DNA from: a virus | Taxonomy: Duplodnaviria; Heunggongvirae; Uroviricota; Caudoviricetes | Strand: one strand, 5' to 3' | DNA: 43,386 nucleotides | Virus record (IMG/VR): IMGVR_UViG_2563366976_000013 | In this document: one piece after another, positions 1 through 43,386 of the stretch | How the letters are laid out: each line of letters opens with the position of its first letter | How positions within the stretch are numbered: the first letter of the stretch is position 1 | Notes under the pieces: generated by a model | Told to the model about the DNA's origin: nothing | Database searches by the model: none | The model's input: the letters and a program-made list of their open reading frames with translations, nothing else | Translations under genes and position numbers: made by a program

Positions 1-516
1 ATGAAATTTAAAAAATGTCTTCTGCCTGTGGCAATGTTAGCGTCATTCACTCTGGCAGGATGCCAGTCAAATGCTGACGATCATGCTGCCGATGTTTATC
101 AAACCGATCAACTGAATACCAAACAAGAAACTAAAACCGTTAATATTATTTCCATTCTTCCCGCAAAAGTTGCCGTAGACAACTCCCAAAATAAACGGAA
201 CGCACAAGCCTTCGGCGCGCTTATTGGCGCAGTCGCTGGCGGTGTTATCGGCCACAACGTCGGGTCTGGCAGCAATTCCGGAACGACGGCAGGTGCAGTT
301 GGCGGCGGAGCTGTAGGCGCGGCAGCGGGTTCTATGGTGAATGATAAAACCTTAGTGGAAGGTGTTTCTTTAACCTATAAGGAAGGCACCAAAGTGTATA
401 CCTCTACCCAGGTGGGTAAAGAGTGCCAGTTTACGACAGGTTTAGCCGTTGTTATTACCACGACGTATAACGAAACGCGTATTCAGCCAAATACCAAATG
501 TCCTGAAAAGAGCTAA
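1..516 (+). CDS. Outer-membrane lipoprotein with glycine-zipper region; probable host gene (size and sequence reminiscent of E. coli YfgH, not verified)
   Basis: Signal peptide plus lipobox LAGC; Gly/Ala-rich zipper GALIGAVAGGVIGHNVG; full ORF from position 1; precedes prophage boundary. Confidence 0.6.
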   Translation: MKFKKCLLPVAMLASFTLAGCQSNADDHAADVYQTDQLNTKQETKTVNIISILPAKVAVDNSQNKRNAQAFGALIGAVAGGVIGHNVGSGSNSGTTAGAVGGGAVGAAAGSMVNDKTLVEGVSLTYKEGTKVYTSTQVGKECQFTTGLAVVITTTYNETRIQPNTKCPEKS

Positions 517-531
517 TAATCAGGAGGAGTC

Positions 532-1071
532 ATGAAGAAAGTTTTTCTTTGCGCCATCTTAGCCTCCTTAAGCTATCCGGCTATCGCCTCATCATTGCAG
601 GATCAACTCTCTGCTGTCGCAGAAGCGGAACAGCAAGGTAAAAATGAAGAGCAAAGGCAGCATGACGAATGGGTCGCGGAGCGCAACAGGGAAATCCAGC
701 AAGAGAAGCAACGTCGCGCAAATGCCCAGGCCGCCGCTAACAAAAGAGCGGCAACGGCAGCGGCAAATAAGAAAGCTCGTCAGGATAAACTGGACGCCGA
801 AGCCTCTGCGGACAAAAAACGCGATCAAAGTTATGAAGATGAGCTACGCAGCTTAGAGATTCAGAAACAAAAACTGGCGCTGGCGAAAGAAGAAGCCCGC
901 GTTAAGCGAGAAAACGAATTTATCGATCAGGAACTGAAGCACAAAGCTGCGCAAACCGATGTGGTGCAATCTGAAGCTGACGCCAACAGAAATATGACTG
1001 AAGGCGGTCGCGATCTGATGAAAAGCGTGGGCAAAGCAGAAGAGAACAAATCGGACAGCTGGTTTAATTAA
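532..1071 (+). CDS. Secreted charged coiled-coil protein; probable host gene (reminiscent of YfgI, not verified)
   Basis: N-terminal signal peptide MKKVFLCAILASLSYPAIAS; RBS AGGAGG 6 nt upstream; Lys/Glu/Gln/Ala-rich body. Confidence 0.55.
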   Translation: MKKVFLCAILASLSYPAIASSLQDQLSAVAEAEQQGKNEEQRQHDEWVAERNREIQQEKQRRANAQAAANKRAATAAANKKARQDKLDAEASADKKRDQSYEDELRSLEIQKQKLALAKEEARVKRENEFIDQELKHKAAQTDVVQSEADANRNMTEGGRDLMKSVGKAEENKSDSWFN

Positions 1072-1110
1072 TCGATGTTAGTAACTTCAATCCTATAATT
1101 CTTGAAGATA

Positions 1111-1142
1111 AAAAACCCTCTGTAGTAACAGAGGGTTTTGTT
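1111..1142. terminator. Bidirectional rho-independent terminator between host genes and prophage lysis genes
   Basis: Stem CCCTCTG / CAGAGGG with 6-nt loop, flanked by A-run on 5' side and T-run on 3' side. Confidence 0.7.
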
Positions 1143-1288
1143 CATTCATAGTGCAGGGTCAAATCATTCCCACTCAATTATTTACGATAACCATAACCAA
1201 TTGAGTGATAACATTTTTCCAAATCTCAATTTTTCCCGTACCGTTTTATATACCGTCACCGGAAATCAGTACCATGAAAAATGCCATG

Positions 1289-1771
1289 CTATCTGGTCAA
1301 AGTGTCGTACTGTTTTTCGCAGACTCTTCCGGCTTCGGCTGCCCGGTCAGCATACTCTGCCAGTTGTCTGTTTCTCTCGAGAGATTTGCTGAGCACGTCG
1401 GCAAGCAAAACTCCGGTGTCTGCGGCTGACGACCCAGCGCCGACAATGGCGTTATACTGCCTGAGCTGCTCACGGATGGCAAAGAGTTGTTGCTGCAACC
1501 GGCCAGCGCTAGCGGCAGCATCAAGAGCATCATTGCGCGCCTGGTCGATCCTCTGCTGAGCTTCACGTTCATTGGTCACTTTCTCCTGTTCGTAGTACTG
1601 ACGAACTTTGTCTTCTTCGGCTTTGCGGTCTTCTTCCGCCTGAGCATACCCGGCATCGTACTGGCGACTGCCGTGTATATTCCAGGCAACCACTCCTGAT
1701 ATGACCAGAACAGCAAGCACTGCCACGATAAGAAACTGTTTCCAGTATGCTTTTACGAATGCCCAGATCAT
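1289..1771 (-). CDS. Rz-like i-spanin (lysis)
   Basis: N-terminal TM helix [18 protein letters not shown], coiled-coil periplasmic domain, 4-nt ATGA overlap with endolysin stop; position after endolysin. Confidence 0.75.
1297..1533 (-). CDS. Rz1-like o-spanin lipoprotein, fully embedded in Rz in +1 frame
   Basis: Internal start giving [13 protein letters not shown] (lipobox LAGC), Pro-rich mature part; ORF 1297..1572 lies wholly inside Rz. Confidence 0.65.
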   Translation of the reverse strand: MMLLMLPLALAGCSNNSLPSVSSSGSITPLSALGRQPQTPEFCLPTCSANLSRETDNWQSMLTGQPKPEESAKNSTTL

Positions 1772-2397
1772 ACCGCCAGCACCTTACTGGCAGTGATGTA
1801 CCGCGCTCGCCGGTCGTCGATGCCGTTCCGGCCACCATTGATAATCAGAGTTACACGTGCAATATCGCCGGTATACTTCATGCATCCTTTGCTGGCGAAG
1901 AACCACGCCGCGCTACGAGCCGCATATTCGTCCTGCGCCAGCAGTTCAGGGCTCTCCAGCAGGTCAACCTTCAGACCGTTTCCGCAATCACGATAGTTAT
2001 TCAAACCGGTAATCTGGATAAGTCCGCGCCCTCGGTAATTCCAGCCATCACCAGGGGCATTGTTCCCCATGCGTTTGCTGTATACCAGATTTGCGATTGC
2101 GCGCTGGCGCTCAAGTGGCAATGGTGGTTCACCAGCACGGCGCCCCAGTGCATTAGCCTGCCCCTGAGTGAGACGCCCAGCCCGAACGAAGTTAGCCAGT
2201 CCGCTGACACTGTAGTTGAAATTCTCCTGCAACCTGGTGAAGCCCCCAGACTCATGCCCGGCTTGAGCAATAAACATTGCCTGATCTTCTGCTTTGCTGA
2301 TACCAAACTCTTTCATCGCAGAAGTTATATGCGAGAACCAGCGTGCGGCCAGTGCCTCGCTGATACCAGCAGCTCGCTGGAATTGTTTAATCTCCAT
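1768..2397 (-). CDS. Endolysin, glycoside hydrolase family 19 (chitinase-like lysozyme)
   Basis: Motifs [10 protein letters not shown] and [16 protein letters not shown] typical of GH19 phage endolysins; start taken at MEIKQF with GAGGT RBS (ORF track extends further upstream in frame). Confidence 0.8.
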
Positions 2398-2695
2398 GTT
2401 TAGACCTCGATACTTTAAAAATTTGAACGACGTTACCGCGCGTTTTAATAACCGCAGCCAGCATGACAGCGTTGATAATGACCTCAGATAAATCCACAGC
2501 CATTGGCGTACGTAACCAGATTGCATAGGCGACTCGAACAGGAATACTGGCCGCAGCAACAATCAGGAAATAAGCAAGCCATCCTCCCCACCTTCGATGT
2601 TGAGAGCCGTTACGCCGGAATGTGACAACGCGAATTGCTATGCCAGTGCAAATAACTGCATTAGTGATAAGCAAAAAAAACTCATGCGTTACCAT
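2387..2695 (-). CDS. Holin (three predicted TM helices)
   Basis: 102 aa, hydrophobic segments, charged C-terminus; RBS GGGGAG; overlaps endolysin start by 11 nt. Confidence 0.6.
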
Positions 2696-3086
2696 CGTCT
2701 TTTCTCCCCGGAATTAACTCGCGTGGATTATCGGAACGGTGATAGAGCCATATACCAATACGCACAGCGACAATTGCTGACACGAATGCGCCTGCAGAGA
2801 AAACAATCCCTTTTTCAAAAGAGTCCTGCGTGATGGTAGGGATCAGGCTGGCTATGCCGATAAGAATTGATGCTGCTGGTTTGTAAAAGAGAAGGCCGCA
2901 AAGAAAGCTGAGCATCGACAGGAGCACCCGGCGACGGATGGGGTACTCTACTGCAGAGGTAACAAAAATTACCGCCCCAGCCAAAGCCCCTAAAGCAACC
3001 TCCGGAGGGACACCTGCAATAACTGCAGCAAGAGAACCAAAACTAAGCAACTGATTTAATTGCTCACTTGTTACTTGAGCAGACAT
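2682..3086 (-). CDS. Holin-like / antiholin-like polytopic membrane protein
   Basis: 134 aa with about 4 TM segments; RBS AGGAGA 7 nt upstream; first gene of lysis cassette, overlaps next gene by 14 nt. Confidence 0.5.
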   Translation of the reverse strand: MSAQVTSEQLNQLLSFGSLAAVIAGVPPEVALGALAGAVIFVTSAVEYPIRRRVLLSMLSFLCGLLFYKPAASILIGIASLIPTITQDSFEKGIVFSAGAFVSAIVAVRIGIWLYHRSDNPRELIPGRKDDGNA

Positions 3087-3366
3087 ACTTTCTCCTGTTT
3101 ACTATCTATAAGCCAGTCAATTATTGATGACTAAACCCGCATAGTAAACCATATATGAATCATTATTGTTCCATATCATATATCTCAATAAAAGTACTAA
3201 TGATTTTACAGAACGGGCCAGCAGAGTGGGGGCAGTTGTACAGGAACCATAGACTTAATTTTGTATTTAATAATGCTATGGTGTAATAAACCTGAACATG
3301 TATTTAAAATACGTACTGATTCATGATAGAATTCAAAGATAACTTTTCACCAACTCCGTTTTTGAT

Positions 3367-3394
3367 ACCCGCAATATTTTGCGGGCTTTTTTTT
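3367..3394 (+). terminator. Rho-independent terminator oriented for plus-strand (antisense to late operon)
   Basis: Stem CCCGCAA/TTGCGGG followed by T8 on plus strand; minus-strand version lacks U-run. Confidence 0.45.
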
Positions 3395-6300
3395 AACGTT
3401 CTTCCAGAGACTGAACCCGCTCTTTTATCTTATCCATTTCTCTGCGCTGCCATGCTGCCTCGATATAGAATAAGAGATCAGGTCTGACCCCCCATCTAGA
3501 TCCTGCTGGCGTTATTTCAACGCGCTCAATGATGTCTTCTATTACCATCACTGGATTATCATCCTCATCAACAATGATGCTCCCGTCATTATCAGTCAGC
3601 GGCATTTCCCTTTGGCCAGTAATGACGTCATCATATACTGCGGGATAATCGTCATAGCAAAGAAAGGCATAGCGGCATGTTGTGCTTTCTTCTTCCATGA
3701 GTCCGTGAGAAATAAGAACATCACGAAGTTGCTGCGCGATTACACCATGATGTATCCTCGCCCCTTCTTCCCCCTTTATAGCGACAGCGTTCAGCCATTT
3801 ATAAGCGATATACCTGACGTCACCCCAGGCATCCAGCAATGCTTCGTCAGGAGAGACCGGCTCTGTCTTTAATGTTCCGTCACTGGTAACCACAGGATTG
3901 GAGCCAAGATAAACTATCGAGAACCTGTTTCCCGGACCACCAAGAGCATTTACATTATCAAGATAAGGTTTAACATCTCCGTTCTCAAAAAGATGTTCGA
4001 GTGCGTTATATACCGCGCGACGTGGAGTACTGCTTCCGGAACCATGCAACGTTATCATTGCACCATCTGCTGAAGACGTTGTTTCACCGCCGCTAACGAT
4101 TAATCTCTGAGCGGTAACATCATCAGACGGTACTTTCTTCGCAATAATGGCGTAATTACCCTCAAGTTTGACTTCCGCGCGAACTTGTCCTGATGTACCT
4201 GCATGGACAGTCAGTGACTGGACGGCAACATCATCTGTGAAATCAACGGGTACAGGAACCGTCCTCACGCCTGACGTCGACATAAAAGTAGGAAGCGTTC
4301 TGTTAGGAGTGGCTCCGTAGACAAAATCCCTTGAAACAAATTCTTCCTGTTTAATTTTCACCCTGAAACAATACAAATCAGCCGGGTGACCATCGTGAAC
4401 ATAAGGATATTTTCTGTTGTTATCCCCTATGCTCCATGGGTTTAGAAAGTCTTCCCCACCGAAAATGTAGTACAGCCAGTTGTCTTTGATACAAACTGAA
4501 CCAACACCAACCGCAGAGTTAACTATTCCGCCCTGATAAATCTGATCAGTAACATTAACCCACTCTACATTATCCAGACTCCACTCATTGACGTTAACTC
4601 TGGTCATAAATGTTCTTGGATAATTTCCTGCATAACGGTTATCAGGTTCTCCTCCTTCCCACTCACCAAATGCGCGCTCACTGCCAAAAATAATCAGCTC
4701 ATCGCCAACTTTGGCAAAAGGAAGGTTTGAGTGATGAACATTATTTGGGAAGCGAAGAGAATTCCATGATGTACCTAAATCAGAGCTTCTGTGCAATGAA
4801 CTACCGGGTTGAGTACTTAATGTCCCCCTGGTCGTCAGATACAGAATGCCATCATAATATTTTACACATGGCTCAGATGCATTCGCCTCATATTCTACAG
4901 GTATGCGTCTGCGAACAAAGCTACCAGGAGAACCGAAAGCATCAGAGAAATAGAGTATCCCAAGCTCGCGTGGACCAATATCACCATTATGGTAGCCAAC
5001 AGCAAAACTGTTATCGCTAATCGTCGCAAAACTGTGAATCTCAGTAACAGGAGTGCTTCCGTCAACAAAAGAAGGAATAGTTCCAAGACTGGTTTTTCTC
5101 CATGGTGACGAGTGAAATGATGTGCCAAAACTCCAGTATCTACCCTCGTTATTCTGATCCACATCCTGGGTATTTTGCGTCGTAACTGTAAAGGTATTTT
5201 TATCAATAACAGTAGTCACCGTCATATTCCCGGTAACACCTGTAACACCAGAGTTTGAGAAGTTGACAAAATCACCAGCAAATAATCCGTGATCAGTAAT
5301 GCGAATATAAGCGACTTGCTGATTTGCTGCTTTCGTTATACCACCATAAACGCGAAGGCTGCGACTCATTGGGCGATCCCACAACTCTGCAACCTGCAGT
5401 TTATTTCCTCTCACGGTCCGCGTCTCAATTACAGCAAAAAGGCGATTTCTGACAACCCCCATACTCATGCAGTGATAGTTAACTGTGGGATAGTTTTTAT
5501 GTAAATCTGTAAGCCATTCCGGCGTTGTCCAGGTCTTCCCGTCATCTCCTGAGCGAACCCATGCAACATGGAGGTTATTTACACCATGGCGGTCTCCAGC
5601 CATAAAAGGCGCATAGATGACATTGTCATATACAAACGTTTTATCCTGCGTCCAGGCGTTGTACCACGGTGTATCTGTAATTTTAAATAACTCTCCCTGG
5701 ATAAAATCTTCAGAAGCATAAAAAAGAGGCTGGCCCGGTATTCTCTCAAATAAAAAACGAGCATTTTTAAATCGACTGACATCCGGAAGAGTTGATACTT
5801 TAAAAGTAAGCCCTAATCCGTCAATTTTATAACCTGGAGATGAGGCTTCAAGGCACGCGCTTATTGCAGTGGAATCGTCATTTATACCATCACCAACAGC
5901 TCCAAAATCTTTGGGGCTAATAGCATCACGCATTTTATCCTGGAACGTTCGGTACACAGCCCCAGAACCATACTGAATAAACCAACCAAAACCACCAACA
6001 ACTCCGGAGATTGCAGCATCGACATAATTACGCATTGAGCGATTATTTACAGCGTCCTGCTCAAATGATGGATCTGCAAGGTTAGAAATTTTGTTTTGCT
6101 TTGCATCGTAATATTTTGCAAGCAAAGATGGTTTCATCAATGCACGTCTGAACCACCCAAAACATTGCTGGATCAGCATCGTCAGGTAGTCAAAGGCATC
6201 TTCATGCACTTCGGGGAAAAATTTTCCCTGATTGCGAAGGTCTGTGTCCTGCACTACATCAAGCACACGATCTATCGTAATTCGCCATCCAGTAGCAAGC

Positions 6301-6512
6301 GGAGACGGAAGAACCACAGAACCGCCACTATAAGTGCCCGCCCCAGTTACCGTATAACCGGTATCCAGAACCAATTCTGTTACGTTTCCGTTCAGGTCAG
6401 ACACCTGAACAACCAGGTCTGATTTTCTGAAAATTCGAAAAGTATACGGAAACGATGTCGTAACGCCGTTACCGGTGTATTCGTTGTGGTCAACTTCGGT
6501 TGAGACCGTCAT
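3393..6512 (-). CDS. Tailspike: endo-N-acetylneuraminidase (endosialidase, K1 polysialic acid capsule depolymerase) with T7 gp17-like N-terminal adaptor and C-terminal intramolecular chaperone domain
   Basis: Long colinear matches to K1-phage endosialidase as recalled from memory (GQPLFYASEDFIQGELFKITDTPWYNAW, TVNYHCMSMGV, C-terminal ARIHHGVIAQQLRDV...CRYAFLCYDDYP); N-terminal region resembles T7 tail-fibre N-domain; RBS GGAG. Confidence 0.85.
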   Translation of the reverse strand: MTVSTEVDHNEYTGNGVTTSFPYTFRIFRKSDLVVQVSDLNGNVTELVLDTGYTVTGAGTYSGGSVVLPSPLATGWRITIDRVLDVVQDTDLRNQGKFFPEVHEDAFDYLTMLIQQCFGWFRRALMKPSLLAKYYDAKQNKISNLADPSFEQDAVNNRSMRNYVDAAISGVVGGFGWFIQYGSGAVYRTFQDKMRDAISPKDFGAVGDGINDDSTAISACLEASSPGYKIDGLGLTFKVSTLPDVSRFKNARFLFERIPGQPLFYASEDFIQGELFKITDTPWYNAWTQDKTFVYDNVIYAPFMAGDRHGVNNLHVAWVRSGDDGKTWTTPEWLTDLHKNYPTVNYHCMSMGVVRNRLFAVIETRTVRGNKLQVAELWDRPMSRSLRVYGGITKAANQQVAYIRITDHGLFAGDFVNFSNSGVTGVTGNMTVTTVIDKNTFTVTTQNTQDVDQNNEGRYWSFGTSFHSSPWRKTSLGTIPSFVDGSTPVTEIHSFATISDNSFAVGYHNGDIGPRELGILYFSDAFGSPGSFVRRRIPVEYEANASEPCVKYYDGILYLTTRGTLSTQPGSSLHRSSDLGTSWNSLRFPNNVHHSNLPFAKVGDELIIFGSERAFGEWEGGEPDNRYAGNYPRTFMTRVNVNEWSLDNVEWVNVTDQIYQGGIVNSAVGVGSVCIKDNWLYYIFGGEDFLNPWSIGDNNRKYPYVHDGHPADLYCFRVKIKQEEFVSRDFVYGATPNRTLPTFMSTSGVRTVPVPVDFTDDVAVQSLTVHAGTSGQVRAEVKLEGNYAIIAKKVPSDDVTAQRLIVSGGETTSSADGAMITLHGSGSSTPRRAVYNALEHLFENGDVKPYLDNVNALGGPGNRFSIVYLGSNPVVTSDGTLKTEPVSPDEALLDAWGDVRYIAYKWLNAVAIKGEEGARIHHGVIAQQLRDVLISHGLMEEESTTCRYAFLCYDDYPAVYDDVITGQREMPLTDNDGSIIVDEDDNPVMVIEDIIERVEITPAGSRWGVRPDLLFYIEAAWQRREMDKIKERVQSLEER

Positions 6513-6616
6513 GTTAAATCTCCAGATAGTCGCAGCACCCGTTGCGCCGCATATCTGGTTATTCTATTACCTGGAAAACCACATATGGATAGAAAGGCTG
6601 TAAATACGAATAGATA

Positions 6617-6631
6617 TTACCTTTCAGGTAA
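6617..6631. promoter_or_regulatory. Operator-type palindrome TTACCtttcaGGTAA
   Basis: Perfect 5-5-5 inverted repeat; same motif family as cI/cro operators. Confidence 0.5.
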
Positions 6632-6668
6632 TTTGCAAAACGTGCTGGATAGCAAACAAATTATTTGC

Positions 6669-6688
6669 TACTGTATAAATATACAGTT
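6669..6688 (+). promoter_or_regulatory. LexA (SOS) box TACTGTATAAATATACAGTT
   Basis: 18/20 match to consensus TACTGTATATATATACAGTA, CTGT-N8-ACAG core intact; 20 nt upstream of ATG at 6708. Confidence 0.7.
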
Positions 6689-6707
6689 ATTGCATGGAGA
6701 AGATAAG

Positions 6708-6965
6708 ATGCAGCAGTATCACTATCCACTGGAAGACGGATTTACCGAAAGGATTCACACGCCGGGAGGCGTCAGGTCACTGGTGGAGGGATCGCACTTG
6801 ATGAAATTACTCCGGGATCTCGATAAGGATGGATTTAATGTCGATGGCCCACTTGCCGAACTGACTGCACTGATTAACTACGTCACCAGCTCACAGATGT
6901 CTATGCAGGATCTGCAAACACATCTCGACTATTGTGCCGAACAATTACGAAAACAAACCAGATAA
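6708..6965 (+). CDS. Small SOS-controlled antirepressor-like protein (standalone version of the Ant C-terminal domain)
   Basis: 85 aa from ATG 6708 with RBS GGAGAAG; aligns with C-terminal about 80 aa of the three Ant paralogs (PL..G..IH.P.GV..L.E.S.LM.LL..L..DG..V.G..AELT....Y......DLQTH..Y). Confidence 0.6.
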   Translation: MQQYHYPLEDGFTERIHTPGGVRSLVEGSHLMKLLRDLDKDGFNVDGPLAELTALINYVTSSQMSMQDLQTHLDYCAEQLRKQTR

Positions 6966-6968
6966 GGT

Positions 6969-7011
6969 TTGCAATTACCAAATGGAGTGCTTATATTTAC
7001 CTTTGCGGTAA
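6969..7011 (+). promoter_or_regulatory. Promoter for ant1 leader with overlapping operator
   Basis: -35 TTGCAA (6969-6974), 17-bp spacer, -10 TATATT (6992-6997), palindrome TTACCtttgcGGTAA 6997-7011 over the start site. Confidence 0.55.
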
Positions 7012-7038
7012 ATTTACATCGCACTCCTCTTGTGCCAT

Positions 7039-7090
7039 AGTAATCAGGCACTGGCAAAATCCAGTGCCGGGATTGGTCTCCCGGATTACT
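7039..7090 (+). ncRNA. Conserved structured leader RNA element upstream of ant1 (three-way junction fold), followed by leader terminator
   Basis: AGTAATC...GATTACT outer stem enclosing hairpins GGCACTGG-caaaat-CCAGTGCC and CCGGGA-ttggtc-TCCCGG; near-identical copy in ant2 leader (11160-11213, minus strand). Confidence 0.45.
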
Positions 7091-7104
7091 ACAGAGGCAC
7101 ATAT

Positions 7105-7124
7105 GCCGCATAAGCGGTTTTTTT
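7105..7124 (+). terminator. Leader terminator/attenuator upstream of ant1
   Basis: Short GC stem GCCGC-ataa-GCGG followed by T7 run; analogous stem plus T7 in ant2 leader. Confidence 0.45.
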
Positions 7125-7278
7125 ATGTGTAAAGCGCACCTATTCTATGGTGGGCTGTGTGGGGGCACCGAAAGGTGCGCCGGGTTCCTTTGTAGCCGGT
7201 AAGACCAACTCTGCACAGTTCACCACCATCTGATTGGTCTCAGCGGTGGTGATTAACCTAACTACAAAGGTGATCGCC

Positions 7279-7971
7279 ATGAATACCAAACCTTCCATCT
7301 TTTCCTTTGAGTCATCCTGCCAGATCCGTATGTTCATGATTGACGGAGAACCTTGGTTTGTCACCAAAGATGTGTGCAATGCTTTGAATATTGATGTTAC
7401 ACAAGCGAGAAAACTTGATAAAAAAGGCTGGAACAAAAAGGGGCTGTATTCAATACAGACCCCTGGTGGAATACAAGAACTATCCATCGTTTCAGAATCA
7501 GGTCTCTACATCCTTATTCTGCGTTGCAAAGAGGCAATGACTGAGGGAACGAGAGCATTCAGATTTCTTGAATGGGTTACAGGCGAAGTACTTCCTCAGA
7601 TCCGCCGCACCGGAAGCTACATTAAAAACTCGCTCCCGCAGGAAGAACGCATAAAGATGGTTGCCGACCAGGTAGCCAACGCCACGGCGTCAGCAGTAAT
7701 GCAGGCGATGAAGATAGAGAACAAAACCTACAGCGCCCCACTGAAGCCCGGCTACCGCAGCCTGATTCATTCGCCGTCTGGTGTTCTCGGCCTGACGGAG
7801 AACTCACTGCTGATGAATCTGCTGAACCAGTTACAGGACGACGGGCACGACGTATCGGGCGCGGCGGCGGAGCTGACCACCATGTTCTGCTACATCGTCG
7901 GTGTGAGCAAATGCCTGCGTGATATCCAGACCCACGCGGAATACATCAACGACAAGGCAGGGTTCTTCTGA
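7279..7971 (+). CDS. Antirepressor paralog 1: Bro-N/KilA-N-type N-terminal domain plus shared Ant C-terminal domain
   Basis: IDGEPWFVTKDVCNAL motif (Bro-N-like); C-terminal 100 aa near-identical to the other two paralogs; start at ATG 7279 with RBS AAAGGTGA (ORF track begins at upstream TTG 7234). Confidence 0.75.
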   Translation: MNTKPSIFSFESSCQIRMFMIDGEPWFVTKDVCNALNIDVTQARKLDKKGWNKKGLYSIQTPGGIQELSIVSESGLYILILRCKEAMTEGTRAFRFLEWVTGEVLPQIRRTGSYIKNSLPQEERIKMVADQVANATASAVMQAMKIENKTYSAPLKPGYRSLIHSPSGVLGLTENSLLMNLLNQLQDDGHDVSGAAAELTTMFCYIVGVSKCLRDIQTHAEYINDKAGFF

Positions 7972-8014
7972 CGGGCGGCGGCACAGGGATGTGCCTTTAA
8001 ATAATTCTGTACGA

Positions 8015-8057
8015 TTGCAGACCGGGGGTGAATAGCGTACTATTACCTTAAAGGTAA
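8015..8057 (+). promoter_or_regulatory. Promoter/operator module (J element) upstream of YafO-like cassette 1
   Basis: -35 TTGCAG, 17-bp spacer, -10 TACTAT ending at first T of palindrome TTACCttaaaGGTAA (8043-8057). Confidence 0.5.
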
Positions 8058-8099
8058 ACCTGTTTTTATTTTATACCTGTAACTTACCGGAGATTAAAG

Positions 8100-8426
8100 A
8101 TGACAAAACTTGGATTCGTGATGAGAGGTCCGGTAAGAAGCGGAACTCATGCAAAGCGTAGCAAGAGTCGTATTTTTACTGGTAAGGTTGTAGCACGTAA
8201 ATCAGCTATTGGCTCGTTCAATAGTGAAAATGCGGCATTGCGCCATATTTTTATCAGCACAAAGCCAAGAGCATCCGCTGATGTGCATACAATGTCTATT
8301 CCTATCACAAAGAATATAAAGCGGATAAAAAAGCTCTCATCTGCAGAATCAAAAGAGATATCTTTCCGCCAGCTTAACTCATTAGAAACGCATATGAAGG
8401 AAGAGGAATTCGATGTTTTTGAGTGA
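8100..8426 (+). CDS. Putative antitoxin/partner protein of YafO-like toxin 1 (basic, no recognised fold)
   Basis: 108 aa, RBS GGAG, overlaps toxin start by 14 nt (translational coupling); weak similarity to partner of cassette 2 (ARKSAIGSFNSE vs ARRSFNGSVE). Confidence 0.35.
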   Translation: MTKLGFVMRGPVRSGTHAKRSKSRIFTGKVVARKSAIGSFNSENAALRHIFISTKPRASADVHTMSIPITKNIKRIKKLSSAESKEISFRQLNSLETHMKEEEFDVFE

Positions 8427-8925
8427 GTATAGCGGGAAGGTTATACCTACTGGTGAGTTTAAAACTGATGACTTTCTGATTTCGCTAAAAGATGCTTTTA
8501 AACAACACTGGCGTCATGGTCATCATCCTGATCTGGGAAAAGATACTCTTTTTGAAAGACCAGAGGAAGTATTAGGCTTCCATCTCAGAAAGGTTCATGT
8601 CAATATTGGTGAATATGCATCATATTCATACTCATGTACTGAACAGTGTTGGGATGAGTGGTCATATGGATTGATTGATGAACAAGGAAATTACAGGCCA
8701 AAACCAACCAGTAACGCATATCTCATATATGCAGTCAATGAAATAAGAGATGCAGCCTTACTAGCTTATTGGGACCCGCCCGCACACACCAAAGCTAACG
8801 CAAAAGTTTGGATGGATTCCGTATTGAATTTCACAAAATTATTTCATGAACGAACGAATACAGCTCCACTTAGTAGAAATGTTTATCCGTGGGATTATTC
8901 GTACAAATCCAAAAAGCCTGCATAG
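8413..8925 (+). CDS. YafO-like toxin domain protein, copy 1 (type II toxin, ribosome-dependent mRNA interferase family, by motif)
   Basis: Motifs W.HGHHPDLGKD..FERP...L.FHLRKVHV and AYLIYAV...DAALLAYWDPPAH resemble YafO from memory; paralog of 9440..9985; RBS AAGAGGAA. Confidence 0.5.
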   Translation: MFLSEYSGKVIPTGEFKTDDFLISLKDAFKQHWRHGHHPDLGKDTLFERPEEVLGFHLRKVHVNIGEYASYSYSCTEQCWDEWSYGLIDEQGNYRPKPTSNAYLIYAVNEIRDAALLAYWDPPAHTKANAKVWMDSVLNFTKLFHERTNTAPLSRNVYPWDYSYKSKKPA

Positions 8926-8935
8926 TAGTTTTTTA

Positions 8936-9155
8936 TGGACGAAACAAAAGTCAGTGCTACACTCATTGACGCCACATTGAGGTGGCTTATAGATGGAAAT
9001 TTCACAATGAAAAAAGCATTTGCTGCACTGTTCGTTTTGTTGTCTCTGGTAGCGTCAACTCAGGCCTTTGCCGGTCGTTGTCAGCACGACAGCGACACTG
9101 CTGCTGACGGCTCCCGCTGCGGTGGGCGTTCTGCGGATTCCCGCCCGGGCGGCGG
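8936..9155 (+). repeat. Direct repeat copy A (220 bp, one mismatch to copy B at 10007..10226)
   Basis: Identical sequence block containing small signal-peptide ORF; seen directly. Confidence 0.9.
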
Positions 9156-9174
9156 CACAGGGATGTGCCTTTAA
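9007..9174 (+). CDS. Small secreted Cys-containing peptide (55 aa) or gene fragment, copy 1
   Basis: Signal peptide MKKAFAALFVLLSLVASTQAFA then about 30-aa mature part with Cys residues; ends inside J junction sequence; weak RBS. Confidence 0.3.
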   Translation: MKKAFAALFVLLSLVASTQAFAGRCQHDSDTAADGSRCGGRSADSRPGGGTGMCL

Positions 9175-9205
9175 ATAATTCTGTACAGATTGCAGGTGAA
9201 TAGCG

Positions 9206-9225
9206 TACTATTACCTCAAGGGTAA
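9206..9225 (+). promoter_or_regulatory. -10 TACTAT plus operator palindrome TTACCtcaagGGTAA upstream of cassette 2
   Basis: Same J module as at 8038-8057. Confidence 0.5.
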
Positions 9226-9285
9226 ACGGATTGGTTTCATTTTTATTAATCCGTGTAATGAACTTATGAGATATGAGGTAATGTC

Positions 9286-9465
9286 ATGCGAAACGAAAAA
9301 TTGCAGATGCGTAGAGCGCAAGCTGCCGCAAGACGTTCTTTCAATGGAAGCGTAGAGTACGTAAAAGTTACTATGACAAAAGATCACGCAAGTCGCGTAT
9401 CCCGCGCTTTCTTTGATTCTCGTAACAATAAGGAAAATTATGAGTTCGTCTGCGTCGCAGAATGA
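9286..9465 (+). CDS. Putative antitoxin/partner of YafO-like toxin 2 (59 aa, below ORF-track cutoff)
   Basis: ATG 9286 with RBS GAGGT 8 nt upstream; overlaps toxin 2 start by 26 nt; manual translation MRNEKLQMRRAQAAARRSFNGSVEYVKV... Confidence 0.3.
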   Translation: MRNEKLQMRRAQAAARRSFNGSVEYVKVTMTKDHASRVSRAFFDSRNNKENYEFVCVAE

Positions 9466-9985
9466 TAAAAATCAAATTGTCAGATATAAGGGTCGAGTAT
9501 TGCATACGCAAAATTTCTCGGCCCTTTGTGCATCTGATCTTGAGCTGAAGAAAGTATCTGATGCCTTTACCCAGTATTGGAAAACGGGATACCATCCATC
9601 TCTTGGTAAAGATGCTGCATTTGCTCGTCCGACAGAAATGCTTAAACTAAATGTCAGGCATACTCATGTCGATAACCAAGACTATATTCCAGAAGATAGT
9701 GATAAAAAACACACTGGTAAAAAATCATCTTGGGATGCATGGAAAAATATAGCGTCTGTGCAAGTAAAATGCATACCAACAAGTGATTGCTTTTTAGTTT
9801 ATTCGGTAAATCACAATCGTGATGCGCTGGTTATGTTTTTTGTTGACGCAGATGCCCACAACATAACTGAGCAAGAAGAGTTTAAAGAGGCAGCAATCAC
9901 TATCAGTTATCAATTCTTTGAGAAAACAAAAACAGAACCAATGCCTTTAGAAGAAGATCTTTTTTCTGATAAATGGAAGGAATAG
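9440..9985 (+). CDS. YafO-like toxin domain protein, copy 2
   Basis: Motifs W.TGYHPSLGKD..FARP...L.LNVRHTHV and CFLVYSV...DALVMFFVDADAH; start at ATG 9440 with RBS AAGGA; followed by terminator. Confidence 0.5.
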   Translation: MSSSASQNDKNQIVRYKGRVLHTQNFSALCASDLELKKVSDAFTQYWKTGYHPSLGKDAAFARPTEMLKLNVRHTHVDNQDYIPEDSDKKHTGKKSSWDAWKNIASVQVKCIPTSDCFLVYSVNHNRDALVMFFVDADAHNITEQEEFKEAAITISYQFFEKTKTEPMPLEEDLFSDKWKE

Positions 9986-10005
9986 CCCGCAGCGCGGGCT
10001 TTTTT
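9984..10005 (+). terminator. Rho-independent terminator after toxin 2
   Basis: AGCCCGC-agc-GCGGGCT stem followed by T5. Confidence 0.6.
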
Positions 10006-10006
10006 G

Positions 10007-10226
10007 TGGACGAAACAAAAGTCAGTGCTACACTCATTGACGCCACATTGAGGTGGCTTATAGATGGAAATTTCACAATGAAAAAAGCATTTGCTGCACT
10101 GTTCGTTTTGTTGTCTCTGGTAGCGTCAACTCAGGCCTTTGCCGGTCGTTGTCAGCACGACAGCGACACTGCTGCTGACGGCTCACGCTGCGGTGGGCGT
10201 TCTGCGGATTCCCGCCCGGGCGGCGG
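10007..10226 (+). repeat. Direct repeat copy B
   Basis: 220 bp, one mismatch vs 8936..9155. Confidence 0.9.
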
Positions 10227-10239
10227 TGGCATTCGTTAA
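10078..10239 (+). CDS. Small secreted Cys-containing peptide, copy 2 (variant C-terminus)
   Basis: Same signal peptide and mature region as copy 1; differs only in last 5 residues. Confidence 0.3.
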   Translation: MKKAFAALFVLLSLVASTQAFAGRCQHDSDTAADGSRCGGRSADSRPGGGGIR

Positions 10240-10312
10240 AAACAAGGCCGCGAAAGCGGCCTGTGACATGTCACGATAGTTTCGTTTTGCACATCCCTGT
10301 GCCGCCGTTCTG

Positions 10313-10969
10313 TCAGAAGAACCCTGCTTTGTCGTTGATGTATTCCGCGTGCGTCTGGATATCACGCAGGCATTTGCTCACACCGACGATGTAGCAGAAC
10401 ATGGTGGTCAGCTCCGCCGCCGCGCCCGATACATCGTGCCCGTCTTCCTGCAACTGGTTCAGCAAATTCATCAGCAGTGAGTTCTCCGTCAGGCCGAGAA
10501 CACCAGACGGCGAATGAATCAGGCTACGGTAGCCGGGCTTCAGTGGGGCGCTGTATTCTTTTTTGTCTTCCAGCTTGATCGCCTCCATAATGGCGGGCAT
10601 GAAGCCTGACAAGACCTTCTCCACTTTTGTTTCTTGTTGTCTTAAACGTTTCTCGCATTCAATGAAGTAGCGTCGCACCTGGCGACCTTTTTCGTTACGC
10701 TCGACCATCGCCAGCTCTTTGGCTGTATCAAGGGTGAGGTGGTACTCTTTGCGGTTGTGGCCGCCTCTACCAGATGTTTGCTTTCCCAAATTGGAAAGCA
10801 AAATATAGTCTTGATTTTCAATGAATTCGTATTCTGATATGCGATTTGTAATCCATGCTGCAAACACCTTTTTAACACCTAAAAAAGCGTGCAGATCGCG
10901 GGCATTACAAAGTAGGGCTGTTTCGTTAGATATAGTGCCGTTGAATACGGGGATGAGTTGAGCGTTCAT
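10313..10969 (-). CDS. Antirepressor paralog 2: AntA-type N-terminal domain plus shared Ant C-terminal domain
   Basis: N-terminus [23 protein letters not shown], middle [20 protein letters not shown]; C-terminus near-identical to ant1 and ant3; RBS GGAGACG. Confidence 0.75.
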
Positions 10970-11125
10970 GATGGCGTCTCCACTTAGCGAATTACATCAC
11001 CACCGCTGAGACCAATCAGATGGTGGTGAACTGAACGGAGTTGGTCTTACCGGCCTAAGTGGTACCGGCGTCCTTTCGGACCCCCATTCAGCCCACCATA
11101 ATTCTGGCATGACTGTGCTATACGC

Positions 11126-11285
11126 ATAAAAAAACCACGTCTGGCGTGGTATGCGCCACTTAGTAATCCGGGAGACCAATCCCGGCACTGGATTTTGCCA
11201 GTGCCCGATTACTATGGCACAAGAGGAGTGCGATGTAAATTTACCGAAAAGGTAATGATAAACGCTAAGAAATATTAAAATCAAC
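11126..11285 (-). promoter_or_regulatory. ant2 promoter, operator (11241-11255), structured leader (11160-11213) and leader terminator (11126-11150)
   Basis: Mirror image of ant1 control region with near-identical structured element; palindrome TTACCgaaaaGGTAA. Confidence 0.5.
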
Positions 11286-11402
11286 CATATTTGGTTAATG
11301 CGTATAAAAGAGCCAGCAGCGAGAAATTGTGCCGCGACGTAAAATAACGAGCATCTGCTGGCTTACAACCAGCGATGTTTCAAATTTGTCACTATTATCA
11401 AC

Positions 11403-11750
11403 GTGCCATTCCACGGCGCAGAGCTTTATGTTGTCAATCACAACGGCGAACCGTATACCCCAATGAAACCTATCGTTGAGGGAATGGGGCTAGACTGGAA
11501 ATCTCAACATAAGAAGATTTCTCAACGCTTCTCGAAGGGTATGGTGGAAATCACCATACCTTCTGCCGGTGGGGTGCAAGCCATGATTTGTATGGCTTTA
11601 CGAAAATTGGCAGCTTGGTTGAACAGCATCAGCCCTAACAAAGTCCGTCCTGAAATCCGCGAAAGTATTGAAACATCAACCGTGTCGATATCGATACGGT
11701 TGATTATGACGGTAACTTATTGCCGTGTGTCCTATTTCTCCCACCACTAA
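11403..11750 (+). pseudogene. Probable remnant of an antirepressor N-terminal domain gene (truncated)
   Basis: GTG start; first 90 aa look like a conserved phage antirepressor N-domain (FHGAELYVVNHNGEPYTPMKPIVEGMGLDW), then low-complexity tail; near-palindrome at 11677-11702 at the break. Confidence 0.35.
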
Positions 11751-12047
11751 CTAATTATATTTGTCTTTAAAAATCTCATGGAATGATTGAGAGTAAGACT
11801 TTCCATACTTCAAATAACATTCTTCATCCAACTTTCTTAATGAACTTCGAACCTGTTCGTGGCATACAGCAAAAAAAACAAGTCCGCCGCCTATTAATAC
11901 CCCTATTGATATTGGGTTCGCAACATCCCATAAAAAATCGGCTAACAGAGCAAATACCCCACCGCCGCCAATAAATGCCCCTATAGCTCGGTTCGTTTTA
12001 GCTTGCTCATAGCGTCTCTCTAACTCACTAAACTCTTTAATATCCAT
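11751..12047 (-). CDS. Small two-TM glycine-zipper membrane protein (candidate superinfection-exclusion/moron protein)
   Basis: 98 aa, RBS AGAGGTG, AT-rich, GAFIGGGGVFALLADFLW and GVLIGGGLVFFAV segments; directly follows ejection-protein gene. Confidence 0.5.
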   Translation of the reverse strand: MDIKEFSELERRYEQAKTNRAIGAFIGGGGVFALLADFLWDVANPISIGVLIGGGLVFFAVCHEQVRSSLRKLDEECYLKYGKSYSQSFHEIFKDKYN

Positions 12048-12065
12048 ATAAGCACCTCTATAAAA

Positions 12066-15000
12066 TTACTTCATCACCGGATCCACCTGGTTTATTAGTG
12101 GCGCAATCCAGAACAGGTTATTGCCGGGTATCAGGGTTCGGACATTATGCACAATACGATCACCGGCATCACCATTCAACACTCCTGAGGTCACATCAAT
12201 GATGCTATCCGCAAGACCAAATGACGGTCCGAATAGAGATCCTACGAATCCACGACTGGCATACCTGGACTGTGTGCCAGTGCCAAATAAAGCCCCCAGC
12301 CCAACAGCACCACCAGTCGCCTTTTCAGCCATGTTGTTATATTCCATCAATGGCCCAAGAATACCGGATCTATCTATACCCTCAAGCACCAGCTTCTCTG
12401 GTGACCAGTCAACATTTTTCCCTTTCGATGCTTCTTTAAGCGCATAGACCAGTGAGCCAAGAGCAATCTGAAATGCAGTGCCATAATAAAATTGCGCAGT
12501 TCCTTCCTGTAACCCACCAAGTAGCGCACGGTTGTATGAAGCCGTTGTGAATGATTTAAACTGAAATATCGTTCGCCCCATTGGAGTACTCGCCCATAAA
12601 GGTGTGTCACCAATACCGGGGGTGATGATAGTGTTATTAACGTCTTTCAGAACCGCTGACTGGAATACTCCGGCAACGTACTGATCGTCCCATTTATCAA
12701 AGTTACCAATGTGCCATCCATCAATTACCTCACCATGTTTCTCGAACTCACTGCGAATACGCGCAGCCATATTGTCGTTGATACCGAGTTTTGCCAGGCG
12801 GCGTGCAGGAAATGCACCGGACAAAATACCGTCTGAAATAACCATTCCGTTCATGGATTTGTTTATGTCATTAAAGCGATCCATGAGTGTCAGCTTGCCG
12901 AAGGCATCAGTAATTCGCTCCATTCCGGCTTCGACTGCTGTTGTCCTGGAAGAGCTGTCAACAAGATCACCAATTGCACGAGAGCGTGAATGCAGTACAG
13001 TTTCCAGTCCGATACCCATCTTCAACATCTCTTCTTTGCTGGCCTTAAATGCCGGTGATTGGGATATCTGAGAAGCATAGCCTTTCATGGTGTTACGGAA
13101 ACCATTAACCATAACCCCTCTGGCCAGATCTGGAATAGCTGATACTGTCATTCCACCGAGTTTGGTCGTGAAGTTCACATCCCGCAGAAAAGCGCCAGCA
13201 CGAACAAAAAACGAAGACGGATCATCAGGCATCCCATATGTACCAACAAGACGATCGCGTAATGCTGTTATGTCTCTGAGATCATTTGCTCTTGATTTTG
13301 AAAGTCTGGACTGTTCTTTCCGTAATTCCTTTTCGTACTTTCGCATTAATGAATCGAGTTTACCCTGAGGAACAACTTCACCATTGCTCTCATAACGTGC
13401 TTTCAGATTTGCCACACTTTCGTCATATTTCGCCTTTATTTTTTCAGGCACTTCCCGTAACAGACTGTCATATTCGTCCTCAATTAATTGCAGACGCTCA
13501 GTCATAGTTCGTTTGCCAAATGTTCTCGTCAACTCAATTTCTGCTGCCGCTTCACGGATATGACGTTGCAGCACGTAATTCACATCACTTTCAAGATAAT
13601 CCCTGATAAGACTATCAGGAACATTTAATGTTCTTTCTTTCGTACTACCTGCGGCTTTTACAGAAAATACGCTGACAAAATCCTGTGGAACCTTAGCACC
13701 AGTAATTTTATTAATTACGATATCTGCTGCAATTTCAGCATCCTCAGGAACCAGTGTTTTATTTCCTCTCGACCACCAGTCAACCAAAATACGTCGAAAT
13801 TTATCGCGTTCACTGATTATTTTTCCAACTTTATATATGCGTGGGAAATAGCTTGCCTGGCCTAATGCTTTCAGTTCTTCATCTGGCGGCAATAAACCAA
13901 GCTTTTGCATTTCAACTTTCACCCGATTTAATACAGTTCGCATCGCCTGCGCCGTTTCCTGAACAACAGGATTAGCATGCACATCACCGCTTCGCATAGC
14001 ATTCCCAACCTGCTGACGAAATGAATCAAAACTCATGTCACCACCATCAGCTTTATACTTTGCGTATGCCTGTTTATTTCCGACAACAACAGCAGCTTCT
14101 TCACGCTGCCATCCACGTGTACGGGTTTCTACAGCTACCGGTGTTTCAATCCCCCTTTCATTTCCTTTAAGGGTGAAATTATTTTCGGCTAACTCCAGCG
14201 TTGTTTTTCGCACTGTCCTGGACGGAGACTCCATTAACCTTGTCAAAGGAGTAAGATAGCTCCCTGCTTTCCATGCAGCCTTTCCAACCACCCCACCAGA
14301 AACAGGGGTTAAATCATCCAGAGTCGCTGTATCAATTTTCATAGCACCAACACTACCACCATCGGAAAGCGAAGCGGCAGCCCTGTCAGTCACTGATGTA
14401 ATGCTCATATTATCAAGAGCATCAGCAACCTCACGTGTGGCTGCAGCCCGGACGGATGGCGAAAGCGCAACACCAGCACTGGCAAACACGCCGCTCATTA
14501 TCGCACCCGCTGCAACGTGAGCGGCACTTTCACCCCATGAGCGTGTTATTTGCTGATTATTCAGTACAACCTCGCTTAATGCAGTACCGGCAGCACCAAT
14601 CGCAATCTGTGAGCCAATACGCGCCAGTGCCCCTCCTTGAGCACCTGGGATAAACATTGACGCAACAGTAACCGGGTCAAAAAGCATCGCTGTTGCACTG
14701 GCAATTCCACCAGCTAAGCCTGCTTCAGAGATAAAACGCCGATCTTCATTTTCATCATCTATCTGCTGCTTAATCCACGCTGTTTCTTCTGGCGAGCGGG
14801 AACCTGCAAATTTCGCACCCCAGTATTCATAGCCGTGCAACTCATTTTTATCAGCATATGGGTTATAACCCTCGACCGGTTCAAACTGTCTGGCAGGACG
14901 GAAAAAACCAGCCAGAATATTGTTCTGTCGTATTGCTGCGGCAAGCAATGAAGGCTCTTTTTGGCGAGGCTCAGGGTTCTTACCTTCTGGCGGATGCACA

Positions 15001-15089
15001 TCAAAACTCTGTTCATCAGGTTCAGGAATGGCGCGACCAGCAGAAATAAATCCGTTATTGTTTGATTCAGATACAGGATAGAACGGCAT
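12066..15089 (-). CDS. Large internal virion/DNA-ejection protein (T7 gp15/gp16-class)
   Basis: 1007 aa, position after other internal virion proteins and before tail fibre region; Gly/Ala-rich segments. Confidence 0.55.
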   Translation of the reverse strand: MPFYPVSESNNNGFISAGRAIPEPDEQSFDVHPPEGKNPEPRQKEPSLLAAAIRQNNILAGFFRPARQFEPVEGYNPYADKNELHGYEYWGAKFAGSRSPEETAWIKQQIDDENEDRRFISEAGLAGGIASATAMLFDPVTVASMFIPGAQGGALARIGSQIAIGAAGTALSEVVLNNQQITRSWGESAAHVAAGAIMSGVFASAGVALSPSVRAAATREVADALDNMSITSVTDRAAASLSDGGSVGAMKIDTATLDDLTPVSGGVVGKAAWKAGSYLTPLTRLMESPSRTVRKTTLELAENNFTLKGNERGIETPVAVETRTRGWQREEAAVVVGNKQAYAKYKADGGDMSFDSFRQQVGNAMRSGDVHANPVVQETAQAMRTVLNRVKVEMQKLGLLPPDEELKALGQASYFPRIYKVGKIISERDKFRRILVDWWSRGNKTLVPEDAEIAADIVINKITGAKVPQDFVSVFSVKAAGSTKERTLNVPDSLIRDYLESDVNYVLQRHIREAAAEIELTRTFGKRTMTERLQLIEDEYDSLLREVPEKIKAKYDESVANLKARYESNGEVVPQGKLDSLMRKYEKELRKEQSRLSKSRANDLRDITALRDRLVGTYGMPDDPSSFFVRAGAFLRDVNFTTKLGGMTVSAIPDLARGVMVNGFRNTMKGYASQISQSPAFKASKEEMLKMGIGLETVLHSRSRAIGDLVDSSSRTTAVEAGMERITDAFGKLTLMDRFNDINKSMNGMVISDGILSGAFPARRLAKLGINDNMAARIRSEFEKHGEVIDGWHIGNFDKWDDQYVAGVFQSAVLKDVNNTIITPGIGDTPLWASTPMGRTIFQFKSFTTASYNRALLGGLQEGTAQFYYGTAFQIALGSLVYALKEASKGKNVDWSPEKLVLEGIDRSGILGPLMEYNNMAEKATGGAVGLGALFGTGTQSRYASRGFVGSLFGPSFGLADSIIDVTSGVLNGDAGDRIVHNVRTLIPGNNLFWIAPLINQVDPVMK

Positions 15090-17797
15090 TATTTAGATCC
15101 CCACGAAAAGTAATCTTTAAATTTGTCCATACGTTCGTTATGCAGGCGCTGATACTGCTCATCCAGAGCACGATGCTTGTCTTTGAAGTTTTGTATAGCC
15201 TGTCCACGCATAATTTCTTCCTGCTCGTGCTGCTCCCGTTCCTGCTGCATTTTCTTATAAGGTTCCCAATCTTCTAGTGATGGCCCCCAGCGCATCAGTC
15301 TTCCATGCTTGTCATAAAATAAATCATCCCTCGTAATACCATCTTTATCTTTTGTTCTGATCACAACTGAATAAAGCTTATCTCTCGGAGTTGATAAATC
15401 AGGAACAAGAATCAACTCACCTCCAACCAGTGAGCGTGGTGTATTCAGTCCCAATGCACCAGCCTCAGTTGAAGGTCGGTTAAATGAAGGAGCTGGTTTA
15501 TGCAAGTCATCGCCATACATGATTTTTTCTTTTTCAGCTTTCCATTGCGCTGCAATCCAGCCTGACGGCCCATATTGATAAAGCGCCTCCGGTGCATATT
15601 TCATAAACTGTGCTTCCCCGTTGACCTCGCTGATACTCCAGGTGCGGGCTATCTGCTGGTTGGTCATTTGCTTCGCTACGTCAGCGTTACCACCAGCAAG
15701 GCGATAGTTAACGTCATACAGCATCTGATAGTCATTGCGAAAGAGCGCTGCTTCCGGCGTCTGGTCATCCGCAGACGGATCCCAGCGAAGCCAATGAGCC
15801 ATATTGCTGACAGCAGAATTGGCTGCGCTGTCACGCTCTTTTTTGTATTCTCTTGTACTCTGAACAGATGAGAGCTGCGCCCTTAGTGCATCTGTCTGGT
15901 TGTATGTCTTACTCTGCGCTTCCACAATAGCAGCATCAGAAGACATCCCTGCATCAGTTAGTTGCTTAACAGTCAGATAAAAACCCTGCATATCCTTCGG
16001 CATATTTCCAATAGATGCATTGTCTGTTTCATATAACCGACTAAACAGTTCCGCCGCATTTTTAACCACTTCCTGATTGCTGGATCGGGATACTGCTGAA
16101 AGCTGCGTGATGACCTGCGAAGGCATTATGCCAGTCTGAGCCACAAGCCGAACAACCCCATCATGAGTGGAGGCATCATTAATACGAAAGTTCTGCGCCA
16201 TTTCTGTGTAATCAGCAGCTTTCTGCATTGACTTGTTGCTTGGGTCTAATTTTTCACCTATTGTCAGCGCCTCATTGAATCTGCGTGAATCCCGTTGCGC
16301 CTGAATTGCTTCATTTGATCTCTGAAGCAATGCAGACAATTTTCCGTAAGCATCGAGTTTTAACGCATAGTGAGGATCGTTAACCTCAGGCTTCACTTTC
16401 TGCATTTCTTCTTGCTGCTGAGAAGGAGGCAAATACTGAATTGCCTGGAATATTCTCGCGTTATCAATCGCTATATCCAGTTGATTGATTATTTTATCTG
16501 CGTTTTTTCCATACCCCCTGATGATGGTCTCCTGAGCCGGTATATAATCTGGAACCTCACCGTTATATAGCTGGGCCATGGTGTTATTAATAGCTGGCTC
16601 AAGCTGTTCTAATATTAACTTCCTTTGCTTTTCTATCTGACTATTAGCAAGGTTATCTATTTGATAAATAGTCAGCGGATCCATTCCAGTTTTATTTTTT
16701 CTATATCGGGAAAGCCACCCTTGTGTTTCTGATGGAAGATTTCGGATAAATTCTTCTTCTGATATTTCACCTTTACGCGGATCACCGACTTTGGCGATCA
16801 GTTTATCCACGTTACCCATCCCCCAGTTATATGCTGCTCCGGTCAATATTTCTGAGCCGTACTTACCATACAGTTGATTTACATAGTCACTGGCAAGCAT
16901 TTCATGCTGTTGTTCGTCCGTAGGGTTGTATTCAACGCCACGTTTGGCCGCCAGTTCTTTCCCTGTGCCCGGCATTAACTGGTATTTCCCCTGGGCCCTC
17001 TCTCCAGAAGATGTTTTCGGTCCTTCAAGAATACTACCATCAGGATTAAAGTGACGATCACCTGATTCAACAAGGCGTATGGCACGCATGTCCATGCCTC
17101 CAGAATCATTTTTCTGAAACTGACCATTTAACCATCCTTCCGGGTTAGCAGCGGCATAATTCTTCGCCCGCATTTCTGTGGCACTGCGATCATCACTTTC
17201 TATTTCTTCCAGAATGCGTTCTTGTGACCATCCCCTGGCTGCTCCATATCTGGCAATGGCTACCATTCTGGAATTTCTGGCTAAAGTGGCAGTTTGCGGG
17301 TCATTCCAGGCATCCGCTTCATTTTGTATCCATAATTTTCTCGTTGCCTGATATTGCTCATCTTCATAGGCATTTGTCTGCCCTATCTCATGTCTGAGAA
17401 CTCCAGTACTGAACTGAATTTTCTGTGTTCTGGCTTGTTGCAAAAACATATTTCTTGCTGCTTCATCAGTCAATGAAGCAGCTATTTCTTCCACATCCTG
17501 ATCAAATCCAGATATGTACTCTTGCCCCTTACCAATCGCATTTTTGCCTTGTTGTGCATAAAAACCGGTTTGAGGGTTATAAAGACGTTCATTGCTGCGC
17601 TGATTAAGCTGAAGTATGGCATCCTGAGACAATGCAACATTCGCTTTCTGCCTGGCTTCACCATATGCCACCGCATACTGATCTGCGACATTCGCCAGCA
17701 CCTGACCTGCTTGAGGAACATCGAAGATCTGAAAACCACCGGTTTGCACACCACGACTTTGCACCTGGCGTCCGGATGTAGTAGGAACAACAGGCAT
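15089..17797 (-). CDS. Internal virion protein with soluble lytic transglycosylase (SLT) domain
   Basis: 902 aa; SLT-like motif GERAQGKYQLMPGTGKEL...AAYNWGMGNV; position in ejection-protein block. Confidence 0.65.
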   Translation of the reverse strand: MPVVPTTSGRQVQSRGVQTGGFQIFDVPQAGQVLANVADQYAVAYGEARQKANVALSQDAILQLNQRSNERLYNPQTGFYAQQGKNAIGKGQEYISGFDQDVEEIAASLTDEAARNMFLQQARTQKIQFSTGVLRHEIGQTNAYEDEQYQATRKLWIQNEADAWNDPQTATLARNSRMVAIARYGAARGWSQERILEEIESDDRSATEMRAKNYAAANPEGWLNGQFQKNDSGGMDMRAIRLVESGDRHFNPDGSILEGPKTSSGERAQGKYQLMPGTGKELAAKRGVEYNPTDEQQHEMLASDYVNQLYGKYGSEILTGAAYNWGMGNVDKLIAKVGDPRKGEISEEEFIRNLPSETQGWLSRYRKNKTGMDPLTIYQIDNLANSQIEKQRKLILEQLEPAINNTMAQLYNGEVPDYIPAQETIIRGYGKNADKIINQLDIAIDNARIFQAIQYLPPSQQQEEMQKVKPEVNDPHYALKLDAYGKLSALLQRSNEAIQAQRDSRRFNEALTIGEKLDPSNKSMQKAADYTEMAQNFRINDASTHDGVVRLVAQTGIMPSQVITQLSAVSRSSNQEVVKNAAELFSRLYETDNASIGNMPKDMQGFYLTVKQLTDAGMSSDAAIVEAQSKTYNQTDALRAQLSSVQSTREYKKERDSAANSAVSNMAHWLRWDPSADDQTPEAALFRNDYQMLYDVNYRLAGGNADVAKQMTNQQIARTWSISEVNGEAQFMKYAPEALYQYGPSGWIAAQWKAEKEKIMYGDDLHKPAPSFNRPSTEAGALGLNTPRSLVGGELILVPDLSTPRDKLYSVVIRTKDKDGITRDDLFYDKHGRLMRWGPSLEDWEPYKKMQQEREQHEQEEIMRGQAIQNFKDKHRALDEQYQRLHNERMDKFKDYFSWGSK

Positions 17798-18363
17798 CAG
17801 TAACCTCCTATTTTGAATCGGGAGTCAGAATTCATAAAACCTGAGTTAGATAACATTGGCGTGTTTCCTTGCTTACTAATCGGATTGATACTTCCGCTAC
17901 CCAACTTATATGCACCGTATGCTTTTAGTGGTGCCGTTAACAAAGTGCTGGTCATCGATGATTTAGCAGCCGACTGAGCAGCAGCCCCCTGTGCCTGAGC
18001 ATTCATTCCCTGAACCTGATACCCATATGCCTCACGCTGAGCATTATTCACTGTCGTTAACGCATCAAGAGTGCCGAACTGAGCATTATCCGCAAAAACG
18101 TCAAGAGCTGTTCCGCTACTTAATTCCGCACCGGTAGCCCCCATAGTGGCCGCCGCAGTGCCTGAGCGTTGACGCATTTCACGACGACGCTGATCCGCTT
18201 CAATATTCCCACGATTGATTGAATCCTGTGCCTGAGCTTCAGCAATTTCAGCATTCCGATCAGCTATGGCTGACTGGTATTTTGCCTGCTTGCTCTGGCT
18301 GTACATTGACGCGGCTGTGGATGCCACTGTGACGGCAACCAAAGCGATGGCTGGGTTACACAT
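17797..18363 (-). CDS. Internal virion protein (T7 gp14-class by size/position)
   Basis: 188 aa, Ala/Gln-rich, adjacent to tail-tube genes. Confidence 0.4.
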   Translation of the reverse strand: MCNPAIALVAVTVASTAASMYSQSKQAKYQSAIADRNAEIAEAQAQDSINRGNIEADQRRREMRQRSGTAAATMGATGAELSSGTALDVFADNAQFGTLDALTTVNNAQREAYGYQVQGMNAQAQGAAAQSAAKSSMTSTLLTAPLKAYGAYKLGSGSINPISKQGNTPMLSNSGFMNSDSRFKIGGY

Positions 18364-18827
18364 TATTTTCTCTCCATGTGAAATCTGTGGAAATTAAGAC
18401 CAAGAGCACCATAAGGCGCGGCTTCTTCAAGCCTGAATCCAAGCCAGTGCAGCCATGCTTTGGCAACATGGTTTCGCTCGTCGACATAGTTTTCCAGGCG
18501 CGGATAAACTGCCAGCATCTGCTGCAATACAGGGCGGCAGTGGCGAAGAAATGTCTTCTGATATTTTTCGATACGGCTGGTTCCGACCAGCCAGGGCGTA
18601 CCATTGCCACCGATCATTGACGCCGGAGATACGCCAAACATGGTTACCAGTTCTCCGTTCGCGAACCCTGACCAGGCCATAGTCGCAGTGCGCAGACCAA
18701 CACGCAGCGCATCTTTGGTAGTCATCAGCGATACCGCATACAGTTCGTCAATATCAGCCTGACGAACATCCGGCAAAATCATCTGAAGATGCTCTTCGGT
18801 TGCGGGAATAATTTGAACATCGATCAT
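18363..18827 (-). CDS. Virion protein (T7 gp13-class by size/position)
   Basis: 154 aa between tail-tube B-like and gp14-like genes. Confidence 0.35.
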   Translation of the reverse strand: MIDVQIIPATEEHLQMILPDVRQADIDELYAVSLMTTKDALRVGLRTATMAWSGFANGELVTMFGVSPASMIGGNGTPWLVGTSRIEKYQKTFLRHCRPVLQQMLAVYPRLENYVDERNHVAKAWLHWLGFRLEEAAPYGALGLNFHRFHMERK

Positions 18828-21298
18828 CAGAATCCCCCAACAGTAAGGCGAGGAATAACGGCAAGAACAGACAGCGGCAACGGATCAAGCTGACGGATTT
18901 TTACACGTCCGTTTTTGCCCCAGTTACTGTCCAGTTTCACTTCTACTTTTCCGGTAGCATCATCAACAGGATCATCGTAGAACTCGAATTCACGCTGTGG
19001 ATATTCGTACCATTTACCGCCGGGCGTAGTCGCCCAGATGCCGCGACTGGCATTCACAACCAGAGTAACGGACGGGATCACCTGTTTTTTGTCCAGCAGC
19101 GTTTCCTGTCCGTTAATGTTGATATCCAGTGTTTCGAATTCAGCAGTTATTGGCAGGCCGATGTGCACTACAGCCCCCGGTGATTCCAGCGTGACGGCAC
19201 CTCCGGAAACCACTTTCTGTGGTTCCACGTTCGCATCAGAGAGAATGTTTACGGTCTGGCCTTCAAGATGAGACAGGCCTCCAAATGTCCGGCGCGCCAT
19301 CTGCCAGTTCGTGGTGGCCACATTCCTGAGGGATGGCGGGACGTTCCTGTTAGCACGAACCACTACAGCGGTATTGCTGGTTACAGAAATAATGTCGCAA
19401 CGTAATTCTTTTGACACCTCATCGCCAGTATCAGGATCAGTTCCGGTATAAGGGAACTGTAGTTGCGCGCCGACATCACTACTGGTGAAGTACGCACCAC
19501 CAGAAACACTGATTGTATATTCCGCGCGGTAATCCCATTCGCCAGAACCACCAGTGATGATCATCGTTCTGTCAGACGTATTTCTTCCATCATAGCTAAG
19601 GCCAGAATCAACAAAGAAAGCATCTTCATCGCTGGTAAATAAACGGCTGGACAGTCGCTCGATGTATCTCACTGTTTGCCCGTTAACGGTTCGGTTAACG
19701 ACGAAATACACCGCATCTTCATTGCCTTCGCTGATACTGCATGTGCTTTCATATTTTCCGGTACTGGATTGTGGTGCCCATGCAAAAACCTGCTGATCAC
19801 GCAAATAGGTCATCACCAGTAATTTACCGTCATCACGGATGCAGAAGGCGCTGGAGTAAGGGACTATTGAGAAGCACCAGTCAACAATGCTGTGCTTCTG
19901 AAAAAGATGATTGGCAAGGATAGTAAGGTCGTTCCCCTGATAGCCGTCAACATCGAATGAGTAGGCCAGATCACGGACAACACTGCCTTTCTCCTGGACG
20001 AACAGAGCAATATTCGCCACGGCAATTGGTGGGACATTGCTCGAGCCATTTGATCCCTGAGAGCTGAATGCAAATGATGATGGGGTAAGCACTTTGTTCT
20101 GGTCGCCAGTGATGACGTACTCACCTCCGGAAGTCAGCGCCACCAGCGAACCAACATCAATCAGGTGGCGGATCTCATTAACCTGACGCCCGGCATAGGT
20201 GTAGATAATTCTGTCGTCATCCTGCGTAGGATTGCTTTTGCCAAAATCCTTATAATCCCCGGTACGGCTGGCCCAGATAGTCTGAGGAAACGCAGTCGAT
20301 GCGGCGAAGTAAAGACGTTGTTGATAATAAACAACAGTGCCAGGATAACCATTAACACTGTTCCAGGCATATTTAGCCCATTTATAGCTGGCATTATCCT
20401 CGCCAACTACCTGCGAAGGGATATAGGAAATCACCTCGGCAGTTGCAGTAGTTCCATTTGCAGCAGAGATACGGGCAATGCCAAAACCACTGTGCAGATA
20501 CTCCCACTCAATGCCGGTATCATCATCACCGGATCCGCCCCAGCCATCCCATGATGTGCCTTCTGTATGCGAAGGGCGCAAAGTGCCTGTTTTGCCTACT
20601 GTAACGGCGCGATAGTAGTTACTGTCTGCACGGCGAATATCGCCAATTGACGTACTCTTACTGGTTTCCCATACCGGCACAGAATCCACTGCAGGCTGTT
20701 CCAGATAGAACAATTTGCCTACCTGCTCCGCGCCAAAAATAGAGGCGCTTGCCGTTAACGTAATTGTCCCGGTGCTGGCGCTGGCATAAACCGTCACTGA
20801 CTCGTCAATATTGATATCTTCAAATGGTCCGTTCTTCGTTACCACATCAACCAGTTGCCAGTTGTCATGCGCATAGCGACGCAACTCTTTCGGCGGGTAT
20901 GCCGGATGAACAAGCGTAAGCACGTCGGCGCTTTGCGTGAATTTAATTCGGAACAGATCGGCTTCAGTATATGGCGTGGCAATTTCATAAATAACATTGC
21001 TGCTGTTCAGCACCAACGCACCATCTTTGATAACGCGCATGTACTGGTGTCCGAACTCCAGAGCATAGGTCTGAACCGTCGAGAACTGGAACGGGATCAG
21101 GCGGCATTTCCGATTTGGGTATTTGGCGGCACCGACAAAACGCGTACCTGGTCGATTCTCAACGCCGCCATACTGCCGCACGATAAAGTTATCGCACTTG
21201 CGCAATGCCACCTGGTACTTCGCCATGTCAATACGCCCGTACAACGACGGTCCAATCTCACCACCGGCAAAGCTGGGCTGGATCCAACTGATAGCCAT
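18827..21298 (-). CDS. Tail tubular protein B-like (nozzle)
   Basis: 823 aa, follows 201-aa adaptor-like protein; T7-like order gp11-gp12-gp13-gp14. Confidence 0.5.
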   Translation of the reverse strand: MAISWIQPSFAGGEIGPSLYGRIDMAKYQVALRKCDNFIVRQYGGVENRPGTRFVGAAKYPNRKCRLIPFQFSTVQTYALEFGHQYMRVIKDGALVLNSSNVIYEIATPYTEADLFRIKFTQSADVLTLVHPAYPPKELRRYAHDNWQLVDVVTKNGPFEDINIDESVTVYASASTGTITLTASASIFGAEQVGKLFYLEQPAVDSVPVWETSKSTSIGDIRRADSNYYRAVTVGKTGTLRPSHTEGTSWDGWGGSGDDDTGIEWEYLHSGFGIARISAANGTTATAEVISYIPSQVVGEDNASYKWAKYAWNSVNGYPGTVVYYQQRLYFAASTAFPQTIWASRTGDYKDFGKSNPTQDDDRIIYTYAGRQVNEIRHLIDVGSLVALTSGGEYVITGDQNKVLTPSSFAFSSQGSNGSSNVPPIAVANIALFVQEKGSVVRDLAYSFDVDGYQGNDLTILANHLFQKHSIVDWCFSIVPYSSAFCIRDDGKLLVMTYLRDQQVFAWAPQSSTGKYESTCSISEGNEDAVYFVVNRTVNGQTVRYIERLSSRLFTSDEDAFFVDSGLSYDGRNTSDRTMIITGGSGEWDYRAEYTISVSGGAYFTSSDVGAQLQFPYTGTDPDTGDEVSKELRCDIISVTSNTAVVVRANRNVPPSLRNVATTNWQMARRTFGGLSHLEGQTVNILSDANVEPQKVVSGGAVTLESPGAVVHIGLPITAEFETLDININGQETLLDKKQVIPSVTLVVNASRGIWATTPGGKWYEYPQREFEFYDDPVDDATGKVEVKLDSNWGKNGRVKIRQLDPLPLSVLAVIPRLTVGGF

Positions 21299-21903
21299 CA
21301 GGACAACCTCGCAATGGTAAACTCGTCAACCGGTGGCTGTGGTTCCTGTGATTCATTCTGGCTATGCGAGCCAGCACTAAGAATCACGCGATTGTACATA
21401 TTGAGAGCAAATGTACCGAGATCCGCATTCCCAGTCAGCGCCATGTTAATGGCTGCCGCAAGACGCCAGGCCAGCGCCTCCATAAAAATGGCATCAAACA
21501 TGTTTACATCTGAAACGCGAGAGACATACTTGAGCCATGCCTGCGGCTGGTCTGTGTAGATCAATTTTCCTGTTCCGTTGGTGTCTGCACCAACTTCGTA
21601 CTGAACGCGCATTGCTGCTGTTGGATTGCGTACACCAGGAAGCATAATTTCAGTAATGCGCAGACAATCTGACGGGTACTGGTACGCATATTCCCAGTCA
21701 GGCGGTGGATTGCTCGTATCTGCAAGCGCCACGCGTTTGGTAGCAAAGTTCCAGTCAAAATCAGAAAGCACAGCATCACGGCAGGCCTCAAAGTGCAGCG
21801 AACATTCCCCCGCTTCCTTGCTGGCTTCCGTCAGGCTGTTAATGCTGCGGCTGTTGCCAATATTGGACAGCGCACGATTGCAGATCTCTACTACAGAGGC
21901 CAT
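21298..21903 (-). CDS. Tail tubular protein A-like / adaptor
   Basis: 201 aa, between capsid module and tail tube B-like. Confidence 0.4.
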   Translation of the reverse strand: MASVVEICNRALSNIGNSRSINSLTEASKEAGECSLHFEACRDAVLSDFDWNFATKRVALADTSNPPPDWEYAYQYPSDCLRITEIMLPGVRNPTAAMRVQYEVGADTNGTGKLIYTDQPQAWLKYVSRVSDVNMFDAIFMEALAWRLAAAINMALTGNADLGTFALNMYNRVILSAGSHSQNESQEPQPPVDEFTIARLS

Positions 21904-21959
21904 AAGTTTCTATACTCCTGCAATAAAGGGGCCGAAGCCCCTTGTCTGATTCGCGAGGC

Positions 21960-22295
21960 TTACACGCCCAGTTCTTTACGCTTATCTGCGATCTTCTCGC
22001 GTAGCGTTTCGGCTTTGGCGTTATGGTGTGGCTTCTCGTTAAAGAGCAATTCGTACTCTTCACGGAGCTTATCCAGTTCACCATCATCTGACACATCGTT
22101 GATGATTTTGGTGCTGGTTGCTGCCATTGACACCTTTCCTGCAACTTTTGCTTTTGCCTGTCTGGCTGCATCGTTAACAGGTTCCAGTGCGCTACCAGGC
22201 TCACCTTCGTATTCGATTTCTGCCCCCTCCGGCCACAGAGTGTTATGGATATGAGAGAGGCGCAGAACGCGGTATCTTGGTTTCTCACCTGACAT
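21960..22295 (-). CDS. Hypothetical virion-module protein
   Basis: About 111 aa from ATG 22295 with RBS AAGGTGA; charged, Lys/Glu-rich. Confidence 0.4.
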   Translation of the reverse strand: MSGEKPRYRVLRLSHIHNTLWPEGAEIEYEGEPGSALEPVNDAARQAKAKVAGKVSMAATSTKIINDVSDDGELDKLREEYELLFNEKPHHNAKAETLREKIADKRKELGV

Positions 22296-22305
22296 CGATA
22301 TCACC

Positions 22306-22743
22306 TTAACCAGTTACTTTTGAGCGGATCGGGTACGGCGTATTGGCATCAACATCCAGACTGATACCCGCAGTGAATTTGCCAGCCGTTAGTGGGCCAG
22401 TTGCGACGGAGTAGTTAACACGCAGATATCGCTGAACACCGGCAGGCACCTTTGCAGAAACAACTCGTTTACCTGCTGTCAGGGCGGTCTTTGCCAGTGC
22501 GCCACTATCATAAATAGTGGTCCATGAGCTGTTATTCTCACTCGTCTGCAACTGGATGTTTACAGTTGCATCACCGCTTGCCGCGGCGGCTGCGTTAACC
22601 AGCGCCCAAAACTCAAGCGGGTAACCCACGCCGATATCACGACGTTTTCCGTCAATTGGACCGAGATCGATTACGTCAGTAGAAGCCGCGGTATTCGTAA
22701 CCGCCTGAGCTTCGGAGAACATCAACAGTTTGTCGGTGATCAT
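22306..22743 (-). CDS. Capsid decoration/accessory protein (putative)
   Basis: 145 aa immediately downstream of major capsid gene; beta-rich composition. Confidence 0.45.
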   Translation of the reverse strand: MITDKLLMFSEAQAVTNTAASTDVIDLGPIDGKRRDIGVGYPLEFWALVNAAAAASGDATVNIQLQTSENNSSWTTIYDSGALAKTALTAGKRVVSAKVPAGVQRYLRVNYSVATGPLTAGKFTAGISLDVDANTPYPIRSKVTG

Positions 22744-22794
22744 CTTCTTTCTCCATTAGTGGGTCTGTTACGACCCACAGGTTAATAACAGGCG

Positions 22795-23781
22795 TTACAC
22801 CACGCGGGCTTCTGTTTCCAGAAGCGCATCAGTTTCACGGATTGGTACACCACGGAATGAAGTCCACCACTCGCCTTCAGTCTCTTTTACGCTGATAGCC
22901 AGAGATGTTTTCTCCAGAGATTGCAGATCAAGAGCCTGGCCTACAGTGCGGTTCATGTAGAACACCGGGCGGCCCATGCCACGGTTTGGAATGCGATGCA
23001 GTGCCTTAACCATCAACTTGGCAATATTTGCGGCAGAGGATGGTTCTGAAAGATTGCTGACATCGATGTTTGCAATGCGAACAACATAGCGCCAGTCACG
23101 CAATGTCAGCCCGTTGTCCCACTTATAATGGGTACGATAACCTTCGTACTTGCCGCCATTAGCATCTTCCAGTGTCACCTGGCCTTTATCTTCCATCTGG
23201 ATGCCAGCCTTCTGCCCTTTCGGGAAGATGCCATGCACGGTGTTTTCGCCCCACACCACTAACCAGATTGAAGTGTTATCTGTACCCGTGCCACCAGCAT
23301 CAATGATGTTCTGAGCATTACCCGCAGACAGGCTGGAATAGCGGGAGGACAGTCCCATAAACTGCTGAGGGTTAACGCTGGAATCACCGTAAAACAGCGT
23401 CTGCGCCATCGCCTGATTCATCGCTTCAATAAATGCTCGGTCTTCAGACAGGCGGAATTCGGCAGTATTACCGTTCAGATCAGCCAGAGACTTATCGACT
23501 TCAGCATAGGTTTCCAGCATGCCAATGGAATCAGTGACCTGCACCGTTGTTGATTTGCTCGGTTGTACGCCATAGTTCAGCAAACGCCAGGTAGCGGAAG
23601 GCAAACCAGAACGAATGGTGGTTCGGTGTCCGGTAGGAAGGTTTCCTTCAACAAAAGGCATATCCTGAAGGATTGGGTTGGTTTGACTGAGAAGCTCGAT
23701 AATCTTATCGACTTTCCCGTTTGGATCGACGCGCTTACCCCAGTCAGCCAGCGTTAGCGCAGTTAAGCCTTTAACAGCCAT
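22795..23781 (-). CDS. Major capsid protein (HK97-fold class by context)
   Basis: About 328 aa after scaffold gene; RBS AGAGGAA; start at second ATG (23781) for spacing, 23787 possible. Confidence 0.75.
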   Translation of the reverse strand: MAVKGLTALTLADWGKRVDPNGKVDKIIELLSQTNPILQDMPFVEGNLPTGHRTTIRSGLPSATWRLLNYGVQPSKSTTVQVTDSIGMLETYAEVDKSLADLNGNTAEFRLSEDRAFIEAMNQAMAQTLFYGDSSVNPQQFMGLSSRYSSLSAGNAQNIIDAGGTGTDNTSIWLVVWGENTVHGIFPKGQKAGIQMEDKGQVTLEDANGGKYEGYRTHYKWDNGLTLRDWRYVVRIANIDVSNLSEPSSAANIAKLMVKALHRIPNRGMGRPVFYMNRTVGQALDLQSLEKTSLAISVKETEGEWWTSFRGVPIRETDALLETEARVV

Positions 23782-23795
23782 TGTCATTTCCTCTC

Positions 23796-24491
23796 TTATT
23801 TTCCATAGAGCACTTCGGCCGCACTACGCTGGCCTTCATTACCACCGGTGACCATGCCATCTTCAGACATCGCCTTTCCGATTTTCACGAACGTTTTGAC
23901 CAGATCAGGGTGATTACCCAGCCCGGTGGTGTTCAGATATTCTTTGAGTTCAGGTGTCCCGAACTGGTCAAGCGCACGCTGTGCGGCGCTAAGGTTAGAA
24001 ATCAACTTGTCGCCACCGATTTCTTTGTCAGCTTTTACATCCGCAGCCCACTGCTCGGTTGTTTTCTGCCAGGCTTCTGCCTGGCGCTGCTGAACACCTG
24101 CCAGAATCTTCGGATAAGCATCAACCAGCTTTTGCGCTTGCTCGTTGGTCAGGTTTAGTTCTCGCGCCACCGGCTCGAATTCCTTCAACGCTTCTGTATC
24201 CAGCTCTACGCCTTCGGCAGCCTGAAACTCGTACTTTTCAGGCGCACCCTCTGGTTTATCGCCGTCCTTTTTTTCATCCTGCTTATCGTTTTCAGGCTTT
24301 TTGTCATCAGCAGGTTTATCGCCATCAGCAACAGGTTGTGGCTTATCACCTTCCTGTTGTGATGGATCACCAACTGGAGCAGGGTTATCACCTGCAGGCG
24401 CTGACGGTTCTGACGCAGCCGGAGCTGCTCCACCATCGACTGGTTGCTCATTGCAAAGACGGCGATACAGCAAACGCTCAAATAAATTCAT
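23796..24491 (-). CDS. Scaffolding protein
   Basis: Acidic, Pro/Ala/Asp/Lys-rich low-complexity N-terminus then helical region; between portal and capsid; RBS AGGAG. Confidence 0.6.
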   Translation of the reverse strand: MNLFERLLYRRLCNEQPVDGGAAPAASEPSAPAGDNPAPVGDPSQQEGDKPQPVADGDKPADDKKPENDKQDEKKDGDKPEGAPEKYEFQAAEGVELDTEALKEFEPVARELNLTNEQAQKLVDAYPKILAGVQQRQAEAWQKTTEQWAADVKADKEIGGDKLISNLSAAQRALDQFGTPELKEYLNTTGLGNHPDLVKTFVKIGKAMSEDGMVTGGNEGQRSAAEVLYGK

Positions 24492-24493
24492 GA

Positions 24494-24790
24494 TCACTCC
24501 TGTTCACTGGCCTCTTTGGCCATCTTCAAATACTGTTCAGGGCAATGCGCCATAACGCGCTGAAACAGTTCCAGCGCCAGATTGCGTTGCCCCTCATTAA
24601 ATGCCATTGCCATAGCGTCCATCGGTGAGATAGCGGAAAACACACGGCCTTTCTCCAGCACCGACCAGACAACGCGACGCCCCTGTTCACTGCTCATGAC
24701 AAAGCGAATGTCATCAATTTCACGCTGTGCCATGTCACGTTGCTTACGGGCGTTTTCTTCTTTCAGTTGATCGTCTTCGTAATCTGTCAT
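24494..24790 (-). CDS. Small head-assembly-region protein (hypothetical)
   Basis: 98 aa, ATGA overlap with portal stop. Confidence 0.4.
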   Translation of the reverse strand: MTDYEDDQLKEENARKQRDMAQREIDDIRFVMSSEQGRRVVWSVLEKGRVFSAISPMDAMAMAFNEGQRNLALELFQRVMAHCPEQYLKMAKEASEQE

Positions 24791-26466
24791 TGTGATTGCC
24801 CACCCTGACCACTAACTGCATTCGCCATAGCTGACAAAACACTCGGATCCGAAGTTTTAGCTTCGCTTAGCGTCTTGGCACCCTGTGCCGCCGCCATCCC
24901 CATCGCCATCATTTGTTGCTGCTGTTGTTGCTGTGCCCGTTGCTGGCGAACCTGCTCAACCTGTTCCTGCGGAACAATGACGGTTGGAGACACTCCGGAC
25001 ATATCAGCGAATGCATCGATCGCCTGATCAACGTTGAGTTTGTCGAGAGCTTCTGGTTTCGCTTGCGCAAGTTGACCAATGAAGTTAACCGTGGACGCCA
25101 GACTGGACAGGCCGATAGACTTCTGCGCCTGAGCCATGACGGAAATGTATTCGACCTTCAGGGGCATGCCTTCCATCGCGTCAGGCGGTGGCGGCAGCAT
25201 GTTTTTACGCACCATCATCGAGAAAGCGCGGTCAATGAGAGGATTAAGACATTCGTCGTTCAGACGCTCCAGAACCGGCCCCAACATCAGAAGTTTTTCT
25301 TCTTTCATTTCGATCACCGCTTCAACAGGCATCGAGCGGGTATTGATGTTCTGCAACATCATGAACAGATCGACAAAGTAGGCGCTGTTAATGATTTGAC
25401 GAGTGTCCTGAATGTCTGCCACCAAATCTGCTGTACTGGGGTTAACCAGATAAGCAGGCCTGAAGCCATCCTGACCAGTAATCTGATCGATATACGTGAT
25501 GTCGCCAGGAAGAAGGGAGGCGCGCTGATTCTTGAGGGAAGTCGGAGCAACCATCGGCGGATTGGTGGCTTTATCAATCAACTGCGACTTGCGCTTCTGA
25601 AGAAGCTGCAATGCCTTAACAGATCCAAGCGCCAGCATACCCGGGCATGATGATCCATAAACATCTTCGCCGTTAACTTCCCAGCGCGGAGCCATAATTG
25701 GAAACTCATCGAATCCGGACTCACGCAACAACTTGTCGTTATCGCCACCAACCTCGTAATAAACCGATTTGAATGGCTTGTTCTTGCTATCCAGCTTCGA
25801 TGTATCGCGGTCAATGTTCGGGTAAACCGAATGCATCACTTCAATCCACTTCTCGTAGGTGCCGCTTTCCCACATGCTTTTTACGGATTCGCTGACGTTA
25901 TTTAGCCCGAACTCCTGAACAAGCTGACGAACAGTCATAGAGAACTTGCGGAAACAGGTGTCCACACTGCCACGAGGTGAGTTAGCCAGGTAGTAACTGC
26001 CTATCGGGAATGGCATTGTGCGAATGATGTCCTCGTCATCCTCCAGCACCGCCATTGCACCAGTGCTGTATGTGCCGAGGCTTCCGTATAACTGCGGAAG
26101 GGACTGGTAGAGATTCGACTTATTGAACATATCGTTCATGCGGTTCTGAACTGCCTCAAGCCACAACTTAACAGGGCCATAGTCCATCATTTCAGGATCT
26201 GGCGTAGCCAGGCGAAACCACGGACGGGCGGGGCTTGTTATGCCTGACATCATGCCGCTGGCAAGAGTGCGCGCCGCCATAGTCCCGGTCGAATCAATAA
26301 TGCGTGTATTGCGTCGATCGTTACGGTTAACCTCAGAAGTCAGAAAGCGGGAACCACGCGGGTTGATGTAATCACTCAACTCGCGCCAGTGCGACTCGAA
26401 CGACTGACGCTCGCTTTCAAGTTGTGCGAACTGTTTGTTCAATCGCTCTTTAGTTGTTTCCGCCAT
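24787..26466 (-). CDS. Portal protein
   Basis: 559 aa, first large gene of head module, Gln-rich C-terminus; RBS GGAG. Confidence 0.75.
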   Translation of the reverse strand: MAETTKERLNKQFAQLESERQSFESHWRELSDYINPRGSRFLTSEVNRNDRRNTRIIDSTGTMAARTLASGMMSGITSPARPWFRLATPDPEMMDYGPVKLWLEAVQNRMNDMFNKSNLYQSLPQLYGSLGTYSTGAMAVLEDDEDIIRTMPFPIGSYYLANSPRGSVDTCFRKFSMTVRQLVQEFGLNNVSESVKSMWESGTYEKWIEVMHSVYPNIDRDTSKLDSKNKPFKSVYYEVGGDNDKLLRESGFDEFPIMAPRWEVNGEDVYGSSCPGMLALGSVKALQLLQKRKSQLIDKATNPPMVAPTSLKNQRASLLPGDITYIDQITGQDGFRPAYLVNPSTADLVADIQDTRQIINSAYFVDLFMMLQNINTRSMPVEAVIEMKEEKLLMLGPVLERLNDECLNPLIDRAFSMMVRKNMLPPPPDAMEGMPLKVEYISVMAQAQKSIGLSSLASTVNFIGQLAQAKPEALDKLNVDQAIDAFADMSGVSPTVIVPQEQVEQVRQQRAQQQQQQQMMAMGMAAAQGAKTLSEAKTSDPSVLSAMANAVSGQGGQSQ

Positions 26467-26480
26467 TTCAATGACTCCGG

Positions 26481-26687
26481 TTACTGACCAAGCAGTGTTT
26501 TACCGCTGGTATTAGCGGTTGATGTGTCGCCCTGAGAACCGGTAAGCAGCGTAGAACTACGACCAGCAGCAGCGCGACGGCGACGTGTTTCTTCGTCGCG
26601 GGCATCAACAACGGCGGCATCCTGCTCCTGTGGTGCTGCCTGAACTTCTGGTGTTGCAGGCACTGATGGTGAGCTACCCATGCACAT
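26481..26687 (-). CDS. Small hypothetical protein upstream of portal
   Basis: 68 aa; translation initiation region GGAGTCATTGATATG mirrors that of portal (GGAGTCATTGAAATG). Confidence 0.35.
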   Translation of the reverse strand: MCMGSSPSVPATPEVQAAPQEQDAAVVDARDEETRRRRAAAGRSSTLLTGSQGDTSTANTSGKTLLGQ

Positions 26688-26755
26688 ATCAATGACTCCG
26701 TACGCAATTAAATTATTACCAATTTAACCACATATGATTTATTTATCGTAGATAG

Positions 26756-26792
26756 TTGACATTTAACGCACAAATTATTACCTTTTAGGTAA
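26756..26792. promoter_or_regulatory. -35-like TTGACA and operator palindrome TTACCttttaGGTAA at terminase-portal moron
   Basis: Palindrome 26778-26792; TTGACA at 26756-26761 on plus strand. Confidence 0.4.
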
Positions 26793-27114
26793 CCAAAGAG
26801 TTCATTCCGGTTACTAACCTGACTGGCTTGTCGTTAAATTGAACAGGTGGAGTGAGCTTTTATTTTGAGCAGTACGGCGTATGGCACATGCGCCGATAGC
26901 GGTCTGGATACGTTTAAGGGGCACCCTCCCTTGCTCGGGCAAACGAACCAGGTAGCCGGAATGTGCAAGTCGAGCGGTTTTATTCCGCGCACGGGGATTC
27001 ACCATCCCGGCGATTCGGTGTGACGCCTCGGAAGAGACGAGGGTACAACGATGAGAGCATTTATGGAGCCGCGACAAAGTGTGGCGCCTTAACAGGCTAA
27101 GTGCTCTCAGCGTT

Positions 27115-27191
27115 GTGGCATTAGCTCAGTTGGACAGAGCAACCGCCTTCTAAGCGGTTGGTCGCAGGTTCGAATCCTGCATGCCACGCCA
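27115..27191 (+). tRNA. tRNA-Arg (anticodon UCU, reads AGA)
   Basis: Manual cloverleaf: acceptor GTGGCAT/ATGCCAC, D-arm GCTC/GAGC, anticodon stem ACCGC/GCGGT with loop CTTCTAA, T-arm GCAGG-TTCGAAT-CCTGC, discriminator G, CCA encoded. Confidence 0.85.
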
Positions 27192-27234
27192 GAATCACGC
27201 CTGAGGACCGTGATGCCAGAAGTTCCAGGGGCTT

Positions 27235-27277
27235 GGCGGTGATGGTTTCCCTTGAAGGCCTATCACCGCCCTTTTTA
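27235..27277 (+). terminator. Rho-independent terminator downstream of tRNA
   Basis: GGCGGTGAT...ATCACCGCC stem then CTTTTT. Confidence 0.55.
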
Positions 27278-27353
27278 CAGCAGGACGCCATTGCGATGAC
27301 TTCATGCTGTAAACCCGTACAGCCACGGAAGGCATAACTCATTGCTTCCAGTT

Positions 27354-27379
27354 CGCCCGGTTCGCCGGGCATTTTTTTG
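27354..27379 (+). terminator. Second rho-independent terminator
   Basis: GCCCGG-ttcg-CCGGGC stem then T7. Confidence 0.6.
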
Positions 27380-27394
27380 CCTGATGACCACAAA

Positions 27395-27409
27395 TTACCT
27401 TAAAGGTAT
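27395..27409 (+). promoter_or_regulatory. Operator-like site TTACCttaaaGGTAT overlapping RBS of moron ORF
   Basis: 14/15 match to palindrome family, 5 nt before ATG 27414. Confidence 0.35.
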
Positions 27410-27413
27410 AATC

Positions 27414-28262
27414 ATGAAAAACTTTAAGGTAATTAGTATGTTCGAATCGTTCAAAGAGCTGTTTTTATCTACTGCCAATACTGCCGTGCATCGAGCTAAA
27501 AACCCTGTGCTTGGTGCTTTTGTTATGTCCTGGTGCGCCTTCAACTGGAAATCACTTCTTTATCTGTTTTTTAGCAAATCAAATATAATAGATAAAATTT
27601 CATACATCTCAGATAACAGCACATGGAAAACTGTTATGTTTTATCCATGCTTATCTGTAATTACTATCTGCTGCCTATTACCATGGGTAAACAATATCAT
27701 TAACGTATGGCAAGCAAAACCTCTTGATAATAATGACTCAATCGAAAACCACCGGAAGGCAAGAAAAATACAACGTGAAACACGGCTACAGAGATTGCTG
27801 GCTAAAAAAGACATTACTTACGAAAAAGTAAAAACAGGCGCTGAAAAAAACATTCAAGACATGAAAGAGGAAATAATTCTTTCAAAAGACAGAATGGGAC
27901 AACTCACATCTGAATTGAAAGAGAGGGAGACAGAACTGCGCGCAGCACAAGCTCGTATTTTAGAATTATCTAAGGTTATTGATGAAACAACATCTAAACT
28001 AGAAAATCTAGAAAAAACTCACAAAAATTTAAAAAACGAATATGAGTCCTATAAGAAAAACATTCCTTTGGCAACAAATAATACAATTGCTAATGGGCTT
28101 GTAGGTCTAAAATCATTACAAGACTTTAATGAGTCCGTAAAGAAACTTGGCGTTACTGGAATTAACAATCCAGAAATCAGTACATTATTGAATAATCCTC
28201 TAGTAAATATAAATGGTGATTTAAATTCCACCTATCAAAGAAAATCAAAAACACAAAAGTAA
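27414..28262 (+). CDS. AT-rich moron: membrane-anchored coiled-coil protein (candidate abortive-infection/exclusion factor)
   Basis: 283 aa from ATG 27414; two hydrophobic helices then long Lys/Glu-rich coiled coil; low GC vs flanks; opposite strand to late operon, inserted between terL and portal. Confidence 0.55.
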   Translation: MKNFKVISMFESFKELFLSTANTAVHRAKNPVLGAFVMSWCAFNWKSLLYLFFSKSNIIDKISYISDNSTWKTVMFYPCLSVITICCLLPWVNNIINVWQAKPLDNNDSIENHRKARKIQRETRLQRLLAKKDITYEKVKTGAEKNIQDMKEEIILSKDRMGQLTSELKERETELRAAQARILELSKVIDETTSKLENLEKTHKNLKNEYESYKKNIPLATNNTIANGLVGLKSLQDFNESVKKLGVTGINNPEISTLLNNPLVNINGDLNSTYQRKSKTQK

Positions 28263-28265
28263 AAA

Positions 28266-29735
28266 TCATTCAAATGGGTCATAGTCTGTTATAGCCCTGC
28301 CCTGCTGCTGCCGTGGGTCATTAGTTTTCTTGGCTACCGGGAACGCAAACGTCAGCAGTAGCGCATCGCCTTTACCAGGAGAACGCCCAAGCCGCTCCTT
28401 GATATCTTCCTTCGGTTCGATAACGATTTTACCGTCCACTCGAACTTTGTACTCTGCCGCCGACAGGTCGTCCGCTGTTTCCTGGTCATCAAGCATGCCG
28501 CCCAGCCTCAGCCATGTCTTGCATGAGTTGAACATCTCCCCACGCTTGTTGAGCATCTGCGGGTCAGTAGACGCGCCACCAAACGGAACAAGTTGCCATG
28601 TACGACCCCAGCCGTCACCGATTGACTTCAGACCAGTTCCGTAACCGAAGTCGATGAACACTGCGTCAGCCTGGTACTGGTCTTCAAAGTCAGCGATACG
28701 CTTCGCCATTATCAGATCGTCAGTGGTCTTGTTGCCAGTCCACAGCACCTTACTGTGTAGCCCCTGCCGCAGGTATATCACAGCGTCATCAACGCCGGAG
28801 TATGCCGGGTCAACGCCGATTATCACCGGAGCATGTGCAACCTGCGCAGCGGTTACCACCCGTTTCATTGCCTCGTCAGTAAGACCGGTAGGGATAAACT
28901 GCAATTCAGATGCATCAGGGAATATGCCACGCACACGGATTTTAACGAAGTCGCTGTCTTCCCCGTAGTCATCAACCCATTTCTGCAACTGCTGTTTGTT
29001 GGTACCTTCCACCGTCCGACTGTCAATCTGCGCAGTTTTCCAGCGGTGTTTATACTTGCGGAAACATTCACGGAAACGTCCGGTATTACGCGTCGGGTTT
29101 CCGAACGCCACCCAGATAATCTCAGTGTCTTCGTCCGTAAGCGCACCCTCAGCAACTTCCCACACCAGATCCGCAATGTTCGACGCTTCATCGAATACCA
29201 CGATGATGCGTTTGCGCTCGTTGTGTAGTCCGGCGAATGCCTCAGTGTTGTGCTCAGACCAGGGGATTGCGTCAGCTCGCCACCGCTTGTCGTGCCCAGG
29301 ATCATTGCTGTACATCGCAGTAGCGGTACAGGTAAACCAGTCTTTCGTGATAGCAAGGTTCGACCACTTGATAATTTCCGGCCAGGTCTTCGTTCGTAGC
29401 TGGTTGTCGGTGTTGGCGGTCACCACGACCTTACAATCCTCGCAAGTGGACATGCCCCAGTTGATCAGCATTGAGATGAATGCGGATTTACCAATACCGT
29501 GACCAGAAGCGCGTGCCAGCATAAGCGGCTGATAGCGCGTCTCTGGATTCTGCAGGTGATCACGTATCTCTCGGAACGCATCGGCCTGCCACTGACGTGG
29601 ACCGGTGGCATGTGCCAGTTCAGTACCCTCTTCCCCCCACGGGAACGCATAGAGGGCATAGCCAAGCGGATCGTGAGTGAACCCTGCAATATCCTCGATC
29701 AACTGCTCTTCAGGAGATAACGCTGTATCTGTCAC
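28266..29735 (-). CDS. terL: Terminase large subunit
   Basis: Walker A-like GHGIGKS, nuclease-type acidic motifs in C-half; GTG start overlapping terS stop. Confidence 0.85.
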   Translation of the reverse strand: MTDTALSPEEQLIEDIAGFTHDPLGYALYAFPWGEEGTELAHATGPRQWQADAFREIRDHLQNPETRYQPLMLARASGHGIGKSAFISMLINWGMSTCEDCKVVVTANTDNQLRTKTWPEIIKWSNLAITKDWFTCTATAMYSNDPGHDKRWRADAIPWSEHNTEAFAGLHNERKRIIVVFDEASNIADLVWEVAEGALTDEDTEIIWVAFGNPTRNTGRFRECFRKYKHRWKTAQIDSRTVEGTNKQQLQKWVDDYGEDSDFVKIRVRGIFPDASELQFIPTGLTDEAMKRVVTAAQVAHAPVIIGVDPAYSGVDDAVIYLRQGLHSKVLWTGNKTTDDLIMAKRIADFEDQYQADAVFIDFGYGTGLKSIGDGWGRTWQLVPFGGASTDPQMLNKRGEMFNSCKTWLRLGGMLDDQETADDLSAAEYKVRVDGKIVIEPKEDIKERLGRSPGKGDALLLTFAFPVAKKTNDPRQQQGRAITDYDPFE

Positions 29736-30328
29736 TGATTACCATCCTGACGTTCTTTGAGTCGCTTCCTGGCTGCTGCTATGCGATCAGCAATTGTCAC
29801 ATTCACATTAACATCCAGACGTTCTTTGAACGCGTTGACATCAACATGCTTACCAATCAGCTCAAGGTTCTTCACCTTGTCAGGCCATTTAATTTTTTTG
29901 AGGATTGTCTCTATCGAATCCTCGTTCATGTTCATGATGGTCGATGACAGATCAAAGCCACTAAGCGTAGTGCGCCAGATTTTCGGCCACTCACGGATTG
30001 GTTTAAGGCTCCCATCGTCGTTGAGGATGTCGATCACGTCCATCTGGTCGATCTCCACCAGGCGCATGAGAACGTAATCAGCACTGACACGCATTCGTTT
30101 GTTGCGCTCCTCCATCAACTCGGCAATCCGTTTTTGAATGCGTTCATCGCGCATCATGACACTGGCTTTAACTGCCGCTGTATTTGGGGAGAATCCTGCG
30201 TTAATCGCTGCCTGAGTCTGGTTTTCAGGCGTTTTGATGTATGACTGGCAATAAGCCTCCTGCATTGCTGTTAGTGGCTTAAATTGCGTTGATTTGCGTT
30301 TATAGGTTTTAGGTTCAGCAGGCATCAT
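29732..30328 (-). CDS. terS: Terminase small subunit
   Basis: Position immediately upstream of terL with overlap; start placed at MMPAEPK with RBS GGTGG (ORF track extends to 30406). Confidence 0.6.
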   Translation of the reverse strand: MMPAEPKTYKRKSTQFKPLTAMQEAYCQSYIKTPENQTQAAINAGFSPNTAAVKASVMMRDERIQKRIAELMEERNKRMRVSADYVLMRLVEIDQMDVIDILNDDGSLKPIREWPKIWRTTLSGFDLSSTIMNMNEDSIETILKKIKWPDKVKNLELIGKHVDVNAFKERLDVNVNVTIADRIAAARKRLKERQDGNQ

Positions 30329-30446
30329 AACCACCGTGGTAATAGTTACCGTTTTGGTAATAGTACCATGCAAAATAAAGCCGCCATAGTTGGCGGCAGT
30401 ATTCAAAACCCGTCAAATTCATCATGCATAATCTACTCGTGACATG

Positions 30447-30785
30447 TCACACTATTAATTTCGTTTCATGCCAGCCTTTGGTCACCCAGCATTGCGAGTC
30501 ACCATTACACGGGCATGAATTAACTGGAACTCTCTCGCCGCACTTACCGCAACGTTTTCTGCTGATCGATTTTATACGCCCGCGCACCCGGGCATCATCC
30601 TGGCGGATCAGCAGCGCGATGTACTCGGCCATTTCATAGGGATCTCGACCAGGGCGCCGGGCGGCGCAGTTCCGCTCCAGCATTTCAATTTCCTGAGCAT
30701 CAAGCACAATCTCCAGCTTACGCACACCAGATGCAGCTTGTCTGGCTCTCTGAGCGGCTTTGCGCTCTGCTGCTGATTTAGCCAT
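30447..30785 (-). CDS. Zinc-finger protein, candidate late-gene regulator
   Basis: Cys cluster CGKCGERVPVNSCPC in C-terminus; basic N-terminus; last early gene before terminase. Confidence 0.35.
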   Translation of the reverse strand: MAKSAAERKAAQRARQAASGVRKLEIVLDAQEIEMLERNCAARRPGRDPYEMAEYIALLIRQDDARVRGRIKSISRKRCGKCGERVPVNSCPCNGDSQCWVTKGWHETKLIV

Positions 30786-31059
30786 CAATATTTACCTTTA
30801 TCGCGTATACCTTTACCGGTTTATCGCCGAAGTGGGGATGTGTGATTGTCTTGATTTCATATCCGTCATACGGGACGTCAATTCTACGACTGGAGTCGTC
30901 GCGCTTCGGATATCCCTTTGTGATAATCAGTCGGTCATAATCCCTGAACATAATTCGCTTATTCCAGTAGTCATTACACAGGCGATACTCTTCCGTTTTC
31001 TCTCCGCGAATGATGGCATCGAAGTATTCACCTTTAACGGCTAGTTGCAGGTTAGCCAC
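30778..31059 (-). CDS. ASCH/PUA-like domain protein
   Basis: GTG start with perfect AGGAGG RBS; YFDAI..G.KT.E.R motif typical of ASCH-type small barrels. Confidence 0.5.
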   Translation of the reverse strand: MANLQLAVKGEYFDAIIRGEKTEEYRLCNDYWNKRIMFRDYDRLIITKGYPKRDDSSRRIDVPYDGYEIKTITHPHFGDKPVKVYAIKVNIDG

Positions 31060-31927
31060 GGTTAACCTCCTGCGGCGGTTCTGGTAGAGGCATCCAGTGT
31101 GACGGTTTCCACGACGCACCAGGAATTATCCACCCATCATTAGCGTCAGGATGCCCCGGGATGTAAGTAGCCCATTTCATTCGCCAGTCACCTTTCCTGT
31201 CAAACTCCACGGCAACAAGAACGGCTGTTTTGGTATTCGGCATTCGCTCACTACAGCTTATCCAACCATCCGGAGTTACCGGAACTTGCGGAATGGCTGT
31301 CTGCTCTCGAACGTCATTAGGCGCTATAGGTTCTGCTGCCAACTGACTGGCATATTTGTTAATGGTAACGATAAGCTCTTGCTCAGCCTCATCCAGACAA
31401 TCACCGATACCTCGCCTGTCACCGTCAAAATCATCGAAATCGGCACGAATCTTGGCAACCTTCTGGATTGCGGACAACACCTCACTAGGAATTACCGGAT
31501 AGTTGGTTGACGTTTCCGCGATTTCCCGAAAATTATTGGTTGACGAATTCTTGTTTTCCCGAAAGTTTCCGGACTGAAGCATGGCGGCGCGGCAGGCGTT
31601 CCAGCCTCTCACCTCTGCAATAGCGGCAACAGCATCAACCGCGTACATGCTAAGAGGATTAGGCATTGGTTTTTCTTCCGGTACTACTGGAACGGGGGGA
31701 GCGGCGTAGACCTCAATAATTCCATTATCAATAGGCCATTCTCCATCCTTGAGGTAGTCACTTGTGCCGTCAACTTGCTGTTCTGCAATGTGGAATGCAC
31801 CTATTGGTTTTGCTTCCAGTGATGCCAGTGCAATTCGTGCCAGTTCCATTTGTTCGCCACGAGTAAGTCCGTTATCAAGCGGATTTTTAATGAATAATTC
31901 GATACGTTCTTTGGTTATAGCGCTCAT
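31052..31927 (-). CDS. Hypothetical protein with DUF551-like C-terminal domain
   Basis: C-terminal DGWISCSERMP...W..PSHWMPLPEPP resembles the phage DUF551 domain; start at MSAITKE overlapping upstream stop. Confidence 0.45.
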   Translation of the reverse strand: MSAITKERIELFIKNPLDNGLTRGEQMELARIALASLEAKPIGAFHIAEQQVDGTSDYLKDGEWPIDNGIIEVYAAPPVPVVPEEKPMPNPLSMYAVDAVAAIAEVRGWNACRAAMLQSGNFRENKNSSTNNFREIAETSTNYPVIPSEVLSAIQKVAKIRADFDDFDGDRRGIGDCLDEAEQELIVTINKYASQLAAEPIAPNDVREQTAIPQVPVTPDGWISCSERMPNTKTAVLVAVEFDRKGDWRMKWATYIPGHPDANDGWIIPGASWKPSHWMPLPEPPQEVNRG

Positions 31928-31928
31928 A

Positions 31929-32657
31929 TCACTCTCCTTTGATGCGAATGCCAGCGACGCGTGGCACATTAACTTCCACGATGCGCACAGTTGGTTTGTA
32001 CATCTCAATCGCTGTCAGCCAGTCAGCGCCAGTCATGCGCTTTTCTGCATCGCCATTAGTCCACTTAACCGGTACACCAATAGCCTTCATCGCGATTTCT
32101 ATTTCCCCGGCAATGGCGCTTTTTCCGCAACCAGTAAAACCAGAAACAACGACAAGAACTTCGCCTTTGGCTGGTTTTATTTCCCGCGCTTCCAGTTCTG
32201 CTATGCGCTTCTCTGATGCTTCAAGTAACGCCTGCTTATCGCGTAGCGCTTCTTCCAGTTCAGCAACATGGCACTCACTATCAATAAGGTTGTTCTCTGC
32301 GGCTTCCAGCTCAACACGCAGCTTCCCTACCGTTAGCGCAATATCCTCGTTCTCCTGATCGCGGCTTTTGATGTATTGCAGGTTTCTTTCCCGTTCATCC
32401 AGCAGTGCCAGCACGGTAGCTGGATTGGCTGCGGCGATGAATTCAGCATTGGCCTGCTGCTCCATTTGGAAATCTTCATAGAAACGGCTTTCTGGATGCG
32501 CTCCTTCAATTCTGCAAATGGGAATATATCCAGCAACTTCACGATGAATTAGTGCATCATCACCATCAAATCGGCCATCTCCATATTCGAGCGACCACTC
32601 GCCACACGTTGCTTTCTCTGCCGCCTCACGCAGTGCCTGATAGTCAATCTTGCTCAC
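31929..32657 (-). CDS. Ea22-like early protein (coiled coil)
   Basis: Coiled-coil central region with LEEALRDKQALLEASEKRIAELEA; typical lambdoid early-region family. Confidence 0.5.
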   Translation of the reverse strand: MSKIDYQALREAAEKATCGEWSLEYGDGRFDGDDALIHREVAGYIPICRIEGAHPESRFYEDFQMEQQANAEFIAAANPATVLALLDERERNLQYIKSRDQENEDIALTVGKLRVELEAAENNLIDSECHVAELEEALRDKQALLEASEKRIAELEAREIKPAKGEVLVVVSGFTGCGKSAIAGEIEIAMKAIGVPVKWTNGDAEKRMTGADWLTAIEMYKPTVRIVEVNVPRVAGIRIKGE

Positions 32658-33166
32658 TGGTTGCCTCCTTTGCGAAGCTGGGCGGCGATATCTTCGAGAA
32701 CGCCATCAGAGAATGAGCGGTCAAAATCGCCTTCCGGCGCATTAGCCATAAACTCAGTAGAGGTAAGAATCATCCGGGCAATATCCGCGGCGTTCTTCGC
32801 AGTATCATCAATAAAACCAGCTTCCCAGGCAGCCAGCATTCTGTTCGCCACAAAGTAAGCGCCCTCCTTGCGTGCTTCAGTCTTCACTTCAGCCAGGAAA
32901 GCGTCGGTGGCTGGGGTTTCCGTGAAGTTGTCCTCCCAACCGTAGTACTCCTGACGACAGAAGTTATTAAATTCCTTCTCCGACTGTTTAAGCCCCGCAT
33001 TCTCCGCCGCCAGCGCATTAGCACGCACCAGTTGCACTTCCAGTTGCGTTGCCAAATCGCTGATCAGCTTTGCCACACTGCGCATATCAACGGCACCACA
33101 TTCTGCTTTCAGTTCCGAAGCCATCTCATGCCCGGCGGCAACTAACCCTTTGATATTACTTTCCAT
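32654..33166 (-). CDS. Hypothetical early protein
   Basis: 170 aa, 4-nt overlap with downstream gene. Confidence 0.4.
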   Translation of the reverse strand: MESNIKGLVAAGHEMASELKAECGAVDMRSVAKLISDLATQLEVQLVRANALAAENAGLKQSEKEFNNFCRQEYYGWEDNFTETPATDAFLAEVKTEARKEGAYFVANRMLAAWEAGFIDDTAKNAADIARMILTSTEFMANAPEGDFDRSFSDGVLEDIAAQLRKGGNQ

Positions 33167-33227
33167 CTTTATCCTCGCTTATCCACATAACTTATTGATT
33201 ACATTGATAACTAAAAAGATCGTCGAT

Positions 33228-33836
33228 TCATGCCGATCTATTTTTCATCAGTGATTCATAAAACTTTTGCCACTTATGCCGACCGAAATTAGCCTTCGAG
33301 TTACAGCTCGAACAAAGGCAAATAAGGTTCTCCTGACGACAGTCTTGCTTGTCGTAATTGATGTGATGAGTTGTTAGCCTTTTGTCTGTTCCATCACAAC
33401 CTGGGTTCTGACAAGTAAAACCATCTCGCTCAATAACCCTCTTGCTCGTTTCTCGGAAATCCCACGGATACGGCAATCTCGATAATCCACCAGACCAGTT
33501 TGGATTTCCTTCCCCCTTCATCAGAGAAGAACGCATTATGTTGGAACACTGTTTCGAGCAGCATTTATGACGCTTCTCATGACTCAAGAAAACGGAGAAC
33601 GAAGATCCGCATACGCAGCATATTTTTAATACTCGCTTTAGTTCCCGATTTACCGTCTTGCCTCGCTGTGAAATTCCTACACACTGAAGTGAGCAGAACC
33701 TTGAAGATGAGTTGGCTCGCTTAACCTGATATTGCCTGCCACATACGGAACAAACCTTTTCGATTTTCCCACCCTTCCAATTCGGGTTTTTATCACCGGA
33801 TACAATCAATCCCGCAGCATTGGGCTTCTCGCTCAT
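33228..33836 (-). CDS. HNH endonuclease with N-terminal zinc-ribbon repeats
   Basis: HNH core TTHHINYDKQDCRQENLICLCSSCN; two NPNWKGG/NPNWSGG repeats with Cys pairs. Confidence 0.7.
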   Translation of the reverse strand: MSEKPNAAGLIVSGDKNPNWKGGKIEKVCSVCGRQYQVKRANSSSRFCSLQCVGISQRGKTVNRELKRVLKICCVCGSSFSVFLSHEKRHKCCSKQCSNIMRSSLMKGEGNPNWSGGLSRLPYPWDFRETSKRVIERDGFTCQNPGCDGTDKRLTTHHINYDKQDCRQENLICLCSSCNSKANFGRHKWQKFYESLMKNRSA

Positions 33837-34186
33837 AGTTCCTCAACCTCCCATCCACCACCGAGCTTTTTAGGTTTTGGATAAGCAACCTGAAAGACAA
33901 ACGGATAGCTGTCTGCCGCAACCTTCATCTTGACTCTCGCATCGTCAGTAAAGACTGACTTACTTCCCTTAACGTCCACCATCACCAACTGCCCGTCAGC
34001 CAACATCACGGCAAAATCTACAGTCAGGAAGCAGTTGTCAGCTAACCGCAGCTTGATACCCTCGAATCGATACCAGGCGATTTCCCCTGCACGTTTACGC
34101 TGCTCAAGGTGCTGGCAATACGCAGATTCTGTTTTGTTCATCTGGCCTGTTTTGAGTCGACCAAGAGCCTGTATCTGTTTTCTCAT
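33833..34186 (-). CDS. DUF1064-like protein (putative nuclease fold)
   Basis: Pattern SAYCQHLE..K.AGEI.WY.FEG.KL.L......VDF.V......V.VDVKG. Confidence 0.5.
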   Translation of the reverse strand: MRKQIQALGRLKTGQMNKTESAYCQHLEQRKRAGEIAWYRFEGIKLRLADNCFLTVDFAVMLADGQLVMVDVKGSKSVFTDDARVKMKVAADSYPFVFQVAYPKPKKLGGGWEVEEL

Positions 34187-34189
34187 GAT

Positions 34190-34266
34190 TTACCCTTGAG
34201 GTAATTAAAAACCACATAAGACACGAAATCAATAGATTTTAGAATATTTTATTACCCAACAGGTAA
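34190..34266 (-). promoter_or_regulatory. Internal early promoter bracketed by two operator palindromes
   Basis: TTACCcttgaGGTAA (34190-34204) and TTACCcaacaGGTAA (34252-34266); minus-strand -35 TTGATT / -10 TTTAAT between them. Confidence 0.45.
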
Positions 34267-34303
34267 TTATCAAGACGTAAAAAAATGCGCTATCGCGCTG
34301 GTA

Positions 34304-35086
34304 TTACTTGATAAATCCTGCCGCCTTTCCCCGCCTGTATTCCTCCATCAGCCACTGCGCCGGTGTTATTCCCCCAAGGGTGGCGGCGTTAGGCATGCAC
34401 CCGAAACTTCGCCCTGGTGGATGGTAAACGTCTCTCCCTGTGTCCGGAGGTGTACTCATGGGCTCTCGCTTTGCCTGTATGCTGATCACCGGATCGGGTA
34501 TCTGCTGTCCGGAAGCTACCTTTTTCGCCCAATCATCGAGCAGCCTGCGCGCGTGTTTCTCAACCTCAATCTCGCTAAGCTGGCGCTGATACATTGCACG
34601 GCGGGTATCACATACGACCCAGTACATAACCGGATGTCGCCACGGGAATCTTTCGGGACCACCAGGATATAAACTTTTTTCCTTGCTGTACCGGTGAAAC
34701 TCCGCCATCACATCGTCAATGGTGACGCCAAGAACCATCTTGCTGTCTTTGCACCACTTGATAAATTGCCCTGGCGACGGCCAGAACGGAGATTCACTGG
34801 CGCGGGCGTGGCGCATACCAGCGTTAACCTGTTCCATTGTTGTGATCCCATTCTCCAGAAACGCAAGCATCCATTGTTTTCGAAATTCGTTTAGCTTTCC
34901 TTGCTCGCTGATAGCAGCGATGCTGCCTGGAAATGCAGCCTGTAACTGGACAAACATTTCGTTGAAAATTCTTGCAACCTGCTCCTTCTTTGCCCTTTCA
35001 TCGTCAGCAGAAGCAACCGCCGTCGAGTGGTCATGCCCACCACGAAAGCGATCGTACTCATTAAGAAGTTCTGGAGTTGATTTCAT
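34304..35086 (-). CDS. Replication protein P-like (helicase loader)
   Basis: Strong colinear match to lambda P as recalled (FRKQWMLAFLENGITTMEQVNAGMRHAR...PFWPSPGQFIKWC); RBS GAGGTG. Confidence 0.8.
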   Translation of the reverse strand: MKSTPELLNEYDRFRGGHDHSTAVASADDERAKKEQVARIFNEMFVQLQAAFPGSIAAISEQGKLNEFRKQWMLAFLENGITTMEQVNAGMRHARASESPFWPSPGQFIKWCKDSKMVLGVTIDDVMAEFHRYSKEKSLYPGGPERFPWRHPVMYWVVCDTRRAMYQRQLSEIEVEKHARRLLDDWAKKVASGQQIPDPVISIQAKREPMSTPPDTGRDVYHPPGRSFGCMPNAATLGGITPAQWLMEEYRRGKAAGFIK

Positions 35087-35894
35087 CCCACACCTCATCT
35101 ATCCAGTCAGTGTTATGCCAGTCAAGGCTCTTTCTGACTTCACCTGATTTCTGTCTACAGAACTGGATGCGCCTTGCCAGCTTCTGCTCCCACTGTGCCT
35201 GATGGTATGCCTTACCCTCAGCCATCCAGTAAATTCTGAACTCTGCAAGTTCCTGTGCCGTTGGCAGACTGTCCAGGTAGATCCCCTGCAATGAGCTTTT
35301 CCGAAGAAAGTCATCTGATGGCTGCCATTGTTCATGCATGACAAATTTGCCTAATTGCCCTGGCCCACCAGGAGGAACAAAGTTATTCATCACGGCGTTG
35401 TTTGCGCCGGGGTCATGAGGCACAGAATCCCCGCTTTTTGTCCTGCTCTCCCTCTCTTGGTTAAATGACTGGTTATATGACTGGTTCTGGATCCCGTTTT
35501 TGGGATCATTCAACATCCCGTTTTTGGGATCATTCAACATCCCGTTTTTGGGTATATTCCCGTTTTCGGGTATATTCCCGTTTTCGGGTTCATTGCCCCC
35601 CTCCCGGTTGCCTTTAATGTTCCCGTTTTTGGTTATATTAAGAGAGAAAACCCGCACTCTTTTTGTCGCTCCCTTTCTCTCTCCGGTATCTGAAATAAGC
35701 CCCATTTTCATGAGCGATATAAGCCCGGCCTGCACGGTTTTTTTATTCAGGCAAGTGTCTTTAACGAGGCGTTCTATGCTGGGGTAGCAGAGGTTATATT
35801 CATCGGCTCTGTCAGCCATCGAGAGCAGTATGAGCTTTAATGATGAGCTACCTGGATCTGTCTCCCAGGCCCAATCTGTTGCATGTCTGCTCAT
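35061..35894 (-). CDS. Replication initiator O-like protein (contains origin iterons)
   Basis: Position upstream of P; internal repeat NGNIPENGNIPKNGMLNDPKNGMLNDPKNG encoded by DNA iterons. Confidence 0.65.
   Translation of the reverse strand: MSRHATDWAWETDPGSSSLKLILLSMADRADEYNLCYPSIERLVKDTCLNKKTVQAGLISLMKMGLISDTGERKGATKRVRVFSLNITKNGNIKGNREGGNEPENGNIPENGNIPKNGMLNDPKNGMLNDPKNGIQNQSYNQSFNQERESRTKSGDSVPHDPGANNAVMNNFVPPGGPGQLGKFVMHEQWQPSDDFLRKSSLQGIYLDSLPTAQELAEFRIYWMAEGKAYHQAQWEQKLARRIQFCRQKSGEVRKSLDWHNTDWIDEVWDEINSRTS
35491..35640. repeat. Replication origin iterons
   Basis: Six or more copies of CCCGTTTT(T/C)GGG-containing 18-24 bp units, followed by AT-rich tract. Confidence 0.65.
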
Positions 35895-35909
35895 GATTAA
35901 TCTCCGCTA

Positions 35910-36173
35910 TCAGCTTGAGTGTTGTGGGGAGGAATTAATCATGATCTGCTTAATCTCTGCCCTGATGCGACGGTTTGATTCCATGGTGCACTCAACACAG
36001 TGTCCGTTGTAAACCCAGCGTTCACTGTCATGTCCATGCTTACATGGTTTTCCGGTGTAGTAGCGTTTAAGTCCGCGCTTTGCGGCATCAATACGTGTAA
36101 TGATTTCCATGGTAAGCCCTGTTATTAGTATTGGGATTACGGTCATTTTGTGCTGACACAAAAAAAAGATCAA
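35910..36173 (-). CDS. Small zinc-binding protein in cII-equivalent position (probable start 36110)
   Basis: CKHGH...CVEC motif; between Cro-like and O-like genes. Confidence 0.35.
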   Translation of the reverse strand: MIFFLCQHKMTVIPILITGLTMEIITRIDAAKRGLKRYYTGKPCKHGHDSERWVYNGHCVECTMESNRRIRAEIKQIMINSSPQHSS

Positions 36174-36260
36174 CCAGATTTGGTTTTTTATTACCTTTGA
36201 GGTACGAATAGATATGAAAAGACCGCCGGGTGGCGGTCTACAGAGGGTTGTAGCTGGATA

Positions 36261-36491
36261 TCATGAGTAGAAGAAGTATGCCAGTTCTGCTTTTGAGCGC
36301 AGCCATTGTCTTGTTTTACAGGCTTTAAAAAGCCCATTCATCAATACCTTACCTGGCATTTTGCGCTTACCTGTTAAGTGAGTCTGGATATAGTGACTCG
36401 TCGTTCCGGCTTCCTGTGCGAAGGCTTCACGCTCATCCGGAGTAAGTGCAAGCCAGTGCTTTTTGAAATCGAAATGTCCGTTATCGCTCAT
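36261..36491 (-). CDS. Cro-like HTH regulator
   Basis: 76 aa, first gene of early-right operon divergent from repressor gene. Confidence 0.5.
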   Translation of the reverse strand: MSDNGHFDFKKHWLALTPDEREAFAQEAGTTSHYIQTHLTGKRKMPGKVLMNGLFKACKTRQWLRSKAELAYFFYS

Positions 36492-36527
36492 AGCTATTGC
36501 CTGATATTTATTTCAGATAATAAATAT

Positions 36528-36590
36528 TCACCCATAAGGTAACAAAAATCAAGGATAGTTACCTGTGGGGTGCATTTACCTGTTGGGTAA
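36528..36590. promoter_or_regulatory. Tripartite immunity operator O1-O3 with divergent promoters
   Basis: O1 TCACCcataaGGTAA (36528-36542), O2 TTACCtgtggGGTGC (36559-36573), O3 TTACCtgttgGGTAA (36576-36590); minus-strand -35 TTGTTA / -10 TATTAT overlaps O1. Confidence 0.55.
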
Positions 36591-36645
36591 TATTGCTTTA
36601 AATTGAATCATCTACTGATTCATATATGAGGCGATTTTCCAGAAA

Positions 36646-37230
36646 ATGAAAAGTATCCAGGACGTCCGCAGGCAAAATCTCAACGACTTGATCGACCGTG
36701 AATTCAATGGTGTTCAGACGCGGATGGCAGAAAAACTTGGAACTCAGGCAAATCTGGTAAACCGCTGGGCTCTTGGCAAGAAGGTTATCGGCGACCAGGT
36801 TGCACGAAAAATTGAAGCTGCCGCCAATAAACCCCGTAACTGGCTTGATATTGATCGTTCGCTTTCTCAGGAGGGTTTTCAGCCTGTCGGCCCGAGCGAT
36901 ATAGGTCAGCTGGCGGCTCACAACCTGGAACGCTGGATGAGCGAAAGCCGCGACCTTTCAACACAGGGAAAACTTCACCGCGCATCCGGCGTCGCCCAGG
37001 TGACAATCAGCCGCCTGTTAAACAATGAGGTCAGCGTTTCCATTTCCACCCTGGAGAATGTTGCATCCGCATTCGGGCGTCACGGATATGAACTACTGAT
37101 TCACCCGCACGACCCTGCGACTATCAACTATGACCGCTCGCGCTACGCATTGTTACCCGAAACCGAGAAAGCAAAGATCGAAAGTTACATTGAATTTGTC
37201 ATCAACCAGAACGAAAAAAGCAAAAAATAA
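36646..37230 (+). CDS. CI-like repressor with two HTH regions and no recognisable LexA/S24-type self-cleavage domain
   Basis: 194 aa; HTH-like segments near residues 20-45 and 115-140; C-terminus lacks Ala-Gly/Ser..Lys peptidase signature; divergent from Cro-like gene. Confidence 0.55.
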   Translation: MKSIQDVRRQNLNDLIDREFNGVQTRMAEKLGTQANLVNRWALGKKVIGDQVARKIEAAANKPRNWLDIDRSLSQEGFQPVGPSDIGQLAAHNLERWMSESRDLSTQGKLHRASGVAQVTISRLLNNEVSVSISTLENVASAFGRHGYELLIHPHDPATINYDRSRYALLPETEKAKIESYIEFVINQNEKSKK

Positions 37231-37250
37231 AACTATATTTTTCAGTAAGT

Positions 37251-37275
37251 AAGCCGCCTCATGGCGGCTTTTTTA
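37251..37275 (+). terminator. Rho-independent terminator after repressor gene
   Basis: AAGCCGCC-tcat-GGCGGCTT followed by T6. Confidence 0.7.
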
Positions 37276-37287
37276 TTGCCAGATAGA

Positions 37288-37364
37288 TTACCTTACGGGT
37301 AATTTTTTTAACTCATATCTATTGACAACAAACCAAATAAGCATAATTATTACCTCAACGGTAA
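37288..37364 (+). promoter_or_regulatory. Early-left promoter flanked by two operator palindromes
   Basis: TTACCttacgGGTAA (37288-37302), -35 TTGACA (37322-37327), 17-bp spacer, -10 AATTAT (37345-37350), TTACCtcaacGGTAA (37350-37364). Confidence 0.55.
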
Positions 37365-37383
37365 CAGACCGAGGTAACAAGTT

Positions 37384-37536
37384 ATGCAGTGGAAAATCAT
37401 CAACGGTTGGTACTGCGTTACTGCATGCGGATTCATGAGCTGGAAGTTCTGCACCTTACAGGAAGGCATTAAGTGGGCTTTCGTCAGCAAAGAAGCTCGC
37501 GATGTAGCCAACGATAACGAGATATGGGAGGGCTGA
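37384..37536 (+). CDS. Small early protein (50 aa, hypothetical)
   Basis: ATG 37384 with RBS GAGGT; Cys/Trp-rich; below ORF-track cutoff. Confidence 0.3.
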   Translation: MQWKIINGWYCVTACGFMSWKFCTLQEGIKWAFVSKEARDVANDNEIWEG

Positions 37537-37538
37537 TA

Positions 37539-37838
37539 ATGAACGTTAATCAGCAGAAAAATCTTCAAAAAATCATGCTGGCATTCGACAAGGACTACCG
37601 CCTGTCAGAACAGCTATATGACCGACAAGTTGAACTGATCGAGAGCATCCGGCTTCATCAACTAGCCTCAACTTTCGACGCTGTAACAGGTAAAGGCGTT
37701 CGCCAGGAAGTGCTGGAGGCAGCTAAAGACAGCCCTGAGTTCGAAGAACTTATGGATGCCTACCGGCGCGAGGCAATGGCAATTATCGCCCGCTGGGATC
37801 TGGCGGATCGGATTGATGGGCAGAGGGAAGCGGCATGA
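37539..37838 (+). CDS. Hypothetical early protein
   Basis: RBS GGGAGGG; 99 aa. Confidence 0.4.
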   Translation: MNVNQQKNLQKIMLAFDKDYRLSEQLYDRQVELIESIRLHQLASTFDAVTGKGVRQEVLEAAKDSPEFEELMDAYRREAMAIIARWDLADRIDGQREAA

Positions 37839-38656
37839 AACCGGGAATTTATTTCGACATCAGCAATGAGGACTACCACGCCGGTGACGGCGTGAGTAAG
37901 TCGCAACTGGACATGGTTGCCAAGAATCCGGCGCTTCTTAAATGGGTTCAGGCAGCACCAGAAGACGAAGAGAAAAAGTCTGCACTGGATATGGGAACCG
38001 CATTGCACTGTCTGCTTCTGGAGCCTGGAGAGTTCGACAAACGCTTCATTGTTTCACCGAAATTCGATCGTCGGACGAAACAAGGTAAAGCTGACGAAGA
38101 GGCATTTCTTCGTGATGTGGCGGATATGGGGATTACGGTACTTGATGCCGAGCAGTGGCGGAAACTGGAGCTGATGCGTGATAGCGCAATGGCTCACCCG
38201 GCGGCACGCTGGATGCTGGAAGCACCTGGTTACTGCGAAGCATCAATGTACTGGAATGATGAAGAGACTGGTGAGTTGTGCCGCATTCGTCCAGACAAAT
38301 GGCTGAACGAGCACAACGTGATCGTCGACGTGAAAAAGGTTGCAGATATGGATCGTTTTGCACGCCACATCGAGGAATTCCGCTACCACGTGCAGGACGC
38401 AATGTACCGCGAAGGAGCGATGAGGGTTACTGGTCAGTCGCATGGTTTTTTCTTTCTTGCCGTGAGCGAAAGCATTGATTGTGGTCGGTATCCGGTACGC
38501 ATGTTCGCGCTGGATGCGCCGGATGTCGATGCCGGGCACGCTCTGTTCCGCCGGGATCTGAATACCTATCACGAATGCCGCATCAATGATGAATGGGGCG
38601 GCGTGGAAATCATTAAACGCCCTGAGTGGGCACGCAAACAGGATATGTACGTATGA
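37835..38656 (+). CDS. Exonuclease, PD-(D/E)XK type (RecE-like partner of RecT)
   Basis: Motifs RIRPD and VIVDVKK; immediately upstream of and overlapping recT. Confidence 0.6.
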   Translation: MKPGIYFDISNEDYHAGDGVSKSQLDMVAKNPALLKWVQAAPEDEEKKSALDMGTALHCLLLEPGEFDKRFIVSPKFDRRTKQGKADEEAFLRDVADMGITVLDAEQWRKLELMRDSAMAHPAARWMLEAPGYCEASMYWNDEETGELCRIRPDKWLNEHNVIVDVKKVADMDRFARHIEEFRYHVQDAMYREGAMRVTGQSHGFFFLAVSESIDCGRYPVRMFALDAPDVDAGHALFRRDLNTYHECRINDEWGGVEIIKRPEWARKQDMYV

Positions 38657-39534
38657 GCAATGATATCGCAATCACATCACAACCAGGCGCAACTGTAGGT
38701 ACTGCTGCGGCAATCTTCAGCCCGGAGGGCATGAATCAACTGGTGCGTTTCGCGGAGTTGATGTCACAAAGCAAAGCGACTGTACCGAAACATCTTGAAG
38801 GCAAACCTGCCGATTGTCTGGCGGTGACCATGCAGGCGGCACAGTGGGGAATGAACCCTTTCGCCGTGGCGCAGAAAACGCATGTGGTAAACGGAACGTT
38901 AGGCTACGAAGCACAGTTGGTAAACGCGGTCGTATCCTCTTCCAGCCTGCTGGCGACACGCCTGAATTATCGCTGGAGCGGTGACTGGTCGAATGTTAAC
39001 GGCAAAACAGATAAATCACCGAATCTGACGGTAACTGTGTCAGCAGTTCTTAAAGGAGAAGCAGAACCCCGTGAGCTTACCATCAGTATGGCGCAAGCCG
39101 GAGTGCGTAACTCTCCATTGTGGGAACAGGATCCGCGCCAGCAGCTTGCCTATCTTTGCACGAAACGATGGGCTCGCCTGCACGCTCCTGATGTACTTCT
39201 CGGTGTTTACACCCCTGACGAATTACAGGAAACGGCACCGCGCGTTGAGCGAGATATTACTCCGCAAACGACTACTGCTGCGGGAATGAACAGTCTGATC
39301 AACGCTAAACCAGTGAAAAAGCATGATGAGCAAACGCGTAAAGCGGATAGCCGTGATCCAGAAGAAATGCTGATGGCCTTTACCAGCGCAGCGATGAATT
39401 ACAGCACTGTCTCCGAACTGGATAAGGCTTACAAATACATTGCACAAAAACTTTCAGATGATGACGAACTGCTGGCAAAAGCCACCGACGTTTACAGCGT
39501 TCGTCGGGAAGAATTAAACGAAACATCTATGTAA
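38653..39534 (+). CDS. recT: RecT-family single-strand annealing recombinase
   Basis: Motifs CLAVTMQAAQWGMNPFA...GYEAQLVNAV characteristic of RecT; start at MSNDIAIT overlapping exonuclease stop. Confidence 0.75.
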   Translation: MSNDIAITSQPGATVGTAAAIFSPEGMNQLVRFAELMSQSKATVPKHLEGKPADCLAVTMQAAQWGMNPFAVAQKTHVVNGTLGYEAQLVNAVVSSSSLLATRLNYRWSGDWSNVNGKTDKSPNLTVTVSAVLKGEAEPRELTISMAQAGVRNSPLWEQDPRQQLAYLCTKRWARLHAPDVLLGVYTPDELQETAPRVERDITPQTTTAAGMNSLINAKPVKKHDEQTRKADSRDPEEMLMAFTSAAMNYSTVSELDKAYKYIAQKLSDDDELLAKATDVYSVRREELNETSM

Positions 39535-39583
39535 CCACCACCGCGGCGCCACACGCGCCGCACTGCAACCAAGAGAGGTATTT

Positions 39584-39832
39584 ATGAAAGGTGCATTAGA
39601 TAAGAAGAAACTCCTGGCGGTGGTGCCACTGTCATGGAGCACTATCGACCGTATGGAGCGCGCAGGTGAATTTCCTAAACGCTGGTATATCACTGACAAA
39701 CGCTGCGCATGGAACCGTGACGAAGTTGAGCGTTGGCTTGATGAACGTCAGGCAGCAAGCCCGGCAGAGTTCCAGGGTAAAAAGCCTCCTGTTCAGCAAC
39801 GTGTATATCGTCCTGTGAGAAACGCTGCATGA
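39584..39832 (+). CDS. AlpA-family HTH regulator / excisionase-like
   Basis: LSWSTIDRMERAGEFPKRWYITDKRCAWNRDEVERWL matches AlpA-type fold pattern; RBS GAGAGG. Confidence 0.6.
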   Translation: MKGALDKKKLLAVVPLSWSTIDRMERAGEFPKRWYITDKRCAWNRDEVERWLDERQAASPAEFQGKKPPVQQRVYRPVRNAA

Positions 39833-39941
39833 GTGTGCTGCTAAGGCACTGGAGCAAATGGTCAGGATGGTACTTATTCCTGGCCTCTGTTTCAGCATGG
39901 CTTTATCTGCTGGCATTAATTTTCAGAGAGGGTTGGATTAA

Positions 39942-40241
39942 GTGAGAAAGTTAAGCCGACTTGAAAAATATCACATGAACAAGGTTTCAATGCGCCGTCC
40001 TTCAAAGGTTATCGCCGTTACTCCTGCGGCGATAGAGATCGAAAAACGCGCGATTGAAAGAGAGAAAAAAGGGCAGTTCCGCATTGCCGCTCACCTTTGG
40101 CTTCAGTGTATGGATGTTGCTTATGGTGATGTTGAACGTGCAAGGATCGCGGTTCGCAGGGACCAATGTATCACAAAAGGTAACGGCCTTCGCCGTGGCG
40201 ACTATAGCGGCATAGGATGTTGTGGGGTGGTTTATGACTAA
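39942..40241 (+). CDS. Hypothetical protein (start uncertain)
   Basis: ORF with GTG start; no recognised motif. Confidence 0.3.
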   Translation: MRKLSRLEKYHMNKVSMRRPSKVIAVTPAAIEIEKRAIEREKKGQFRIAAHLWLQCMDVAYGDVERARIAVRRDQCITKGNGLRRGDYSGIGCCGVVYD

Positions 40242-40884
40242 GAAATACACACTAATCTATGCAGATCCACCCTGGGTATACCGGGACAAAGCCGCAGATG
40301 GTAATCGCGGTGCCGGTTTTAAATATCCGGTTATGAGTGTGCTGGATATCTGCCGCCTTCCTGTGTGGGATTTGGCCGATGAAAACTGTCTGTTGGCCAT
40401 GTGGTGGGTGCCAACACAACCACTCGAAGCACTAAAAGTTGTTGAAGCCTGGGGATTCCGTCTGATGACCATGAAGGGCTTCACGTGGATAAAATGTGGT
40501 AGTCGACAACCAGATAAACTGGTTATGGGTATGGGACACATGACTCGCGCCAATAGTGAAGATTGCCTGTTTGCGGTAAATGGAAAACTACCTACGCGCA
40601 TTAATGCAGGGATCGTTCAGTCATTTACCGCACCGCGGCTTGAGCATTCAAGAAAGCCAGATATCGTTCGTGAAAAACTTGTGCAATTGTTAGGCGATGT
40701 TTCTCGCATTGAACTGTTCGCCCGCCAGTCGTCTCATGGTTTCGATATTTGGGGTAATCAGTGCGAAGACCCGGCAGTGCAACTACACCCTGGATACGCG
40801 TTGGATATTGCCAGATTAACAAATGCATTCAGCAATGCTCCGCTGTCACCAACAGACAACCAGGGGCGGGAGCGTGCAGCATGA
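40234..40884 (+). CDS. MT-A70-family N6-adenine DNA methyltransferase (orphan)
   Basis: Catalytic DPPW motif in IYADPPWVY; no adjacent restriction gene. Confidence 0.75.
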   Translation: MTKKYTLIYADPPWVYRDKAADGNRGAGFKYPVMSVLDICRLPVWDLADENCLLAMWWVPTQPLEALKVVEAWGFRLMTMKGFTWIKCGSRQPDKLVMGMGHMTRANSEDCLFAVNGKLPTRINAGIVQSFTAPRLEHSRKPDIVREKLVQLLGDVSRIELFARQSSHGFDIWGNQCEDPAVQLHPGYALDIARLTNAFSNAPLSPTDNQGRERAA

Positions 40885-41129
40885 AGCAGATTATGGTTGC
40901 ACACAACGGCGTCAGGTTTGAAGTCGTCATGGTTTTGACTAAGTACCGCAATGATGAGGTATTGCAGAGAAAAGAAACTGTAACTTACCGTTATAAACAC
41001 CGAAGTTCAGCTGTTAGAACATTACGGAAGATTACGGAAGAACTAAAAAATGATCCTCATCGTGTTATTGAGGTAAAAGGCAACCCATATAAAATCACAA
41101 CTTCAGTGGAGCTAAGACATATGCAATAA
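40881..41129 (+). CDS. Hypothetical small protein
   Basis: ATGA overlap with methyltransferase stop, RBS GGGAG. Confidence 0.4.
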   Translation: MKQIMVAHNGVRFEVVMVLTKYRNDEVLQRKETVTYRYKHRSSAVRTLRKITEELKNDPHRVIEVKGNPYKITTSVELRHMQ

Positions 41130-41453
41130 AATCACGCCTGACGAATCGCGATTATCTCGCTATTGGTATTGCAGAGATTGCTGGACTCAGTGGCGCATGA
41201 TTTGACAATGCCGCCAGAGCTATCGCATACTGACCGCACTAGAACTTCAAAGCGGTCACCCGCACCCGATAGCTTTGCGGCTTTTTTATGCCTGCAATTT
41301 GGCATAGTCACATCCGTACAAAGGTCGGGTGGAGAGGCGTAATACAATACCCAAAAGGGGAATATGCCCGGAGCGTCTTTGAAGGCTCTAGTTGACACCC
41401 GATCACCAGCTACTAACTGGTGATTGCTAACTAAAACTTCAAAGGAGGTCATC

Positions 41454-42104
41454 ATGACCAGTCAACTCATCCCCGTATTCAACGGCACTATATCCAACGA
41501 AACCGCTCTTCTCGTTAATGCCCGTGATTTACACTCTTTCCTCGATGTAGGTAAGCGATTTGCTTCGTGGATTGTCGAACGAATTGCTGAATATGGTTTC
41601 GTTGAAAATCAAGACTTTATGATTATTTCCCAAGTTCGGGAAAAAATAGGCAGAGGCCGTCCTGCAAAAGACTACCACCTCACCCTCGATACAGCCAAAG
41701 AGCTGGCGATGGTCGAGCGTAACGAAAAAGGTCGTCAGGTACGATGCTACTTCATTGAATGCGAGAAACGTTTAAGACAACAAGAAACAAAAGTGGAGAA
41801 GGTCTTGTCAGGCTTCATGCCCGCCATTATGGAGGCGATCAAGCTGGAAGACAAAAAAGAATACAGTGCCCCGCTGAAGCCCGGCTACCGCAGCCTGATT
41901 CATTCTCCGTCTGGTGTTCTCGGCCTGACGGAGAACTCACTGCTGATGAATCTGCTGAACAAGTTACAGGAAGACGGGCACGACGTATCGGGCGCGGCGG
42001 CGGAACTGACCACCATGTTCTGCTACATCGTCGGTGTGAGTAAATGCCTGCGTGATATCCAGACGCACGCGGAGTACATCAACGACAAGGCAGGGTTCTT
42101 CTGA
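41454..42104 (+). CDS. Antirepressor paralog 3: AntA-type N-terminal domain plus shared Ant C-terminal domain
   Basis: High identity to paralog 2 across most of length; RBS AAGGAGG; hairpin CACCAGctactaaCTGGTG just upstream. Confidence 0.7.
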   Translation: MTSQLIPVFNGTISNETALLVNARDLHSFLDVGKRFASWIVERIAEYGFVENQDFMIISQVREKIGRGRPAKDYHLTLDTAKELAMVERNEKGRQVRCYFIECEKRLRQQETKVEKVLSGFMPAIMEAIKLEDKKEYSAPLKPGYRSLIHSPSGVLGLTENSLLMNLLNKLQEDGHDVSGAAAELTTMFCYIVGVSKCLRDIQTHAEYINDKAGFF

Positions 42105-42135
42105 CGGCGGCGGCACAGGGATGTGCCGGGCAAAA

Positions 42136-43386
42136 TTATTCCCCCGCCATCCACTTCTCAAACTTCGACGGGGAGAACGGAATCAGATCCGTATGCTCCC
42201 CGTTAATCCAGGAATCAATCATATCGGCCCACTGCTGCAACATGTAGGCGCGCTGTCTGGCGTATTCCGCTTTGTTATATACGGCGCGCACACCTTTCTG
42301 CTCATGTGCCAGAGCCTTTTCAATCCAGTCTGAAGGATAACCAGCCTCATGCAACAACGTACTGGCTGTACGGCGCATATCGTGTACGGTGAAGCCCTGA
42401 ATATGCTCACCATCTTCATTTATTATTTTCACCGTTCTGTCGATCAGAGAGTTCAGCGCGGCATTAGATAATGGCTTCCGGAAATTGTAACGACCAGGAA
42501 CCAGATATTCACTTCCACCAGCGCACATCTGCAACCCAACCAATATATCCTGTGCCTGTTTAGGCAGGTAAATAACGTGCGCCCGGCTTCCCTTCATGCG
42601 GTCTGAAGGAATTGTCCATGTCCATTTTTTAAAATCTATTTCATCCCACGTTGCATTGGTGAATTCGCCTTTACGAACCATAGTGATAAGCACCAGCTTT
42701 AAAGCCATTTTCATAGTGCCCATAGCACCAATGGCATCCAGCGTGCGGAAGAACAGGCCAATTTCTTCTGGTGTCAGTGTTCGCTCTCGTGGTTTAAATA
42801 TGGCGATAGACGAAGGTTTAATGTCAGCCGCAGGATTAAACAAACCATGACCACGGTCATTGGCGTGACGGTATACGCTGCTGATGATCTCCCTGGCCTG
42901 TACTGCTGTTGCCCGACCACCGCGTTCGACAATCCGGTCACACAAATCACGAACCATCGATGTGGTAATTTCAGCCATCATTTTGTTGCCAAGAACCGGA
43001 AGTATGTCACGGTCGATCACCGCCTGCTTCATTGCGCGGGTACTGTCAGCCAGGATAACGTGTTTCATATAACTGTCGGTATGTACCGCAAACGTCTCGG
43101 CACCACGAATCTTTTTGATACCGTCACGTTTAGCCGCAGCCGGTGACTGGCCTGCTTTAAGCAGCTTCTTTGCAGCAATCAGTTCTTCCCGCGCTTCTGC
43201 CAGGCTGATACCGTCACGCCCATACTGCCCGATTACCAGTGTTTCGCGGCGACCGTTGATACGGTAGTCATAGCGAAACGAGACCGTGCCTGACGTAAGC
43301 ACAGCTACATACAGCCCGTCACGATCGGAGACCTTGTACAGTTTGTCCTGCGGCTTGAGGTTTTTTAATTTTGTATCGGTAAGCAC
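42136..43386 (-). CDS. int: Tyrosine integrase (phage integrase family), N-terminus truncated by window end
   Basis: N-terminal LTDTKLKNLKP...DGLYVAV arm-binding type region and C-terminal catalytic region with HDMRRT and terminal-Y context; ORF runs off window. Confidence 0.85.
   Translation of the reverse strand: MLTDTKLKNLKPQDKLYKVSDRDGLYVAVLTSGTVSFRYDYRINGRRETLVIGQYGRDGISLAEAREELIAAKKLLKAGQSPAAAKRDGIKKIRGAETFAVHTDSYMKHVILADSTRAMKQAVIDRDILPVLGNKMMAEITTSMVRDLCDRIVERGGRATAVQAREIISSVYRHANDRGHGLFNPAADIKPSSIAIFKPRERTLTPEEIGLFFRTLDAIGAMGTMKMALKLVLITMVRKGEFTNATWDEIDFKKWTWTIPSDRMKGSRAHVIYLPKQAQDILVGLQMCAGGSEYLVPGRYNFRKPLSNAALNSLIDRTVKIINEDGEHIQGFTVHDMRRTASTLLHEAGYPSDWIEKALAHEQKGVRAVYNKAEYARQRAYMLQQWADMIDSWINGEHTDLIPFSPSKFEKWMAGE

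Follow-up and report, generated by a model that had tools for sequence, protein, structure and literature searches.

The window, meaning the whole stretch of 43,386 nucleotides analysed here, is a Uetakevirus-like prophage of the phiV10/TL-2011b type. It contains an accessory-cassette slot between two convergent anti-repressor genes, with a constant left flank, J (~90 nt), and a constant right flank, R (~310 nt). The upstream anti-repressor (Bro-N/Ant) gene occupies positions 7279–7971 on the plus strand (PHROG 130/450 Ant, E 2e-50). Its stop codon (7969–7971) abuts the first copy of junction J (7972–8012, plus strand), which comprises the core CGGGCGGCGG (7972–7981), the hairpin GGCACA-GGGA-TGTGCC (7980–7995) and an AT-rich tail, and which represents the 3′ UTR or terminator-like end of this gene. 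The last 257 nt of the upstream ant gene are repeated in inverted orientation at 10312–10568 and in direct orientation at 41849–42107. The right border of the slot is formed by the convergent anti-repressor gene (AntA) at 10313–10969 on the minus strand (Pfam AntA, E 4e-26; PHROG 377). Of 84 related loci, 83 have J on the 5′ side of the cassette, and the order J, one cassette, R is likewise found in 83 of the 84; at least nine unrelated cassette alleles occupy the slot in Uetakevirus-like prophages. The anti-repressor is the only part of the locus treated in the paper on the Uetakevirus ZX5 (PMC9782041).

The slot of the window holds two cassettes, both on the plus strand. Cassette A (8013–8928) consists of a small ORF (8100–8426, 108 aa) overlapping a YafO-like ORF (8413–8925, 170 aa), with matches to PHROG 5933 and 1651; its score against the Pfam model YafO_toxin (PF13957) is 20.1 bits, below the 25-bit cut-off. 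Cassette B (9187–9999) consists of a small ORF (9286–9465, 59 aa) and a YafO-like ORF (9440–9985, 181 aa), matches PHROG 6685 and 1651, scores 25.9 bits with the same Pfam model and cut-off, and ends in a terminator-like site (9984–10000 plus a T-run, plus strand). Both are known singly, cassette A in E. coli BAA-2469 and 23CRST038 and cassette B in phage TL-2011b. Variable accessory and defence loci of temperate phages are familiar from hotspots of the P2/P4 type. The present slot resembles these in having constant flanks and at least nine unrelated small cassettes (toxin-like pairs, membrane proteins) that can be stacked; it differs in phage lineage and in the flanks themselves, and PADLOC models gave no match to the cassette proteins tested.

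A repeat search of the window located a direct repeat of 227 nt on the plus strand, at 8929–9155 (R′) and 10000–10226 (in R). The two copies show 2 mismatches, A/G at 8935 and C/A at 9114, of which the latter is synonymous within a Ser codon. R′ comprises 78 nt of upstream/leader sequence followed by a mini-ORF up to the crossover core at 9146–9155 (see below). An ATG-start mini-ORF is present in each repeat copy, copy 1 at 9007–9174 (55 aa, MKKAFAALFVLLSLVASTQAFAGRCQHDSDTAADGSRCGGRSADSRPGGGTGMCL, from translation and crossover alignment) and copy 2 at 10078–10239 (53 aa, ending ...PGGGGIR), both on the plus strand; the interval 9007–10239 opens with the ATG of copy 1 and closes with the stop codon of copy 2, and both copies contain CQHDSDTAADGSRCGGRSADSRPGG. 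The duplicated mini-ORF of 53–55 aa within a ‘220-bp’ repeat that had been proposed in the original prediction is thereby confirmed, the repeat measuring 227 nt. An upstream start, giving a product of 77–88 aa, was rejected because conservation between genera does not extend to the in-frame sequence 5′ of the start, and because copy 2 has GTG in place of the ATG found at 8935 in copy 1.

Copy 2 is the canonical full-length form. It is identical in sequence and length to TL-2011b gp43 (YP_007001994.1) and occupies the same position, between cassette and convergent ant gene; it is also identical to WP_000708858.1, ‘transmembrane anchored protein’, and occurs on at least 1000 contigs. Copy 1 alone differs from gp43, carrying the recombinant tail TGMCL in place of GGIR: its conserved core is intact, the tail is swapped (…PGGG-TGMCL*), and the stop codon lies within the AT-rich tail of the junction, 3′ of the J hairpin. 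This exact protein was found on at least 38 contigs of public assemblies, in every case as the inner gene of an array with two cassettes, and is annotated as ‘hypothetical protein’ (e.g. EFK2133868.1). The expectation that the last codons of both copies run into the shared junction holds for copy 1, whose last five codons lie in 9146–9186, but not for copy 2, which has just the 10-nt core CGGGCGGCGG (10217–10226) in common with the junction and then continues with the normal tail of the family and a terminator.

Coding capacity was assessed over 25 core codons of the homologues, with the annotated frame compared to the two shifted frames. The annotated frame gave pS 0.71 versus pN 0.11, and entropies of 7.7, 5.5 and 31.4 at codon positions 1, 2 and 3, while in the shifted frames the pattern was reversed (pN/pS 2.8–3.2). 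Synonymous sites are near saturation, and the amino-acid sequence is retained across genera whose DNA can barely be aligned. Judged by this substitution pattern, the mini-ORF is a genuine protein-coding gene under strong purifying selection.

Conservation upstream of the mini-ORF points to a −10-like box, TACACT (8958–8963 in copy 1, 10029–10034 in copy 2, plus strand); the T, the A and the final T of this TAnnnT box are invariant or nearly so in 14 Enterobacterales homologues. A possible −35 element, TGGACG, lies at 8936–8941 on the plus strand in copy 1, at a spacing of 16. A consensus promoter scan returned no sigma-70 site in R, and the proposed boxes fit 8 of 12 positions. The leader contains the hairpin GCCAC-ATTGAG-GTGGC (8971–8986 and 10042–10057, plus strand), which is found at the same place in 12–13 of the 14 homologues with differing sequences; RNAalifold gave 5 pairs, and compensatory double changes were seen in 4. 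The Shine-Dalgarno sequence of the mini-gene is weak. Directly 3′ of the stop codon of copy 2 lies the hairpin AGGCCGC-GAAA-GCGGCCT (10245–10262), and a strong hairpin immediately follows the stop in 13 of the 14 homologues. In the window it was called as a terminator-like site on the minus strand, where its T-run is located, and it should therefore also serve the convergent ant gene. On its upstream side, the copy 2 module is directly preceded by the terminator of cassette B. From these signals the module looks self-contained, running from the −10-like box through the leader hairpin and the ORF to the terminator. Rfam matches were obtained in the flanks only, namely isrK and C4.

Given such RNA-level features, and given that recombination involves the 3′ end of the ORF, the repeat might be conserved as a non-coding element (a recombination site, a small RNA or a terminator block) in which the ORF is incidental. 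We regard this as extremely improbable, as amino acids are kept at near-saturated synonymous divergence in the annotated frame and the reverse is seen in the other frames; Rfam also revealed no family inside the repeat.

The mini-protein belongs to PHROG 14503, labelled ‘membrane associated protein’, which copy 2 matches over residues 1–53 of 53 (E 2.3e-40) and copy 1 over 1–50 of 53 (E 7e-38). Homologue clusters numbered 57 in a single-sequence search and 737 in a profile search (nearly all of 47–55 aa among the best 120 of the 737), and an exhaustive search gave 379 when clustered at 50% identity. The family is represented in 57 species genomes, including Enterobacterales, Rhizobiales, cyanobacteria, Vibrio, Bacteriovorax and others. 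Its signal peptide varies freely in sequence, whereas the core C-x4-D-x-A-x-DGSRCG-x-R-x4-RPGG is near-invariant: neither of the two wide alignments shows any variation at C25, A32, D34, G35, S36, C38, G39, R41, G48 or G49, and R46 is invariant in alignment A6 and nearly so in A4. In nearly all members the core ends ...RPGG and is followed by 1–4 variable residues. The family is common outside phages and, in Alphaproteobacteria, mostly chromosomal and stand-alone; its general role need therefore not be phage-related.

The gene is thus already annotated and catalogued (PHROG 14503; NCBI ‘transmembrane anchored protein’), while the family is uncharacterised. The mini-protein matched nothing in Pfam, NCBIfam, PADLOC or PDB sequences, and no Pfam model covers the module in ten longer relatives. 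When ORFs within 3 kb were clustered across 56 genome loci, no neighbouring family was common beyond close relatives. Among the papers searched, none mentions a ‘transmembrane anchored protein’ in connection with phages or contains the DGSRCG motif.

The original prediction had also considered the mini-ORF as the 5′ stump of a gene truncated upon cassette recombination; on such a reading it would not be a functional gene. Copy 1 does end in junction sequence, and some distant relatives are 100–800 aa long. However, a product of 53 aa has the standard complete length for this family, and RPGG closes the conserved core whether a member is short or long. In the longer relatives, found in distant taxa, the whole motif stands as a complete module followed by unrelated linkers or domains (and placed C-terminal to a signal peptide, beside SH3b, or outside a transmembrane helix, which agrees with an extracytoplasmic location); a longer homologue whose remainder is missing here was looked for among the homologues and not found. 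With a terminator hairpin after the stop in 13 of 14 genera and selection acting on the frame, there is very little to recommend the truncation reading, and the mini-ORF is best regarded as complete.

The N-terminus has the features of an export signal. A rule-based check assigned codons 1–22 (9007–9072 in copy 1, 10078–10143 in copy 2, plus strand) to a signal peptide with Lys2-Lys3, a hydrophobic stretch at residues 4–16 (Kyte-Doolittle means over 11 residues reaching 2.9) and Ala at −3/−1 (AFA/G), as in a signal peptidase I substrate. The Sec signal peptide postulated for both copies is accordingly supported, by rules, in its basic n-region, its h-region and its small −3/−1 residues, and the pattern is kept in homologues: A-x-A-type cleavage sites are retained across the family, with lipoboxes instead in some cyanobacterial and Beijerinckiaceae members. 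Cleavage after AFA would set free a periplasmic peptide of ~31 aa (10144–10236 in copy 2, plus strand; 31 aa containing Cys25 and Cys38). The two invariant cysteines of this peptide would pair with each other, giving a single disulphide around the invariant D-x-A-x-DGSRCG loop. The exchanged tail of copy 1 contains an additional, third cysteine that could interfere with this pairing. A lipoprotein was rejected since there is no lipobox and AFAGRC places Cys25 three residues past the predicted cut.

The hydrophobic N-terminus could instead be an uncleaved signal-anchor, making the product a tiny inner-membrane protein with a periplasmic tail of ~30 aa. The names given by NCBI and phage annotators and by PHROG 14503 imply as much, and an AF2 model contains one N-terminal helix (residues 2–16 or 2–22). 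Yet the small −3/−1 residues (AFA/G, AYA/G, ALA/G, ANA/A) are kept across phyla while the remainder drifts, as in cleaved signal peptides; those members with a lipobox (LTAC, VTSC) carry another cleaved export signal in its place; and the hydrophobic core of ~13–15 residues is short for a stable transmembrane helix. A membrane anchor is hence rather unlikely, and we favour a cleaved Sec signal peptide.

How the mini-gene came to be duplicated can be read from the junctions. The second copy of J (9146–9186, plus strand) is an exact 41-nt repeat of 7972–8012, and its core (9146–9155) marks the crossover point between R′ and J. The 10-mer CGGGCGGCGG, common to the 3′ end of the mini-gene and the start of J, occurs three times in the window (7972, 9146 and 10217) versus 0.03 expected, and a 24-mer including the hairpin occurs three times versus 0 expected. 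In other E. coli genomes the match stops precisely at 9155, and in the crossover alignment all four left/right combinations around the core exist. The alignment shows two cassette alleles stacked by a rare unequal crossover at a 10-nt match: parents of the form J-A-R and J-B-R, both of which are known as single-cassette loci, recombined at CGGGCGGCGG to yield J-A-R′-J-B-R. The exchange affected just the last four codons of copy 1 (GGIR* to TGMCL*), all within the variable tail. The earlier suggestion that cassettes recombined at the junction was therefore correct, and the damage is small, being confined to these last four codons.

In the close relative phiV10, the ant stop is followed by CGGGCGG, the last 6 codons of the mini-gene and the terminator, cassette and gene being absent; this is the reciprocal deletion product. 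The shared stretch in phiV10 is 7 nt, with synonymous differences beyond it. Among 5426 complete genomes, the R′–J junction was found in 1, the deletion junction in 3 and a single cassette in ~460. The same A+B array recurs in independent assemblies, and an assembly artefact was rejected on this ground. Arrays are known from ~50 assemblies, E. coli MS 196-1 being one array-bearing lysogen. The R′–J joint is identical across at least four different pairs of cassettes, which fits one event followed by homologous reassortment, although repeated events may have occurred. An assignment of the two mini-gene copies to cassette-A and cassette-B parents by the one coding SNP between them was dropped, as the site is polymorphic in both groups and the pattern missed many loci.

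A different origin of these joints would be an att-like function of the 10-nt core, the J hairpin, the cassette and most of the mini-gene together forming a site-specifically mobile cassette, with the window as a two-cassette array and phiV10 as an empty site. All four junction types of an attL, attR, empty-site and circle-or-tandem set are indeed present, and the constancy of the joint over at least four cassette pairs and the number of alleles in the slot would agree with it; the three core repeats and the partial core of phiV10 are equally expected from a microhomology crossover. No recombinase is linked to the slot, however: it is flanked by ant genes and structural genes only, and the sole integrase is the prophage's own (42136–43386), 32 kb away. 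Arrays (1) and empty sites (3) are rare beside the single-cassette loci, the 7-nt match of phiV10 with its later synonymous differences looks like an independent illegitimate event, and GGCGG, a part of the core, is a native 3′ UTR sequence in each of the three ant paralogues. Homologous recombination in the J and R flanks suffices to explain the swapping of cassettes. A dedicated site-specific system is accordingly improbable. Very probably, then, the mini-ORF is a real gene for a small exported peptide, arranged as a self-contained module and duplicated by crossover.

A moron in the sense of Hendrix and Juhala is reportedly one ORF, equipped with a promoter and a terminator of its own, that sits as an insertion among conserved phage genes. 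The mini-gene is similar in that it has one small ORF and its own terminator, is preceded by a conserved box and leader, is transcribed opposite to the structural genes, and is present in some Uetakevirus-like genomes and missing from phiV10 at the same place. It differs in that its promoter is inferred, that it accompanies the variable slot as a constant element and not as an occasional insertion, and that its family is common outside phages. The reading as a ‘secreted peptide moron’ put forward earlier gains support from the 47–55-aa family, the purifying selection, the terminator, the conserved leader and the absence in phiV10, with export being predicted.

T4 Spackle, T5 Llp and phi80/N15 Cor are small periplasmic or lipoprotein superinfection-exclusion factors. 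The mini-protein is like them a predicted small exported phage product that may act on the lysogen envelope, but the likeness is one of analogy only, as there is no sequence relationship, the mini-protein is not known to confer exclusion, and the family is not restricted to phages. A match of one family member to T4_Spackle (E 0.065) was rejected as noise. The extracellular calcium-binding domain Excalibur (PF05901), a short Cys-bracketed extracytoplasmic module with a D-R-x-x-D-G-x-x-C stretch, bears some resemblance to the mini-protein. One long relative (P0177) has a weak Excalibur-like region (E 0.13) in addition to a variant of the DGSRCG module. None of 35 family members matched PF05901 at E up to 10, and the middle Asp of the Excalibur DxDxDG loop is an invariant Ala in the mini-protein family.

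By analogy with lysogenic-conversion and superinfection-exclusion factors, we tentatively suggest that the gene may be expressed in the lysogen from its own promoter and that the peptide may serve as a disulphide-stapled envelope binding module. Somewhat more speculative still is the idea that the DGSRCG module might be an unrecognised, ancient extracytoplasmic mini-domain which Uetakevirus-like prophages recruited as a lysogen-expressed envelope factor. If so, it would be a domain of ~25 residues with one disulphide and no Pfam, NCBIfam or PDB counterpart, used in several phyla both on its own, in the form of a secreted peptide, and built into larger envelope proteins, and it might, for example, alter phage susceptibility by binding an ion or an envelope ligand.

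The mini-ORF is an ordinary, annotated small gene, and the repeat is a by-product of the stacking of two cassette alleles. The gene nevertheless stands for a large family of predicted exported peptides of ~50 aa that has neither domain model nor structure. Through one prophage lineage, this family is present in ~9% of complete E. coli genomes, which makes a simple genetic test of its function feasible. Both reciprocal products of an unequal crossover at a match of 7–10 nt are preserved, as a tandem array here and as a deletion in phiV10, and the locus thus provides a clean natural example of how slots of temperate phages gain and lose cassettes without a dedicated recombinase.

A repeat search of the window returned a direct repeat of 227 nt at 8929–9155 and 10000–10226, whose copies differ only at 8935 and 9114, the latter change being synonymous in a Ser codon. 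Each copy carries a small plus-strand ORF with an ATG start (copy 1, 9007–9174, 55 aa; copy 2, 10078–10239, 53 aa), which confirms the duplicated mini-ORF with a signal-peptide-like N-terminus. The first 50 residues are the same in both products (MKKAFAALFVLLSLVASTQAFA followed by GRCQHDSDTAADGSRCGGRSADSRPGGG), and the C-terminal ends are TGMCL in copy 1 and GIR in copy 2. A rule-based check found K2-K3, hydrophobic residues at 4–16 and Ala at −3 and −1, and the N-terminus is predicted to have the three parts of a classical Sec signal peptide. The original prediction also had both copies running into shared junction sequence. This holds for copy 1, whose last five codons lie in a 41-nt sequence (9146–9186) that exactly repeats 7972–8012, but not for copy 2, which has the 10-nt core CGGGCGGCGG only.

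The mini-gene is genuine, and its family is catalogued though uncharacterised. Copy 2 aligns along its entire length with PHROG 14503 (‘membrane associated protein’, moron category; 1–53/53, E 2e-40), and both TL-2011b gp43 (‘putative transmembrane anchored protein’) and RefSeq WP_000708858.1 have exactly the sequence of copy 2; among 5426 complete E. coli genomes, 499 contain the 261-nt 3′ part of the repeat. Homologues of 50–55 aa were returned by protein search from Shigella, Klebsiella, Citrobacter, Cronobacter, Franconibacter, Salmonella, Pectobacterium and Dickeya, and further members by genome scan from Mesorhizobium, Rhizobium, Agrobacterium, Bradyrhizobium, Devosia, Methylobacterium, cyanobacteria, Vibrio, Bacteriovorax, Rhodoferax and one myxobacterial MAG. 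A profile search gave 737 family clusters at 90% identity, the best 120 of which were nearly all 47–55 aa long, and an exhaustive HMM search returned 379 at 50% identity. The alignments show unconstrained drift of the signal peptide. Residues C25, A32, D34, G35, S36, C38, G39, R41, G48 and G49 do not vary in either wide alignment; R46 is fixed in one and almost fixed in the other. Between RPGG and the stop there are one to four residues that vary.

The coding test covered 25 core codons in 14 Enterobacterales-type loci and 42 more distant loci. In the former, synonymous sites were almost saturated (pS 0.71 vs. pN 0.11) and entropy at codon positions 1, 2 and 3 was 7.7, 5.5 and 31.4; pN/pS in the two other frames was 2.8 and 3.2. 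The low pN, the third-position entropy and the reversed ratio in the other frames show that the protein is conserved and not a DNA or RNA element, and a non-coding reading of the repeat was thereby ruled out. The suggestion that the ORF is the 5′ stump of a truncated gene was likewise rejected, since the family is full length at about 50 aa and a strong hairpin lies directly 3′ of the stop in 13 of 14 homologues.

Upstream of the ATG, a TAnnnT box is kept across 14 genera, with T, A and the final T invariant or nearly so; in the window it reads TACACT (8958–8963 and 10029–10034, plus strand). A leader hairpin begins 5–8 nt 3′ of the box and varies in sequence by genus (GCCAC/GTGGC, GCCGC/GCGGC, GCCGTC/GATGGC, TTGCC/GGCAA); RNAalifold gave five pairs, four of them with compensatory double changes. 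A consensus promoter scan of the window called no promoter at the module. A putative promoter of its own is supported by cassette B and by a DUF2335 cassette of related prophages, both of which end in a terminator abutting the module. The mini-gene is absent at the same place in phiV10. Box, leader, post-stop hairpin and this absence, taken together, give the module most features of a phage moron, and the alternative first proposed, a secreted-peptide moron, is supported by family, coding test, module anatomy and absence from phiV10 as far as sequence analysis reaches.

A five-codon uORF (ATG GAA ATT TCA CAA TGA; 8993–9010, copy 2 10064–10081) lies 6 nt 3′ of a strong GAGGTGG; the uORF stop and the mini-gene ATG overlap (ATGA). 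The motif CATGG(A/T)AAG is conserved in other genera with a variable frame relative to the main ATG: it gives an overlapping uORF in one Enterobacter and in Kluyvera, extends the main ORF in frame in Franconibacter and Enterobacter ENT03, and is absent from Buttiauxella.

The window is a complete Uetakevirus-like prophage (nearest phage records TL-2011b, phiv142-3, ZX5 and phiV10), with the tailspike gene at 3393–6512, internal virion protein genes from 12066 and the integrase at 42136–43386, all on the minus strand. The repeat pair and the cassettes are situated between two convergent anti-repressor (ant) genes, 7279–7971 (+) and 10313–10969 (−). Directly after the left ant stop lies the junction J, composed of the core CGGGCGGCGG, the hairpin GGCACAGGGATGTGCC and an AT-rich tail, followed by cassette A (8013–8928; 108-aa ORF and 170-aa YafO-like ORF), repeat copy 1, a second J, cassette B (9187–9999; 59-aa ORF, 181-aa YafO-like ORF and its own terminator), repeat copy 2, a hairpin terminator and the right ant.

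Two inverted P1-immI-like regulatory units, 7035–7230 (+) and 11019–11217 (−), each 5′ of an ant gene, face each other and flank the slot; isrK (74.7 and 67.7 bits) and C4 antisense RNA (78.6 and 61.2 bits) score above the Rfam gathering score and the c4-a1b1 target matches slightly under it. A third full ant paralogue (41424–42104, +) adjoins the integrase, has 439 nt (96%) in common with the ant on the minus strand; the same GGCACAGGGATGTGCC hairpin as in J comes next, at 42104–42127. Two further pieces at 6585–6965 (+) and 11403–11750 (+), a lone copy of the C-terminal domain of ant (PHROG 450) and a short ORF resembling the Ant N-terminus (PHROG 524), bring the ant-derived pieces in this one prophage to as many as five.

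The layout J, one cassette and R (the right flank, i.e. the repeat with the mini-gene) was found in 83 of 84 related loci from E. coli genomes and IMG/VR contigs, and a single mini-gene copy ending GGIR in all 84. Slot cassettes of related prophages (L001–L004 and L062–L149 among the loci compared) comprise at least nine unrelated alleles. Among these are two YafO-like pairs, two membrane proteins (one with DUF2335, one of 288 aa), a DUF4760 protein and a number of unknowns; PADLOC models gave no match to the cassette proteins tested. In Uetakevirus-like prophages the slot may serve as a so far uncharted hotspot for accessory or defence genes.

Cassettes A and B are each found as a single cassette with the normal 53-aa gene, and in the junction alignment copy 1 is mini-gene up to CGGGCGGCGG and, past this core, sequence normally located 3′ of the ant stop codon. 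The window therefore arose by unequal crossover at the 10-nt match, R of a J-A-R genome having recombined with J of a J-B-R genome; the core occurs three times in the window vs. 0.03 expected. The exact 55-aa chimera is present on at least 38 contigs and was the internal gene of a two-cassette array in eight of eight contexts examined, the partners being A and B (as in the window), or DUF2335 with B, A or another cassette. The joint between repeat copy 1 and J is identical across all these contexts; it occurs in only one complete E. coli genome (MS 196-1), all other matches ending exactly at window position 9155. The flank of the second J (9186–9227) is 86% identical to that of the first (8018–8059) and lacks 7 nt (CAGATTGCAG followed by GTGAATAGC vs. 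CAGACCGGGGGTGAATAGC) kept by some arrays of other strains (L145, L147–L149), so that the two J copies derive from different alleles.

The reciprocal (deletion) product is carried by phiV10, in which the ant stop is followed by CGGGCGG, AGGCGGCATTCGTTAA and the mini-gene terminator with no cassette between; AGGCGGCATTCGTTAA represents the last six mini-gene codons with synonymous differences. This deletion joint was found in 3 of 5426 genomes. The annotated 29-aa hypothetical protein phiV10p22 (1783–1872 of the phiV10 locus) overlaps the 3′ end of the window's ant frame and terminates at this joint; it probably results from misannotation of a broken ant gene. That the core is an att-like site serving a site-specific recombination system is very improbable, because array and deletion products are both infrequent, the slot has no linked recombinase and the stretch shared in phiV10 is shorter. 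The same observations favour an occasional illegitimate crossover followed by homologous reassortment. The cassettes did recombine at the junction, by a neat history and an ordinary mechanism.

The crossover alters only residues 51–55 of copy 1, past the conserved RPGG, where homologues end in Q, K, N, D, GGIR, GGYR, EGAR, SGAL or RGGIC. Since the change is confined to this variable tail and box, leader, ORF core and downstream hairpin (the latter from J) are retained, copy 1 is probably still functional. The third cysteine brought in by the new tail could disturb disulphide bonding. Mini-gene and chimeric variant are both already in public databases and so represent a known object.

The cleavage-site residues are conserved in the family and some members have a lipobox in their place. 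Longer relatives have the module between a signal peptide and a transmembrane helix, C-terminal to an SH3b domain, or as repeats spaced by Pro/Thr linkers. Together these features point to a putative extracytoplasmic binding module. The D-R-x-x-DG-x-x-C stretch resembles the Excalibur calcium-binding motif, but the middle Asp of that motif is an invariant Ala here and the Pfam Excalibur model did not match any of 35 family members, so that this assignment was rejected. Five distant relatives (P0074, P0094, P0097, P0119, P0131) combine a signal peptide, a DGSRCG module, ‘RNPDTDW’, one transmembrane helix and a cytoplasmic domain of about 150 aa without a Pfam match; they look like single-pass receptors with the DGSRCG module as the outside part. 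Tentatively, the mini-gene might encode a lysogen-expressed, disulphide-stapled periplasmic peptide that would act on the envelope as a lysogenic-conversion or exclusion-type moron.

What the first reader, a model, noticed from the sequence alone, without database searches (positions are those of the whole stretch)
11751..12047. Small glycine-zipper membrane protein directly after the ejection-protein gene
A 98-aa two-TM protein with low GC sits 18 nt downstream of the largest internal virion protein gene. This is the position occupied by the injection-blocking exclusion gene sieA in P22, and the size and topology resemble T4 Imm-type exclusion proteins. It is a candidate superinfection-exclusion moron rather than a virion component.
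Basis: inference. Interest (0 to 1): 0.5.

Follow-up and report, generated by a model that had tools for sequence, protein, structure and literature searches.

The report
Small membrane protein gene after ejection-protein gene
A real, conserved but dispensable 98-residue inner-membrane protein gene sits at the very end of a prophage's virion-core operon; it could be a new kind of injection-blocking protein, but nothing tested here shows what it does.

Summary
ORF 11751-12047 (minus strand) encodes a 98-aa protein with two hydrophobic helices. It has a good ribosome-binding site, 38% GC, and starts 18 nt after the 1007-aa gp16-like internal virion protein gene.

It belongs to a small family, PHROG 21905 (function unknown). 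The family has about 26 representatives among 1.84 billion proteins, from E. coli, Citrobacter, Cronobacter, Serratia and Proteus prophages.

- **Position:** in every context read, the gene lies directly after a gp16-like core gene on the same strand. No promoter-like site precedes it, and a terminator often follows.
- **Composition:** it is always more AT-rich than its neighbours.
- **Dispensability:** near-identical prophages, phage TL-2011b and the isolated phage EC.W1-9 all lack it.
- **Conservation:** the invariant residues (K83, Y85, S88) lie in the C-terminal tail, predicted cytoplasmic. The TM1 glycine run is not conserved.
- **Homology:** none to SieA, T4 Imm, HK97 gp15 or holins.
- **P22 analogy:** only partial, because sieA is convergent to gene 16 and has its own promoter.

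My best guess, at about 0.3, is a membrane-anchored blocker of gp16-type DNA entry. A non-essential partner of the ejection proteins, a lysis-timing protein or another membrane function remain open.

The parts
11751..12047 (-). CDS of the 98-aa small membrane protein (PHROG 21905). Predicted N-in/C-in helical hairpin: TM1 about residues 22-40, TM2 about 45-62, with a conserved C-terminal tail LDxxCYxKYGKxYxxS predicted to be cytoplasmic.
   Evidence: ORF. PHROG match at E=1e-67. Hydropathy. AF2 with 19 sequences gives pLDDT 79 and helices 3-40, 45-81 and 89-97. Conservation and K+R distribution. Only synonymous changes among E. coli copies.
12048..12065 (-). 18-nt spacer between the gp16-like stop codon and the small ORF's ATG. 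It holds the Shine-Dalgarno GAGGTG (12053-12058). There is no promoter or terminator here.
   Evidence: Sequence. Promoter and terminator scans.
12066..15089 (-). 1007-aa gp16-like internal virion (ejection) protein gene, the last large gene of the virion-core operon. Its last 51 nt (12066-12116) travel with the small ORF into a different prophage background (MCJCHV-1 type).
   Evidence: phrog_342 at E=7e-208. Synteny with the T7 gp14-family and SLT proteins. The 51-nt remnant.
11676..11703 (-). Imperfect palindrome TCAACCGTGTCGATATCGATACGGTTGA, 47 nt after the stop codon. It is a possible weak terminator closing the operon, and it lies inside the block conserved in all 38 E. coli copies.
   Evidence: Fold (the whole 111-nt stretch has z=-1.7, so not decisive). 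Alignment. Clear intrinsic terminators occupy this place in L005, L007, L008 and L024.
11403..11750 (+). Truncated, convergent antirepressor remnant (P22_AR_N domain only). It ends base-to-base against the small ORF's stop codon. Homology to an intact ant gene stops at about 11665, which marks the distal edge of the small-gene cassette.
   Evidence: Pfam P22_AR_N at E=7e-32. The CUS-3 ant match ends at query position 766. RefSeq annotates it as incomplete.

Best explanation
**Shown.**
- This is a genuine gene for a roughly 100-residue protein with two hydrophobic helices.
- By the positive-inside rule, both ends are predicted to lie in the cytoplasm.
- The invariant positions (K83, Y85, S88, plus L73 and C77) lie in the C-terminal tail, not in the membrane helices.
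- The gene is an accessory cassette. It occupies the last slot of the virion-core operon (gp14-, gp15- and gp16-like genes) in temperate podophage prophages of Enterobacterales.
- No promoter-like site of its own was found, so it would most simply be read as part of the late transcript.
- It is AT-rich relative to every phage that carries it, and it is dispensable.

**Inferred, and the most likely single mechanism.**
- The hairpin anchors the conserved tail at the inner face of the cytoplasmic membrane.
- There it interferes with the channel that gp16-type ejection proteins of an incoming related phage must build across the inner membrane.
- That would make it an injection-blocking exclusion or immunity protein. 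It would work like P22 SieA, T4 Imm or HK97 gp15 without being related to any of them.
- Expression would come with the late genes. Any expression in the lysogen would have to come from a weak promoter or read-through not visible in the sequence.
For: - **Membrane hairpin with cytoplasmic ends.** Hydropathy shows two hydrophobic cores. K+R counts in all 19 members are 1-5 at the N-terminus, 0-1 in the loop and 5-11 at the C-terminus. The AF2 model has pLDDT 79 and shows a hairpin.
- **Constant adjacency to the ejection-protein gene.** It follows the gp16-like gene in E. coli (two backgrounds), Citrobacter, Serratia, Cronobacter, Proteus and 14 of the 15 IMG/VR loci (the 15th carries a nonsense mutation).
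- **Independent of the gp16 allele.** The identical 98-aa protein sits behind gp16 versions that are only 30-42% identical to each other. It is absent behind >=99% identical ones. This fits a factor aimed at incoming phages better than a cognate structural partner.
- **Dispensable.** TL-2011b and the isolated phage EC.W1-9 lack it.
- **Foreign composition.** In GC-rich hosts its GC3 is 0.35-0.47 against 0.59-0.67 for the upstream gene.
- **Found only in prophage-type contexts.** No tblastn match for three divergent members in 50,697 phage records.
- **Precedent.** Injection blockers lie next to the genes of the DNA-delivery proteins they act on. P22 sieA lies next to gene 16, and escape mutations map to gp16 and gp20 (PMC10883804). 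The HK97 gp15 moron lies co-oriented just before the tape-measure gene.
- **Parallel with SieA.** SieA's conserved motif is also predicted to be cytoplasmic (PMC10883804).
Against: - No promoter-like site lies at a consistent position in the 200 nt upstream in nine contexts, and the gene starts 1-18 nt after the upstream late gene. An exclusion protein would be expected to be made in the lysogen, as SieA is from its own promoter.
- There is no sequence or profile similarity to any known exclusion protein or defence model.
- The periplasmic loop is only 4-8 residues.
- Conserved gene order down to 17% identity could equally mean a working partnership with gp16 in the producing cell.
- No experiment of any kind exists for this family. 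Every database name is 'hypothetical protein', and no paper mentions WP_001555166.
Confidence: 0.3

Rival explanations
1. It is a non-essential partner of the ejection proteins in the producing cell or in the particle. It would be made together with gp16 and do one of three things: hold gp16's membrane-seeking segments in check at the membrane, help load the core, or be packaged and ejected as a minor part of the inner-membrane channel.
For: It always lies directly after the gp16-like gene, on the same strand, with a 1-18 nt gap and no promoter. The order is kept down to 17-29% identity. In L023 it appears to have moved together with its gp16 gene into another gp16 type. The conserved part is predicted to be cytoplasmic, where newly made gp16 is.
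Against: It is absent from 42 of 46 E. coli prophages with the same gp16 allele. It is also absent from TL-2011b and from the plaque-forming phage EC.W1-9. The identical protein serves behind gp16 proteins only 30-42% identical to each other. Its composition is foreign to the operon it sits in. None of the cultured relatives has it.
Confidence: 0.2
2. It is a lysis-timing protein: a class II holin-like or antiholin-like hairpin made late that tunes when the membrane is permeabilised.
For: The protein is small, has two TM helices, is predicted N-in/C-in and has a lysine-rich C-terminal tail. It has a GxxxG in TM2 in 15 of 19 members. It appears to be expressed late. In the Serratia prophage it occupies the slot between the gp16-like gene and the terminase genes. 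This resembles where T7 has its holin gp17.5, after the gene 17 that follows gene 16.
Against: Every carrier read to that region already has holin, endolysin and spanin genes elsewhere, next to each other (window 1289-3086). There is no match to any Pfam or PHROG holin family, and the hhalign probability against T7 gp17.5 is 0.6%. The invariant residues are in the soluble tail while TM1 is free to vary, the opposite of what I would expect for a holin (from general knowledge, not tested here). The gene is never adjacent to an endolysin.
Confidence: 0.1
3. It is some other lysogeny-associated cargo acting on the host membrane. Examples are a small membrane toxin or abortive-infection trigger, or a modulator of a host inner-membrane protein, unrelated to DNA entry of podophages.
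For: It has cargo-like composition and a presence/absence pattern. It borders a region full of other cargo: YafO-like toxin ORFs, small membrane 'moron' ORFs and antirepressor fragments. In Proteus and in L025, further secreted or membrane cargo ORFs follow it on the same strand.
Against: There are no PADLOC or toxin-family hits. Its strict link to one slot beside gp16-like genes is unexplained by a generic host-directed role. It has no visible promoter for expression in the lysogen.
Confidence: 0.15

Closest known systems
P22 SieA (inner-membrane injection blocker; Leavitt et al. 2024, PMC10883804)
   Same: Both are inner-membrane proteins encoded beside the last ejection-protein gene, at the edge of an antirepressor (immI-like) region that separates the core genes from the tailspike gene. 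The conserved motif is predicted to be cytoplasmic in both. Both are accessory in their phage group.
   Different: SieA is 162-164 aa with three predicted TM helices, lies on the opposite strand to gene 16 and has its own promoter. This protein is 98 aa with two TM helices, is co-oriented and has no visible promoter. There is no homology (hhalign 0.3%). The ejection proteins concerned are T7 gp14/15/16-like, not P22 gp7/20/16.
HK97 gp15 moron (exclusion protein acting on DNA entry; Cumby et al. 2012, recalled from my own knowledge because the paper is not held in the library)
   Same: Both are small membrane proteins encoded inside the late operon on the same strand, immediately beside the gene of the DNA-delivery protein, with a terminator after them. 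Both are absent from close relatives.
   Different: gp15 is 62 aa with one hydrophobic segment and is described as having its own promoter (my recollection). It precedes, rather than follows, the delivery-protein gene. There is no homology (hhalign 0.65%).
T4 Imm
   Same: Both are small (83 aa against 98 aa) with two hydrophobic segments. Imm is annotated as changing the membrane so that superinfecting DNA stays in the periplasm.
   Different: There is no homology (hhalign 2.3%; no Pfam hit). Imm belongs to a lytic phage and sits among DNA-metabolism genes. It has almost no N-terminal soluble part and has a basic inter-helix loop, so its orientation may differ.
Class II holins (phage 21 S, T7 gp17.5)
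   Same: Size, two TM helices, a charged C-terminal tail and apparent late expression.
   Different: It is not next to an endolysin gene, and carriers have separate holins. There is no family match. Conservation is concentrated in the soluble tail.

Membership tests
PHROG 21905 (function unknown) | Full-length match to the family profile | tested here: met
   E=1.2e-67, residues 1-98 on profile positions 1-98 of 98. All 19 divergent relatives hit the same PHROG.
P22 SieA family (types A-C) | Sequence relationship, including the FxRYPxEAxxFNK motif | tested here: not met
   hhalign probability 0.3%. The motif is described in PMC10883804 and is absent from the 98-aa sequence.
P22 SieA family (types A-C) | About 160-200 aa with 3-4 TM helices | tested here: not met
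   98 aa with two hydrophobic cores, against three in SieA.
P22 SieA family (types A-C) | Own promoter, transcribed against the late operon, expressed in the lysogen | tested here: not met
   Co-oriented with and 18 nt after the core gene. No promoter-like site on its strand. P22's arrangement is shown. Expression itself is not testable here.
P22 SieA family (types A-C) | Blocks DNA injection by related phages | not testable with these tools
   Needs plating, K+ efflux and DNA-entry assays.
T4 Imm (Pfam Imm_superinfect) | Match to the family | tested here: not met
   No Pfam hit at E<=0.1. hhalign probability 2.3%.
Moron (Hendrix-type extra gene in a late operon) | Present or absent between otherwise near-identical phages | tested here: met
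   4 of 46 E. coli genomes with the same gp16 allele carry it. It is absent in TL-2011b and EC.W1-9.
Moron (Hendrix-type extra gene in a late operon) | Base composition unlike its neighbours | tested here: met
   GC is 6-22 points below the upstream gene in nine contexts. In GC-rich phages GC3 is 0.35-0.47 against 0.59-0.67.
Moron (Hendrix-type extra gene in a late operon) | Own promoter upstream | tested here: not met
   No promoter-like site close to the gene or at a consistent position within 200 nt in nine contexts. A consensus scan cannot exclude weak promoters.
Moron (Hendrix-type extra gene in a late operon) | Terminator downstream | tested here: inconclusive
   In the window there is only an imperfect palindrome without a clean T-run. 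Clear hairpin-plus-T-run sites follow in L005, L007, L008 and L024. In L025 and L027-L032 another gene follows instead.
Glycine-zipper membrane proteins (Pfam Gly-zipper families) | Match to a glycine-zipper family; conserved (G/A/S)xxxG repeats | tested here: not met
   No Pfam hit. TM1 GxxxG occurs in 2 of 19 members. A single TM2 GxxxG occurs in 15 of 19.
Class II holin | Two TM helices, N-in/C-in, charged C-terminus | tested here: met
Class II holin | Encoded with the endolysin; match to a holin family | tested here: not met
   The lysis cassette lies elsewhere (window 1289-3086). No holin family is hit.

The most novel reading that the evidence does not exclude
PHROG 21905 is a new family of inner-membrane exclusion proteins aimed at the T7-type (gp14/15/16-like) ejection channel. 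It would use a conserved cytoplasmic K-Y-S tail to stop the gp16-like protein from completing DNA entry. It would be the first such blocker known for this type of ejection apparatus, and it is carried widely by E. coli prophages: 34 of the 38 carrier genomes found here have the MCJCHV-1-type prophage, and the exact protein is on >=1000 contigs.
Probability: 0.25. Interest if true: 0.6.

Novelty: new variant of a known kind. Interest (0 to 1): 0.35.

Why it matters
How the gp14/15/16-type ejection proteins cross the inner membrane is poorly understood. A small protein that blocks or partners with gp16 would give a genetic handle on that step, because escape mutants would map the contact. P22 SieA did exactly this for P22 gp16 and gp20.

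The gene is also common in E. coli genomes. The exact sequence is on at least 1000 contigs. If it excludes phages, it would matter for phage susceptibility of those strains.

If it is only a dispensable late membrane protein, it is one more uncharacterised prophage gene.

Tried and rejected
**Family and defence-model libraries.** Pfam, NCBIfam and PADLOC gave nothing for the small protein or its Citrobacter relative. Scanning 19 members against Pfam gave only scattered hits at E>0.006 to unrelated membrane DUFs.

**Solved structures by sequence.** The best PDB sequence match was E=0.21, which is noise.

**Structure prediction and fold search.**
- AF2 with 3 sequences was poor (pLDDT 59). With 19 sequences it was usable (pLDDT 79).
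- Foldseek against BFVD and PDB returned only generic helical hairpins, with no hit at E<=0.001.
- The best BFVD hit was an unnamed 106-aa viral protein (E=4e-3), possibly a family member.

**Profile comparisons.** Comparisons with SieA, Imm, HK97 gp15 and T7 gp17.5 were all negative.

**Locus searches.**
- With 5 sequences, the species-representative genome scan found nothing.
- IMG/VR gave 15 loci.

**Cultured phage records.** tblastn of three divergent members against 50,697 records found no match.

**Promoter scans.** All were negative at any consistent position.

**Literature.** Nothing on this protein and nothing on exclusion against internal-virion-protein phages. The HK97 gp15 paper is not held.

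**Ideas rejected.**
- The overlapping plus-strand ORF 11783..11974 (63 aa) has no support.
- A spanin or Spackle-like periplasmic inhibitor of the SLT domain is unlikely, because the periplasmic loop is only 4-8 residues.
- P0017 (1285 aa) in the exhaustive search is a repeat-driven false hit.

Full report
**1. What the window is**

The window is an E. coli prophage with host flank.
- Positions 1-1071 encode the host yfgH- and yfgI-type proteins.
- On the minus strand come an Rz-like gene, a GH19 endolysin and two holin-like genes (1289-3086), then a 1039-aa tailspike (3393-6512).
- An accessory region rich in antirepressor fragments and toxin-like ORFs occupies 6585-11750.
- From 12066 upward runs a long, tightly packed minus-strand structural operon.

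Its last genes are, in order:
- a T7 gp14-family protein (17797-18363);
- a 902-aa SLT-domain protein (15089-17797);
- a 1007-aa protein matching phrog_342, 'internal virion protein with endolysin domain'.

The closest cultured phage is TL-2011b, which is 98% identical over the 3' part of the 1007-aa gene.

**2. The observation**

ORF 11751..12047 (minus strand) is 98 aa.
- It starts 18 nt after the stop codon of the 1007-aa gene.
- GAGGTG lies 5 nt before its ATG.
- Kyte-Doolittle profiles show two hydrophobic cores, about residues 22-40 and 45-62. They are separated by WDVANP.
- GC is 38.4%.

All of this matches the finding.

The gene is real.
- It matches PHROG 21905 end to end at E=1e-67.
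- The exact protein is recorded on at least 1000 contigs.
- Among the E. coli copies I read, all seven distinct nucleotide differences are synonymous. One copy has a nonsense mutation.

**3. The family**

A word-indexed search found only close relatives plus a 59%-identical Citrobacter protein.

An exhaustive HMMER search of 1.84 billion representatives found 26 proteins at E<=0.001.
- The full-length members are 98-112 aa.
- The rest are fragments, plus one repeat-driven false hit.

Named sources are E. coli, Enterobacter, Citrobacter, Cronobacter, Serratia and Proteus, always as 'hypothetical protein'.

Conservation in the 19-sequence alignment:
- K83, Y85 and S88 are invariant.
- L73 is 95% conserved, C77 84%, G53 89% and G49 79%.
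- The signature is LDxxCYxKYGKxYxxSxxDI in the C-terminal tail.
- A single GxxxG in TM2 occurs in 15 of 19.
- Lys+Arg counts are 1-5 at the N-terminus, 0-1 in the loop and 5-11 at the C-terminus in every member. This predicts both ends in the cytoplasm.

AF2 with the 19-sequence alignment gives pLDDT 79. It shows two long helices (3-40 and 45-81) forming a hairpin, plus a short third helix.

**4. Genomic context elsewhere**

In every place I could read, the family member lies directly after a large gp16-like ORF of 824-1157 aa, on the same strand.
- The loci are Citrobacter L004, Serratia L005/L006, Cronobacter L007, Proteus L008-L013 and the IMG/VR loci L018-L032 (L022 carries the nonsense mutation).
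- The gap is 1-18 nt, or a short overlap under the ORF caller's start choice.
- T7_gp14 and SLT-type genes usually lie upstream.

The one exception in spacing is the MCJCHV-1-type E. coli prophage.
- There, a 282-aa ORF intervenes.
- The small gene is preceded by 77 nt that include the last 51 nt of the 1007-aa gene.
- This is a recombination scar showing the cassette moved from one background into another.

No sigma-70-like site lies at a consistent position within 200 nt upstream in nine contexts.

What follows the gene varies.
- Clean hairpin-plus-T-run terminators follow the stop codon in L005, L007, L008 and L024.
- In the window there is only an imperfect palindrome at 11676-11703.
- In Proteus loci L027-L032 and in L025, another co-oriented cargo ORF follows. 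It is a signal-peptide protein in the Proteus loci and a multi-TM protein in L025.

**5. Accessory nature**

- Of 46 E. coli genomes that carry the same allele of the 1007-aa gene over at least 80% of my probe, only four keep homology through the stop codon into the small gene. In the others listed, homology breaks 3-4 nt after the stop codon, as in TL-2011b.
- Thirty-four further genomes have the small gene in the MCJCHV-1-type prophage.
- EC.W1-9 carries the MCJCHV-1-type gp16 and the 283-aa gene but lacks the small gene. It was reported as a newly isolated podophage from sewage.
- Three divergent family members have no tblastn match in 50,697 phage records.
- The slot after gp16 holds unrelated genes of unknown function in relatives.
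- In all nine contexts the small gene is 6-22 GC points below the upstream gene. In the GC-rich phages the difference persists at third codon positions (0.35-0.47 against 0.59-0.67), so amino-acid composition alone does not explain it.

**6. Comparison with P22**

- In P22, sieA does abut gene 16 and is followed by mnt, arc and ant, then the tailspike gene. The window likewise has antirepressor material between the core genes and the tailspike gene.
- In TL-2011b the corresponding region contains a 113-aa ORF that weakly hits phrog_795 (E=2e-4). That PHROG carries the same product description ('partition protein ATPase') that the P22 record gives to mnt.
- However, sieA is on the opposite strand to gene 16 and has its own annotated promoter. 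It is 162-164 aa with three predicted TM helices (PMC10883804).
- The ORF here is co-oriented, has no visible promoter and is 98 aa.
- Profile comparisons with SieA, T4 Imm, HK97 gp15 and T7 gp17.5 give probabilities of 0.3-2.3%.
- The better positional precedent is the HK97 gp15 moron, which is co-oriented and lies immediately before the tape-measure gene with a terminator after it.

**7. What it most likely does**

Shown: it is a dispensable gene for a two-helix hydrophobic hairpin protein, laterally mobile, with no visible promoter of its own. Its conserved part is the tail predicted to be cytoplasmic, and it is tied to the slot next to gp16-like genes.

From here on I am inferring.

*The pattern of constraint.* A variable TM1 and an invariant soluble K-Y-S tail argue for a membrane-anchored binder rather than a pore.

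*Against a cognate structural partner.* The identical protein sits behind gp16 proteins that are only 30-42% identical to each other. It is also missing behind gp16 alleles that are at least 99% identical. Both points argue against a cognate structural partner and for a cargo function.

*The candidate.* Among cargo functions, a block to gp16-type DNA entry is the most economical.
- Known injection blockers are small inner-membrane proteins.
- They sit next to the genes of the delivery proteins they act on.

*The main objection.* There is no visible way to express the gene in the lysogen. I put this reading at about 0.3.

*Rivals.*
- A non-essential gp16 partner in assembly or ejection: 0.2.
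- Another membrane-directed cargo function: 0.15.
- A lysis-timing protein: 0.1.
- The remainder is unassigned.

**8. Novelty and score**

The family is catalogued (PHROG 21905, RefSeq hypothetical proteins) but has no described function, and I found no paper on it.

If it blocks injection, it would be a new family doing a known kind of job against a type of ejection apparatus for which I found no described blocker.

As it stands, this is a well-delimited and testable candidate, not a surprise. Interest is 0.35.

Noticed in passing
window 6986-7972 and 10312-11266: Large inverted duplication in the accessory region: arms of 257, 106 and 59 nt at 94-95% complementarity. It places two antirepressor-type genes (7234-7971 on the plus strand, 10313-10969 on the minus strand) in opposite orientation around the toxin and moron cassettes.
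   Followed up: partly
window 8929-9155 and 10000-10226; also 7972-8012/9146-9186: A 227-nt direct repeat at 99% identity. It duplicates a small 'membrane associated protein' moron ORF (phrog_3117/14503). Each copy follows a YafO-toxin-like ORF (8413-8925 and 9413-9985; the second hits Pfam YafO_toxin at E=1e-5). This looks like a tandemly duplicated cargo module.
   Followed up: partly
window 11403-11750 (+): Antirepressor pseudogene retaining only the P22_AR_N domain. Its reading frame ends on the base next to the small ORF's stop codon. This truncated ant plus the small ORF form one 416-nt block at 98-99% identity in all 38 E. coli carriers, whatever lies upstream.
   Followed up: yes
L023 6306-6590: Downstream of the small gene lies a 94-aa ORF. 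It resembles the C-terminal end of the Serratia-type (L005/L025) gp16-like protein (...QEYFSPGYLRKMEKRARSQFGKSYWWRP...). This suggests that a gp16-plus-small-gene block replaced most of a different gp16 type.
   Followed up: no
window 11860-11880 (T8 run inside the ORF); proteins P0002, P0003, P0005, P0006; L022: Several database variants are frameshifted at T- or G-runs. One (P0002) is an in-frame deletion between the two GGCGGCGG repeats that removes TM1 and the loop. One IMG/VR copy (L022) has a nonsense codon at G55. These are either decay of a dispensable gene or homopolymer sequencing errors.
   Followed up: no
window 12037-12066 (+): The only promoter-like site near the gene is on the opposite strand (TTAATA-18 nt-TAAAAT, 9 of 12 matches). 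It overlaps the small ORF's start and points antisense into the gp16-like gene. The same site is present in the MCJCHV-1 prophage.
   Followed up: no
L027-L032 6288-6602; L025 6293-6613: In Proteus prophages a 104-aa ORF with a signal peptide starts inside the small gene's stop codon (ATGA overlap). In L025 a 106-aa multi-TM ORF (phrog_3075) follows. So the end of the core operon collects further envelope-directed cargo genes.
   Followed up: partly
window 1-1071: The host flank encodes yfgH (itself annotated as a 'glycine zipper 2TM domain-containing protein' in RefSeq) and yfgI. The prophage sits next to yfgI in every E. coli genome examined.
   Followed up: no

Follow-up and report, generated by a model that had tools for sequence, protein, structure and literature searches.

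The stretch of DNA analysed here (the window, 43,386 nucleotides) starts with host sequence, and phage matches begin at position 1162. The features at its ends and in the lysis, replication and recombination regions are the following:

1-1161, host DNA with yfgH and yfgI (annotated host genes in E. coli 2/0)
1162..1178, minus strand, att core ATTGAGTGGGAATGATT, the left prophage boundary, an exact match to the reported attP core of phiV10, epsilon15 and ZX5
1289..3086, minus strand, lysis cassette (Pfam; equivalents annotated in TL-2011b, phiV10 and E. coli 2/0)
1289-1771, minus strand, spanin-like gene (Pfam DUF2514)
1768-2562 as listed, minus strand, endolysin ORF
2682-3086 and 2387-2695, minus strand, two holin-like genes (Pfam Phage_holin_8 and Phage_holin_3_7)
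34304-35098, minus strand, lambda-P homologue (Pfam/PHROG 1032 for the replication module)
35061-35894, minus strand, replication initiator (Pfam HTH_36 and DnaT domains)
35491-35639, about seven iterons TCCCGTTTTyGGG within the initiator gene (repeat families D1 and D2)
37835-38656, plus strand, RecE-like PDDEXK exonuclease (Pfam DUF3799, 6.5e-22)
38626-39534, plus strand, RecT (Pfam RecT, 9.2e-32)
42136-43386, minus strand, tyrosine integrase, 416 aa (Pfam Phage_integrase, Arm-DNA-bind_3 and Phage_int_M)

The insertion site at guaA/yfgI is the same as that of phiV10, epsilon15 and ZX5, and the start codon of the integrase gene, whose DNA is 98.8% identical to that of TL-2011b, forms the right end of the window. 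Comparison of the whole prophage with public phage genomes, proposed in an earlier note on this DNA, placed Escherichia phage TL-2011b closest (identity x coverage 70.6, or ~71%), followed by phiV10 (56.1) and Salmonella phage epsilon15 (28.4), with no common DNA for T7 (0). In DNA identity, TL-2011b, phiV10 and ZX5 reached 95-98% and epsilon15 76%; the stretch from portal to nozzle gave the same values for TL-2011b and phiV10 (95-98%) and for epsilon15 (76%). Positions 1162-43386 very probably represent a prophage from the group around epsilon15, phiV10 and TL-2011b (Uetakevirus and close relatives), located beside guaA in an E. coli-like chromosome. The same prophage type was found in 517 of 5426 complete E. 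coli genomes. Since no isolated phage matched the whole element (the best being TL-2011b), any formal assignment to a species and genus would be provisional; the TL-2011b record itself carries no genus. The element is an ordinary member of the well-studied temperate short-tailed phages of E. coli and Salmonella. Such phages had been called comparatively poorly described, but epsilon15, phiV10, TL-2011b and ZX5 are already sequenced and studied, the genus Uetakevirus exists, and the synteny was analysed by Hardies et al. 2016 (PMC4819975).

The control region had been regarded as lambdoid, which is true for the integrase, RecT, the RecE-like nuclease, the lambda-P homologue, the iterons and a cro-like gene, but not for the genes taken as O and cI. 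The first encodes the HTH_36 and DnaT-type initiator, which is not of the lambda O family, and the second a double-HTH repressor in which no S24 peptidase domain was found, so that control is lambda-like only in part. The immunity and antirepressor features are:

36261-36491, minus strand, cro-like gene (immunity switch 36261..37230)
36646-37230, plus strand, repressor, 194 aa, with two HTH domains (domain search)
36528 and 36576, also 36191, operators TTACC-N5-GGTAA of the immunity switch
6617-6631, plus strand, operator-like site ahead of the LexA box
6669-6688, plus strand, predicted LexA box TACTGTATAAATATACAGTT, before the 85-aa ORF
6708-6965, plus strand, 85-aa ORF resembling the common C-terminal domain of Ant proteins
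7048..7971, plus strand, antirepressor module 1 (isrK-like sRNA 7048-7124, C4 antisense RNA 7143-7230, Bro-N/Ant gene 7234-7971)
10313..11204, minus strand, antirepressor module 2 (isrK-like sRNA 11128-11204, C4 RNA 11019-11103, AntA-type Ant gene 10313-10969)

Module 1 was identified via Rfam (RF01394, 74.7 bits; RF01695, 78.6 bits), Pfam Bro-N and PHROG 130 (Ant), and module 2 via Rfam and Pfam AntA (4.2e-26). Module 2 is inverted relative to module 1, with inverted repeats at 7716-7972 and 10312-10568 (95%), and a truncated P22_AR_N antirepressor domain fragment is present at 11403-11750. Operator-like sites are dispersed, 16 being observed against 0.7 expected, and include sites at 30328-30360 in the terminase region; the RefSeq notes of epsilon15 likewise describe dispersed repressor sites before terminase, gp3/portal and tailspike. 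Judging from these sequences, the double-HTH repressor, presumably non-cleavable, would bind the TTACC-N5-GGTAA sites at early promoters and ahead of the transcription units for terminase, portal and tailspike/ant. Induction would probably proceed via the antirepressors, one behind the LexA box and others under C4/isrK RNAs, and not via self-cleavage of the repressor. The putative role of the LexA-box unit is modelled on LexA-controlled antirepressors (review PMC7380047), and the operators and RNAs are likewise assigned only predicted functions. In ZX5, the repressor and antirepressor have been tested by overexpression (PMC9782041).

The packaging, head, tail and ejection genes are given below in minus-strand order.

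29732-30406, minus strand, terminase small subunit TerS (Pfam Terminase_2; non-T7 type)
28266-29735, minus strand, terminase large subunit TerL (PHROG 2; non-T7 type)
27115..28262, plus strand, variable insert in the TerL-portal gap (tRNA-Arg(UCU) 27115-27191 and 306-aa ORF 27342-28262)
24787-26466, minus strand, portal, 559 aa, T7 gp8 superfamily (Pfam Head-tail_con, 1.4e-188)
24494-24790, minus strand, Bbp19-like small protein, 98 aa (Pfam Phage_Bbp19, 2.8e-17)
23796-24497, minus strand, 233-aa protein in scaffold position (PHROG 458 'protease')
22795-23787, minus strand, major capsid protein, 330 aa, epsilon15 gp7 family (Pfam GP7, 1.3e-149)
22306-22743, minus strand, Bbp16-family capsid cement protein, 145 aa (Pfam Bbp16, 3.5e-47)
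21960-22304, minus strand, epsilon15 gp9-like gene, 114 aa (BLASTP to epsilon15 gp9, 40% identity, 4e-19)
21904..21959, clean 319-bp deletion junction with loss of the homologue of epsilon15 gp10, the capsid 'staple' protein (three-way DNA alignment)
21298-21903, minus strand, head-to-tail adaptor (tubular tail protein A), 201 aa (AF2 model, pLDDT 84.5)
18827-21298, minus strand, tail nozzle (tubular tail protein B), 823 aa (PDB 8ck1_A, Carin-1 'Tail Nozzle', 5.7e-217)
18363-18827, minus strand, internal virion protein A, 154 aa, gp13-like (PHROG 308, 1.3e-62)
17797-18363, minus strand, internal virion protein B, 188 aa, T7 gp14 family (Pfam T7_gp14)
15089-17797, minus strand, 902-aa internal virion protein in gp15 position (Pfam SLT, 1.3e-7; PHROG 1044)
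12066-15089, minus strand, internal virion (ejection) protein D, 1007 aa, T7 gp16-type (PHROG 342, 7.1e-208)
3393-6512, minus strand, tailspike, 1039 aa (Pfam End_beta_propel, 2.7e-232, and End_tail_spike, 1.4e-77; PHROG 1171 tail spike)

Coordinates and family matches confirmed the reported minus-strand order of TerS, TerL, portal, 233-aa protein, capsid, adaptor, nozzle, two small and two large internal proteins, with the terminase before the portal. A tail fibre gene had been placed directly after the internal proteins, but the tailspike gene lies outside 12066-30406, ~5.5 kb from the ejection genes, and the space between is taken up by genes of both strands for antirepressors, toxins and sRNAs. 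In its overall layout, with the terminase first, then the head, tail and ejection genes, an antirepressor region and the tailspike, the genome agrees with P22. The tRNA-Arg(UCU) was called by ARAGORN and Rfam; the product of the adjacent 306-aa ORF (PHROG 4780, function unknown; weak PADLOC matches only) looks, from its sequence, membrane-anchored with a coiled coil. This segment is missing from TL-2011b, phiV10 and E. coli 2/0 in DNA comparison.

By their family matches, the head proteins belong to epsilon15/BPP-1 families. The capsid protein matched PHROG 212 only, and neither PHROG 267 (T7 capsid) nor Pfam Gp10A-like, and the terminase matched neither T7 terminase family (Terminase-T7_RNaseH-like, PHROG 38). 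The head proteins are thus grouped with epsilon15-type families (GP7, Bbp16, Bbp19; 76% nucleotide identity to epsilon15 from portal to nozzle), the outcome which the earlier note had set against its own T7-like reading. For the portal, T7 gp8 also falls in Head-tail_con (2.8e-113) and PHROG 332 and 449 match reciprocally; it further matched PDB 8ck0_A (1.3e-178). For the gene designated as scaffold, only the position could be upheld: databases label the product 'protease' or 'peptidase', no protease domain and no match in Pfam, NCBIfam or PDB was found, and hhalign against T7-family gp9 was weak and non-significant (E 0.013). Its N-terminal half is acidic and Pro-rich.

Profile searches of the tail and ejection proteins against T7 gp11-gp16, as previously suggested, supported relationship to gp12, gp13, gp14 and gp16, not to gp15, and to gp11 by fold only. 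Sequence profiles of the adaptor gave no significant match to gp11, while Foldseek with the adaptor model returned the Carin-1 connector (2.2e-16), LME-1 (9.3e-9), many Autographiviridae adaptors and T7 gp11 itself (7box_M, E 1.1e-6, TM ~0.57-0.59, identity 12-14%). The model therefore suggests that the adaptor is a distant homologue of gp11, which the epsilon15 RefSeq notes also cite for epsilon15 gp11. The nozzle, with 18,304 cluster representatives among its relatives at E<=1e-3, aligned with Autographiviridae gp12 (hhalign probability 96.7%, E 3.9e-10; residues 293-552 with T7 gp12 308-579). PHROG 308 is also matched by T7 gp13 (1.1e-42), and T7_gp14, matched here at 31.6 bits against a cut-off of 27, by T7 gp14; PGAP names the 188-aa homologues 'virion core protein, T7 gp14 family'. 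The 1007-aa protein covers PHROG 342 from 199 to 1226 (T7 gp16, 4-1227) and lacks the N-terminal transglycosylase domain. It aligned with gp16 (hhalign probability 93.3%, E 2.7e-7) and by tblastn with gp16-type proteins of SP6 (gp37), RSB1 and LIMEzero. With TL-2011b gp38 it shares 94.6% identity, and with epsilon15 gp17 nothing significant was found (best E 0.011). The 902-aa protein carries an SLT lytic transglycosylase domain at residues 260-342, and its likeness to epsilon15 gp15 (42%) is confined to the N-terminal 250 aa. Similarity to Autographiviridae gp15 was not detected, so its putative role is assigned from its place in the gene order, its size and the SLT domain. Separately, the ejection cassette was seen to be swapped.

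As a side finding, the tailspike is by its domains an endosialidase (K1 polysialic-acid depolymerase). Its N-terminal anchor is of epsilon15 type, and it carries a Peptidase_S74 chaperone; Pfam End_beta_barrel, End_N_terminal and Peptidase_S74 were also matched. Its DNA is 98.8% identical to that of phage ZX5, for which the same domains are reported (PMC9782041).

Based on these families, a pac-type terminase would fill a procapsid made of the T7-gp8-type portal, the scaffold-position protein, the epsilon15-gp7-type HK97-fold capsid protein and Bbp16-type cement. The short tail would consist of the gp11-type adaptor and gp12-type nozzle, and six endosialidase tailspikes would bind and degrade the K1 polysialic-acid capsule. 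The gp14-like, the SLT-bearing 902-aa and the gp16-like 1007-aa proteins would be packed in the head and, ejected at infection, may, as in T7 and epsilon15, cut peptidoglycan and form a channel for the DNA across the envelope.

With the staple gene deleted, virion production by this copy is a prediction only. An element of the same identity that is decaying and no longer makes virions is compatible with the above assignment, and we consider it possible, though unlikely. It could explain the gp10 loss, the truncated P22_AR_N fragment and the duplicated and inverted ant/toxin region. However, every remaining ORF for virion structure, lysis, replication and integration has its full length, with sizes as in phiV10 and TL-2011b, and Bbp16, the cement protein of BPP-1-type capsids (epsilon15 record note), is intact. 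The gp10 homologue is kept in phiV10 and TL-2011b, and a search of E. coli genomes with this region showed within it, in most of them, a gene which PGAP names 'gp10: capsid staple protein'. The deletion is in-register, with the upstream Shine-Dalgarno now fronting the adaptor gene. A minority of E. coli genomes carry an identical junction, pointing to a lineage that is transmitted.

A recent chimera, in which an Autographiviridae (T7-like) lytic virion module came under a lambdoid temperate backbone, is highly improbable and effectively already refuted. It would account for the collinearity with T7 genes 8 and 11-16, for the PHROG 342 and tblastn matches of the 1007-aa protein and for the Pfam T7_gp14 and Head-tail_con matches. 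Against it, DNA similarity to T7 is nil, and nothing convincing came from pairwise BLASTP to T7 gp8, gp12 and gp16, the best fragment being one of 27 residues with gp16 (E 0.007). Identities to T7-type proteins are only 12-24% where homology is detectable, and only two of nine T7 virion Pfam families were matched, with none for Tube, Phage_nozzle, Phage_T7_Gp13, Gp10A-like, Phage_T7_tail or T7 terminase. The capsid, cement and Bbp19 proteins are of epsilon15/BPP-1 type, no RNA polymerase gene was found in the window, and the arrangement is old and widespread among epsilon15-like phages. A P22-like (Lederbergvirus) prophage, suggested by the shared global order (TerS, TerL, portal, scaffold, coat, adaptor, hub, ejection, an ant region that follows gene 16 in P22, tailspike), the P22_AR_N fragment and Ead/Ea22-like genes, is most unlikely and was refuted at the family level, with layout alone in common: portal, capsid and nozzle are in Head-tail_con, GP7 and epsilon15/Carin-1 families, the adaptor model matched gp11-type adaptors with P22 gp4 not among the matches listed, megablast gave epsilon15-group phages and not P22, and no tail-needle (gp26) gene, c2-type cleavable repressor or gene 23 antiterminator was found.

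For an epsilon15-group prophage, the proposed order of T7 genes 8 to 17 is then upheld in part. Real distant homology is supported at six of the seven positions 8 and 11-16, while at the sequence level no T7-family signal was found for the capsid, the terminase and the 902-aa SLT protein. The Bbp19-like, Bbp16 and gp9-like genes and the tRNA-Arg with the 306-aa ORF, none of them in T7, are interspersed. Hardies et al. 2016 (PMC4819975) described epsilon15 gp11-gp17 as syntenic homologues of T7 tubular tail proteins A and B and of IVP-A to IVP-D, and assigned the epsilon15 terminase and capsid to siphovirus lineages. The resemblance to T7 very probably reflects a podovirus tail and ejection module inherited from an ancient common ancestor and not a recent T7-like/lambdoid fusion, the head and packaging genes deriving from other lineages. 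The tail and ejection genes of this prophage are distant relatives of those of T7, in a synteny already known between epsilon15 and T7.

The block 12066-30406 was compared with 50,697 phage records by megablast, and the best match was phage TL-2011b (97% identity over 91%). Phages phiV10, vB_EcoP_ZX5 (ZX5), HEMP4, phiv142-3 and the O157 typing phages followed with about 98% over 60%, and Salmonella phage epsilon15 with 76% over 33%. The flanks of this block match the same phages. In the whole window, 117 ORFs of at least 80 aa are present. The ICTV guideline for a genus is about 70% nucleotide similarity. Over the prophage part (1162-43386), the product of identity and coverage reached 70.6% for TL-2011b, whose record has no genus assigned, 57.9 for a prophage of E. 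coli 2/0, 56.1% for phiV10 and 28.4% for epsilon15. For T7 it was 0, and the whole-prophage comparison proposed in the earlier note returned phages of the epsilon15 group instead. Judged from these matches, the element clearly belongs to the epsilon15-like temperate podoviruses (Uetakevirus and close relatives such as TL-2011b).

The attachment core ATTGAGTGGGAATGATT was found as an exact copy at 1162-1178, and the same core has been reported for phiV10, epsilon15 and ZX5; the ZX5 paper describes the same integration site, the 3' end of guaA. The prophage encodes a P4-type integrase and is integrated at the 3' end of guaA; the related prophage of E. coli 2/0 has yfgI on one side and guaA on the other. 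Positions 1-1161 are host chromosome, carrying yfgH (glycine-zipper lipoprotein) and yfgI (DUF5384), and the deposited TL-2011b record ends with the same two host genes. A 191-bp probe from the virion block matched 517 of 5426 complete E. coli genomes, so that this prophage type occurs in about one tenth of them; the present copy is one with a K1-capsule endosialidase. Because of the phage DNA matches, the attachment core, the guaA site and this frequency, the element is, on its sequence, a common and well-known kind, a temperate podovirus prophage of the epsilon15/phiV10/TL-2011b type.

TL-2011b (NC_019445, a prophage of EHEC O103:H25) is the best overall match, with 74% of the prophage aligned at 95% identity. 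It shares the virion gene order and has the integrase, RecE/RecT, repressor and P genes in common with the window. Unlike the window, it keeps the gene of gp10, the epsilon15 capsid "staple" protein, carries another tailspike followed by an O-acetyltransferase, and differs in the genes of the TerL-portal interval and in several early-region genes; the gaps in the alignment lie at 3087-6165, 8060-8928, 27379-28275, 31284-34003, 35253-36167 and 40886-41828. The Uetakevirus members phiV10 and ZX5 show 97-98% identity from TerS to the gene of a 154-aa protein and over much of the early region, and share the attachment core and the guaA site; ZX5 also has the same endosialidase tailspike. In contrast to the window, both carry an epsilon15-type ejection cassette with three large proteins instead of two, while phiV10 keeps gp10, has RecE and RecT fused and encodes an O-acetyltransferase. 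Epsilon15, the type species of Uetakevirus, has the same virion gene order from TerS to gp14, with 76% nucleotide identity over the portal, capsid and nozzle genes, as well as the GP7 capsid, a Bbp16-like gp8, gp9, the double-HTH type of repressor, dispersed repressor sites, a DnaT-type initiator and RecE/RecT. It differs in the presence of the gp10 staple gene and of O-antigen conversion genes, in the absence of a lambda-P homologue from its annotation, and in having three large ejection proteins (gp15, gp16 and gp17).

The virion genes identified in the window are as follows.

29732-30406, minus strand, TerS (Pfam Terminase_2)
28266-29735, minus strand, TerL (PHROG 2)
24787-26466, minus strand, portal (Pfam Head-tail_con, 1.4e-188)
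24494-24790, minus strand, Bbp19-like protein
23796-24497, minus strand, 233-aa protein in the scaffold position
22795-23787, minus strand, major capsid protein (Pfam GP7, 1.3e-149)
22306-22743, minus strand, cement protein of the Bbp16 family (Pfam Bbp16, 3.5e-47)
21960-22304, minus strand, epsilon15 gp9-like gene, 114 aa
21298-21903, minus strand, adaptor, 201 aa
18827-21298, minus strand, nozzle, 823 aa
18363-18827, minus strand, 154-aa protein in the gp13 position (PHROG 308)
17797-18363, minus strand, 188-aa gp14-like protein (Pfam T7_gp14)
15089-17797, minus strand, 902-aa protein with SLT domain in the gp15 position
12066-15089, minus strand, 1007-aa gp16-type protein (PHROG 342)
3393-6512, minus strand, tailspike (PHROG 1171; endosialidase Pfam domains)

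The gene order described in the earlier note for 12066-30406 is real: a continuous minus-strand block was found in that order, and the terminase genes do precede the portal. The tail fibre, however, does not follow the ejection genes, since the tailspike lies outside this block, about 5.5 kb away. The virion set typical of the epsilon15 group is present, namely the GP7 capsid, the Bbp16 cement, the Head-tail_con portal, the gp11/gp12-type adaptor and nozzle, and a tailspike with an epsilon15-type N-terminal anchor, and these proteins match PHROGs 394, 376 and 1171. For the 233-aa protein, which may be either a scaffold or a protease, no match was found in Pfam, NCBIfam or PDB, and its hhalign comparison with the gp9 scaffold alignment was not significant; an NCBIfam scan of nine further virion and terminase proteins was uninformative. 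The block is split, between TerL and the portal, by a tRNA-Arg(UCU) and a 306-aa ORF, both of which run on the plus strand (27115-28262). The product of this ORF has a membrane-anchored appearance with a coiled coil, and matched PHROG 4780 (unknown function) and, weakly, PADLOC models. As this locus is not the same in TL-2011b, phiV10 and E. coli 2/0, the ORF may represent a moron or exclusion gene.

The closest solved structures to the portal, nozzle and adaptor are those of the Cobetia marina phage Carin-1 (PDB 8CK0/8CK1) and the Legionella phage LME-1 (PDB 9EFK). Sequence matches to them reached 1.3e-178 for the portal, 5.7e-217 for the nozzle (2.3e-15 for LME-1) and 2.9e-26 for the adaptor. 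Both phages have other hosts and other genomes, and the comparison covers the portal and tail proteins only; their structures mean that this type of tail has already been structurally characterised.

Each virion position was compared with the T7, SP6, phiKMV and P-SSP7 loci. These phages share with the window the order of portal, adaptor, nozzle, gp13-like, gp14-like, large and gp16-like proteins. The portal belongs to the same Pfam family as T7 gp8 (2.8e-113 for the T7 protein), with reciprocal PHROG cross-matches. An AF2 model of the adaptor (pLDDT 84.5) matched in Foldseek the adaptors of Carin-1 (2.2e-16), LME-1 (9.3e-9) and T7 gp11 (1.1e-6; TM about 0.57-0.59), together with a long series of Autographiviridae adaptors. 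Alignment of the adaptor family to Autographiviridae gp11 by hhalign was not significant (E 0.014), and searches of PDB sequences with phmmer and the family profile reached Carin-1 and LME-1 but not T7 gp11. As the sequence profiles fail, the link between the adaptor and gp11 comes from the predicted fold alone. For the nozzle, a 24-sequence family alignment matched a four-phage gp12 alignment with an hhalign probability of 96.7% (E 3.9e-10), residues 293-552 aligning to T7 gp12 308-579, which is the central domain that Hardies et al. describe; with the T7 gp12 sequence alone as target, the match was weak (E 8e-4, probability 24%). The 154-aa protein and T7 gp13 fall into one PHROG (308), and the 188-aa protein scores above the curated cut-off for Pfam T7_gp14.

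The 1007-aa protein matched PHROG 342, the T7 gp16 family, at 7e-208 and the gp16 alignment in hhalign at E 2.7e-7. Since its alignment starts at profile position 199, it lacks the N-terminal transglycosylase. In tblastn it matched SP6 gp37 and proteins of RSB1, RsoP1IDN, LIMEzero and pelagiphages with 22-24% identity, and no match was found among PDB sequences. No similarity was found between the 902-aa protein and the gp15 alignment, but it carries a lytic domain at the gp15 position, an arrangement that the annotations of SP6 gp36 and phiKMV gp36 also show. Profile searches against T7 gp11-gp16, as proposed in the earlier note, thus connected gp12, gp13, gp14 and gp16 with the window but not gp15, with gp11 reached through fold prediction. 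The capsid and terminase belong to other families than those of T7, and the tailspike did not match Pfam Phage_T7_tail, its N-terminus sharing with T7 gp17 a 22-residue motif only (E 0.042). Direct BLASTP comparison with T7 gp8, gp12 and gp16 yielded nothing convincing for the portal, the nozzle and the 1007-aa protein, the best fragment being one against gp16 (E 0.007 over 27 residues).

Among the curated Pfam families of T7, only Head-tail_con and T7_gp14 were found in the window, whereas Gp10A-like, Tube, Phage_nozzle, Phage_T7_Gp13, Phage_T7_tail and Terminase-T7 were matched by T7 and not by the window proteins. Homology to the Autographiviridae is detectable for gp8, gp11 (fold), gp12 (central domain), gp13, gp14 and gp16, with no DNA similarity and 12-24% protein identity where it can be detected. 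The window differs from this family in its extra cement, Bbp19 and gp9-like genes, in a tailspike apart from the ejection genes, and in TerS/TerL before the portal, whereas the T7, SP6 and phiKMV maps place the terminase beyond the tail fibre gene, at the right end. Pfam and PHROG scans of the window found no phage RNA polymerase, the ORFs of at least 800 aa being the tailspike, the nozzle and the two ejection proteins only. The strictly lytic, one-strand plan of the Autographiviridae is also absent: both strands carry genes, and these include an integrase, a repressor, a cro-like gene and antirepressors.

The features of the "transient tail" podovirus group of Hardies et al. could be recognised in the window: tubular tail A and B and the internal virion proteins IVP-A to IVP-D are syntenic, with homology detectable at six of the seven positions, in the same order, the IVP-C position being assigned from place, size and muralytic domain only. 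In the study of Hardies et al. 2016 (PMC4819975), the tails of T7, phiRIO-1, epsilon15, P22, N4 and F116 formed one homology group; epsilon15 gp12 matched T7 gp12 strongly, epsilon15 gp17 was the IVP-D homologue, IVP-C homology was not confirmed for epsilon15, and its terminase and capsid mapped with siphovirus lineages. The present results reproduce each of these findings on epsilon15. The epsilon15 RefSeq record likewise cites T7 gp11 for gp11 and a GNAT fold for gp13, a 2022 review (PMC8954989) lists epsilon15 among the phages with gp14/15/16 homologues, and PGAP names homologues of the 188-aa protein "virion core protein, T7 gp14 family".

Given the outcome of the position-by-position comparison, the resemblance to T7 is real but, as far as the profiles and predicted fold can tell, ancient and limited to the portal, tail and ejection genes. 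The T7-like virion module proposed earlier therefore stands as deep kinship of these genes, while the capsid, terminase and 902-aa protein gave no T7 signal and the proteins are of epsilon15 type. The earlier note had itself named a grouping with P22/epsilon15-type or siphovirus families, instead of T7-like ones, as the outcome that would refute its claim, and the structural proteins do group with epsilon15 (GP7, Bbp16, 76% nucleotide identity).

The map order is that of P22 and not of T7: TerS, TerL, portal, scaffold, coat, adaptor, hub, ejection proteins, antirepressor immunity region and tailspike. P22 (Lederbergvirus) is likewise a temperate podovirus with an antirepressor immunity region between ejection proteins and tailspike, and its lambdoid-style early region also comprises an integrase, recombination genes, a divergent repressor/cro pair and an origin inside the initiator gene. 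Membership in the P22-like phages (Lederbergvirus) was rejected, as only the genome layout is common and the P22 portal (gp1), coat (gp5), adaptor (gp4), hub (gp10) and needle (gp26) are of other families. No needle gene was found in the window, and the Foldseek matches listed for the adaptor are gp11-type adaptors, with P22 gp4 not among them. P22 further differs in its cleavable C2 repressor, N/Q-type antiterminators (genes 24 and 23), DnaB-type helicase (gene 12), Erf and lysis genes before the terminase.

The following features were identified in the control region.

36646-37230, repressor with two HTH domains, divergent from the cro-like gene
36261-36491, cro-like gene, divergent from the repressor
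35061-35894, initiator (HTH_36 and DnaT)
35491-35639, about seven iterons TCCCGTTTTyGGG, inside the initiator gene

The divergent repressor/cro pair with operators and the iteron origin inside the initiator, followed by a P-type helicase loader (Pfam Phage_lambda_P, 4.2e-53), are lambda-type features, and RecE-like, RecT and integrase genes are present. The lambdoid control claimed earlier holds for these elements but not for the remainder: the initiator is of DnaT type, with only weaker PHROG matches to "O-like" families, HTH domains but no S24 peptidase domain were found in the repressor, and no N or Q antitermination family was found. The gene before TerS encodes a 113-aa regulator (PHROG 536). 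In the same early part of the genome, a 202-aa protein (33228-33836, minus strand) with an HNH-endonuclease-like C-terminus gave ZorE-type matches in PADLOC (3.5e-10) and weak matches to Pfam HNH_3 and zf-HIT.

The palindromic motif TTACC-N5-GGTAA occurs at 16 sites, compared with 0.7 expected, and these sites are probably operators of the repressor. Examples lie at 6617, 6997, 8043, 9211, 11241, 26778, 30346, 34190, 34252, 36576, 37288 and 37350. They are located in the cI/cro region and in the ant modules; the pair at 30328 and 30346 comes immediately before TerS, the site at 26778 precedes the portal unit, and those at 6617 and 6997 separate the tailspike from the ant region. This placement mirrors the annotated epsilon15 repressor sites before the terminase, gp3/portal and tailspike. 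Overexpression experiments in ZX5 showed a block of lytic growth by the repressor and its promotion by the antirepressor, and LexA-controlled antirepressors are the usual induction route of related Salmonella prophages (PMC7380047). The window shows the group trait of a double-HTH repressor without peptidase accompanied by antirepressors, the function of which has been tested in ZX5. We infer that the repressor would control the late units directly and that induction would proceed through antirepressors.

Antirepressor, toxin-like and small-RNA genes occupy the approximately 5.5 kb between the tailspike and the ejection genes. A near-consensus LexA box, TACTGTATAAATATACAGTT (6669-6688), lies directly upstream of an 85-aa ORF (locus 6669-6965, plus strand) resembling the C-terminal domain common to Ant proteins, which makes this ORF a candidate SOS-controlled mini-antirepressor. 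Two inverted modules (7048-7971, plus strand, and 10313-11204, minus strand) each consist of an isrK-like sRNA, a C4 antisense RNA and an ant gene; their Ant proteins differ in the N-terminal domain (Bro-N and AntA) and agree in the last 80 aa. This region is bordered by inverted repeats of 257, 106 and 59 nt. The prophage encodes three Ant paralogues; the third, AntA-type gene (41424-42104, plus strand) adjoins the integrase and shares the C-terminal repeat; an Rfam sRNA-Xcc1 match (41323-41412, 62.9 bits) lies ahead of it. A 115-aa ORF (11403-11750, plus strand) with the P22_AR_N antirepressor N-terminal domain alone is probably a truncated remnant. The stretch 8100-10239 (plus strand) is duplicated, with YafO-like toxin genes at 8413-8925 and 9413-9985, each followed by a near-identical small ORF with a signal-peptide-like sequence, and a direct repeat (8929-9155 and 10000-10226, 99%). 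PADLOC gave weak or generic matches only for the accessory ORFs. The Pfam domains End_N_terminal, End_beta_propel, End_beta_barrel and End_tail_spike, with a Peptidase_S74 intramolecular chaperone, identify the predicted product of the tailspike gene as an endosialidase, a K1 polysialic-acid depolymerase as in ZX5, which implies a K1-encapsulated host.

The element is a fresh mosaic member of an established phage group. Similarity to phiV10 ends at about 18009, inside the gp14-like gene, and the ejection cassette (12066-18363: the C-terminal part of the gp14-like protein, the 902-aa and the 1007-aa proteins) is of TL-2011b type in an otherwise phiV10-like virion block. TL-2011b, with a 1007-aa protein 94.6% identical, is the only isolated phage with this cassette of two large ejection proteins. 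The 902-aa protein resembles epsilon15 gp15 over the first 250 aa only (42%), and BLAST found no significant similarity between the 1007-aa protein and epsilon15 gp17 (best E 0.011). A third type of cassette, which encodes a 915-aa hypothetical protein together with a 1129-aa DUF919 protein, is found in the E. coli 2/0 prophage. The TL-2011b-type cassette is complete in 45 of the 5426 E. coli genomes.

A clean, in-register deletion of 319 bp at 21904-21959 removes the gp10 staple homologue kept by phiV10 and TL-2011b and places the upstream ribosome-binding site in front of the adaptor gene; the retained 114-aa gene matches epsilon15 gp9, not gp10. Because this junction recurs in other E. coli genomes, a minority of the 517 positive for this prophage type, the deletion appears to be a lineage trait. 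The absence of gp10 is a lineage variant and no ground for exclusion from the epsilon15-like group.

The earlier observation was largely correct and its interpretation partly right. Its framing was wrong, as the proteins are of epsilon15 type, the layout resembles that of P22, only part of the control is lambdoid and the group, called comparatively poorly described, is in fact well described (TL-2011b, phiV10, ZX5, epsilon15; Hardies et al. 2016, PMC4819975). The architecture is the textbook layout of epsilon15-type phages and the distant T7 kinship is published, so that it has little weight as a discovery and its value lies in correct filing. Only the loss of gp10 and the cassette swap might reward further study. 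It is possible, though on balance doubtful, that the copy comes from a viable, transmitted sub-lineage whose capsids do without gp10 on Bbp16-type cement alone and whose two-protein cassette was swapped in by recombination inside the gp14-like gene; part of this reading is that the 1007-aa protein is closer to T7 gp16 than epsilon15 gp17 is. If true, capsids could do without the staple, and whole ejectosome cassettes could be exchanged between phages otherwise 97-98% identical. Copies of this kind are natural experiments on cassette-tail combinations, on the need for a capsid staple and on antirepressor-based induction.

Follow-up and report, generated by a model that had tools for sequence, protein, structure and literature searches.

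A structured noncoding RNA beside a tRNA-Arg(UCU) gene in a putatively repressor-controlled accessory unit of a phiV10/epsilon15-like prophage

RESULTS

An accessory unit facing the late operon

The window analyzed here, a stretch of viral DNA of 43,386 nucleotides, is a prophage in Escherichia coli of the phiV10/epsilon15-like type (Uetakevirus). Between a small head-module ORF and terL there is a gap of ~1.6 kb, holding an accessory unit that is oriented against the late operon (Table 1). The initial annotation had described some 1.8 kb inserted between terminase and portal, a moron that included a tRNA and two terminators. Comparison with relatives does not bear this out. Positions 26690-27378 are conserved across Uetakevirus, with 98-99% identity in phiV10, TL-2011b, and other Uetakeviruses; the gap of 1.6 to 1.8 kb is thus not a recent insertion, and the tRNA and terminators are genus-wide components of an RNA transcription unit. 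Only ~27379-28265 varies between relatives, in which the same slot holds a gp49/66-family gene, a Tad2-like gene, or an unknown gene. On this comparison of sequences, the slot downstream of the RNA-tRNA unit is an accessory-gene hot spot. The parts that had been listed, tRNA, terminators, and ORF, are all there; a structured RNA at 26871-27114 had been overlooked. Two C4/isrK modules are also present in the window (Rfam scan).

Table 1. Features of the accessory unit, with coordinates in the window
Feature	Position	Strand	Description
RNA-tRNA unit promoter	26756..26792	+	-35 TTGACA (26756-26761), 17-nt spacer, -10 TACCTT (26779-26784); read from sequence
Transcribed leader	26793..26870	+	Contains segment GTCGTTAAATTGAACAGGTGGAGTGAGCTT
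Structured RNA core	26871..27048	+	Covariance model R1, 148 bits; ~178 nt
Long-range clamp helix	27045..27116	+	ACAACGATGAGAGCATTTA / TAAGTGCTCTCAGCGTTGT; inverted repeat I1, 19 nt, 89% complementary
tRNA-Arg(UCU)	27115..27191	+	CCA encoded; ARAGORN, Rfam RF00005
Small hairpin	27194..27214	+	ATCACG...CGTGAT; conserved
Terminator T1	27235..27276	+	9-bp G+C-rich stem, 18-nt loop, T5
Hairpin between T1 and T2	27274..27313	+	Inverted repeat I3, 18 nt, 83% complementary
Terminator T2	27355..27378	+	Stem GCCCGGTTCGCCGGGC (27355-27370), then ATTTTTTT (T7)
Cargo-gene promoter	27384..27412	+	ATGACC, 17-nt spacer, TATAAT; promoter scan, 10/12 matches
Cargo gene ORF-X	27438..28262	+	274 aa from probable start; 282 aa from 27414

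A pseudoknotted RNA core supported by covariation

The RNA core lies directly upstream of the tRNA-Arg(UCU) and is built from a hairpin (P1), a helix (P2) around a variable insert, a variable P3, and the hairpins P4 and P5, the latter with a GAAGAGA loop. The loop of P4 pairs with a downstream GGUG, forming the pseudoknot PK2. Across copies the core measures ~150 to 180 nt, and compensatory base changes are found in four of its helices and one pseudoknot. In an alignment of 29 sequences, 95.9% of cells were paired and double changes occurred at 12 pairs; with the pairing partners slid, only 27 to 40% were paired, and none of 500 shuffles reached the observed values. Substitutions in the helices include G-C to A-U swaps, and G-U pairs are strand specific. 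Conserved blocks and compensatory changes can be seen in the RNA alignments A1 and A3, where indels cluster at hairpin tips, and invariant blocks of 17 to 19 nt are single stranded or lie in the pseudoknot. The loop of P1 (GCACAU) could also pair with AUGUGC at long range, but all six of these pairs are invariant, and the variants favor an extended 8-bp P1 hairpin instead.

Hypothetical proteins are annotated over the element in some records, such as gp37 of mEp460, and ORFs of 52 and 87 amino acids overlap it in the window, as would be expected if it were a protein-coding gene or a DNA-level site. Against this, a frame test anchored on an invariant 17-mer in 50 distinct copies found no conserved reading frame, the best frame being open in at most 19 of them, and the lengths of the copies occupy all three modulo-3 classes. 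A coding reading was rejected on the absent conserved frame, and with the compensatory substitutions, the strand-specific G-U pairs, and the indels at hairpin tips also counting against it, the broader alternative of a gene or DNA site is highly improbable. Judged by its compensatory changes and lack of a conserved frame, the element at 26871-27048 is a structured noncoding RNA of a new family. Rfam matched nothing but the tRNA on 26650-27450 at E ≤ 10, and Rfam 15, which includes GOLLD, ROOL, Y RNA/YrlA, C4, and tmRNA, left the element unmatched in 13 further, related loci when its gathering thresholds were applied. Full-text literature searches with conserved sequence strings and on P1 ban/trnI and structured RNAs of prophages turned up no earlier account of it. 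The Pas sRNAs were considered as the same RNA and rejected, as their context differs; they sit in RusA/TerB and antiterminator-Q/lysis neighborhoods, not beside cI (bioRxiv 2026.05.13.724894).

The clamp and the tRNA slot

The clamp helix that follows the core encloses a variable hairpin and adjoins the tRNA at its 5' end, and this same clamp recurs, around different inserts, in most other copies of the RNA. The clamp ends were also compared with integron attC core sites (AAC...GTT), an idea that was dropped because the consensus misfits. By-eye comparison with the flanks of two other copies (L093 and L007) suggests that the leader segment GTCGTTAAATTGAACAGGTGGAGTGAGCTT may be akin to the 3' half of their clamp module.

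ARAGORN identified the tRNA as tRNA-Arg with anticodon TCT, as had been annotated, and RF00005 matched it with 73.3 bits, the gathering score being 29. The alignment and sequence give a D loop of AGUUGGACA, an anticodon loop of CUUCUAA, and a 3' end of ...CCACG-CCA. The identity elements of arginyl-tRNA synthetase are A20, C35, and U36; the tRNA has all three, along with a UCU anticodon, a purine at 73, and a 3' CCA, and its charging with arginine is predicted. It had also been proposed that the tRNA might supply rare AGA decoding. The ORFs of the window contain 8.4 AGA and 5.7 AGG per 1,000 codons, several-fold above the ~2 and ~1 per 1,000 of E. coli K-12, and AGA is enriched in early genes of the prophage and in those for the tail and the tailspike, the last with 17 AGA codons. 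In other copies of the RNA the tRNA slot is filled by a tRNA-like module, one of which has a canonical T arm. In lambdoid as in Uetakevirus copies, the small hairpin comes next after this slot, whether it holds a tRNA or a tRNA-like module, and the hairpin between T1 and T2 is kept in phiV10, SPN9TCW, and a Klebsiella phage.

Copies of the RNA in unrelated phages

Among complete E. coli genomes, 1839 of 5426 (~34%) contain the RNA, always unannotated. The covariance model found 62 copies, scoring 102 to 164 bits, in 65 loci. A 17-mer search of genome contigs was also made, for which ~70 chance matches are expected; most nonenterobacterial matches were set aside for lack of the other conserved blocks, and the covariance model later regained a few of these loci, which are divergent copies. 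Neither blastn nor the covariance model found the RNA in HK022, of which the 24- to 32-kb region was searched.

In lambdoid and Stx phages the RNA is downstream of a PL-like promoter and operators, adjoining cI. In mEp460 and other lambdoid loci, the cI terminator, operators resembling OL, and a PL-like promoter immediately precede it. In P1 it is part of the C1-controlled ban operon, 14 nt after trnI, and its core runs directly into ban. Some copies (L084 and L140) are reduced to the core, with a convergent terminator behind it. Within the searches made, each phage has one copy, and no phage protein partner is conserved beside the RNA across these contexts. At ten lambdoid-type loci, the gene that comes next after the RNA was searched against Pfam for an N-like antiterminator and gave no match of any kind, a result that still leaves room for a divergent N.

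Terminators and two readings of how the RNA acts

The two intrinsic terminators of the initial annotation were recovered as T1 and T2, each a G+C-rich hairpin followed by a U run. The stem of T1, GGCGGTGAT/ATCACCGCC at 27235-27270, is followed by CTTTTT, as read from the sequence and folded by RNAfold; a custom terminator finder gave it -19.9 kcal/mol, and a simple scan had missed it because of the 18-nt loop. Lambdoid copies have T1-homologous terminators (TTGGCGGT...ACCGCC-TTTT) downstream, and the L093 unit ends with a homolog of T2. Counting terminators of -15 kcal/mol or lower as strong, one lay on the same strand within 800 nt downstream of the core in 31 of 44 distinct contexts, compared with 6 on the opposite strand and 3 in the upstream region. 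In phiV10 and the Klebsiella phage ST512-KPC3phi13.3, cargo genes of the gp49/66 family (PF13876) and of Tad2-like type (PF11195) start, with a ribosome binding site, ~20 nt past the T run of T2. There is no room for a promoter before these genes, and transcription must therefore cross both T1 and T2. In mEp460, no promoter-like site was found between the T1-like terminator and the first early-left gene.

By analogy with HK022 put, the RNA core could be a cis-acting processive antiterminator, with which RNA polymerase would pass both terminators and enter the cargo slot or, in lambdoid phages, the early-left operon. We regard this as the likeliest role of the core, though a tentative one. The RNA is 2 to 3 times the size of put and shares no sequence with HK022, its tRNA-like modules are not obviously needed by an antiterminator, and P1-like copies have no terminator between the core and ban. 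In the window, read-through would go antisense into terL and, ORF-X having its own promoter, is not required. The conserved terminator behind the RNA is equally typical of a stand-alone RNA gene.

That the RNA is such a stand-alone gene, producing a discrete trans-acting stable RNA of ~590 nt that ends at T1/T2, is a doubtful but only slightly less likely possibility. The tRNA or tRNA-like module would then be a processing signal for RNase P and tRNA 3' enzymes, releasing ~240 nt of core plus clamp; the freed RNA would bind a conserved host factor or decoy a host tRNA-targeting defense early in infection, and downstream cargo would be expressed through terminator leakage or from its own promoters, as ORF-X is equipped to be here. 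Most copies are indeed followed by one strong same-strand terminator, tRNA or tRNA-like modules are directly adjacent (in the window, upstream of the core as trnI in P1, and elsewhere), and the core-only copies end at a convergent terminator. The invariant blocks recur in phage groups that are unrelated and have no conserved protein neighbor in common, which fits a host target. The apparent need for read-through tells against a stand-alone RNA: the cargo genes of phiV10 and the Klebsiella phage lie just past T2 with no promoter, the core of P1 continues into ban, and the early-left genes of lambdoid phages would be cut off, since the RNA with its terminator stands between them and PL/OL.

An operator-like palindrome at both promoters

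The promoter of the RNA-tRNA unit overlaps the palindrome ATTACCTTTTAGGTAA (26777-26792), and TTGACA-N17-TACCTT together with the palindrome is kept in four loci (L006, L052, L061, and L136) despite differing spacers. The palindrome ATTACCTnnnAGGTAA is present at both 26777 and 27394. This second copy (27394-27409; repeats D3 and I5) overlaps the cargo-gene promoter, an arrangement also seen in two loci (L183 and L193). The window contains 14 sites of the 16-bp palindrome, or 27 strand matches against 0.63 expected. Sites at 36190/36575 and 37287/37349 flank the HTH_3 repressor-like gene at 36646-37230 on both sides, and others are at the promoters of two antirepressor modules, Bro-N and AntA. 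From this distribution of the motif, we infer that the palindrome is the operator of the prophage repressor. Both plus-strand promoters overlap the palindrome that flanks the repressor-like gene, which suggests that they are more probably under repressor control, and active early, than constitutively active in the lysogen. The palindrome provides a testable map of the regulon of Uetakevirus lysogeny.

The cargo gene ORF-X

The AT-rich ORF that had been placed at 27414..28262 is present, with a GC content of 0.30 to 0.37 compared with 0.50 to 0.57 in its flanks, and it does converge on terL with a 3-nt gap, the two stops being at 28262 and 28266. The frame stands, and the start is probably 27438 and not 27414. 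All 29 aligned homologues begin at the second Met, an AAGG Shine-Dalgarno sequence precedes 27438, and the predicted -10 hexamer of the promoter ends at 27412, so that transcription would start past the first ATG. Of the two N-terminal transmembrane helices described earlier, the one at residues ~72-97 passes the Kyte-Doolittle threshold, and the one at 31-53 scores below 1.2. The predicted shape combines a single strong transmembrane segment with a weak hydrophobic one and a long helix; an AlphaFold model had modest confidence (pLDDT 68, pTM 0.28). A conserved N-terminal membrane domain of ~160 amino acids is followed by a hypervariable C-terminal coiled coil.

ORF-X belongs to a stand-alone, single-gene family whose N-terminal domain, always in the N-terminal position, occurs in 1350 representative clusters. 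Its contexts comprise three unrelated ones, including the nin region of Klebsiella lambdoid prophages, on the opposite strand, and a chromosomal orphan in Cronobacter. The full region is in only 18 E. coli genomes and is missing from close relatives. With its low GC, own promoter, scattered contexts, and absence from close relatives, the ORF behaves as mobile cargo, which supports that part of the initial reading. As in a moron, related phages lack the gene at the same site and its composition is deviant; there is a promoter-like site at 27384-27412 and no terminator between 28262 and 28266.

The profile match of ORF-X was phrog_4780, a PHROG of unknown function. PADLOC-DB 2.0 gave only weak matches (LmuB, DruC, JetC, and PD-Lambda-1, E ≥ 1e-4), to the coiled coil at residues 105-250. 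Pfam and NCBIfam yielded no informative family and a PDB-sequence profile search only coiled-coil noise, which Pfam and NCBIfam also returned. Foldseek found nothing at E < 1 in PDB or BFVD, and Pfam found no informative domain in ten distant family members. The profile, Pfam, PADLOC, and Foldseek searches thus showed no similarity to exclusion, abortive-infection, or antidefense proteins. The domain, profile, and Foldseek searches likewise found no homolog in domain or structure.

In a model that builds on the initial annotation, ORF-X is a defense moron expressed in lysogeny, a constitutive inner-membrane protein that excludes or aborts superinfecting phages, accompanied by a tRNA for rare AGA. 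Its low GC and own promoter, its absence from close relatives, and the scatter of a single-gene family into a nin region and a Cronobacter orphan all speak for this, as do the frequency of AGA in the phage and the hypervariable C terminus, which an arms race predicts. Yet the promoter overlaps the palindrome found beside the repressor-like gene and at antirepressor promoters, suggesting that the gene is off in the lysogen. The searches of PADLOC, Pfam, and NCBIfam placed ORF-X in no family, and no fold matched it. The ORF is not followed by its own terminator, the slot can also hold a Tad2-like protein, which is of antidefense type, and the tRNA and terminators belong to a genus-wide RNA unit. 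We therefore consider a lysogeny-expressed defense moron unlikely. The slot being an accessory hot spot with a Tad2-like gene in one relative, members of the ORF-X family are reasonable candidates for exclusion or counterdefense. That ORF-X itself is an early, membrane-anchored accessory factor for either purpose, its variable cytoplasmic coiled coil setting specificity, is the likeliest role, though a rather doubtful one.

DISCUSSION

A proposed working of the unit

We propose that the RNA, tRNA, T1/T2, and cargo slot form one repressor-controlled accessory unit of the phiV10/epsilon15-like prophage, a reading of the sequence whose chances we put at about even. Transcription from the promoter at 26756-26784 would produce, in order, the pseudoknotted RNA, the clamp, tRNA-Arg(UCU), and the small hairpin, and would then meet T1 and T2 and the cargo slot. 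The unit would be silent in the lysogen and turned on early upon induction or infection, which parallels the C1-controlled ban operon of P1, with the same RNA, and the PL position in lambdoid phages. An RNase P cut at the 5' end of the tRNA would free the RNA core and clamp, and the tRNA-Arg would supplement AGA decoding in phage tail and early genes. In this prophage, the slot carries a self-promoted gene for a stand-alone membrane/coiled-coil protein.

More broadly, the element at 26871-27114 may found an undescribed class of modular phage RNAs that act on a conserved host machine, with no phage protein, at the start of the lytic program. In such a class, a core with a pseudoknot would be joined to clamp helices whose inserts can be swapped and to a slot for a real tRNA or a tRNA mimic, and the RNA would either make RNA polymerase resistant to terminators or hijack or decoy tRNA-processing or tRNA-targeting factors. 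Taken as one proposal, we judge this to fall slightly short of evenly balanced. A covariation-supported RNA has gone unannotated in P1 and in Stx-converting phages, though these are among the best-studied genomes. Should it prove to be an antiterminator made of RNA only, early-left expression in many lambdoid phages that have no recognizable N would be explained, and the put paradigm would extend to another family of unrelated structure. A processed RNA acting in trans, with a slot for a tRNA or tRNA mimic, would instead be a new phage route into host tRNA biology.

Comparison with known systems

The putL and putR RNAs of HK022 are reportedly processive antiterminators (King et al. 1996 Cell). 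The put RNAs make RNA polymerase terminator resistant in cis, via the zinc-binding domain of beta-prime, and rpoC mutants altered in this domain block put. Like put, the new RNA is structured and directly downstream of an early, putatively repressor-controlled promoter, after PL/OL in lambdoid copies, and it is followed by terminators and then by genes needing read-through, with no conserved protein partner. HK022 put is ~70 nt long with two stem-loops, and putL comes right after PL/OL (Hwang et al. 2022, PMC9378689). The new core is larger, with four helices and a pseudoknot, and has the clamp and tRNA or tRNA-like modules besides.

GOLLD and ROOL are large, ornate prophage RNAs that are often beside tRNA genes. 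The new RNA resembles them in being large, modular, noncoding, tRNA linked, and in temperate phages. It differs in its smaller size, its occurrence in Enterobacteriaceae, its defined positions (early promoter, ban operon), and its lack of an Rfam match. tRNA-punctuated processing by RNase P is known for the C4 antisense RNA of P1/P7 and for stable RNAs of the T4 tRNA cluster. Here, too, a noncoding RNA is immediately beside a tRNA or tRNA-like structure, and tRNA-processing enzymes could set its ends; it is unrelated to C4 in sequence and structure, and its processing is a prediction.

The moron is a concept of Hendrix and colleagues. ORF-X resembles morons and genes of antidefense hot spots in its deviant GC, its own promoter, and its replacement by unrelated genes in relatives. 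Unlike a moron, it has no terminator of its own, its promoter bears a putative repressor operator, and certain relatives have a slot that is not autonomous and that the upstream RNA-tRNA unit feeds. Finally, the C1 operators of P1 are dispersed over its genome (annotation of AF234172). The prophage is similar in that one operator-like motif is scattered over several operon promoters, including those of antirepressor modules and of the RNA unit, but the motif is a 16-bp palindrome in place of the asymmetric C1 operator, and the putative repressor is an HTH_3 protein.

Layout of the terminase-portal interval

The tRNA-Arg(UCU), the two intrinsic terminators, and the AT-rich ORF-X on the strand opposite terL were all present as the initial annotation had reported. 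By megablast, the window was placed among the phiV10/epsilon15-like phages, Uetakevirus. Positions 26690 to 27378 were 98 to 99% identical in phiV10, TL-2011b, O157 typing phages 9 and 10, and others and were still recognizable, at 74 to 84% identity, in SPN1S-type Salmonella and in Klebsiella relatives. Behind the second terminator (T2), relatives carry different genes in the cargo slot: a PF13876 (N4 gp49/Sf6 gene 66) protein in phiV10, a PF11195 Tad2-like gene directly after T2 in Klebsiella phage ST512-KPC3phi13.3 (locus L007, 3011 to 3532), and a 168-amino-acid protein without an assigned function in SPN9TCW. Tad2 is a family of Thoeris anti-defense proteins. The full ORF-X segment was found in 18 complete E. 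coli genomes only. The tRNA and both terminators thus belong to the genus as a whole, and cargo is confined to the last ~0.9 kb; the proposal that the terminase-portal gap is a recent insertion, with tRNA and terminators as moron parts, has to be given up. The original observation stands, and its interpretation stands in part.

Features of the window discussed in the text
Feature	Position	Strand	Remarks
Endosialidase tailspike	3393-6512	-	PF12217, PF12219, Peptidase_S74 chaperone
isrK + C4 antisense RNA module	7048-7230	+	Rfam
Antirepressor-type gene	7234-7971		Bro-N
Antirepressor-type gene	10313-10969		AntA
isrK + C4 antisense RNA module	11019-11204	-	Rfam
Portal gene	24787-26466	-	PF12236
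68-aa head-module ORF	26481-26687	-	phrog_831
RNA-tRNA unit promoter	26756-26784	+	TTGACA-N17-TACCTT
RNA core	26871-27048	+	148 bits, covariance model
Clamp helix	27045-27063/27098-27116		encloses a variable insert
tRNA-Arg(UCU)	27115-27191	+	ARAGORN; Rfam 73.3 bits vs threshold of 29
Small conserved hairpin	27194-27214		after the slot
Terminator T1	27235-27276	+
Terminator T2	27355-27378	+
ORF-X promoter	27384-27412		-10 hexamer ends at 27412
ORF-X, AT-rich	27414/27438-28262	+	stop 3 nt before terL stop
terL	28266-29735	-
terS	29732-30406	-
HTH_3 (Cro/C1-type) gene	36646-37230
sRNA-Xcc1 match	41323-41412	+	Rfam 62.9 bits, gathering 53; overlaps ends of two ORFs
Palindrome sites	6616, 6996, 8042, 9210, 11240, 26777, 27394, 30346, 34189, 34251, 36190, 36575, 37287, 37349

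A structured RNA family upstream of the tRNA

The G+C-rich spacer 5' of the tRNA showed 70 to 83% identity to quite different phages, including cdtI, mEp460, Stx2c- and Stx2a-converting phages, P1, P7, D6, and SJ46, and it also matched phages of Klebsiella, Enterobacter, and Stenotrophomonas. In the alignment, the core consists of invariant blocks (UAUGGCACAUG, AGCGGUC, GGUAGCCGGAAUGUGCAAG, CACCA..GGCG, GGUGUGAC, and a GAAGAG loop) separated by hairpins in which both sides co-vary. Copies were sought with an invariant 17-mer. Since the 596-Gb genome set should yield ~70 matches by chance, only those that also had the other conserved blocks were retained, which left >100 distinct copies. The structure tested on 29 representatives has four helices and one pseudoknot: 95.9% of cells were paired and 12 pairs (66 cells) had double-sided changes, values reached by none of 500 shuffles, and sliding the partners by 1 to 3 columns lowered pairing to 27 to 40% and double-change pairs to 0 to 5. 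In four sequences, which represent at least two sub-lineages, the pseudoknot pairing of the P4 loop changes from CACC/GGUG to AACC/GGUU. The covariance model derived from the 29-sequence alignment scored the window copy at 148 bits and recovered 62 copies at 102 to 164 bits among 65 loci, divergent ones included; it did not find the core in HK022. One locus, the viral contig L078, carries two copies ~800 nt apart on the minus strand (3994 to 4156 and 4801 to 4961), of which one is divergent (114 bits, versus 147 for the other).

Any one reading frame over the core was open in at most 19 of 50 distinct copies, and Rfam 15 gave no family for it in the window (E ≤ 10) or at 13 further loci. Of 5,426 complete E. 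coli genomes, 1,839 have the core, with a maximum of four per genome; 554 core places lie on plasmids, consistent with P1-like phage-plasmids. None of the 40 records sampled across the ranking had an annotation under the match, and Rfam 15 and the searchable literature gave no description of this RNA; an earlier report elsewhere is possible. The core represents an RNA family with covariation support, unannotated and widespread in temperate phages of E. coli. Hypothetical genes are annotated on the opposite strand over the core in mEp460 (gp37; locus L003, 2443 to 2811) and over the tRNA/terminator region in phiV10 (p04; locus L001, 3432 to 3683), both probably misannotations. Elsewhere in the window, sRNA-Xcc1 had an Rfam match.

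The tRNA slot

Most copies of the core are followed by a clamp helix (CAACGAUGAGAGCAYU ... AGUGCUCUCAGCGUUG) and then by a module closed by GUGGUG/CACCAC. This module holds two hairpins, one D-like (GCGCA-GGCUGA-UGCGC) and one T-like (GCCGG-AGAUCAGCA-CCGGC), and in one variant the T arm is canonical (GGGUUCGAAUCCC). Exactly in this slot, the Uetakeviruses of E. coli, Salmonella, and Klebsiella have a real tRNA-Arg (GUGGCAU...) and a Citrobacter Uetakevirus has the tRNA mimic. In P1-like elements the core starts 14 nt after tRNA-Ile2. Behind the slot lie the small hairpin and a T1-type terminator, with a T2-type terminator also present in several lineages.

Decoding of rare AGA codons, the role first proposed for the tRNA, is plausible. 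Of the Arg codons in the window ORFs, 13.8% are AGA and 9.3% are AGG (8.4 and 5.7 per 1,000 codons), several-fold above their use in E. coli K-12. AGA is concentrated in the endosialidase tailspike (17 codons), tail genes, and early genes, and the portal, terL, and capsid genes contain none, an enrichment and placement that would make supplementary decoding reasonable. The slot suggests a further, or even the original, role for the tRNA as a structural and processing module within the RNA unit. The endosialidase tailspike makes K1-capsulated E. coli the probable target of the phage. In loci L008, L011, L087, L088, L126, and L149, an alternative conserved 3' module (aaucagccauucacgcuaagcau...gggacuggaagaguuaccacuuggagacgguccu) replaces clamp and slot.

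The ORF-X protein

ORF-X is real; its start is probably at 27438 rather than at 27414 as annotated, since all 29 aligned homologues begin at the Met of 27438, the promoter -10 hexamer ends just before 27414, and an AAGG Shine-Dalgarno sequence precedes 27438. Profile searches matched phrog_4780, with no function assigned, and nothing else of substance. Across the 29 homologues the N-terminal ~160 residues are highly conserved; among them are the sequence NPvfGAFxxSWcAFNWK, a transmembrane segment, and an amphipathic stretch of basic character. The coiled coil and tail at the C terminus are hypervariable. One of the two transmembrane helices initially described is clear (approximately residues 72 to 97), and the first hydrophobic stretch is weaker; charge around these segments suggests that both termini are cytoplasmic. 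The N-terminal domain recurred in 1,350 clusters (E ≤ 0.001) among 1.84 billion representative proteins; in the best 150 of these it was almost always N-terminal, in proteins of 200 to 400 amino acids, and ten distant family members gave coiled-coil signals only and no other domain. The AlphaFold model was all-helical, with a confident 75-residue helix and modest overall confidence (pLDDT 68, pTM 0.28), and searches of PDB and BFVD found no similar fold.

Homologues occupy the same Uetakevirus slot. In lambdoid prophages of Klebsiella they lie in the nin region on the opposite strand, still preceded by decayed T1/T2-region remnants that suggest transfer from a Uetakevirus locus. In Cronobacter sakazakii (loci L190 to L192, 5001 to 5846), a conserved, stand-alone homologue lies outside any prophage, between LacI-type regulator and short-chain dehydrogenase genes. 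Three such unrelated settings indicate that ORF-X works alone and is mobile. It may be a membrane-anchored exclusion or counter-defense factor, a reasonable though speculative guess.

Putative repressor control

The promoter arrangement of the RNA-tRNA unit is kept in other copies despite differing spacers. A palindrome (ATTACCTTTTAGGTAA) covers its -10 region, and a second copy covers the spacer and -10 of the ORF-X promoter. The 16-bp palindrome, ATTACCTnnnAGGTAA, has 14 sites in the window (27 strand-matches versus 0.63 expected), with two on each side of the HTH_3 gene and others at the promoters of both isrK/C4-antirepressor modules. From this distribution we infer a putative prophage repressor operator. 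If that is so, the RNA-tRNA unit and ORF-X would be silent in the lysogen and turned on early after induction or infection; the putative operator argues against simple constitutive lysogenic expression of ORF-X. The two isrK/C4 modules, each with an antirepressor-type gene downstream, give this single prophage two systems of the immI-like kind.

In mEp460 and other lambdoid loci, a cI terminator, two OL-like operators, a PL-like promoter, and the RNA follow in that order, so placed that the RNA would be the 5' end of the early-left transcript. P1 carries the RNA in the C1-controlled ban operon, and the palindrome set of the window, which looks like operators spread genome-wide around the repressor-like HTH_3 gene, is similar in logic to the C1 operators. 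Both contexts fit an early, repressor-controlled reading. The locus has an interest beyond the initial annotation and for a different reason, as one instance of an RNA family of E. coli temperate phages with apparently repressor-controlled early positions and a tRNA slot.

Read-through or a stand-alone RNA

Among 44 distinct contexts, 31 had a strong same-strand terminator (≤ -15 kcal/mol) within 800 nt 3' of the core, compared with 6 on the opposite strand and 3 in the upstream region. Cargo genes of phiV10 and the Klebsiella phage begin ~20 nt after the T2 T-run, with no room for a promoter, and a promoter scan before the first early-left gene after the T1-like terminator of mEp460 gave no promoter-like site. 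Terminators with such genes behind them point to read-through, and a put-like cis-acting antiterminator, ranked first for its architectural likeness to HK022 putL, is tentatively the single likeliest function of the core. However, P1 copies have no terminator between core and ban, and ORF-X in the window has its own promoter. The main rival, also a serious possibility, is a stand-alone RNA gene whose product would be freed by tRNA-processing enzymes and would have a conserved host factor as its target in trans. This model accommodates the tRNA or mimic slot, the conserved terminator, and the core-only copies.

For the antiterminator, the known system is HK022 putL. This RNA is encoded immediately 3' of PL and makes RNA polymerase terminator resistant, even when cut from the transcript (PMC9378689). 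The core has no sequence or architecture in common with put RNA and is not a member of that family; the likeness is in the order of promoter, RNA, terminator, and gene seen in these copies.

Follow-up and report, generated by a model that had tools for sequence, protein, structure and literature searches.

RESULTS

An RNA segment between the portal and terminase genes

The window, that is, the whole stretch of DNA analysed (43,386 nt, IMG/VR record IMGVR_UViG_2563366976_000013), is a temperate podophage of the phiV10/TL-2011b type (genus Uetakevirus, epsilon15-like). Positions 26700-27420 are 98-99% identical to TL-2011b, phiV10, the O157 typing phages 9 and 10 and vB_EcoP_ZX5, and in a blastn search of phage records vB_EcoP_ZX5 was 100% identical to the window over 26800-27114. 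The region is an island transcribed rightward and flanked by leftward genes on both the portal side and the large terminase side.

24787-26466, leftward: portal gene
26481-26687, leftward: small gene upstream of the portal gene
27115-27191, + strand: tRNA-Arg(UCU) with encoded CCA (ARAGORN; Rfam tRNA model, 73.3 bits)
27414-28262: AT-rich moron ORF (phrog_4780), downstream of the RNA unit
28266-29735, leftward: large terminase gene

The initial annotation had described 26814-27114 as a GC-rich, hairpin-dense non-coding stretch directly upstream of the tRNA. Over 26800-27199 the GC content was 0.525-0.575 (200-nt windows), which is high against the immediate flanks (0.37 in the promoter region directly upstream, 0.30-0.37 in the moron ORF downstream) but comparable to that of the portal and terminase genes (0.5-0.57). 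The minimum free energy of 26814-27114 was -109.7 kcal/mol (z = -1.95) and 4 of 100 shuffled sequences folded equally well; taken singly, the sequence is only marginally more hairpin-dense than chance, and it is the comparative evidence below that bears the description out. The minus strand of the same segment gave z = -1.55, and the putative transcript 26786-27285 gave z = -3.64. Since the single-sequence fold is suggestive at best, our case rests on comparison with relatives. Comparison also replaced the limits of the feature, whose conserved core is 26873-27048 and whose whole unit, tRNA included, begins near 26790 and ends with the terminator at 27235-27276.

The frames that cover the segment are an 87-aa frame on the minus strand (26814-27077) and short frames on the plus strand (45-52 aa). 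As had been noted from the single sequence, none of them is convincing. The core measures 150-182 nt in 35 diverse relatives, without 3-periodicity (length mod 3 = 13/13/9), no reading frame is open in all 35 and six of the 35 have no open frame at all. Several GenBank records place spurious 'hypothetical protein' ORFs over the RNA.

Fold and covariation of the core

The elements of the core are as follows.

26873-27048, + strand: conserved core domain (covariance model R1 and pair counts)
26875-26880/26890-26895, + strand: helix P1, with invariant loop AUGGCACAU
26904-26907/26948-26951, + strand: helix P2, with a possible 3-bp extension at 26900-26902/26956-26958
26951-26969, + strand: near-invariant 19-mer GGUAGCCGGAAUGUGCAAG
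26974-26988, + strand: variable hairpin P3
26994-26998/27004-27008, + strand: helix P4
27000-27003/27017-27020, + strand: pseudoknot PK2 (4 bp)
27026-27030/27038-27042, + strand: helix P6

The core consists of four covarying nested helices (P1, P2, P4 and P6), an H-type pseudoknot and long invariant unpaired stretches. In alignment A2, which holds 35 cores, 95.1% of the cells formed standard pairs, compared with 27-46% when the 3' partners were slid by 1-3 columns, and 11 pairs were changed on both sides. Doubly changed cells numbered 77 against a shuffle mean of 22.6, and none of 500 shuffles reached 77, a count that is not a probability because the sequences are related to one another. Two larger alignments gave 96.0 and 96.5% paired cells and 12 and 14 compensatory pairs. 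Their doubly changed cells numbered 296 and 149 where shuffles averaged 99 and 41, and again none of 500 shuffles came as high. In the slid controls of all alignments together, 26-46% of the cells were paired. These larger alignments (A4 and A5) had been fitted to the nested helices, whereas neither the slid controls nor either pseudoknot formed part of the model. By the general standard for a structured non-coding RNA, the helices were kept by compensatory substitutions above both the shuffled and the slid controls. Two stems that had been pointed out in the single sequence, GGGAT/ATCCC (P4) and CCTCG/CGAGG (P6), are among those that show compensatory changes in relatives.

In PK2, the CACC of the P4 loop pairs with a downstream GGUG, and one of its pairs covaries, C-G being replaced by A-U in 21 sequences. 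The 3-bp extension of P2 is supported by one divergent sequence (L216, CAG/CUG). RNAalifold picked a further pairing, between GGCACAU in the loop of helix P1 and AUGUGC. No compensation of this pairing was found in the alignments or in targeted variant scans, and the rare variants that were found break it; the GGCACAU:AUGUGC pseudoknot is unproven. G.U pairs are frequent when the + strand is read and appear as C.A mismatches on the opposite strand. Since this frequency is peculiar to the + strand, the fold is that of the + strand transcript.

Distribution of the family

A sensitive blastn search of 26800-27114 against 50,697 phage records matched 86 of them. Positions 26874-27114 were about 82% identical in unrelated lambdoid phages (cdtI, mEp460, 2H10, Ayreon and Stx2c-converting phages) and positions 26874-27036 about 79% identical in P1, P7, D6, SJ46 and RCS47. 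Weaker matches came from phages of Klebsiella, Enterobacter and Salmonella and from one phage listed as infecting Stenotrophomonas. The exact 18-mer GTAGCCGGAATGTGCAAG (26952-26969) was present in at least 120 IMG/VR contigs, and among the matches listed there were 110 distinct 300-nt variants. A second anchor of 22 nt placed the element in prophages from 10 or more genera of enterobacteria (Kosakonia, Phytobacter, Citrobacter, Kluyvera, Klebsiella, Enterobacter, Superficieibacter, Pseudescherichia, Pseudocitrobacter, Escherichia and 'Ca. Erwinia dacicola'). Six matches of this anchor to non-enterobacterial genomes were rejected as chance. A third anchor, used on metagenomes, recovered divergent members in which even the 'invariant' blocks are altered. 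In all, relatives were found in more than 150 viral, metagenomic and genomic loci.

About a third of the RefSeq complete E. coli genomes (1840 of 5426) carry the core element, at 1920 chromosomal and 554 plasmid places, and no PGAP annotation lies beneath the match in these genomes.

Model R1, a covariance model built from alignment A2, gave a single real match in the window, at 26873-27048 (142.9 bits, E about 1e-41). It gave 101 matches in 100 viral loci (106-165 bits) and 67 in a set that includes metagenomic variants; the scores of both sets together span 96-165 bits. These results identify the segment as the core domain (~175 nt) of a large and modular family of non-coding RNAs carried by temperate phages of enterobacteria, and we are highly confident that this is a conserved structured RNA family.

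When the surroundings (26600-27450) were scanned with Rfam 15 at the gathering score, the tRNA was the sole family matched. At E<=10 nothing was matched in 26814-27114 except noise (a snoRNA model on the minus strand, 14 bits), and Rfam 15 held no family for the core in twelve related loci. Conserved 12-18-mers, in DNA or RNA spelling, were not found in a corpus of 8 million full texts. We found no published description in the literature searched, where a mention in an older or subscription journal is possible, and the vB_EcoP_ZX5 paper does not mention the RNA.

Promoter, leader and operator

Upstream of the core lie a promoter-like site and a leader stem, and a second copy of the palindrome lies downstream.

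26756-26784, + strand: promoter-like site, with -35 TTGACA (26756-26761), a 17-nt spacer and -10 TACCTT (26779-26784)
26777-26793: operator-like palindrome ATTACC-TTTTA-GGTAAC, overlapping the -10
26796-26861, + strand: leader stem module, formed by AAGAGTTCA (26796-26804) and TGAGCTTTT (26853-26861), which enclose a variable insert
27394-27410: second palindrome copy ATTACCTTAAAGGTAT, before the moron ORF

The promoter proposed near 26756 was supported in one of its halves. The perfect TTGACA is conserved in related loci, but the -10 is poor (3 of 6 consensus matches) and a consensus scanner did not call the site. In the upstream alignment of epsilon15-type loci, the -35 and the overlapping palindrome ATTACCnnnnnGGTAA(T/C) are kept, and TTGACA and the palindrome ATTACCnnnnnGGTAAT precede the RNA in these loci. 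The epsilon15 record annotates a repressor-binding site at the position equivalent to the window palindrome. Relatives have a AAAGCGCAC...GTGCGCTTTC module, of which the leader stem of the window is a degenerate version. A P7-like stem forms the 5' leader in epsilon15-type loci, and there the annotation of epsilon15 reads 'RNaseIII, mRNA processing'.

Downstream modules and terminators

Between the core and the moron ORF the following elements surround the tRNA.

27046-27115, + strand: capping stem P7, CAAC (27046-27049) and GAGAGCA (27053-27059) with TGCTCTC (27102-27108) and GTTG (27112-27115)
27060-27101, + strand: hypervariable insert of P7
27194-27214, + strand: hairpin P9 (AUCACG-loop-CGUGAU), also present after the slot in loci without a tRNA
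27235-27276, + strand: intrinsic terminator T1, GGCGGTGATGG...CCTATCACCGCC followed by TTTTT (minimum-free-energy fold; homologous terminators in relatives)
27277-27378, + strand: conserved element of ~100 nt, with terminator T2 at its 3' end (stem at 27355-27370, then a T-run up to 27378)

Under a strict search, 88 of 150 loci had P7, and the inserts, 41-176 nt long, came in 35 distinct versions. The inserts always start with UU or CU and end with AG and are otherwise hypervariable. The variants AAGAGCA/UGCUCUU, GAGAGUA/UACUCUC, AAGAGCG/CGCUCUU and CAAU/AUUG preserve pairing, and 6 of 11 P7 pairs are compensatory; the percentage of P7 cells paired is partly circular because 9 of the 12 rows were selected for complementarity. 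Next to P7 is a slot closed by GUUGUGG.../...CCACAAC, in which tRNA-Arg(UCU) is one interchangeable occupant; where it is absent, most regions have a non-tRNA insert there. T1 is missing from the scanner list because its loop exceeds 8 nt.

The order of the unit on the + strand is operator-overlapped promoter, leader stem, core, P7, tRNA slot, P9 and T1, over ~480-490 nt. The conserved words CACAAC and GTTGTGG mark the junctions between modules. In some loci a P6-like hairpin and a P7 module are repeated, in others modules stand on the 5' side of the core or the core itself is doubled in tandem. The core of phage P1 stands alone, without its own promoter or terminator and with no terminator before ban. 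In phage LLS the leader hairpin, P7, slot, tail and terminator are present and the core is absent, and in epsilon15 model R1 detects a 74-nt stub that is left of the core. The modules are separable.

In most epsilon15-type relatives the T2 element lies directly before the Shine-Dalgarno sequence and ATG of a promoter-less ORF. At 42 of 127 unique loci the T-run of a terminator is followed, mostly after 11-16 nt, by AAGGUGA and the ATG of a promoter-less ORF. The window differs in that ORF 27414-28262 has its own promoter-like site (ATGACC-17-TATAAT) along with the second palindrome copy. Our scans for promoters and terminators across loci accept perfect stems only and their frequencies are unreliable; inspected examples are used here instead.

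Relation to tRNA genes

The tRNA-Arg of the window is identical to K-12 argU at 64 of 77 positions, and its acceptor stem, GUGGCAU/AUGCCAC, replaces the slot stem. An adjacent tRNA on the same strand and at fixed distances was present at 47 of 157 loci (45 of 148 unique regions), while about 70% of members had none. Among the 148 unique regions, tRNA-Arg occupied the slot in 27 and tRNA-Ile(CAU) lay 13 nt upstream of the core in 18; the tRNA is upstream of the core in the phage P1 type and downstream of it in the phiV10 type.

Three identities had been offered for the stretch, namely a tRNA precursor leader, a degenerate second tRNA and an unclassified ncRNA co-transcribed with the tRNA. Since about 70% of members have no adjacent tRNA, the core is not merely a tRNA leader, and that identity lacks support as a whole explanation. 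The second gained no support from ARAGORN, also at relaxed settings, or from the Rfam tRNA model, both negative in 26814-27114. When the modules were searched for tRNA-likeness, relaxed ARAGORN gave noise only. It had also been suggested that the whole block was captured with a host tRNA-Arg flank, but the core model matched nothing in the flank of K-12 argU. The third identity probably holds: the segment is non-coding and covarying, has no Rfam match and lies on the tRNA strand between a conserved promoter/operator and terminators.

Genomic contexts

The ~150 true loci are all in phages or prophages and fall into three main contexts. At ~70 loci, in lambdoids, a cI-type repressor gene on the same strand precedes the RNA by 140-150 nt; at ~40 epsilon15-type loci the RNA lies between the portal and terminase genes; and ~20 loci are of phage P1 type, the core in P1 itself lying between trnI and ban, 13 nt downstream of tRNA-Ile(CAU). 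The order in cdtI is cI stop codon, terminator, strong promoter (TTGACA-16-CATAAT) with palindrome, RNA, terminator and early-left genes (a yfdP-like ORF, a YfdQ-like gene and an HD phosphatase). No N-like gene was found in cdtI and no further promoter was predicted after the RNA. The same order is repeated in mEp460, Stx2c phages and WGPS2. Whatever the context, protein genes follow downstream of the RNA in the same orientation, and many of these genes have no promoter of their own.

DISCUSSION

Proposed mode of action

We propose that, when the prophage repressor leaves its operator, a primary transcript of ~490 nt would be made, from which RNase P and the 3'-end tRNA-processing enzymes would cut out the tRNA. 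Excision by RNase P is proposed because the 5' end of the tRNA abuts the 3' strand of P7; from this geometry and from general knowledge of tRNA processing, we infer that cleavage would leave a 5' RNA ending in the P7 helix. The product would be a stable folded RNA of ~250 nt (leader, core and P7) that may act in trans as an accessory 'RNA moron', with its invariant loops engaging a conserved host macromolecule. That long unpaired stretches are invariant suggests that some conserved component of the host is contacted.

The patchy presence and absence of the core among close relatives, its movement between three unrelated phage backbones and the company of tRNAs and other small-RNA modules favour this reading; it is modular presence and absence and mobility between contexts, and only these, that point to action in trans itself. 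A parallel may also be drawn with GOLLD and ROOL, phage RNAs near tRNA islands. Against a trans-acting RNA, the co-orientation upstream of often promoter-less genes fits a role in cis as well, and the window promoter has a weak -10. A search of the window for antisense targets of the P7 insert, core, leader and tail gave chance matches of 8-17 nt only (all E>0.1), and the longest pairing with the rRNA, tRNA or 5S of the rrnH operon was 9 nt, the mode of shuffled sequences. Taken as a whole, a modular RNA core together with a processed, trans-acting accessory RNA is the best explanation and has, in our judgement, a slightly better than even chance of being right. For the mode of action by itself, a processed RNA that would act in trans, our confidence falls short of even.

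The main rival is that the core acts in cis as a processive antiterminator, like HK022 put or the Bacillus EAR element; the nascent core would bind the polymerase and read through T1, T2 and later terminators, and in N-less lambdoids it would stand in for the N protein. This would account for the arrangement in cdtI, where promoter, RNA and terminator are followed by early-left genes without a further predicted promoter, and for the lack of an N-like ORF after that promoter in the carriers cdtI, mEp460, Stx2c and WGPS2. The 42 of 127 loci at which a T-run precedes a Shine-Dalgarno sequence and promoter-less ORF fit as well, and invariant unpaired segments would suit so highly conserved a target as the polymerase. 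The possibility that LLS, an N-less phage, uses a put-like RNA has been raised independently in a 2025 paper (PMC12315714). However, LLS keeps its N-less backbone, terminator and downstream genes without the core, and epsilon15 has lost the core and retains the promoter-less ORF behind T2; because both keep the downstream layout in this way, antitermination in cis is weakened. In addition, the P1 core has no terminator before ban, the downstream ORF of the window has its own promoter, and each phage has a single copy, without an equivalent in a rightward operon. The core is also ~2.5 times the size of put and has no sequence or model similarity to the HK022 immunity region. We favour the trans-acting accessory RNA and consider antitermination in cis unlikely.

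Somewhat less probable still is that the flank serves only as a scaffold for expression or maturation of the tRNA, driving transcription, folding or RNase P/E processing of the embedded tRNA. The tRNA does abut the 3' strand of P7, tRNA-Arg or tRNA-Ile does adjoin at fixed distances on the same strand in 47 loci, and the slot stem GUGG.../...CCAC does resemble the acceptor stem of the phage tRNA. On the other hand, most members have no tRNA to serve, and in loci of the phage P1 and phiV10 types the tRNA stands on opposite sides of the core. The leaders of ordinary tRNAs are in general short and unconserved, and the conservation of the core far exceeds the need of any tRNA leader.

An element that functions as DNA, such as a single-strand initiation or primosome site, a recombination joint or a protein-binding array, is very improbable. 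CACAAC and GTTGTGG would then be module-shuffling joints, in line with the reshuffling of modules between phages at recurring junction words, and the P1 core adjoins the helicase gene ban. Such an element does not explain why helices are preserved by compensatory changes, why G.U (G.T) pairs are frequent on the + strand with C.A mismatches on the other, why the orientation is always that of local transcription, or why it lies between a promoter and terminators and contains a functional tRNA. Least probable of all, a protein (from the 87-aa minus-strand or 45-52-aa plus-strand frames) or a degenerate second tRNA could appeal to a minus-strand frame open in many relatives and labelled 'hypothetical protein' in mEp460 and others, and to the T-arm-like hairpins of a few P7 inserts at other loci (e.g. 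GGTTCGATTCC), but the indels of the core are not multiples of three, no frame is shared by all relatives, substitutions track base-pairing and not codon positions, and the tRNA searches were negative even at relaxed thresholds.

It is quite possible, although we would lean slightly against it, that these phages, the model phage P1 included, carry an undescribed class of functional RNA. This would be a double-knotted ~175-nt domain processed from an 'RNA island' with tRNAs and hypervariable stem modules. Its target would be a conserved host machine, and it would work through sequestration, catalysis or modification of the polymerase. The hypervariable inserts could be under diversifying selection in phage-host conflict. 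If our account is true, E. coli and its best-studied temperate phages (P1, the phiV10/epsilon15-like phages and the Stx- and Cdt-converting lambdoids) share a common, strongly structured RNA that no pipeline annotates, and it bears on expression of the early-left operon in N-less lambdoids. In the annotation of prophages, a covariance model of the family would do away with false ORF calls and flag regions that are early or accessory.

Comparison with known systems

In the lambdoid carriers the RNA resembles HK022 putL and putR in being the first off the leftward early promoter of an N-less phage, with terminators after it. The put elements are ~70 nt long, with two stem-loops and two copies, one in each early operon, whereas the core has 150-182 nt, at least five helices and a single copy. 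They have no similarity to the core, which is also found where no terminator follows (phage P1).

'Species 1 and 2' of phage T4 (rnaC and rnaD) are stable structured RNAs in a tRNA cluster, co-transcribed and co-processed with the phage tRNAs. They differ in being smaller and from a phage of virulent type, and the likeness is drawn by description only. The antisense RNAs C4 (P1/P7) and CI (P4) are alike in being phage regulatory RNAs cut from a longer early transcript, and both are processed by RNase P. C4 co-occurs with the core RNA in the window, cdtI and phage P1; it is a separate Rfam family (window positions 7143-7230 and 11019-11103), and the core has no detectable antisense target in the phage.

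In location the RNA resembles GOLLD and ROOL, which phages carry close to tRNA islands; in some cases the GOLLD linker itself contains tRNAs (PMC12286853). GOLLD is an Rfam family (Weinberg et al.) whose structure was determined by cryo-EM by Kretsch et al. 2025 (PMC12286853), and its expression is tied to the lytic phase (PMC12286853). Like GOLLD, the RNA described here is encoded by phages and prophages, is often beside tRNA genes and has a universally conserved domain along with a less conserved part; the tRNA in its slot recalls those in the variable linker of GOLLD. With respect to location, its contexts are phages and prophages, with a tRNA adjacent or embedded at the 47 loci given above. 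GOLLD differs in exceeding 800 nt, compared with a unit of ~480 nt and a core of 175 nt here, and in its sources, which are Lactobacillales, Mycobacterium and aquatic samples as against Enterobacteriaceae. ROOL is likewise an ornate RNA associated with prophages; it has several pseudoknots, often lies close to tRNA islands and has no known protein partner (PMC12286853); the RNA here is smaller, a modular string of stems with hypervariable inserts. Neither the GOLLD nor the ROOL model matched the window (E<=10) or the twelve relatives. Judged from these comparisons, the RNA is analogous to GOLLD and ROOL and not homologous to them. The family would appear to be a new one, a phage-encoded ornate RNA linked to tRNAs that is neither GOLLD nor ROOL, and, if this is true, it offers a tractable genetic entry to the role of these large tRNA-linked phage RNAs.

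Loci with reduced, duplicated or divergent cores

Phage LLS (PQ299149), which has been studied experimentally, acts as a natural 'core deletion' for this RNA family. On its minus strand, an unannotated stretch of 629 bp (31730-32359) separates the repressor from the yfdP-like gene. It contains the P7 module, the slot (filled by a tRNA in the window and by a non-tRNA insert in other loci), the tail and the terminator, while the core is absent. In epsilon15, all that is left of the core is the P1 hairpin plus the 5′ strand of P2 (2549-2622; 37.7 bits against the core covariance model). This stub, part of which carries an RNase III site annotation, is joined directly to the T1-T2 element. Viral contig L024 has tandem cores on its minus strand, at 4801-4959 and 3994-4154 with ∼650 nt between them, and the second is a more divergent copy (113 bits).

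Two sequence blocks that are invariant elsewhere, AGCGGUC and GGUAGCCGG, are changed in metagenome contigs L174, L182, L213, L267, L216, L242 and L261. A CAG/CUG pair in L216 suggests that P2 may be extended by 3 bp. Among the divergent metagenome members, a change of U31 to C tends to accompany a change of G90 to A.

In GenBank, 'hypothetical protein' ORFs are annotated over the RNA in mEp460 (2943-3311, minus strand), Tyrion (2211-2372) and JL22. These are probably spurious calls, since the conserved sequence is stop-poor and GC-rich.

Downstream element and operator-like palindromes

The following features accompany the RNA unit in the window:

27277-27378, conserved element of ∼100 nt between terminators T1 and T2
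26777-26793, operator-like palindrome ATTACC-5 nt-GGTAA(C/T), first copy
27394-27410, the same palindrome, second copy

In the T1-T2 element, two hairpins precede GCCCGGTTCGCCGGGC and a stretch of seven Ts. The element is kept in epsilon15 and the majority of epsilon15-type loci. In the latter, AAGGTGA and the ATG of an ORF without a promoter lie 11-16 nt past T2. The element may function as an attenuator or as an sRNA of the Hfq type. A comparison with Rfam gave weak RyhB and anti-hemB matches (E 1.5-3), for which the terminator alone was responsible.

The first palindrome shares positions with the -10 of the RNA promoter, and the second with the promoter-like site of an AT-rich moron ORF (27414-28262; GC 0.30-0.37) that belongs to phrog_4780, of unknown function.

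Other RNA matches and tRNA-like sequences

Other RNA matches in the window were:

7048-7230, plus strand, isrK and C4 antisense RNA pair (immI module of the phage P1 type), copy 1
11019-11204, minus strand, the same pair, copy 2
41323-41412, plus strand, Rfam sRNA-Xcc1 (62.9 bits versus a gathering score of 53)

An isrK and C4 pair also adjoins the antirepressor gene of phage cdtI (1777-1965).

T-arm-like hairpins, for example GGGGTTCGATTCCCC, are found in some hypervariable P7 inserts or slots (loci L130, L101, L097, L074, L010 and L142), and ARAGORN made no tRNA call on them. The phage tRNA-Arg(UCU) at 27115-27191 is identical to K-12 argU (L291, 1024-1100) at 64 of 77 positions, and its acceptor and anticodon stems show compensated changes. 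Its acceptor stem begins with GUGG, as do the stems of the non-tRNA slots.

Follow-up and report, generated by a model that had tools for sequence, protein, structure and literature searches.

One of the closest described systems to the gene considered here is that of phage lambda (Q-qut-pR'-tR'), in which a small late-switch gene is likewise placed last before the late genes; its product, Q, also bears a Cys4 zinc site and reportedly prefers to act in cis. P2 Ogr, 186 B and P4 Delta are, like the protein described below, small basic Cys4 phage proteins proposed for late-gene control. Regulators with a ribbon-helix-helix (RHH) fold, such as P22 Arc and Mnt, CopG and omega of pSM19035, likewise combine a small protein with a short palindromic target, and factors of the TraR/DksA type (PF01258) share with our protein a long helix followed by a cysteine motif. 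True homologues are N15 gp46, the phiKO2 homologue, epsilon15 gp49 and phiV10 p55 (PHROG 536), the functions of which are only putative.

The window, by which we mean the whole stretch of 43,386 nucleotides that was analysed, is a complete prophage of the phiV10/epsilon15 type (Uetakevirus) with its late genes on the minus strand. The features needed for what follows are these:

30447..30785, minus strand: CDS of 112 aa, with its ATG at 30785 and its TGA stop at 30449-30447
30439..30450, no strand: perfect palindrome GTGACATGTCAC, overlapping the TGA stop; proposed cognate site
30372..30397, minus strand: intrinsic-terminator-like hairpin GCCGCCAACTATGGCGGC (30397-30380) plus T-run TTTATTTT
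30360..30368, minus strand: extended -10-like element TGGTACTAT, after the terminator T-run and about 25 nt upstream of the terS Shine-Dalgarno/ATG
30337..30367, minus strand: direct repeats GGTACTATTACCA and GGTAACTATTACCA in the terS leader
29732..30328, minus strand: terS, the first late gene (Pfam Terminase_2, 1.4e-29)
10263..10274, no strand: second exact copy of GTGACATGTCAC, 38 nt past the stop of ant (10313-10969, minus strand)
10238..10262, minus strand: intrinsic terminator AGGCCGCTTTCGCGGCCT plus TGTTTTT, hairpin 10262-10245, abutting the second palindrome

The last early gene and its protein

An earlier note on this DNA had described the gene at 30447-30785 as the last of the early operon before the terminase and its product as basic, and both descriptions were borne out. 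The start of the ORF overlaps the 3' end of an ASCH-like gene, the gene closes the minus-strand early operon, and terS lies about 120 nt downstream, followed by terL; the true start of terS is the ATG at 30328 or 30325, the TTG at 30406 not being used as a start. The protein has a pI of 9.64, with 23 K+R against 14 D+E. By comparison with its relatives the ORF is a real gene and no chance ORF, since it matches PHROG 536 ('transcriptional regulator') over its full length (E 1.1e-54, residues 1-111 against profile positions 2-114 of 115), has 776 close homologues and is found, with its locus, in 639 of 5426 complete E. coli genomes (about 12%). The phiV10 counterpart, p55, is 95% identical and is annotated as similar to epsilon15 gp49.

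The window protein matches no Pfam family, and databases list its homologues as 'hypothetical protein' or 'gp46', or under the automatic labels 'transcriptional regulator' and 'RepB-like'. A profile search against 1.84 billion cluster representatives matched only 210 clusters, nearly all with proteins of 100-135 aa. The homologues are carried by N15 (gene 46), phiKO2, 186-like Yersinia myoviruses, Pantoea phage AH07, Vibrio K-series siphoviruses, other marine siphoviruses and one Mu-like phage. In Uetakeviruses (before terS) and in three groups of marine siphoviruses (before holin/lysis genes) the early genes end with the homologue, and the late genes follow it. The homologue of the Mu-like phage stands close to the early operon's end and immediately precedes gemA, that of AH07 is the final early gene in the leftward direction, ahead of xis and int, and that of the Yersinia 186-like phage comes just after gene A, the place at which 186 carries gene B.

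Three further features of the prophage were noted in the early and leftward regions. An HNH endonuclease gene (202 aa, several CxxC pairs) is located in the early operon at 33228-33836 (minus strand), between a DUF1064/resolvase-like gene and DUF550-type genes; the corresponding early region of phiV10 has no annotated HNH gene. Directly after the first early terminator (36239-36220), at about 35910-36110 (minus strand), a gene encodes a small zinc-motif protein of 66 aa (phrog_1081, no assigned function) with the motif Y-x-G-K-P-C-x-H-G-H...C-x-x-C and weak similarity to the N-terminus of endonuclease VII. A match to sRNA-Xcc1 (Rfam, 62.9 bits against a gathering score of 53) is found at 41323-41412 (plus strand), in the leftward region near the integrase end.

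The cysteines of the window protein are at positions 40, 79, 82, 91, 93 and 99, forming the cluster C-x2-C-x8-C-x-C-x5-C. The cluster that the earlier note had reported is thus present, but the spacing given there (x9) was off by one, and C93, the second cysteine of its C-x-C pair, is not conserved in alignments of 71-81 family members. Across these diverse relatives C79 and C82 never vary, C99 hardly does, and a cysteine is aligned at or near 91; because these cysteines are conserved and C93 is not, the zinc ligands are likely C79, C82, C91 and C99. Some marine homologues have no such module at all:

L096-L100, marine viral contigs, gene at about 6001-6260: 86-aa homologues without the Cys module

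These short homologues retain the C-terminal L-x-L and the palindrome at the stop codon, and since the zinc module is absent from them it is not the core of the family.

The remote homology and structure prediction that had been suggested as a check gave a confident model but no significant fold match to a DNA-binding protein. AlphaFold, run on an alignment of 81 sequences (mean pLDDT 89.2), predicts four helices (5-18, 30-42, 52-74 and 100-108), the last of them preceded by a Cys knuckle (75-99) that is not helical; the N-terminal helix is basic, with nearly invariant R8 and R13, and is followed by an extended segment (19-29) and then by two helices. Foldseek searches of this model against PDB and BFVD returned no significant match except a fragment of the same protein in BFVD, and a model from a shallow alignment (pLDDT 69.6) returned none either. 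The best PDB match, 5ytp (TTHA0139), has a probability of 0.9 but an E value of about 1; no mention of TTHA0139 was found in the searchable literature, and a CopG query does not retrieve 5ytp. A sequence search of the PDB with the single protein gave no match.

The extended segment and the two helices following it could, in the predicted model, fit an RHH fold, and the palindrome, being made up of two inverted 7-bp units, would suit such a protein. The strand and helix A of CopG can be aligned in register with residues 22-44 (RKLEIVLDAQEIEMLE), although with an hhalign probability of only 3%, and RHH matches were sub-threshold (E 0.01-0.07), RHH_5, RepB-RCR_reg and RHH_1 appearing in 1-2 of 71 members and YbfE at 0.054; Arc gave no hhalign match. 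Unlike known RHH regulators, the protein has an extra basic N-terminal helix and a C-terminal putative zinc module, and its proposed sites are found at gene 3' ends by terminators whereas theirs are over promoters.

A second borderline similarity is that to YbiI and TraR, matched by the family profile in the PDB at E 0.017-0.03. The hhalign probability against a TraR alignment is 69.8% over 55 columns (helix 52-74 and the Cys knuckle), and the pattern C-x2-C-G-x2-[ILV]-P...F-x-G-x3-C is common to TraR/YbiI and the family in the same register. Neither the window protein nor other members match PF01258 in Pfam, TraR is absent from the Foldseek matches, and in place of the two CxxC pairs of DksA/TraR only the first CxxC is conserved here, the other conserved cysteines being single ones at about 91 and at 99.

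The stop-codon palindrome and its terminators

Counted from the end of the stop codon, the sequence GTGAC-N2-GTCAC stands at -3 in 45 of the 51 distinct homologue variants, representing six phage types. Its position is kept down to about 30% protein identity (marine siphoviruses) and in homologues without the zinc module, and the homologues bearing it include N15 gp46 and those of the Yersinia 186-like phage, AH07, the Mu-like phage and marine siphoviruses. What follows it differs: terS, inserted ORFs or a LexA-box/umuD-like moron in some cases, and elsewhere xis-int (AH07), gene 47 (N15) or a LexA-controlled gene (Yersinia phage). In one group of homologues the palindrome is located 6 nt past a TAA stop, and in the Mu-like phage it is translated within a C-terminal extension; since it persists in both of these situations, coding constraint does not explain it.

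Exact copies of the palindrome are few in each genome, numbering two in the window, three each in phiV10 (including a copy split across the record ends), N15 and Vibrio K308, two in AH07 and one in the Yersinia phage, yet these 1-3 copies compare with 0.02-0.06 (about 0.04) in shuffled genomes. No mention of the motif, or of the gene-palindrome module, was found in the searchable literature, and no known RNA family in Rfam covers the palindrome or its terminator.

Several known kinds of site were considered. A binding site for CI or Cro was rejected because the immunity regions, and with them the immunity specificities, differ among these phages and the annotated CB operators of N15 are located elsewhere than its palindromes. 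CRP sites have a consensus spacing of N6, and the spacing here, GTGA-N4-TCAC, rules them out. A cos site was likewise rejected, N15 and the P2-type Yersinia phage having their cos sites elsewhere; the epsilon15 genome is terminally redundant. The PHROG 536 gene is the only constant neighbour of the palindrome, and from this we infer that GTGAC-N2-GTCAC is the binding site of the gene's own protein.

Insertions near the palindrome were also recorded. In Uetakevirus relatives (L005, L060, L067, L068, L080 and L084) the DNA between the palindrome and the packaging genes carries an insertion, about 20-70 nt past the palindrome, of a LexA-box promoter (TACTGT-N8-ACAGTA) together with a umuD-like gene, and in the Yersinia phage LexA boxes are found about 70-110 nt after its palindrome.

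The terminator at 30372-30397 begins about 40 nt after the stop-codon palindrome, between the gene and terS. A terminator before terS is conserved in E. coli-type and Salmonella-type relatives, and in phiV10 a putative rho-independent terminator is annotated at the record end, at the p55 stop codon. Both palindromes of the window adjoin, on the upstream side, the two best minus-strand terminator candidates of the late region, the hairpins of which have 7 pairs, 6 of them G-C, followed by a T-run. The palindrome-terminator unit at 10238-10274 is found again in phiV10 (19493-19522), where each of the three copies comes after the end of a gene and before a terminator. Counted over 88 distinct palindrome contexts, which come mostly from related Uetakeviruses and are not independent, a terminator-like hairpin starts within 50 nt downstream in 52, as against 95 of 2400 random positions.

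Palindrome and terminator are not a constant distance apart, the interval being 0-40 nt, about 225 nt or 160-200 nt; the marine siphoviruses have their terminator 159-204 nt past the palindrome and immediately in front of the holin/lysis and packaging genes. Other copies are placed within coding regions (N15 repA, the Q-like gene of AH07 and a marine endolysin gene), and at several of the L096-L100 loci a second palindrome is found about 1320 nt downstream, inside the endolysin gene. The window does not have the copy that phiV10 and many relatives carry after terL, so that not every copy of the palindrome can be essential.

A 306-aa ORF (phrog_4780, no assigned function) at 27342-28262 (plus strand) converges on terL in place of the phiV10 p03 moron, and with this exchange the post-terL palindrome is absent. 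A tRNA-Arg gene (anticodon TCT) is present in the moron region between terL and the portal gene at 27115-27191 (plus strand), and O157 typing phage 9 has an annotated tRNA-Arg in the corresponding position. Around the second palindrome, two pairs of isrK and C4 antisense RNA were found at 7048-7230 (plus strand) and 11019-11204 (minus strand), well above the Rfam gathering score and each followed by an Ant gene (7234-7971, plus strand, and 10313-10969, minus strand); two P1-type antisense-controlled antirepressor modules thus converge, with the second palindrome between their 3' ends. Finally, repeated TTTGTGTTTA / TAAACACA-like motifs occur in the AT-rich DNA that separates the palindrome from the pre-holin terminator (L095 6360-6480, L105 8370-8470 and relatives), and these could be sites for another factor.

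Coexistence with Q and Ogr

From its position and general character the earlier note had put the protein forward as a candidate late-gene activator of the Q/Ogr type, while claiming no recognisable similarity to lambda Q. The latter statement holds, the hhalign probability being 0.3%. What stands of the former is a small basic Cys4 protein at the early/late junction; what does not stand is the kinship, as there is no homology to Q or Ogr and members of the family coexist with both. Comparison with lambda Q finds no similarity of sequence or fold (no Pfam and no Foldseek match), and the Ogr/B homologue of the Yersinia phage gives an hhalign probability of 1.1%. Ogr/Delta proteins (PF04606) have the spacing C-x2-C-x22-C-x4-C as against C-x2-C-x8-C-x7-C here, the window protein has no Pfam match to them, and the Ogr target, TGT-N12-ACA at about -55 of late promoters, differs from the GTGAC-N2-GTCAC proposed here. 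On these comparisons the protein is excluded from the Q and Ogr families.

Among the early genes of the window none resembling Q or Ogr was found. In N15, however, the homologue gp46, about 1.9 kb from the annotated late promoter, coexists with the Q-like gene 40, and in AH07 it coexists with the Q-like gene 52, which adjoins the holin gene. The Yersinia phage vB_YenM_31.17 (L091) has an Ogr/186-B homologue at 32431-32643 (plus strand), unannotated and overlapping gp44, an annotated reverse-strand 'hypothetical protein', together with late promoters containing TGT-N12-ACA dyads; its product is presumably 56-63% identical to Ogr and 186 B. The non-orthologous replacement of Ogr/B by the PHROG 536 gene in this phage, which had been considered, was rejected once the homologue was found. 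Because members of the family occur beside a Q or Q-like protein in N15 and AH07 and beside Ogr in the Yersinia phage, phages in which the homologue does not adjoin the late genes, late-gene activation is probably not what the family has conserved as its function, and these three phages contradict such a role for the family as a whole.

A likeness to the lambda system remains in the layout, and in the layout only: an element directly downstream of its own gene is followed by a terminator before the late genes. The site itself is different: it is a symmetric palindrome of which each genome has 1-3 copies, and some of these abut terminators with no promoter between. Q loads onto a sigma-dependent, promoter-proximal paused complex and then antiterminates processively; no promoter could be located here with confidence. 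No late-regulation study of phages of the epsilon15/phiV10 type was found in the searchable literature, and nothing relevant on the N15 context or on RHH/zinc late regulators.

Possible gating of terminators and other readings

Taken together, the sequence and the predicted structure suggest that the protein is probably a small, dimeric, sequence-specific DNA-binding protein. The reading that we prefer, tentatively and at somewhat less than even chances, is that it binds GTGACATGTCAC, acts at terminators and gates early-to-late read-through in this phage. The protein would be the last made from the early operon and would occupy two sites, the palindrome some 40 nt before the terminator that parts the early operon from terS and the second palindrome, ahead of the terminator after ant. 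Once bound it would alter the behaviour of RNA polymerase at those terminators, most likely in the direction of read-through into the late genes, and the result would be a locally loaded, cis-favoured functional analogue of Q. In favour of this reading are the persistence of the palindrome at the stop codon, the excess of its copies, the terminators beside them (in the marine groups directly before holin/lysis genes), the lack of a Q-like or Ogr-like gene among the early genes and the predicted basic helix with its possible RHH core. Counting against it are the coexistence with Q or Ogr in other phages, the varying distance to the terminator, the copies inside coding regions, the possible terS promoter past the terminator, the copy missing after terL, the kinship of the contexts behind the terminator count and the want of any significant fold match to a DNA-binding protein.

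The same gene-palindrome-terminator layout would be expected if the protein acted in the opposite sense, as a terminator helper or insulator, an alternative that we regard as rather unlikely. The palindrome-bound protein would here strengthen termination or form a roadblock at the ends of transcription units, keeping early transcription from the late genes and late and moron units apart, and the late promoter would be located past the terminator. The extended -10-like element TGGTACTAT is well placed for this, as it could serve as a terS promoter without antitermination. It is conserved in relatives, which have TACTAT, TATTAT or TACAAT at its position, each preceded by TGn (TGnTA(C/T)(T/A)AT), and although the consensus promoter scan did not flag it, it is a possible terS promoter. 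The direct repeats GGTACTATTACCA and GGTAACTATTACCA are conserved between E. coli-type and Salmonella-type relatives, unlike the spacer upstream of the terminator, and may be a regulatory site or one related to pac. An insulator would also fit those phages that already have Q or Ogr, as well as the copy in phiV10 that closes the reverse-oriented moron p03 and precedes its terminator. The hairpins, however, already look strong, late genes past reverse-oriented morons would still need a route of expression, and binding upstream of a terminator is the wrong place for a classical roadblock.

An activator in the style of Ogr or Mor, recruiting RNA polymerase from the palindrome to a weak late promoter before terS, appears improbable. 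The position at the early/late junction in four lineages and the basic protein with its putative zinc module are in its favour, and promoter-like sequences are found near some copies: GTGACA-18-CATGAT overlaps the stop-codon palindrome, one N15 copy is 24 nt upstream of TTGACG-17-TAGAGT (in the antirepressor region, with an annotated terminator 115 nt further on, element and terminator lying at 28413-28561), and Vibrio K308 and L105 each have a copy 20-30 nt upstream of terS. Against this, no promoter element was found at a fixed distance from the palindrome in the window or at the E. coli-type, Salmonella-type and marine loci, the spacer between palindrome and terminator being 39 nt in E. coli-type and 22 nt in Salmonella-type relatives; the second palindrome of the window has no promoter-like sequence after it, and the marine loci have no consensus promoter between palindrome and terminator. 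The low hhalign probabilities for Ogr and Q, and the coexistence with one or the other elsewhere, also count against it.

We give equally little credence to a function at the level of DNA, in which the palindrome would be an accessory site for module boundaries, recombination, packaging or replication and the protein an architectural binder. Copies are indeed found at junctions where relatives swap morons, some are close to terS, one N15 copy is within repA, and genes for HNH endonucleases are frequent neighbours. N15 and the P2-type Yersinia phage nevertheless have cos sites of their own elsewhere, a pure boundary sequence would not stay tied to one gene family down to 30% identity, and the protein has no nuclease or recombinase domain. 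Least probable of all is a TraR/DksA-like factor that binds RNA polymerase directly, without a DNA site of its own and with something else bound to the palindrome, since, for all the matching register and the borderline profile matches, the fourth cysteine position of TraR is not conserved and the fourth ligand differs, where TraR has its acidic tip the corresponding loop is basic (R43, R44, R47), and the zinc module is dispensable in the 86-aa homologues, which still keep the palindrome.

If terminator gating is extended from this phage to its relatives, PHROG 536 would be an unrecognised class of cis-favoured regulator, unrelated to Q, N, Ogr or Mor, that gates terminators in at least six lineages of temperate phages, loading at the stop codon of its own gene and timing read-through into late and moron-interrupted operons; as a whole, this wider proposition is possible but on balance doubtful. 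What is new here is the linkage between palindrome and gene, the family itself having been previously unstudied. A gene with a conserved putative site on its own stop codon offers a simple, testable hypothesis that extends to other terminator loci, in a group of phages, those of the epsilon15/phiV10 type, that serve as O157 reporter and typing phages. Should gating prove false, there would still be an unexplained cis/trans pair spread across podo-, sipho-, myo-, Mu-like and telomere phages. Should it prove true, the protein would represent a new solution to the job done by Q and would explain how late transcription crosses terminator-flanked morons.
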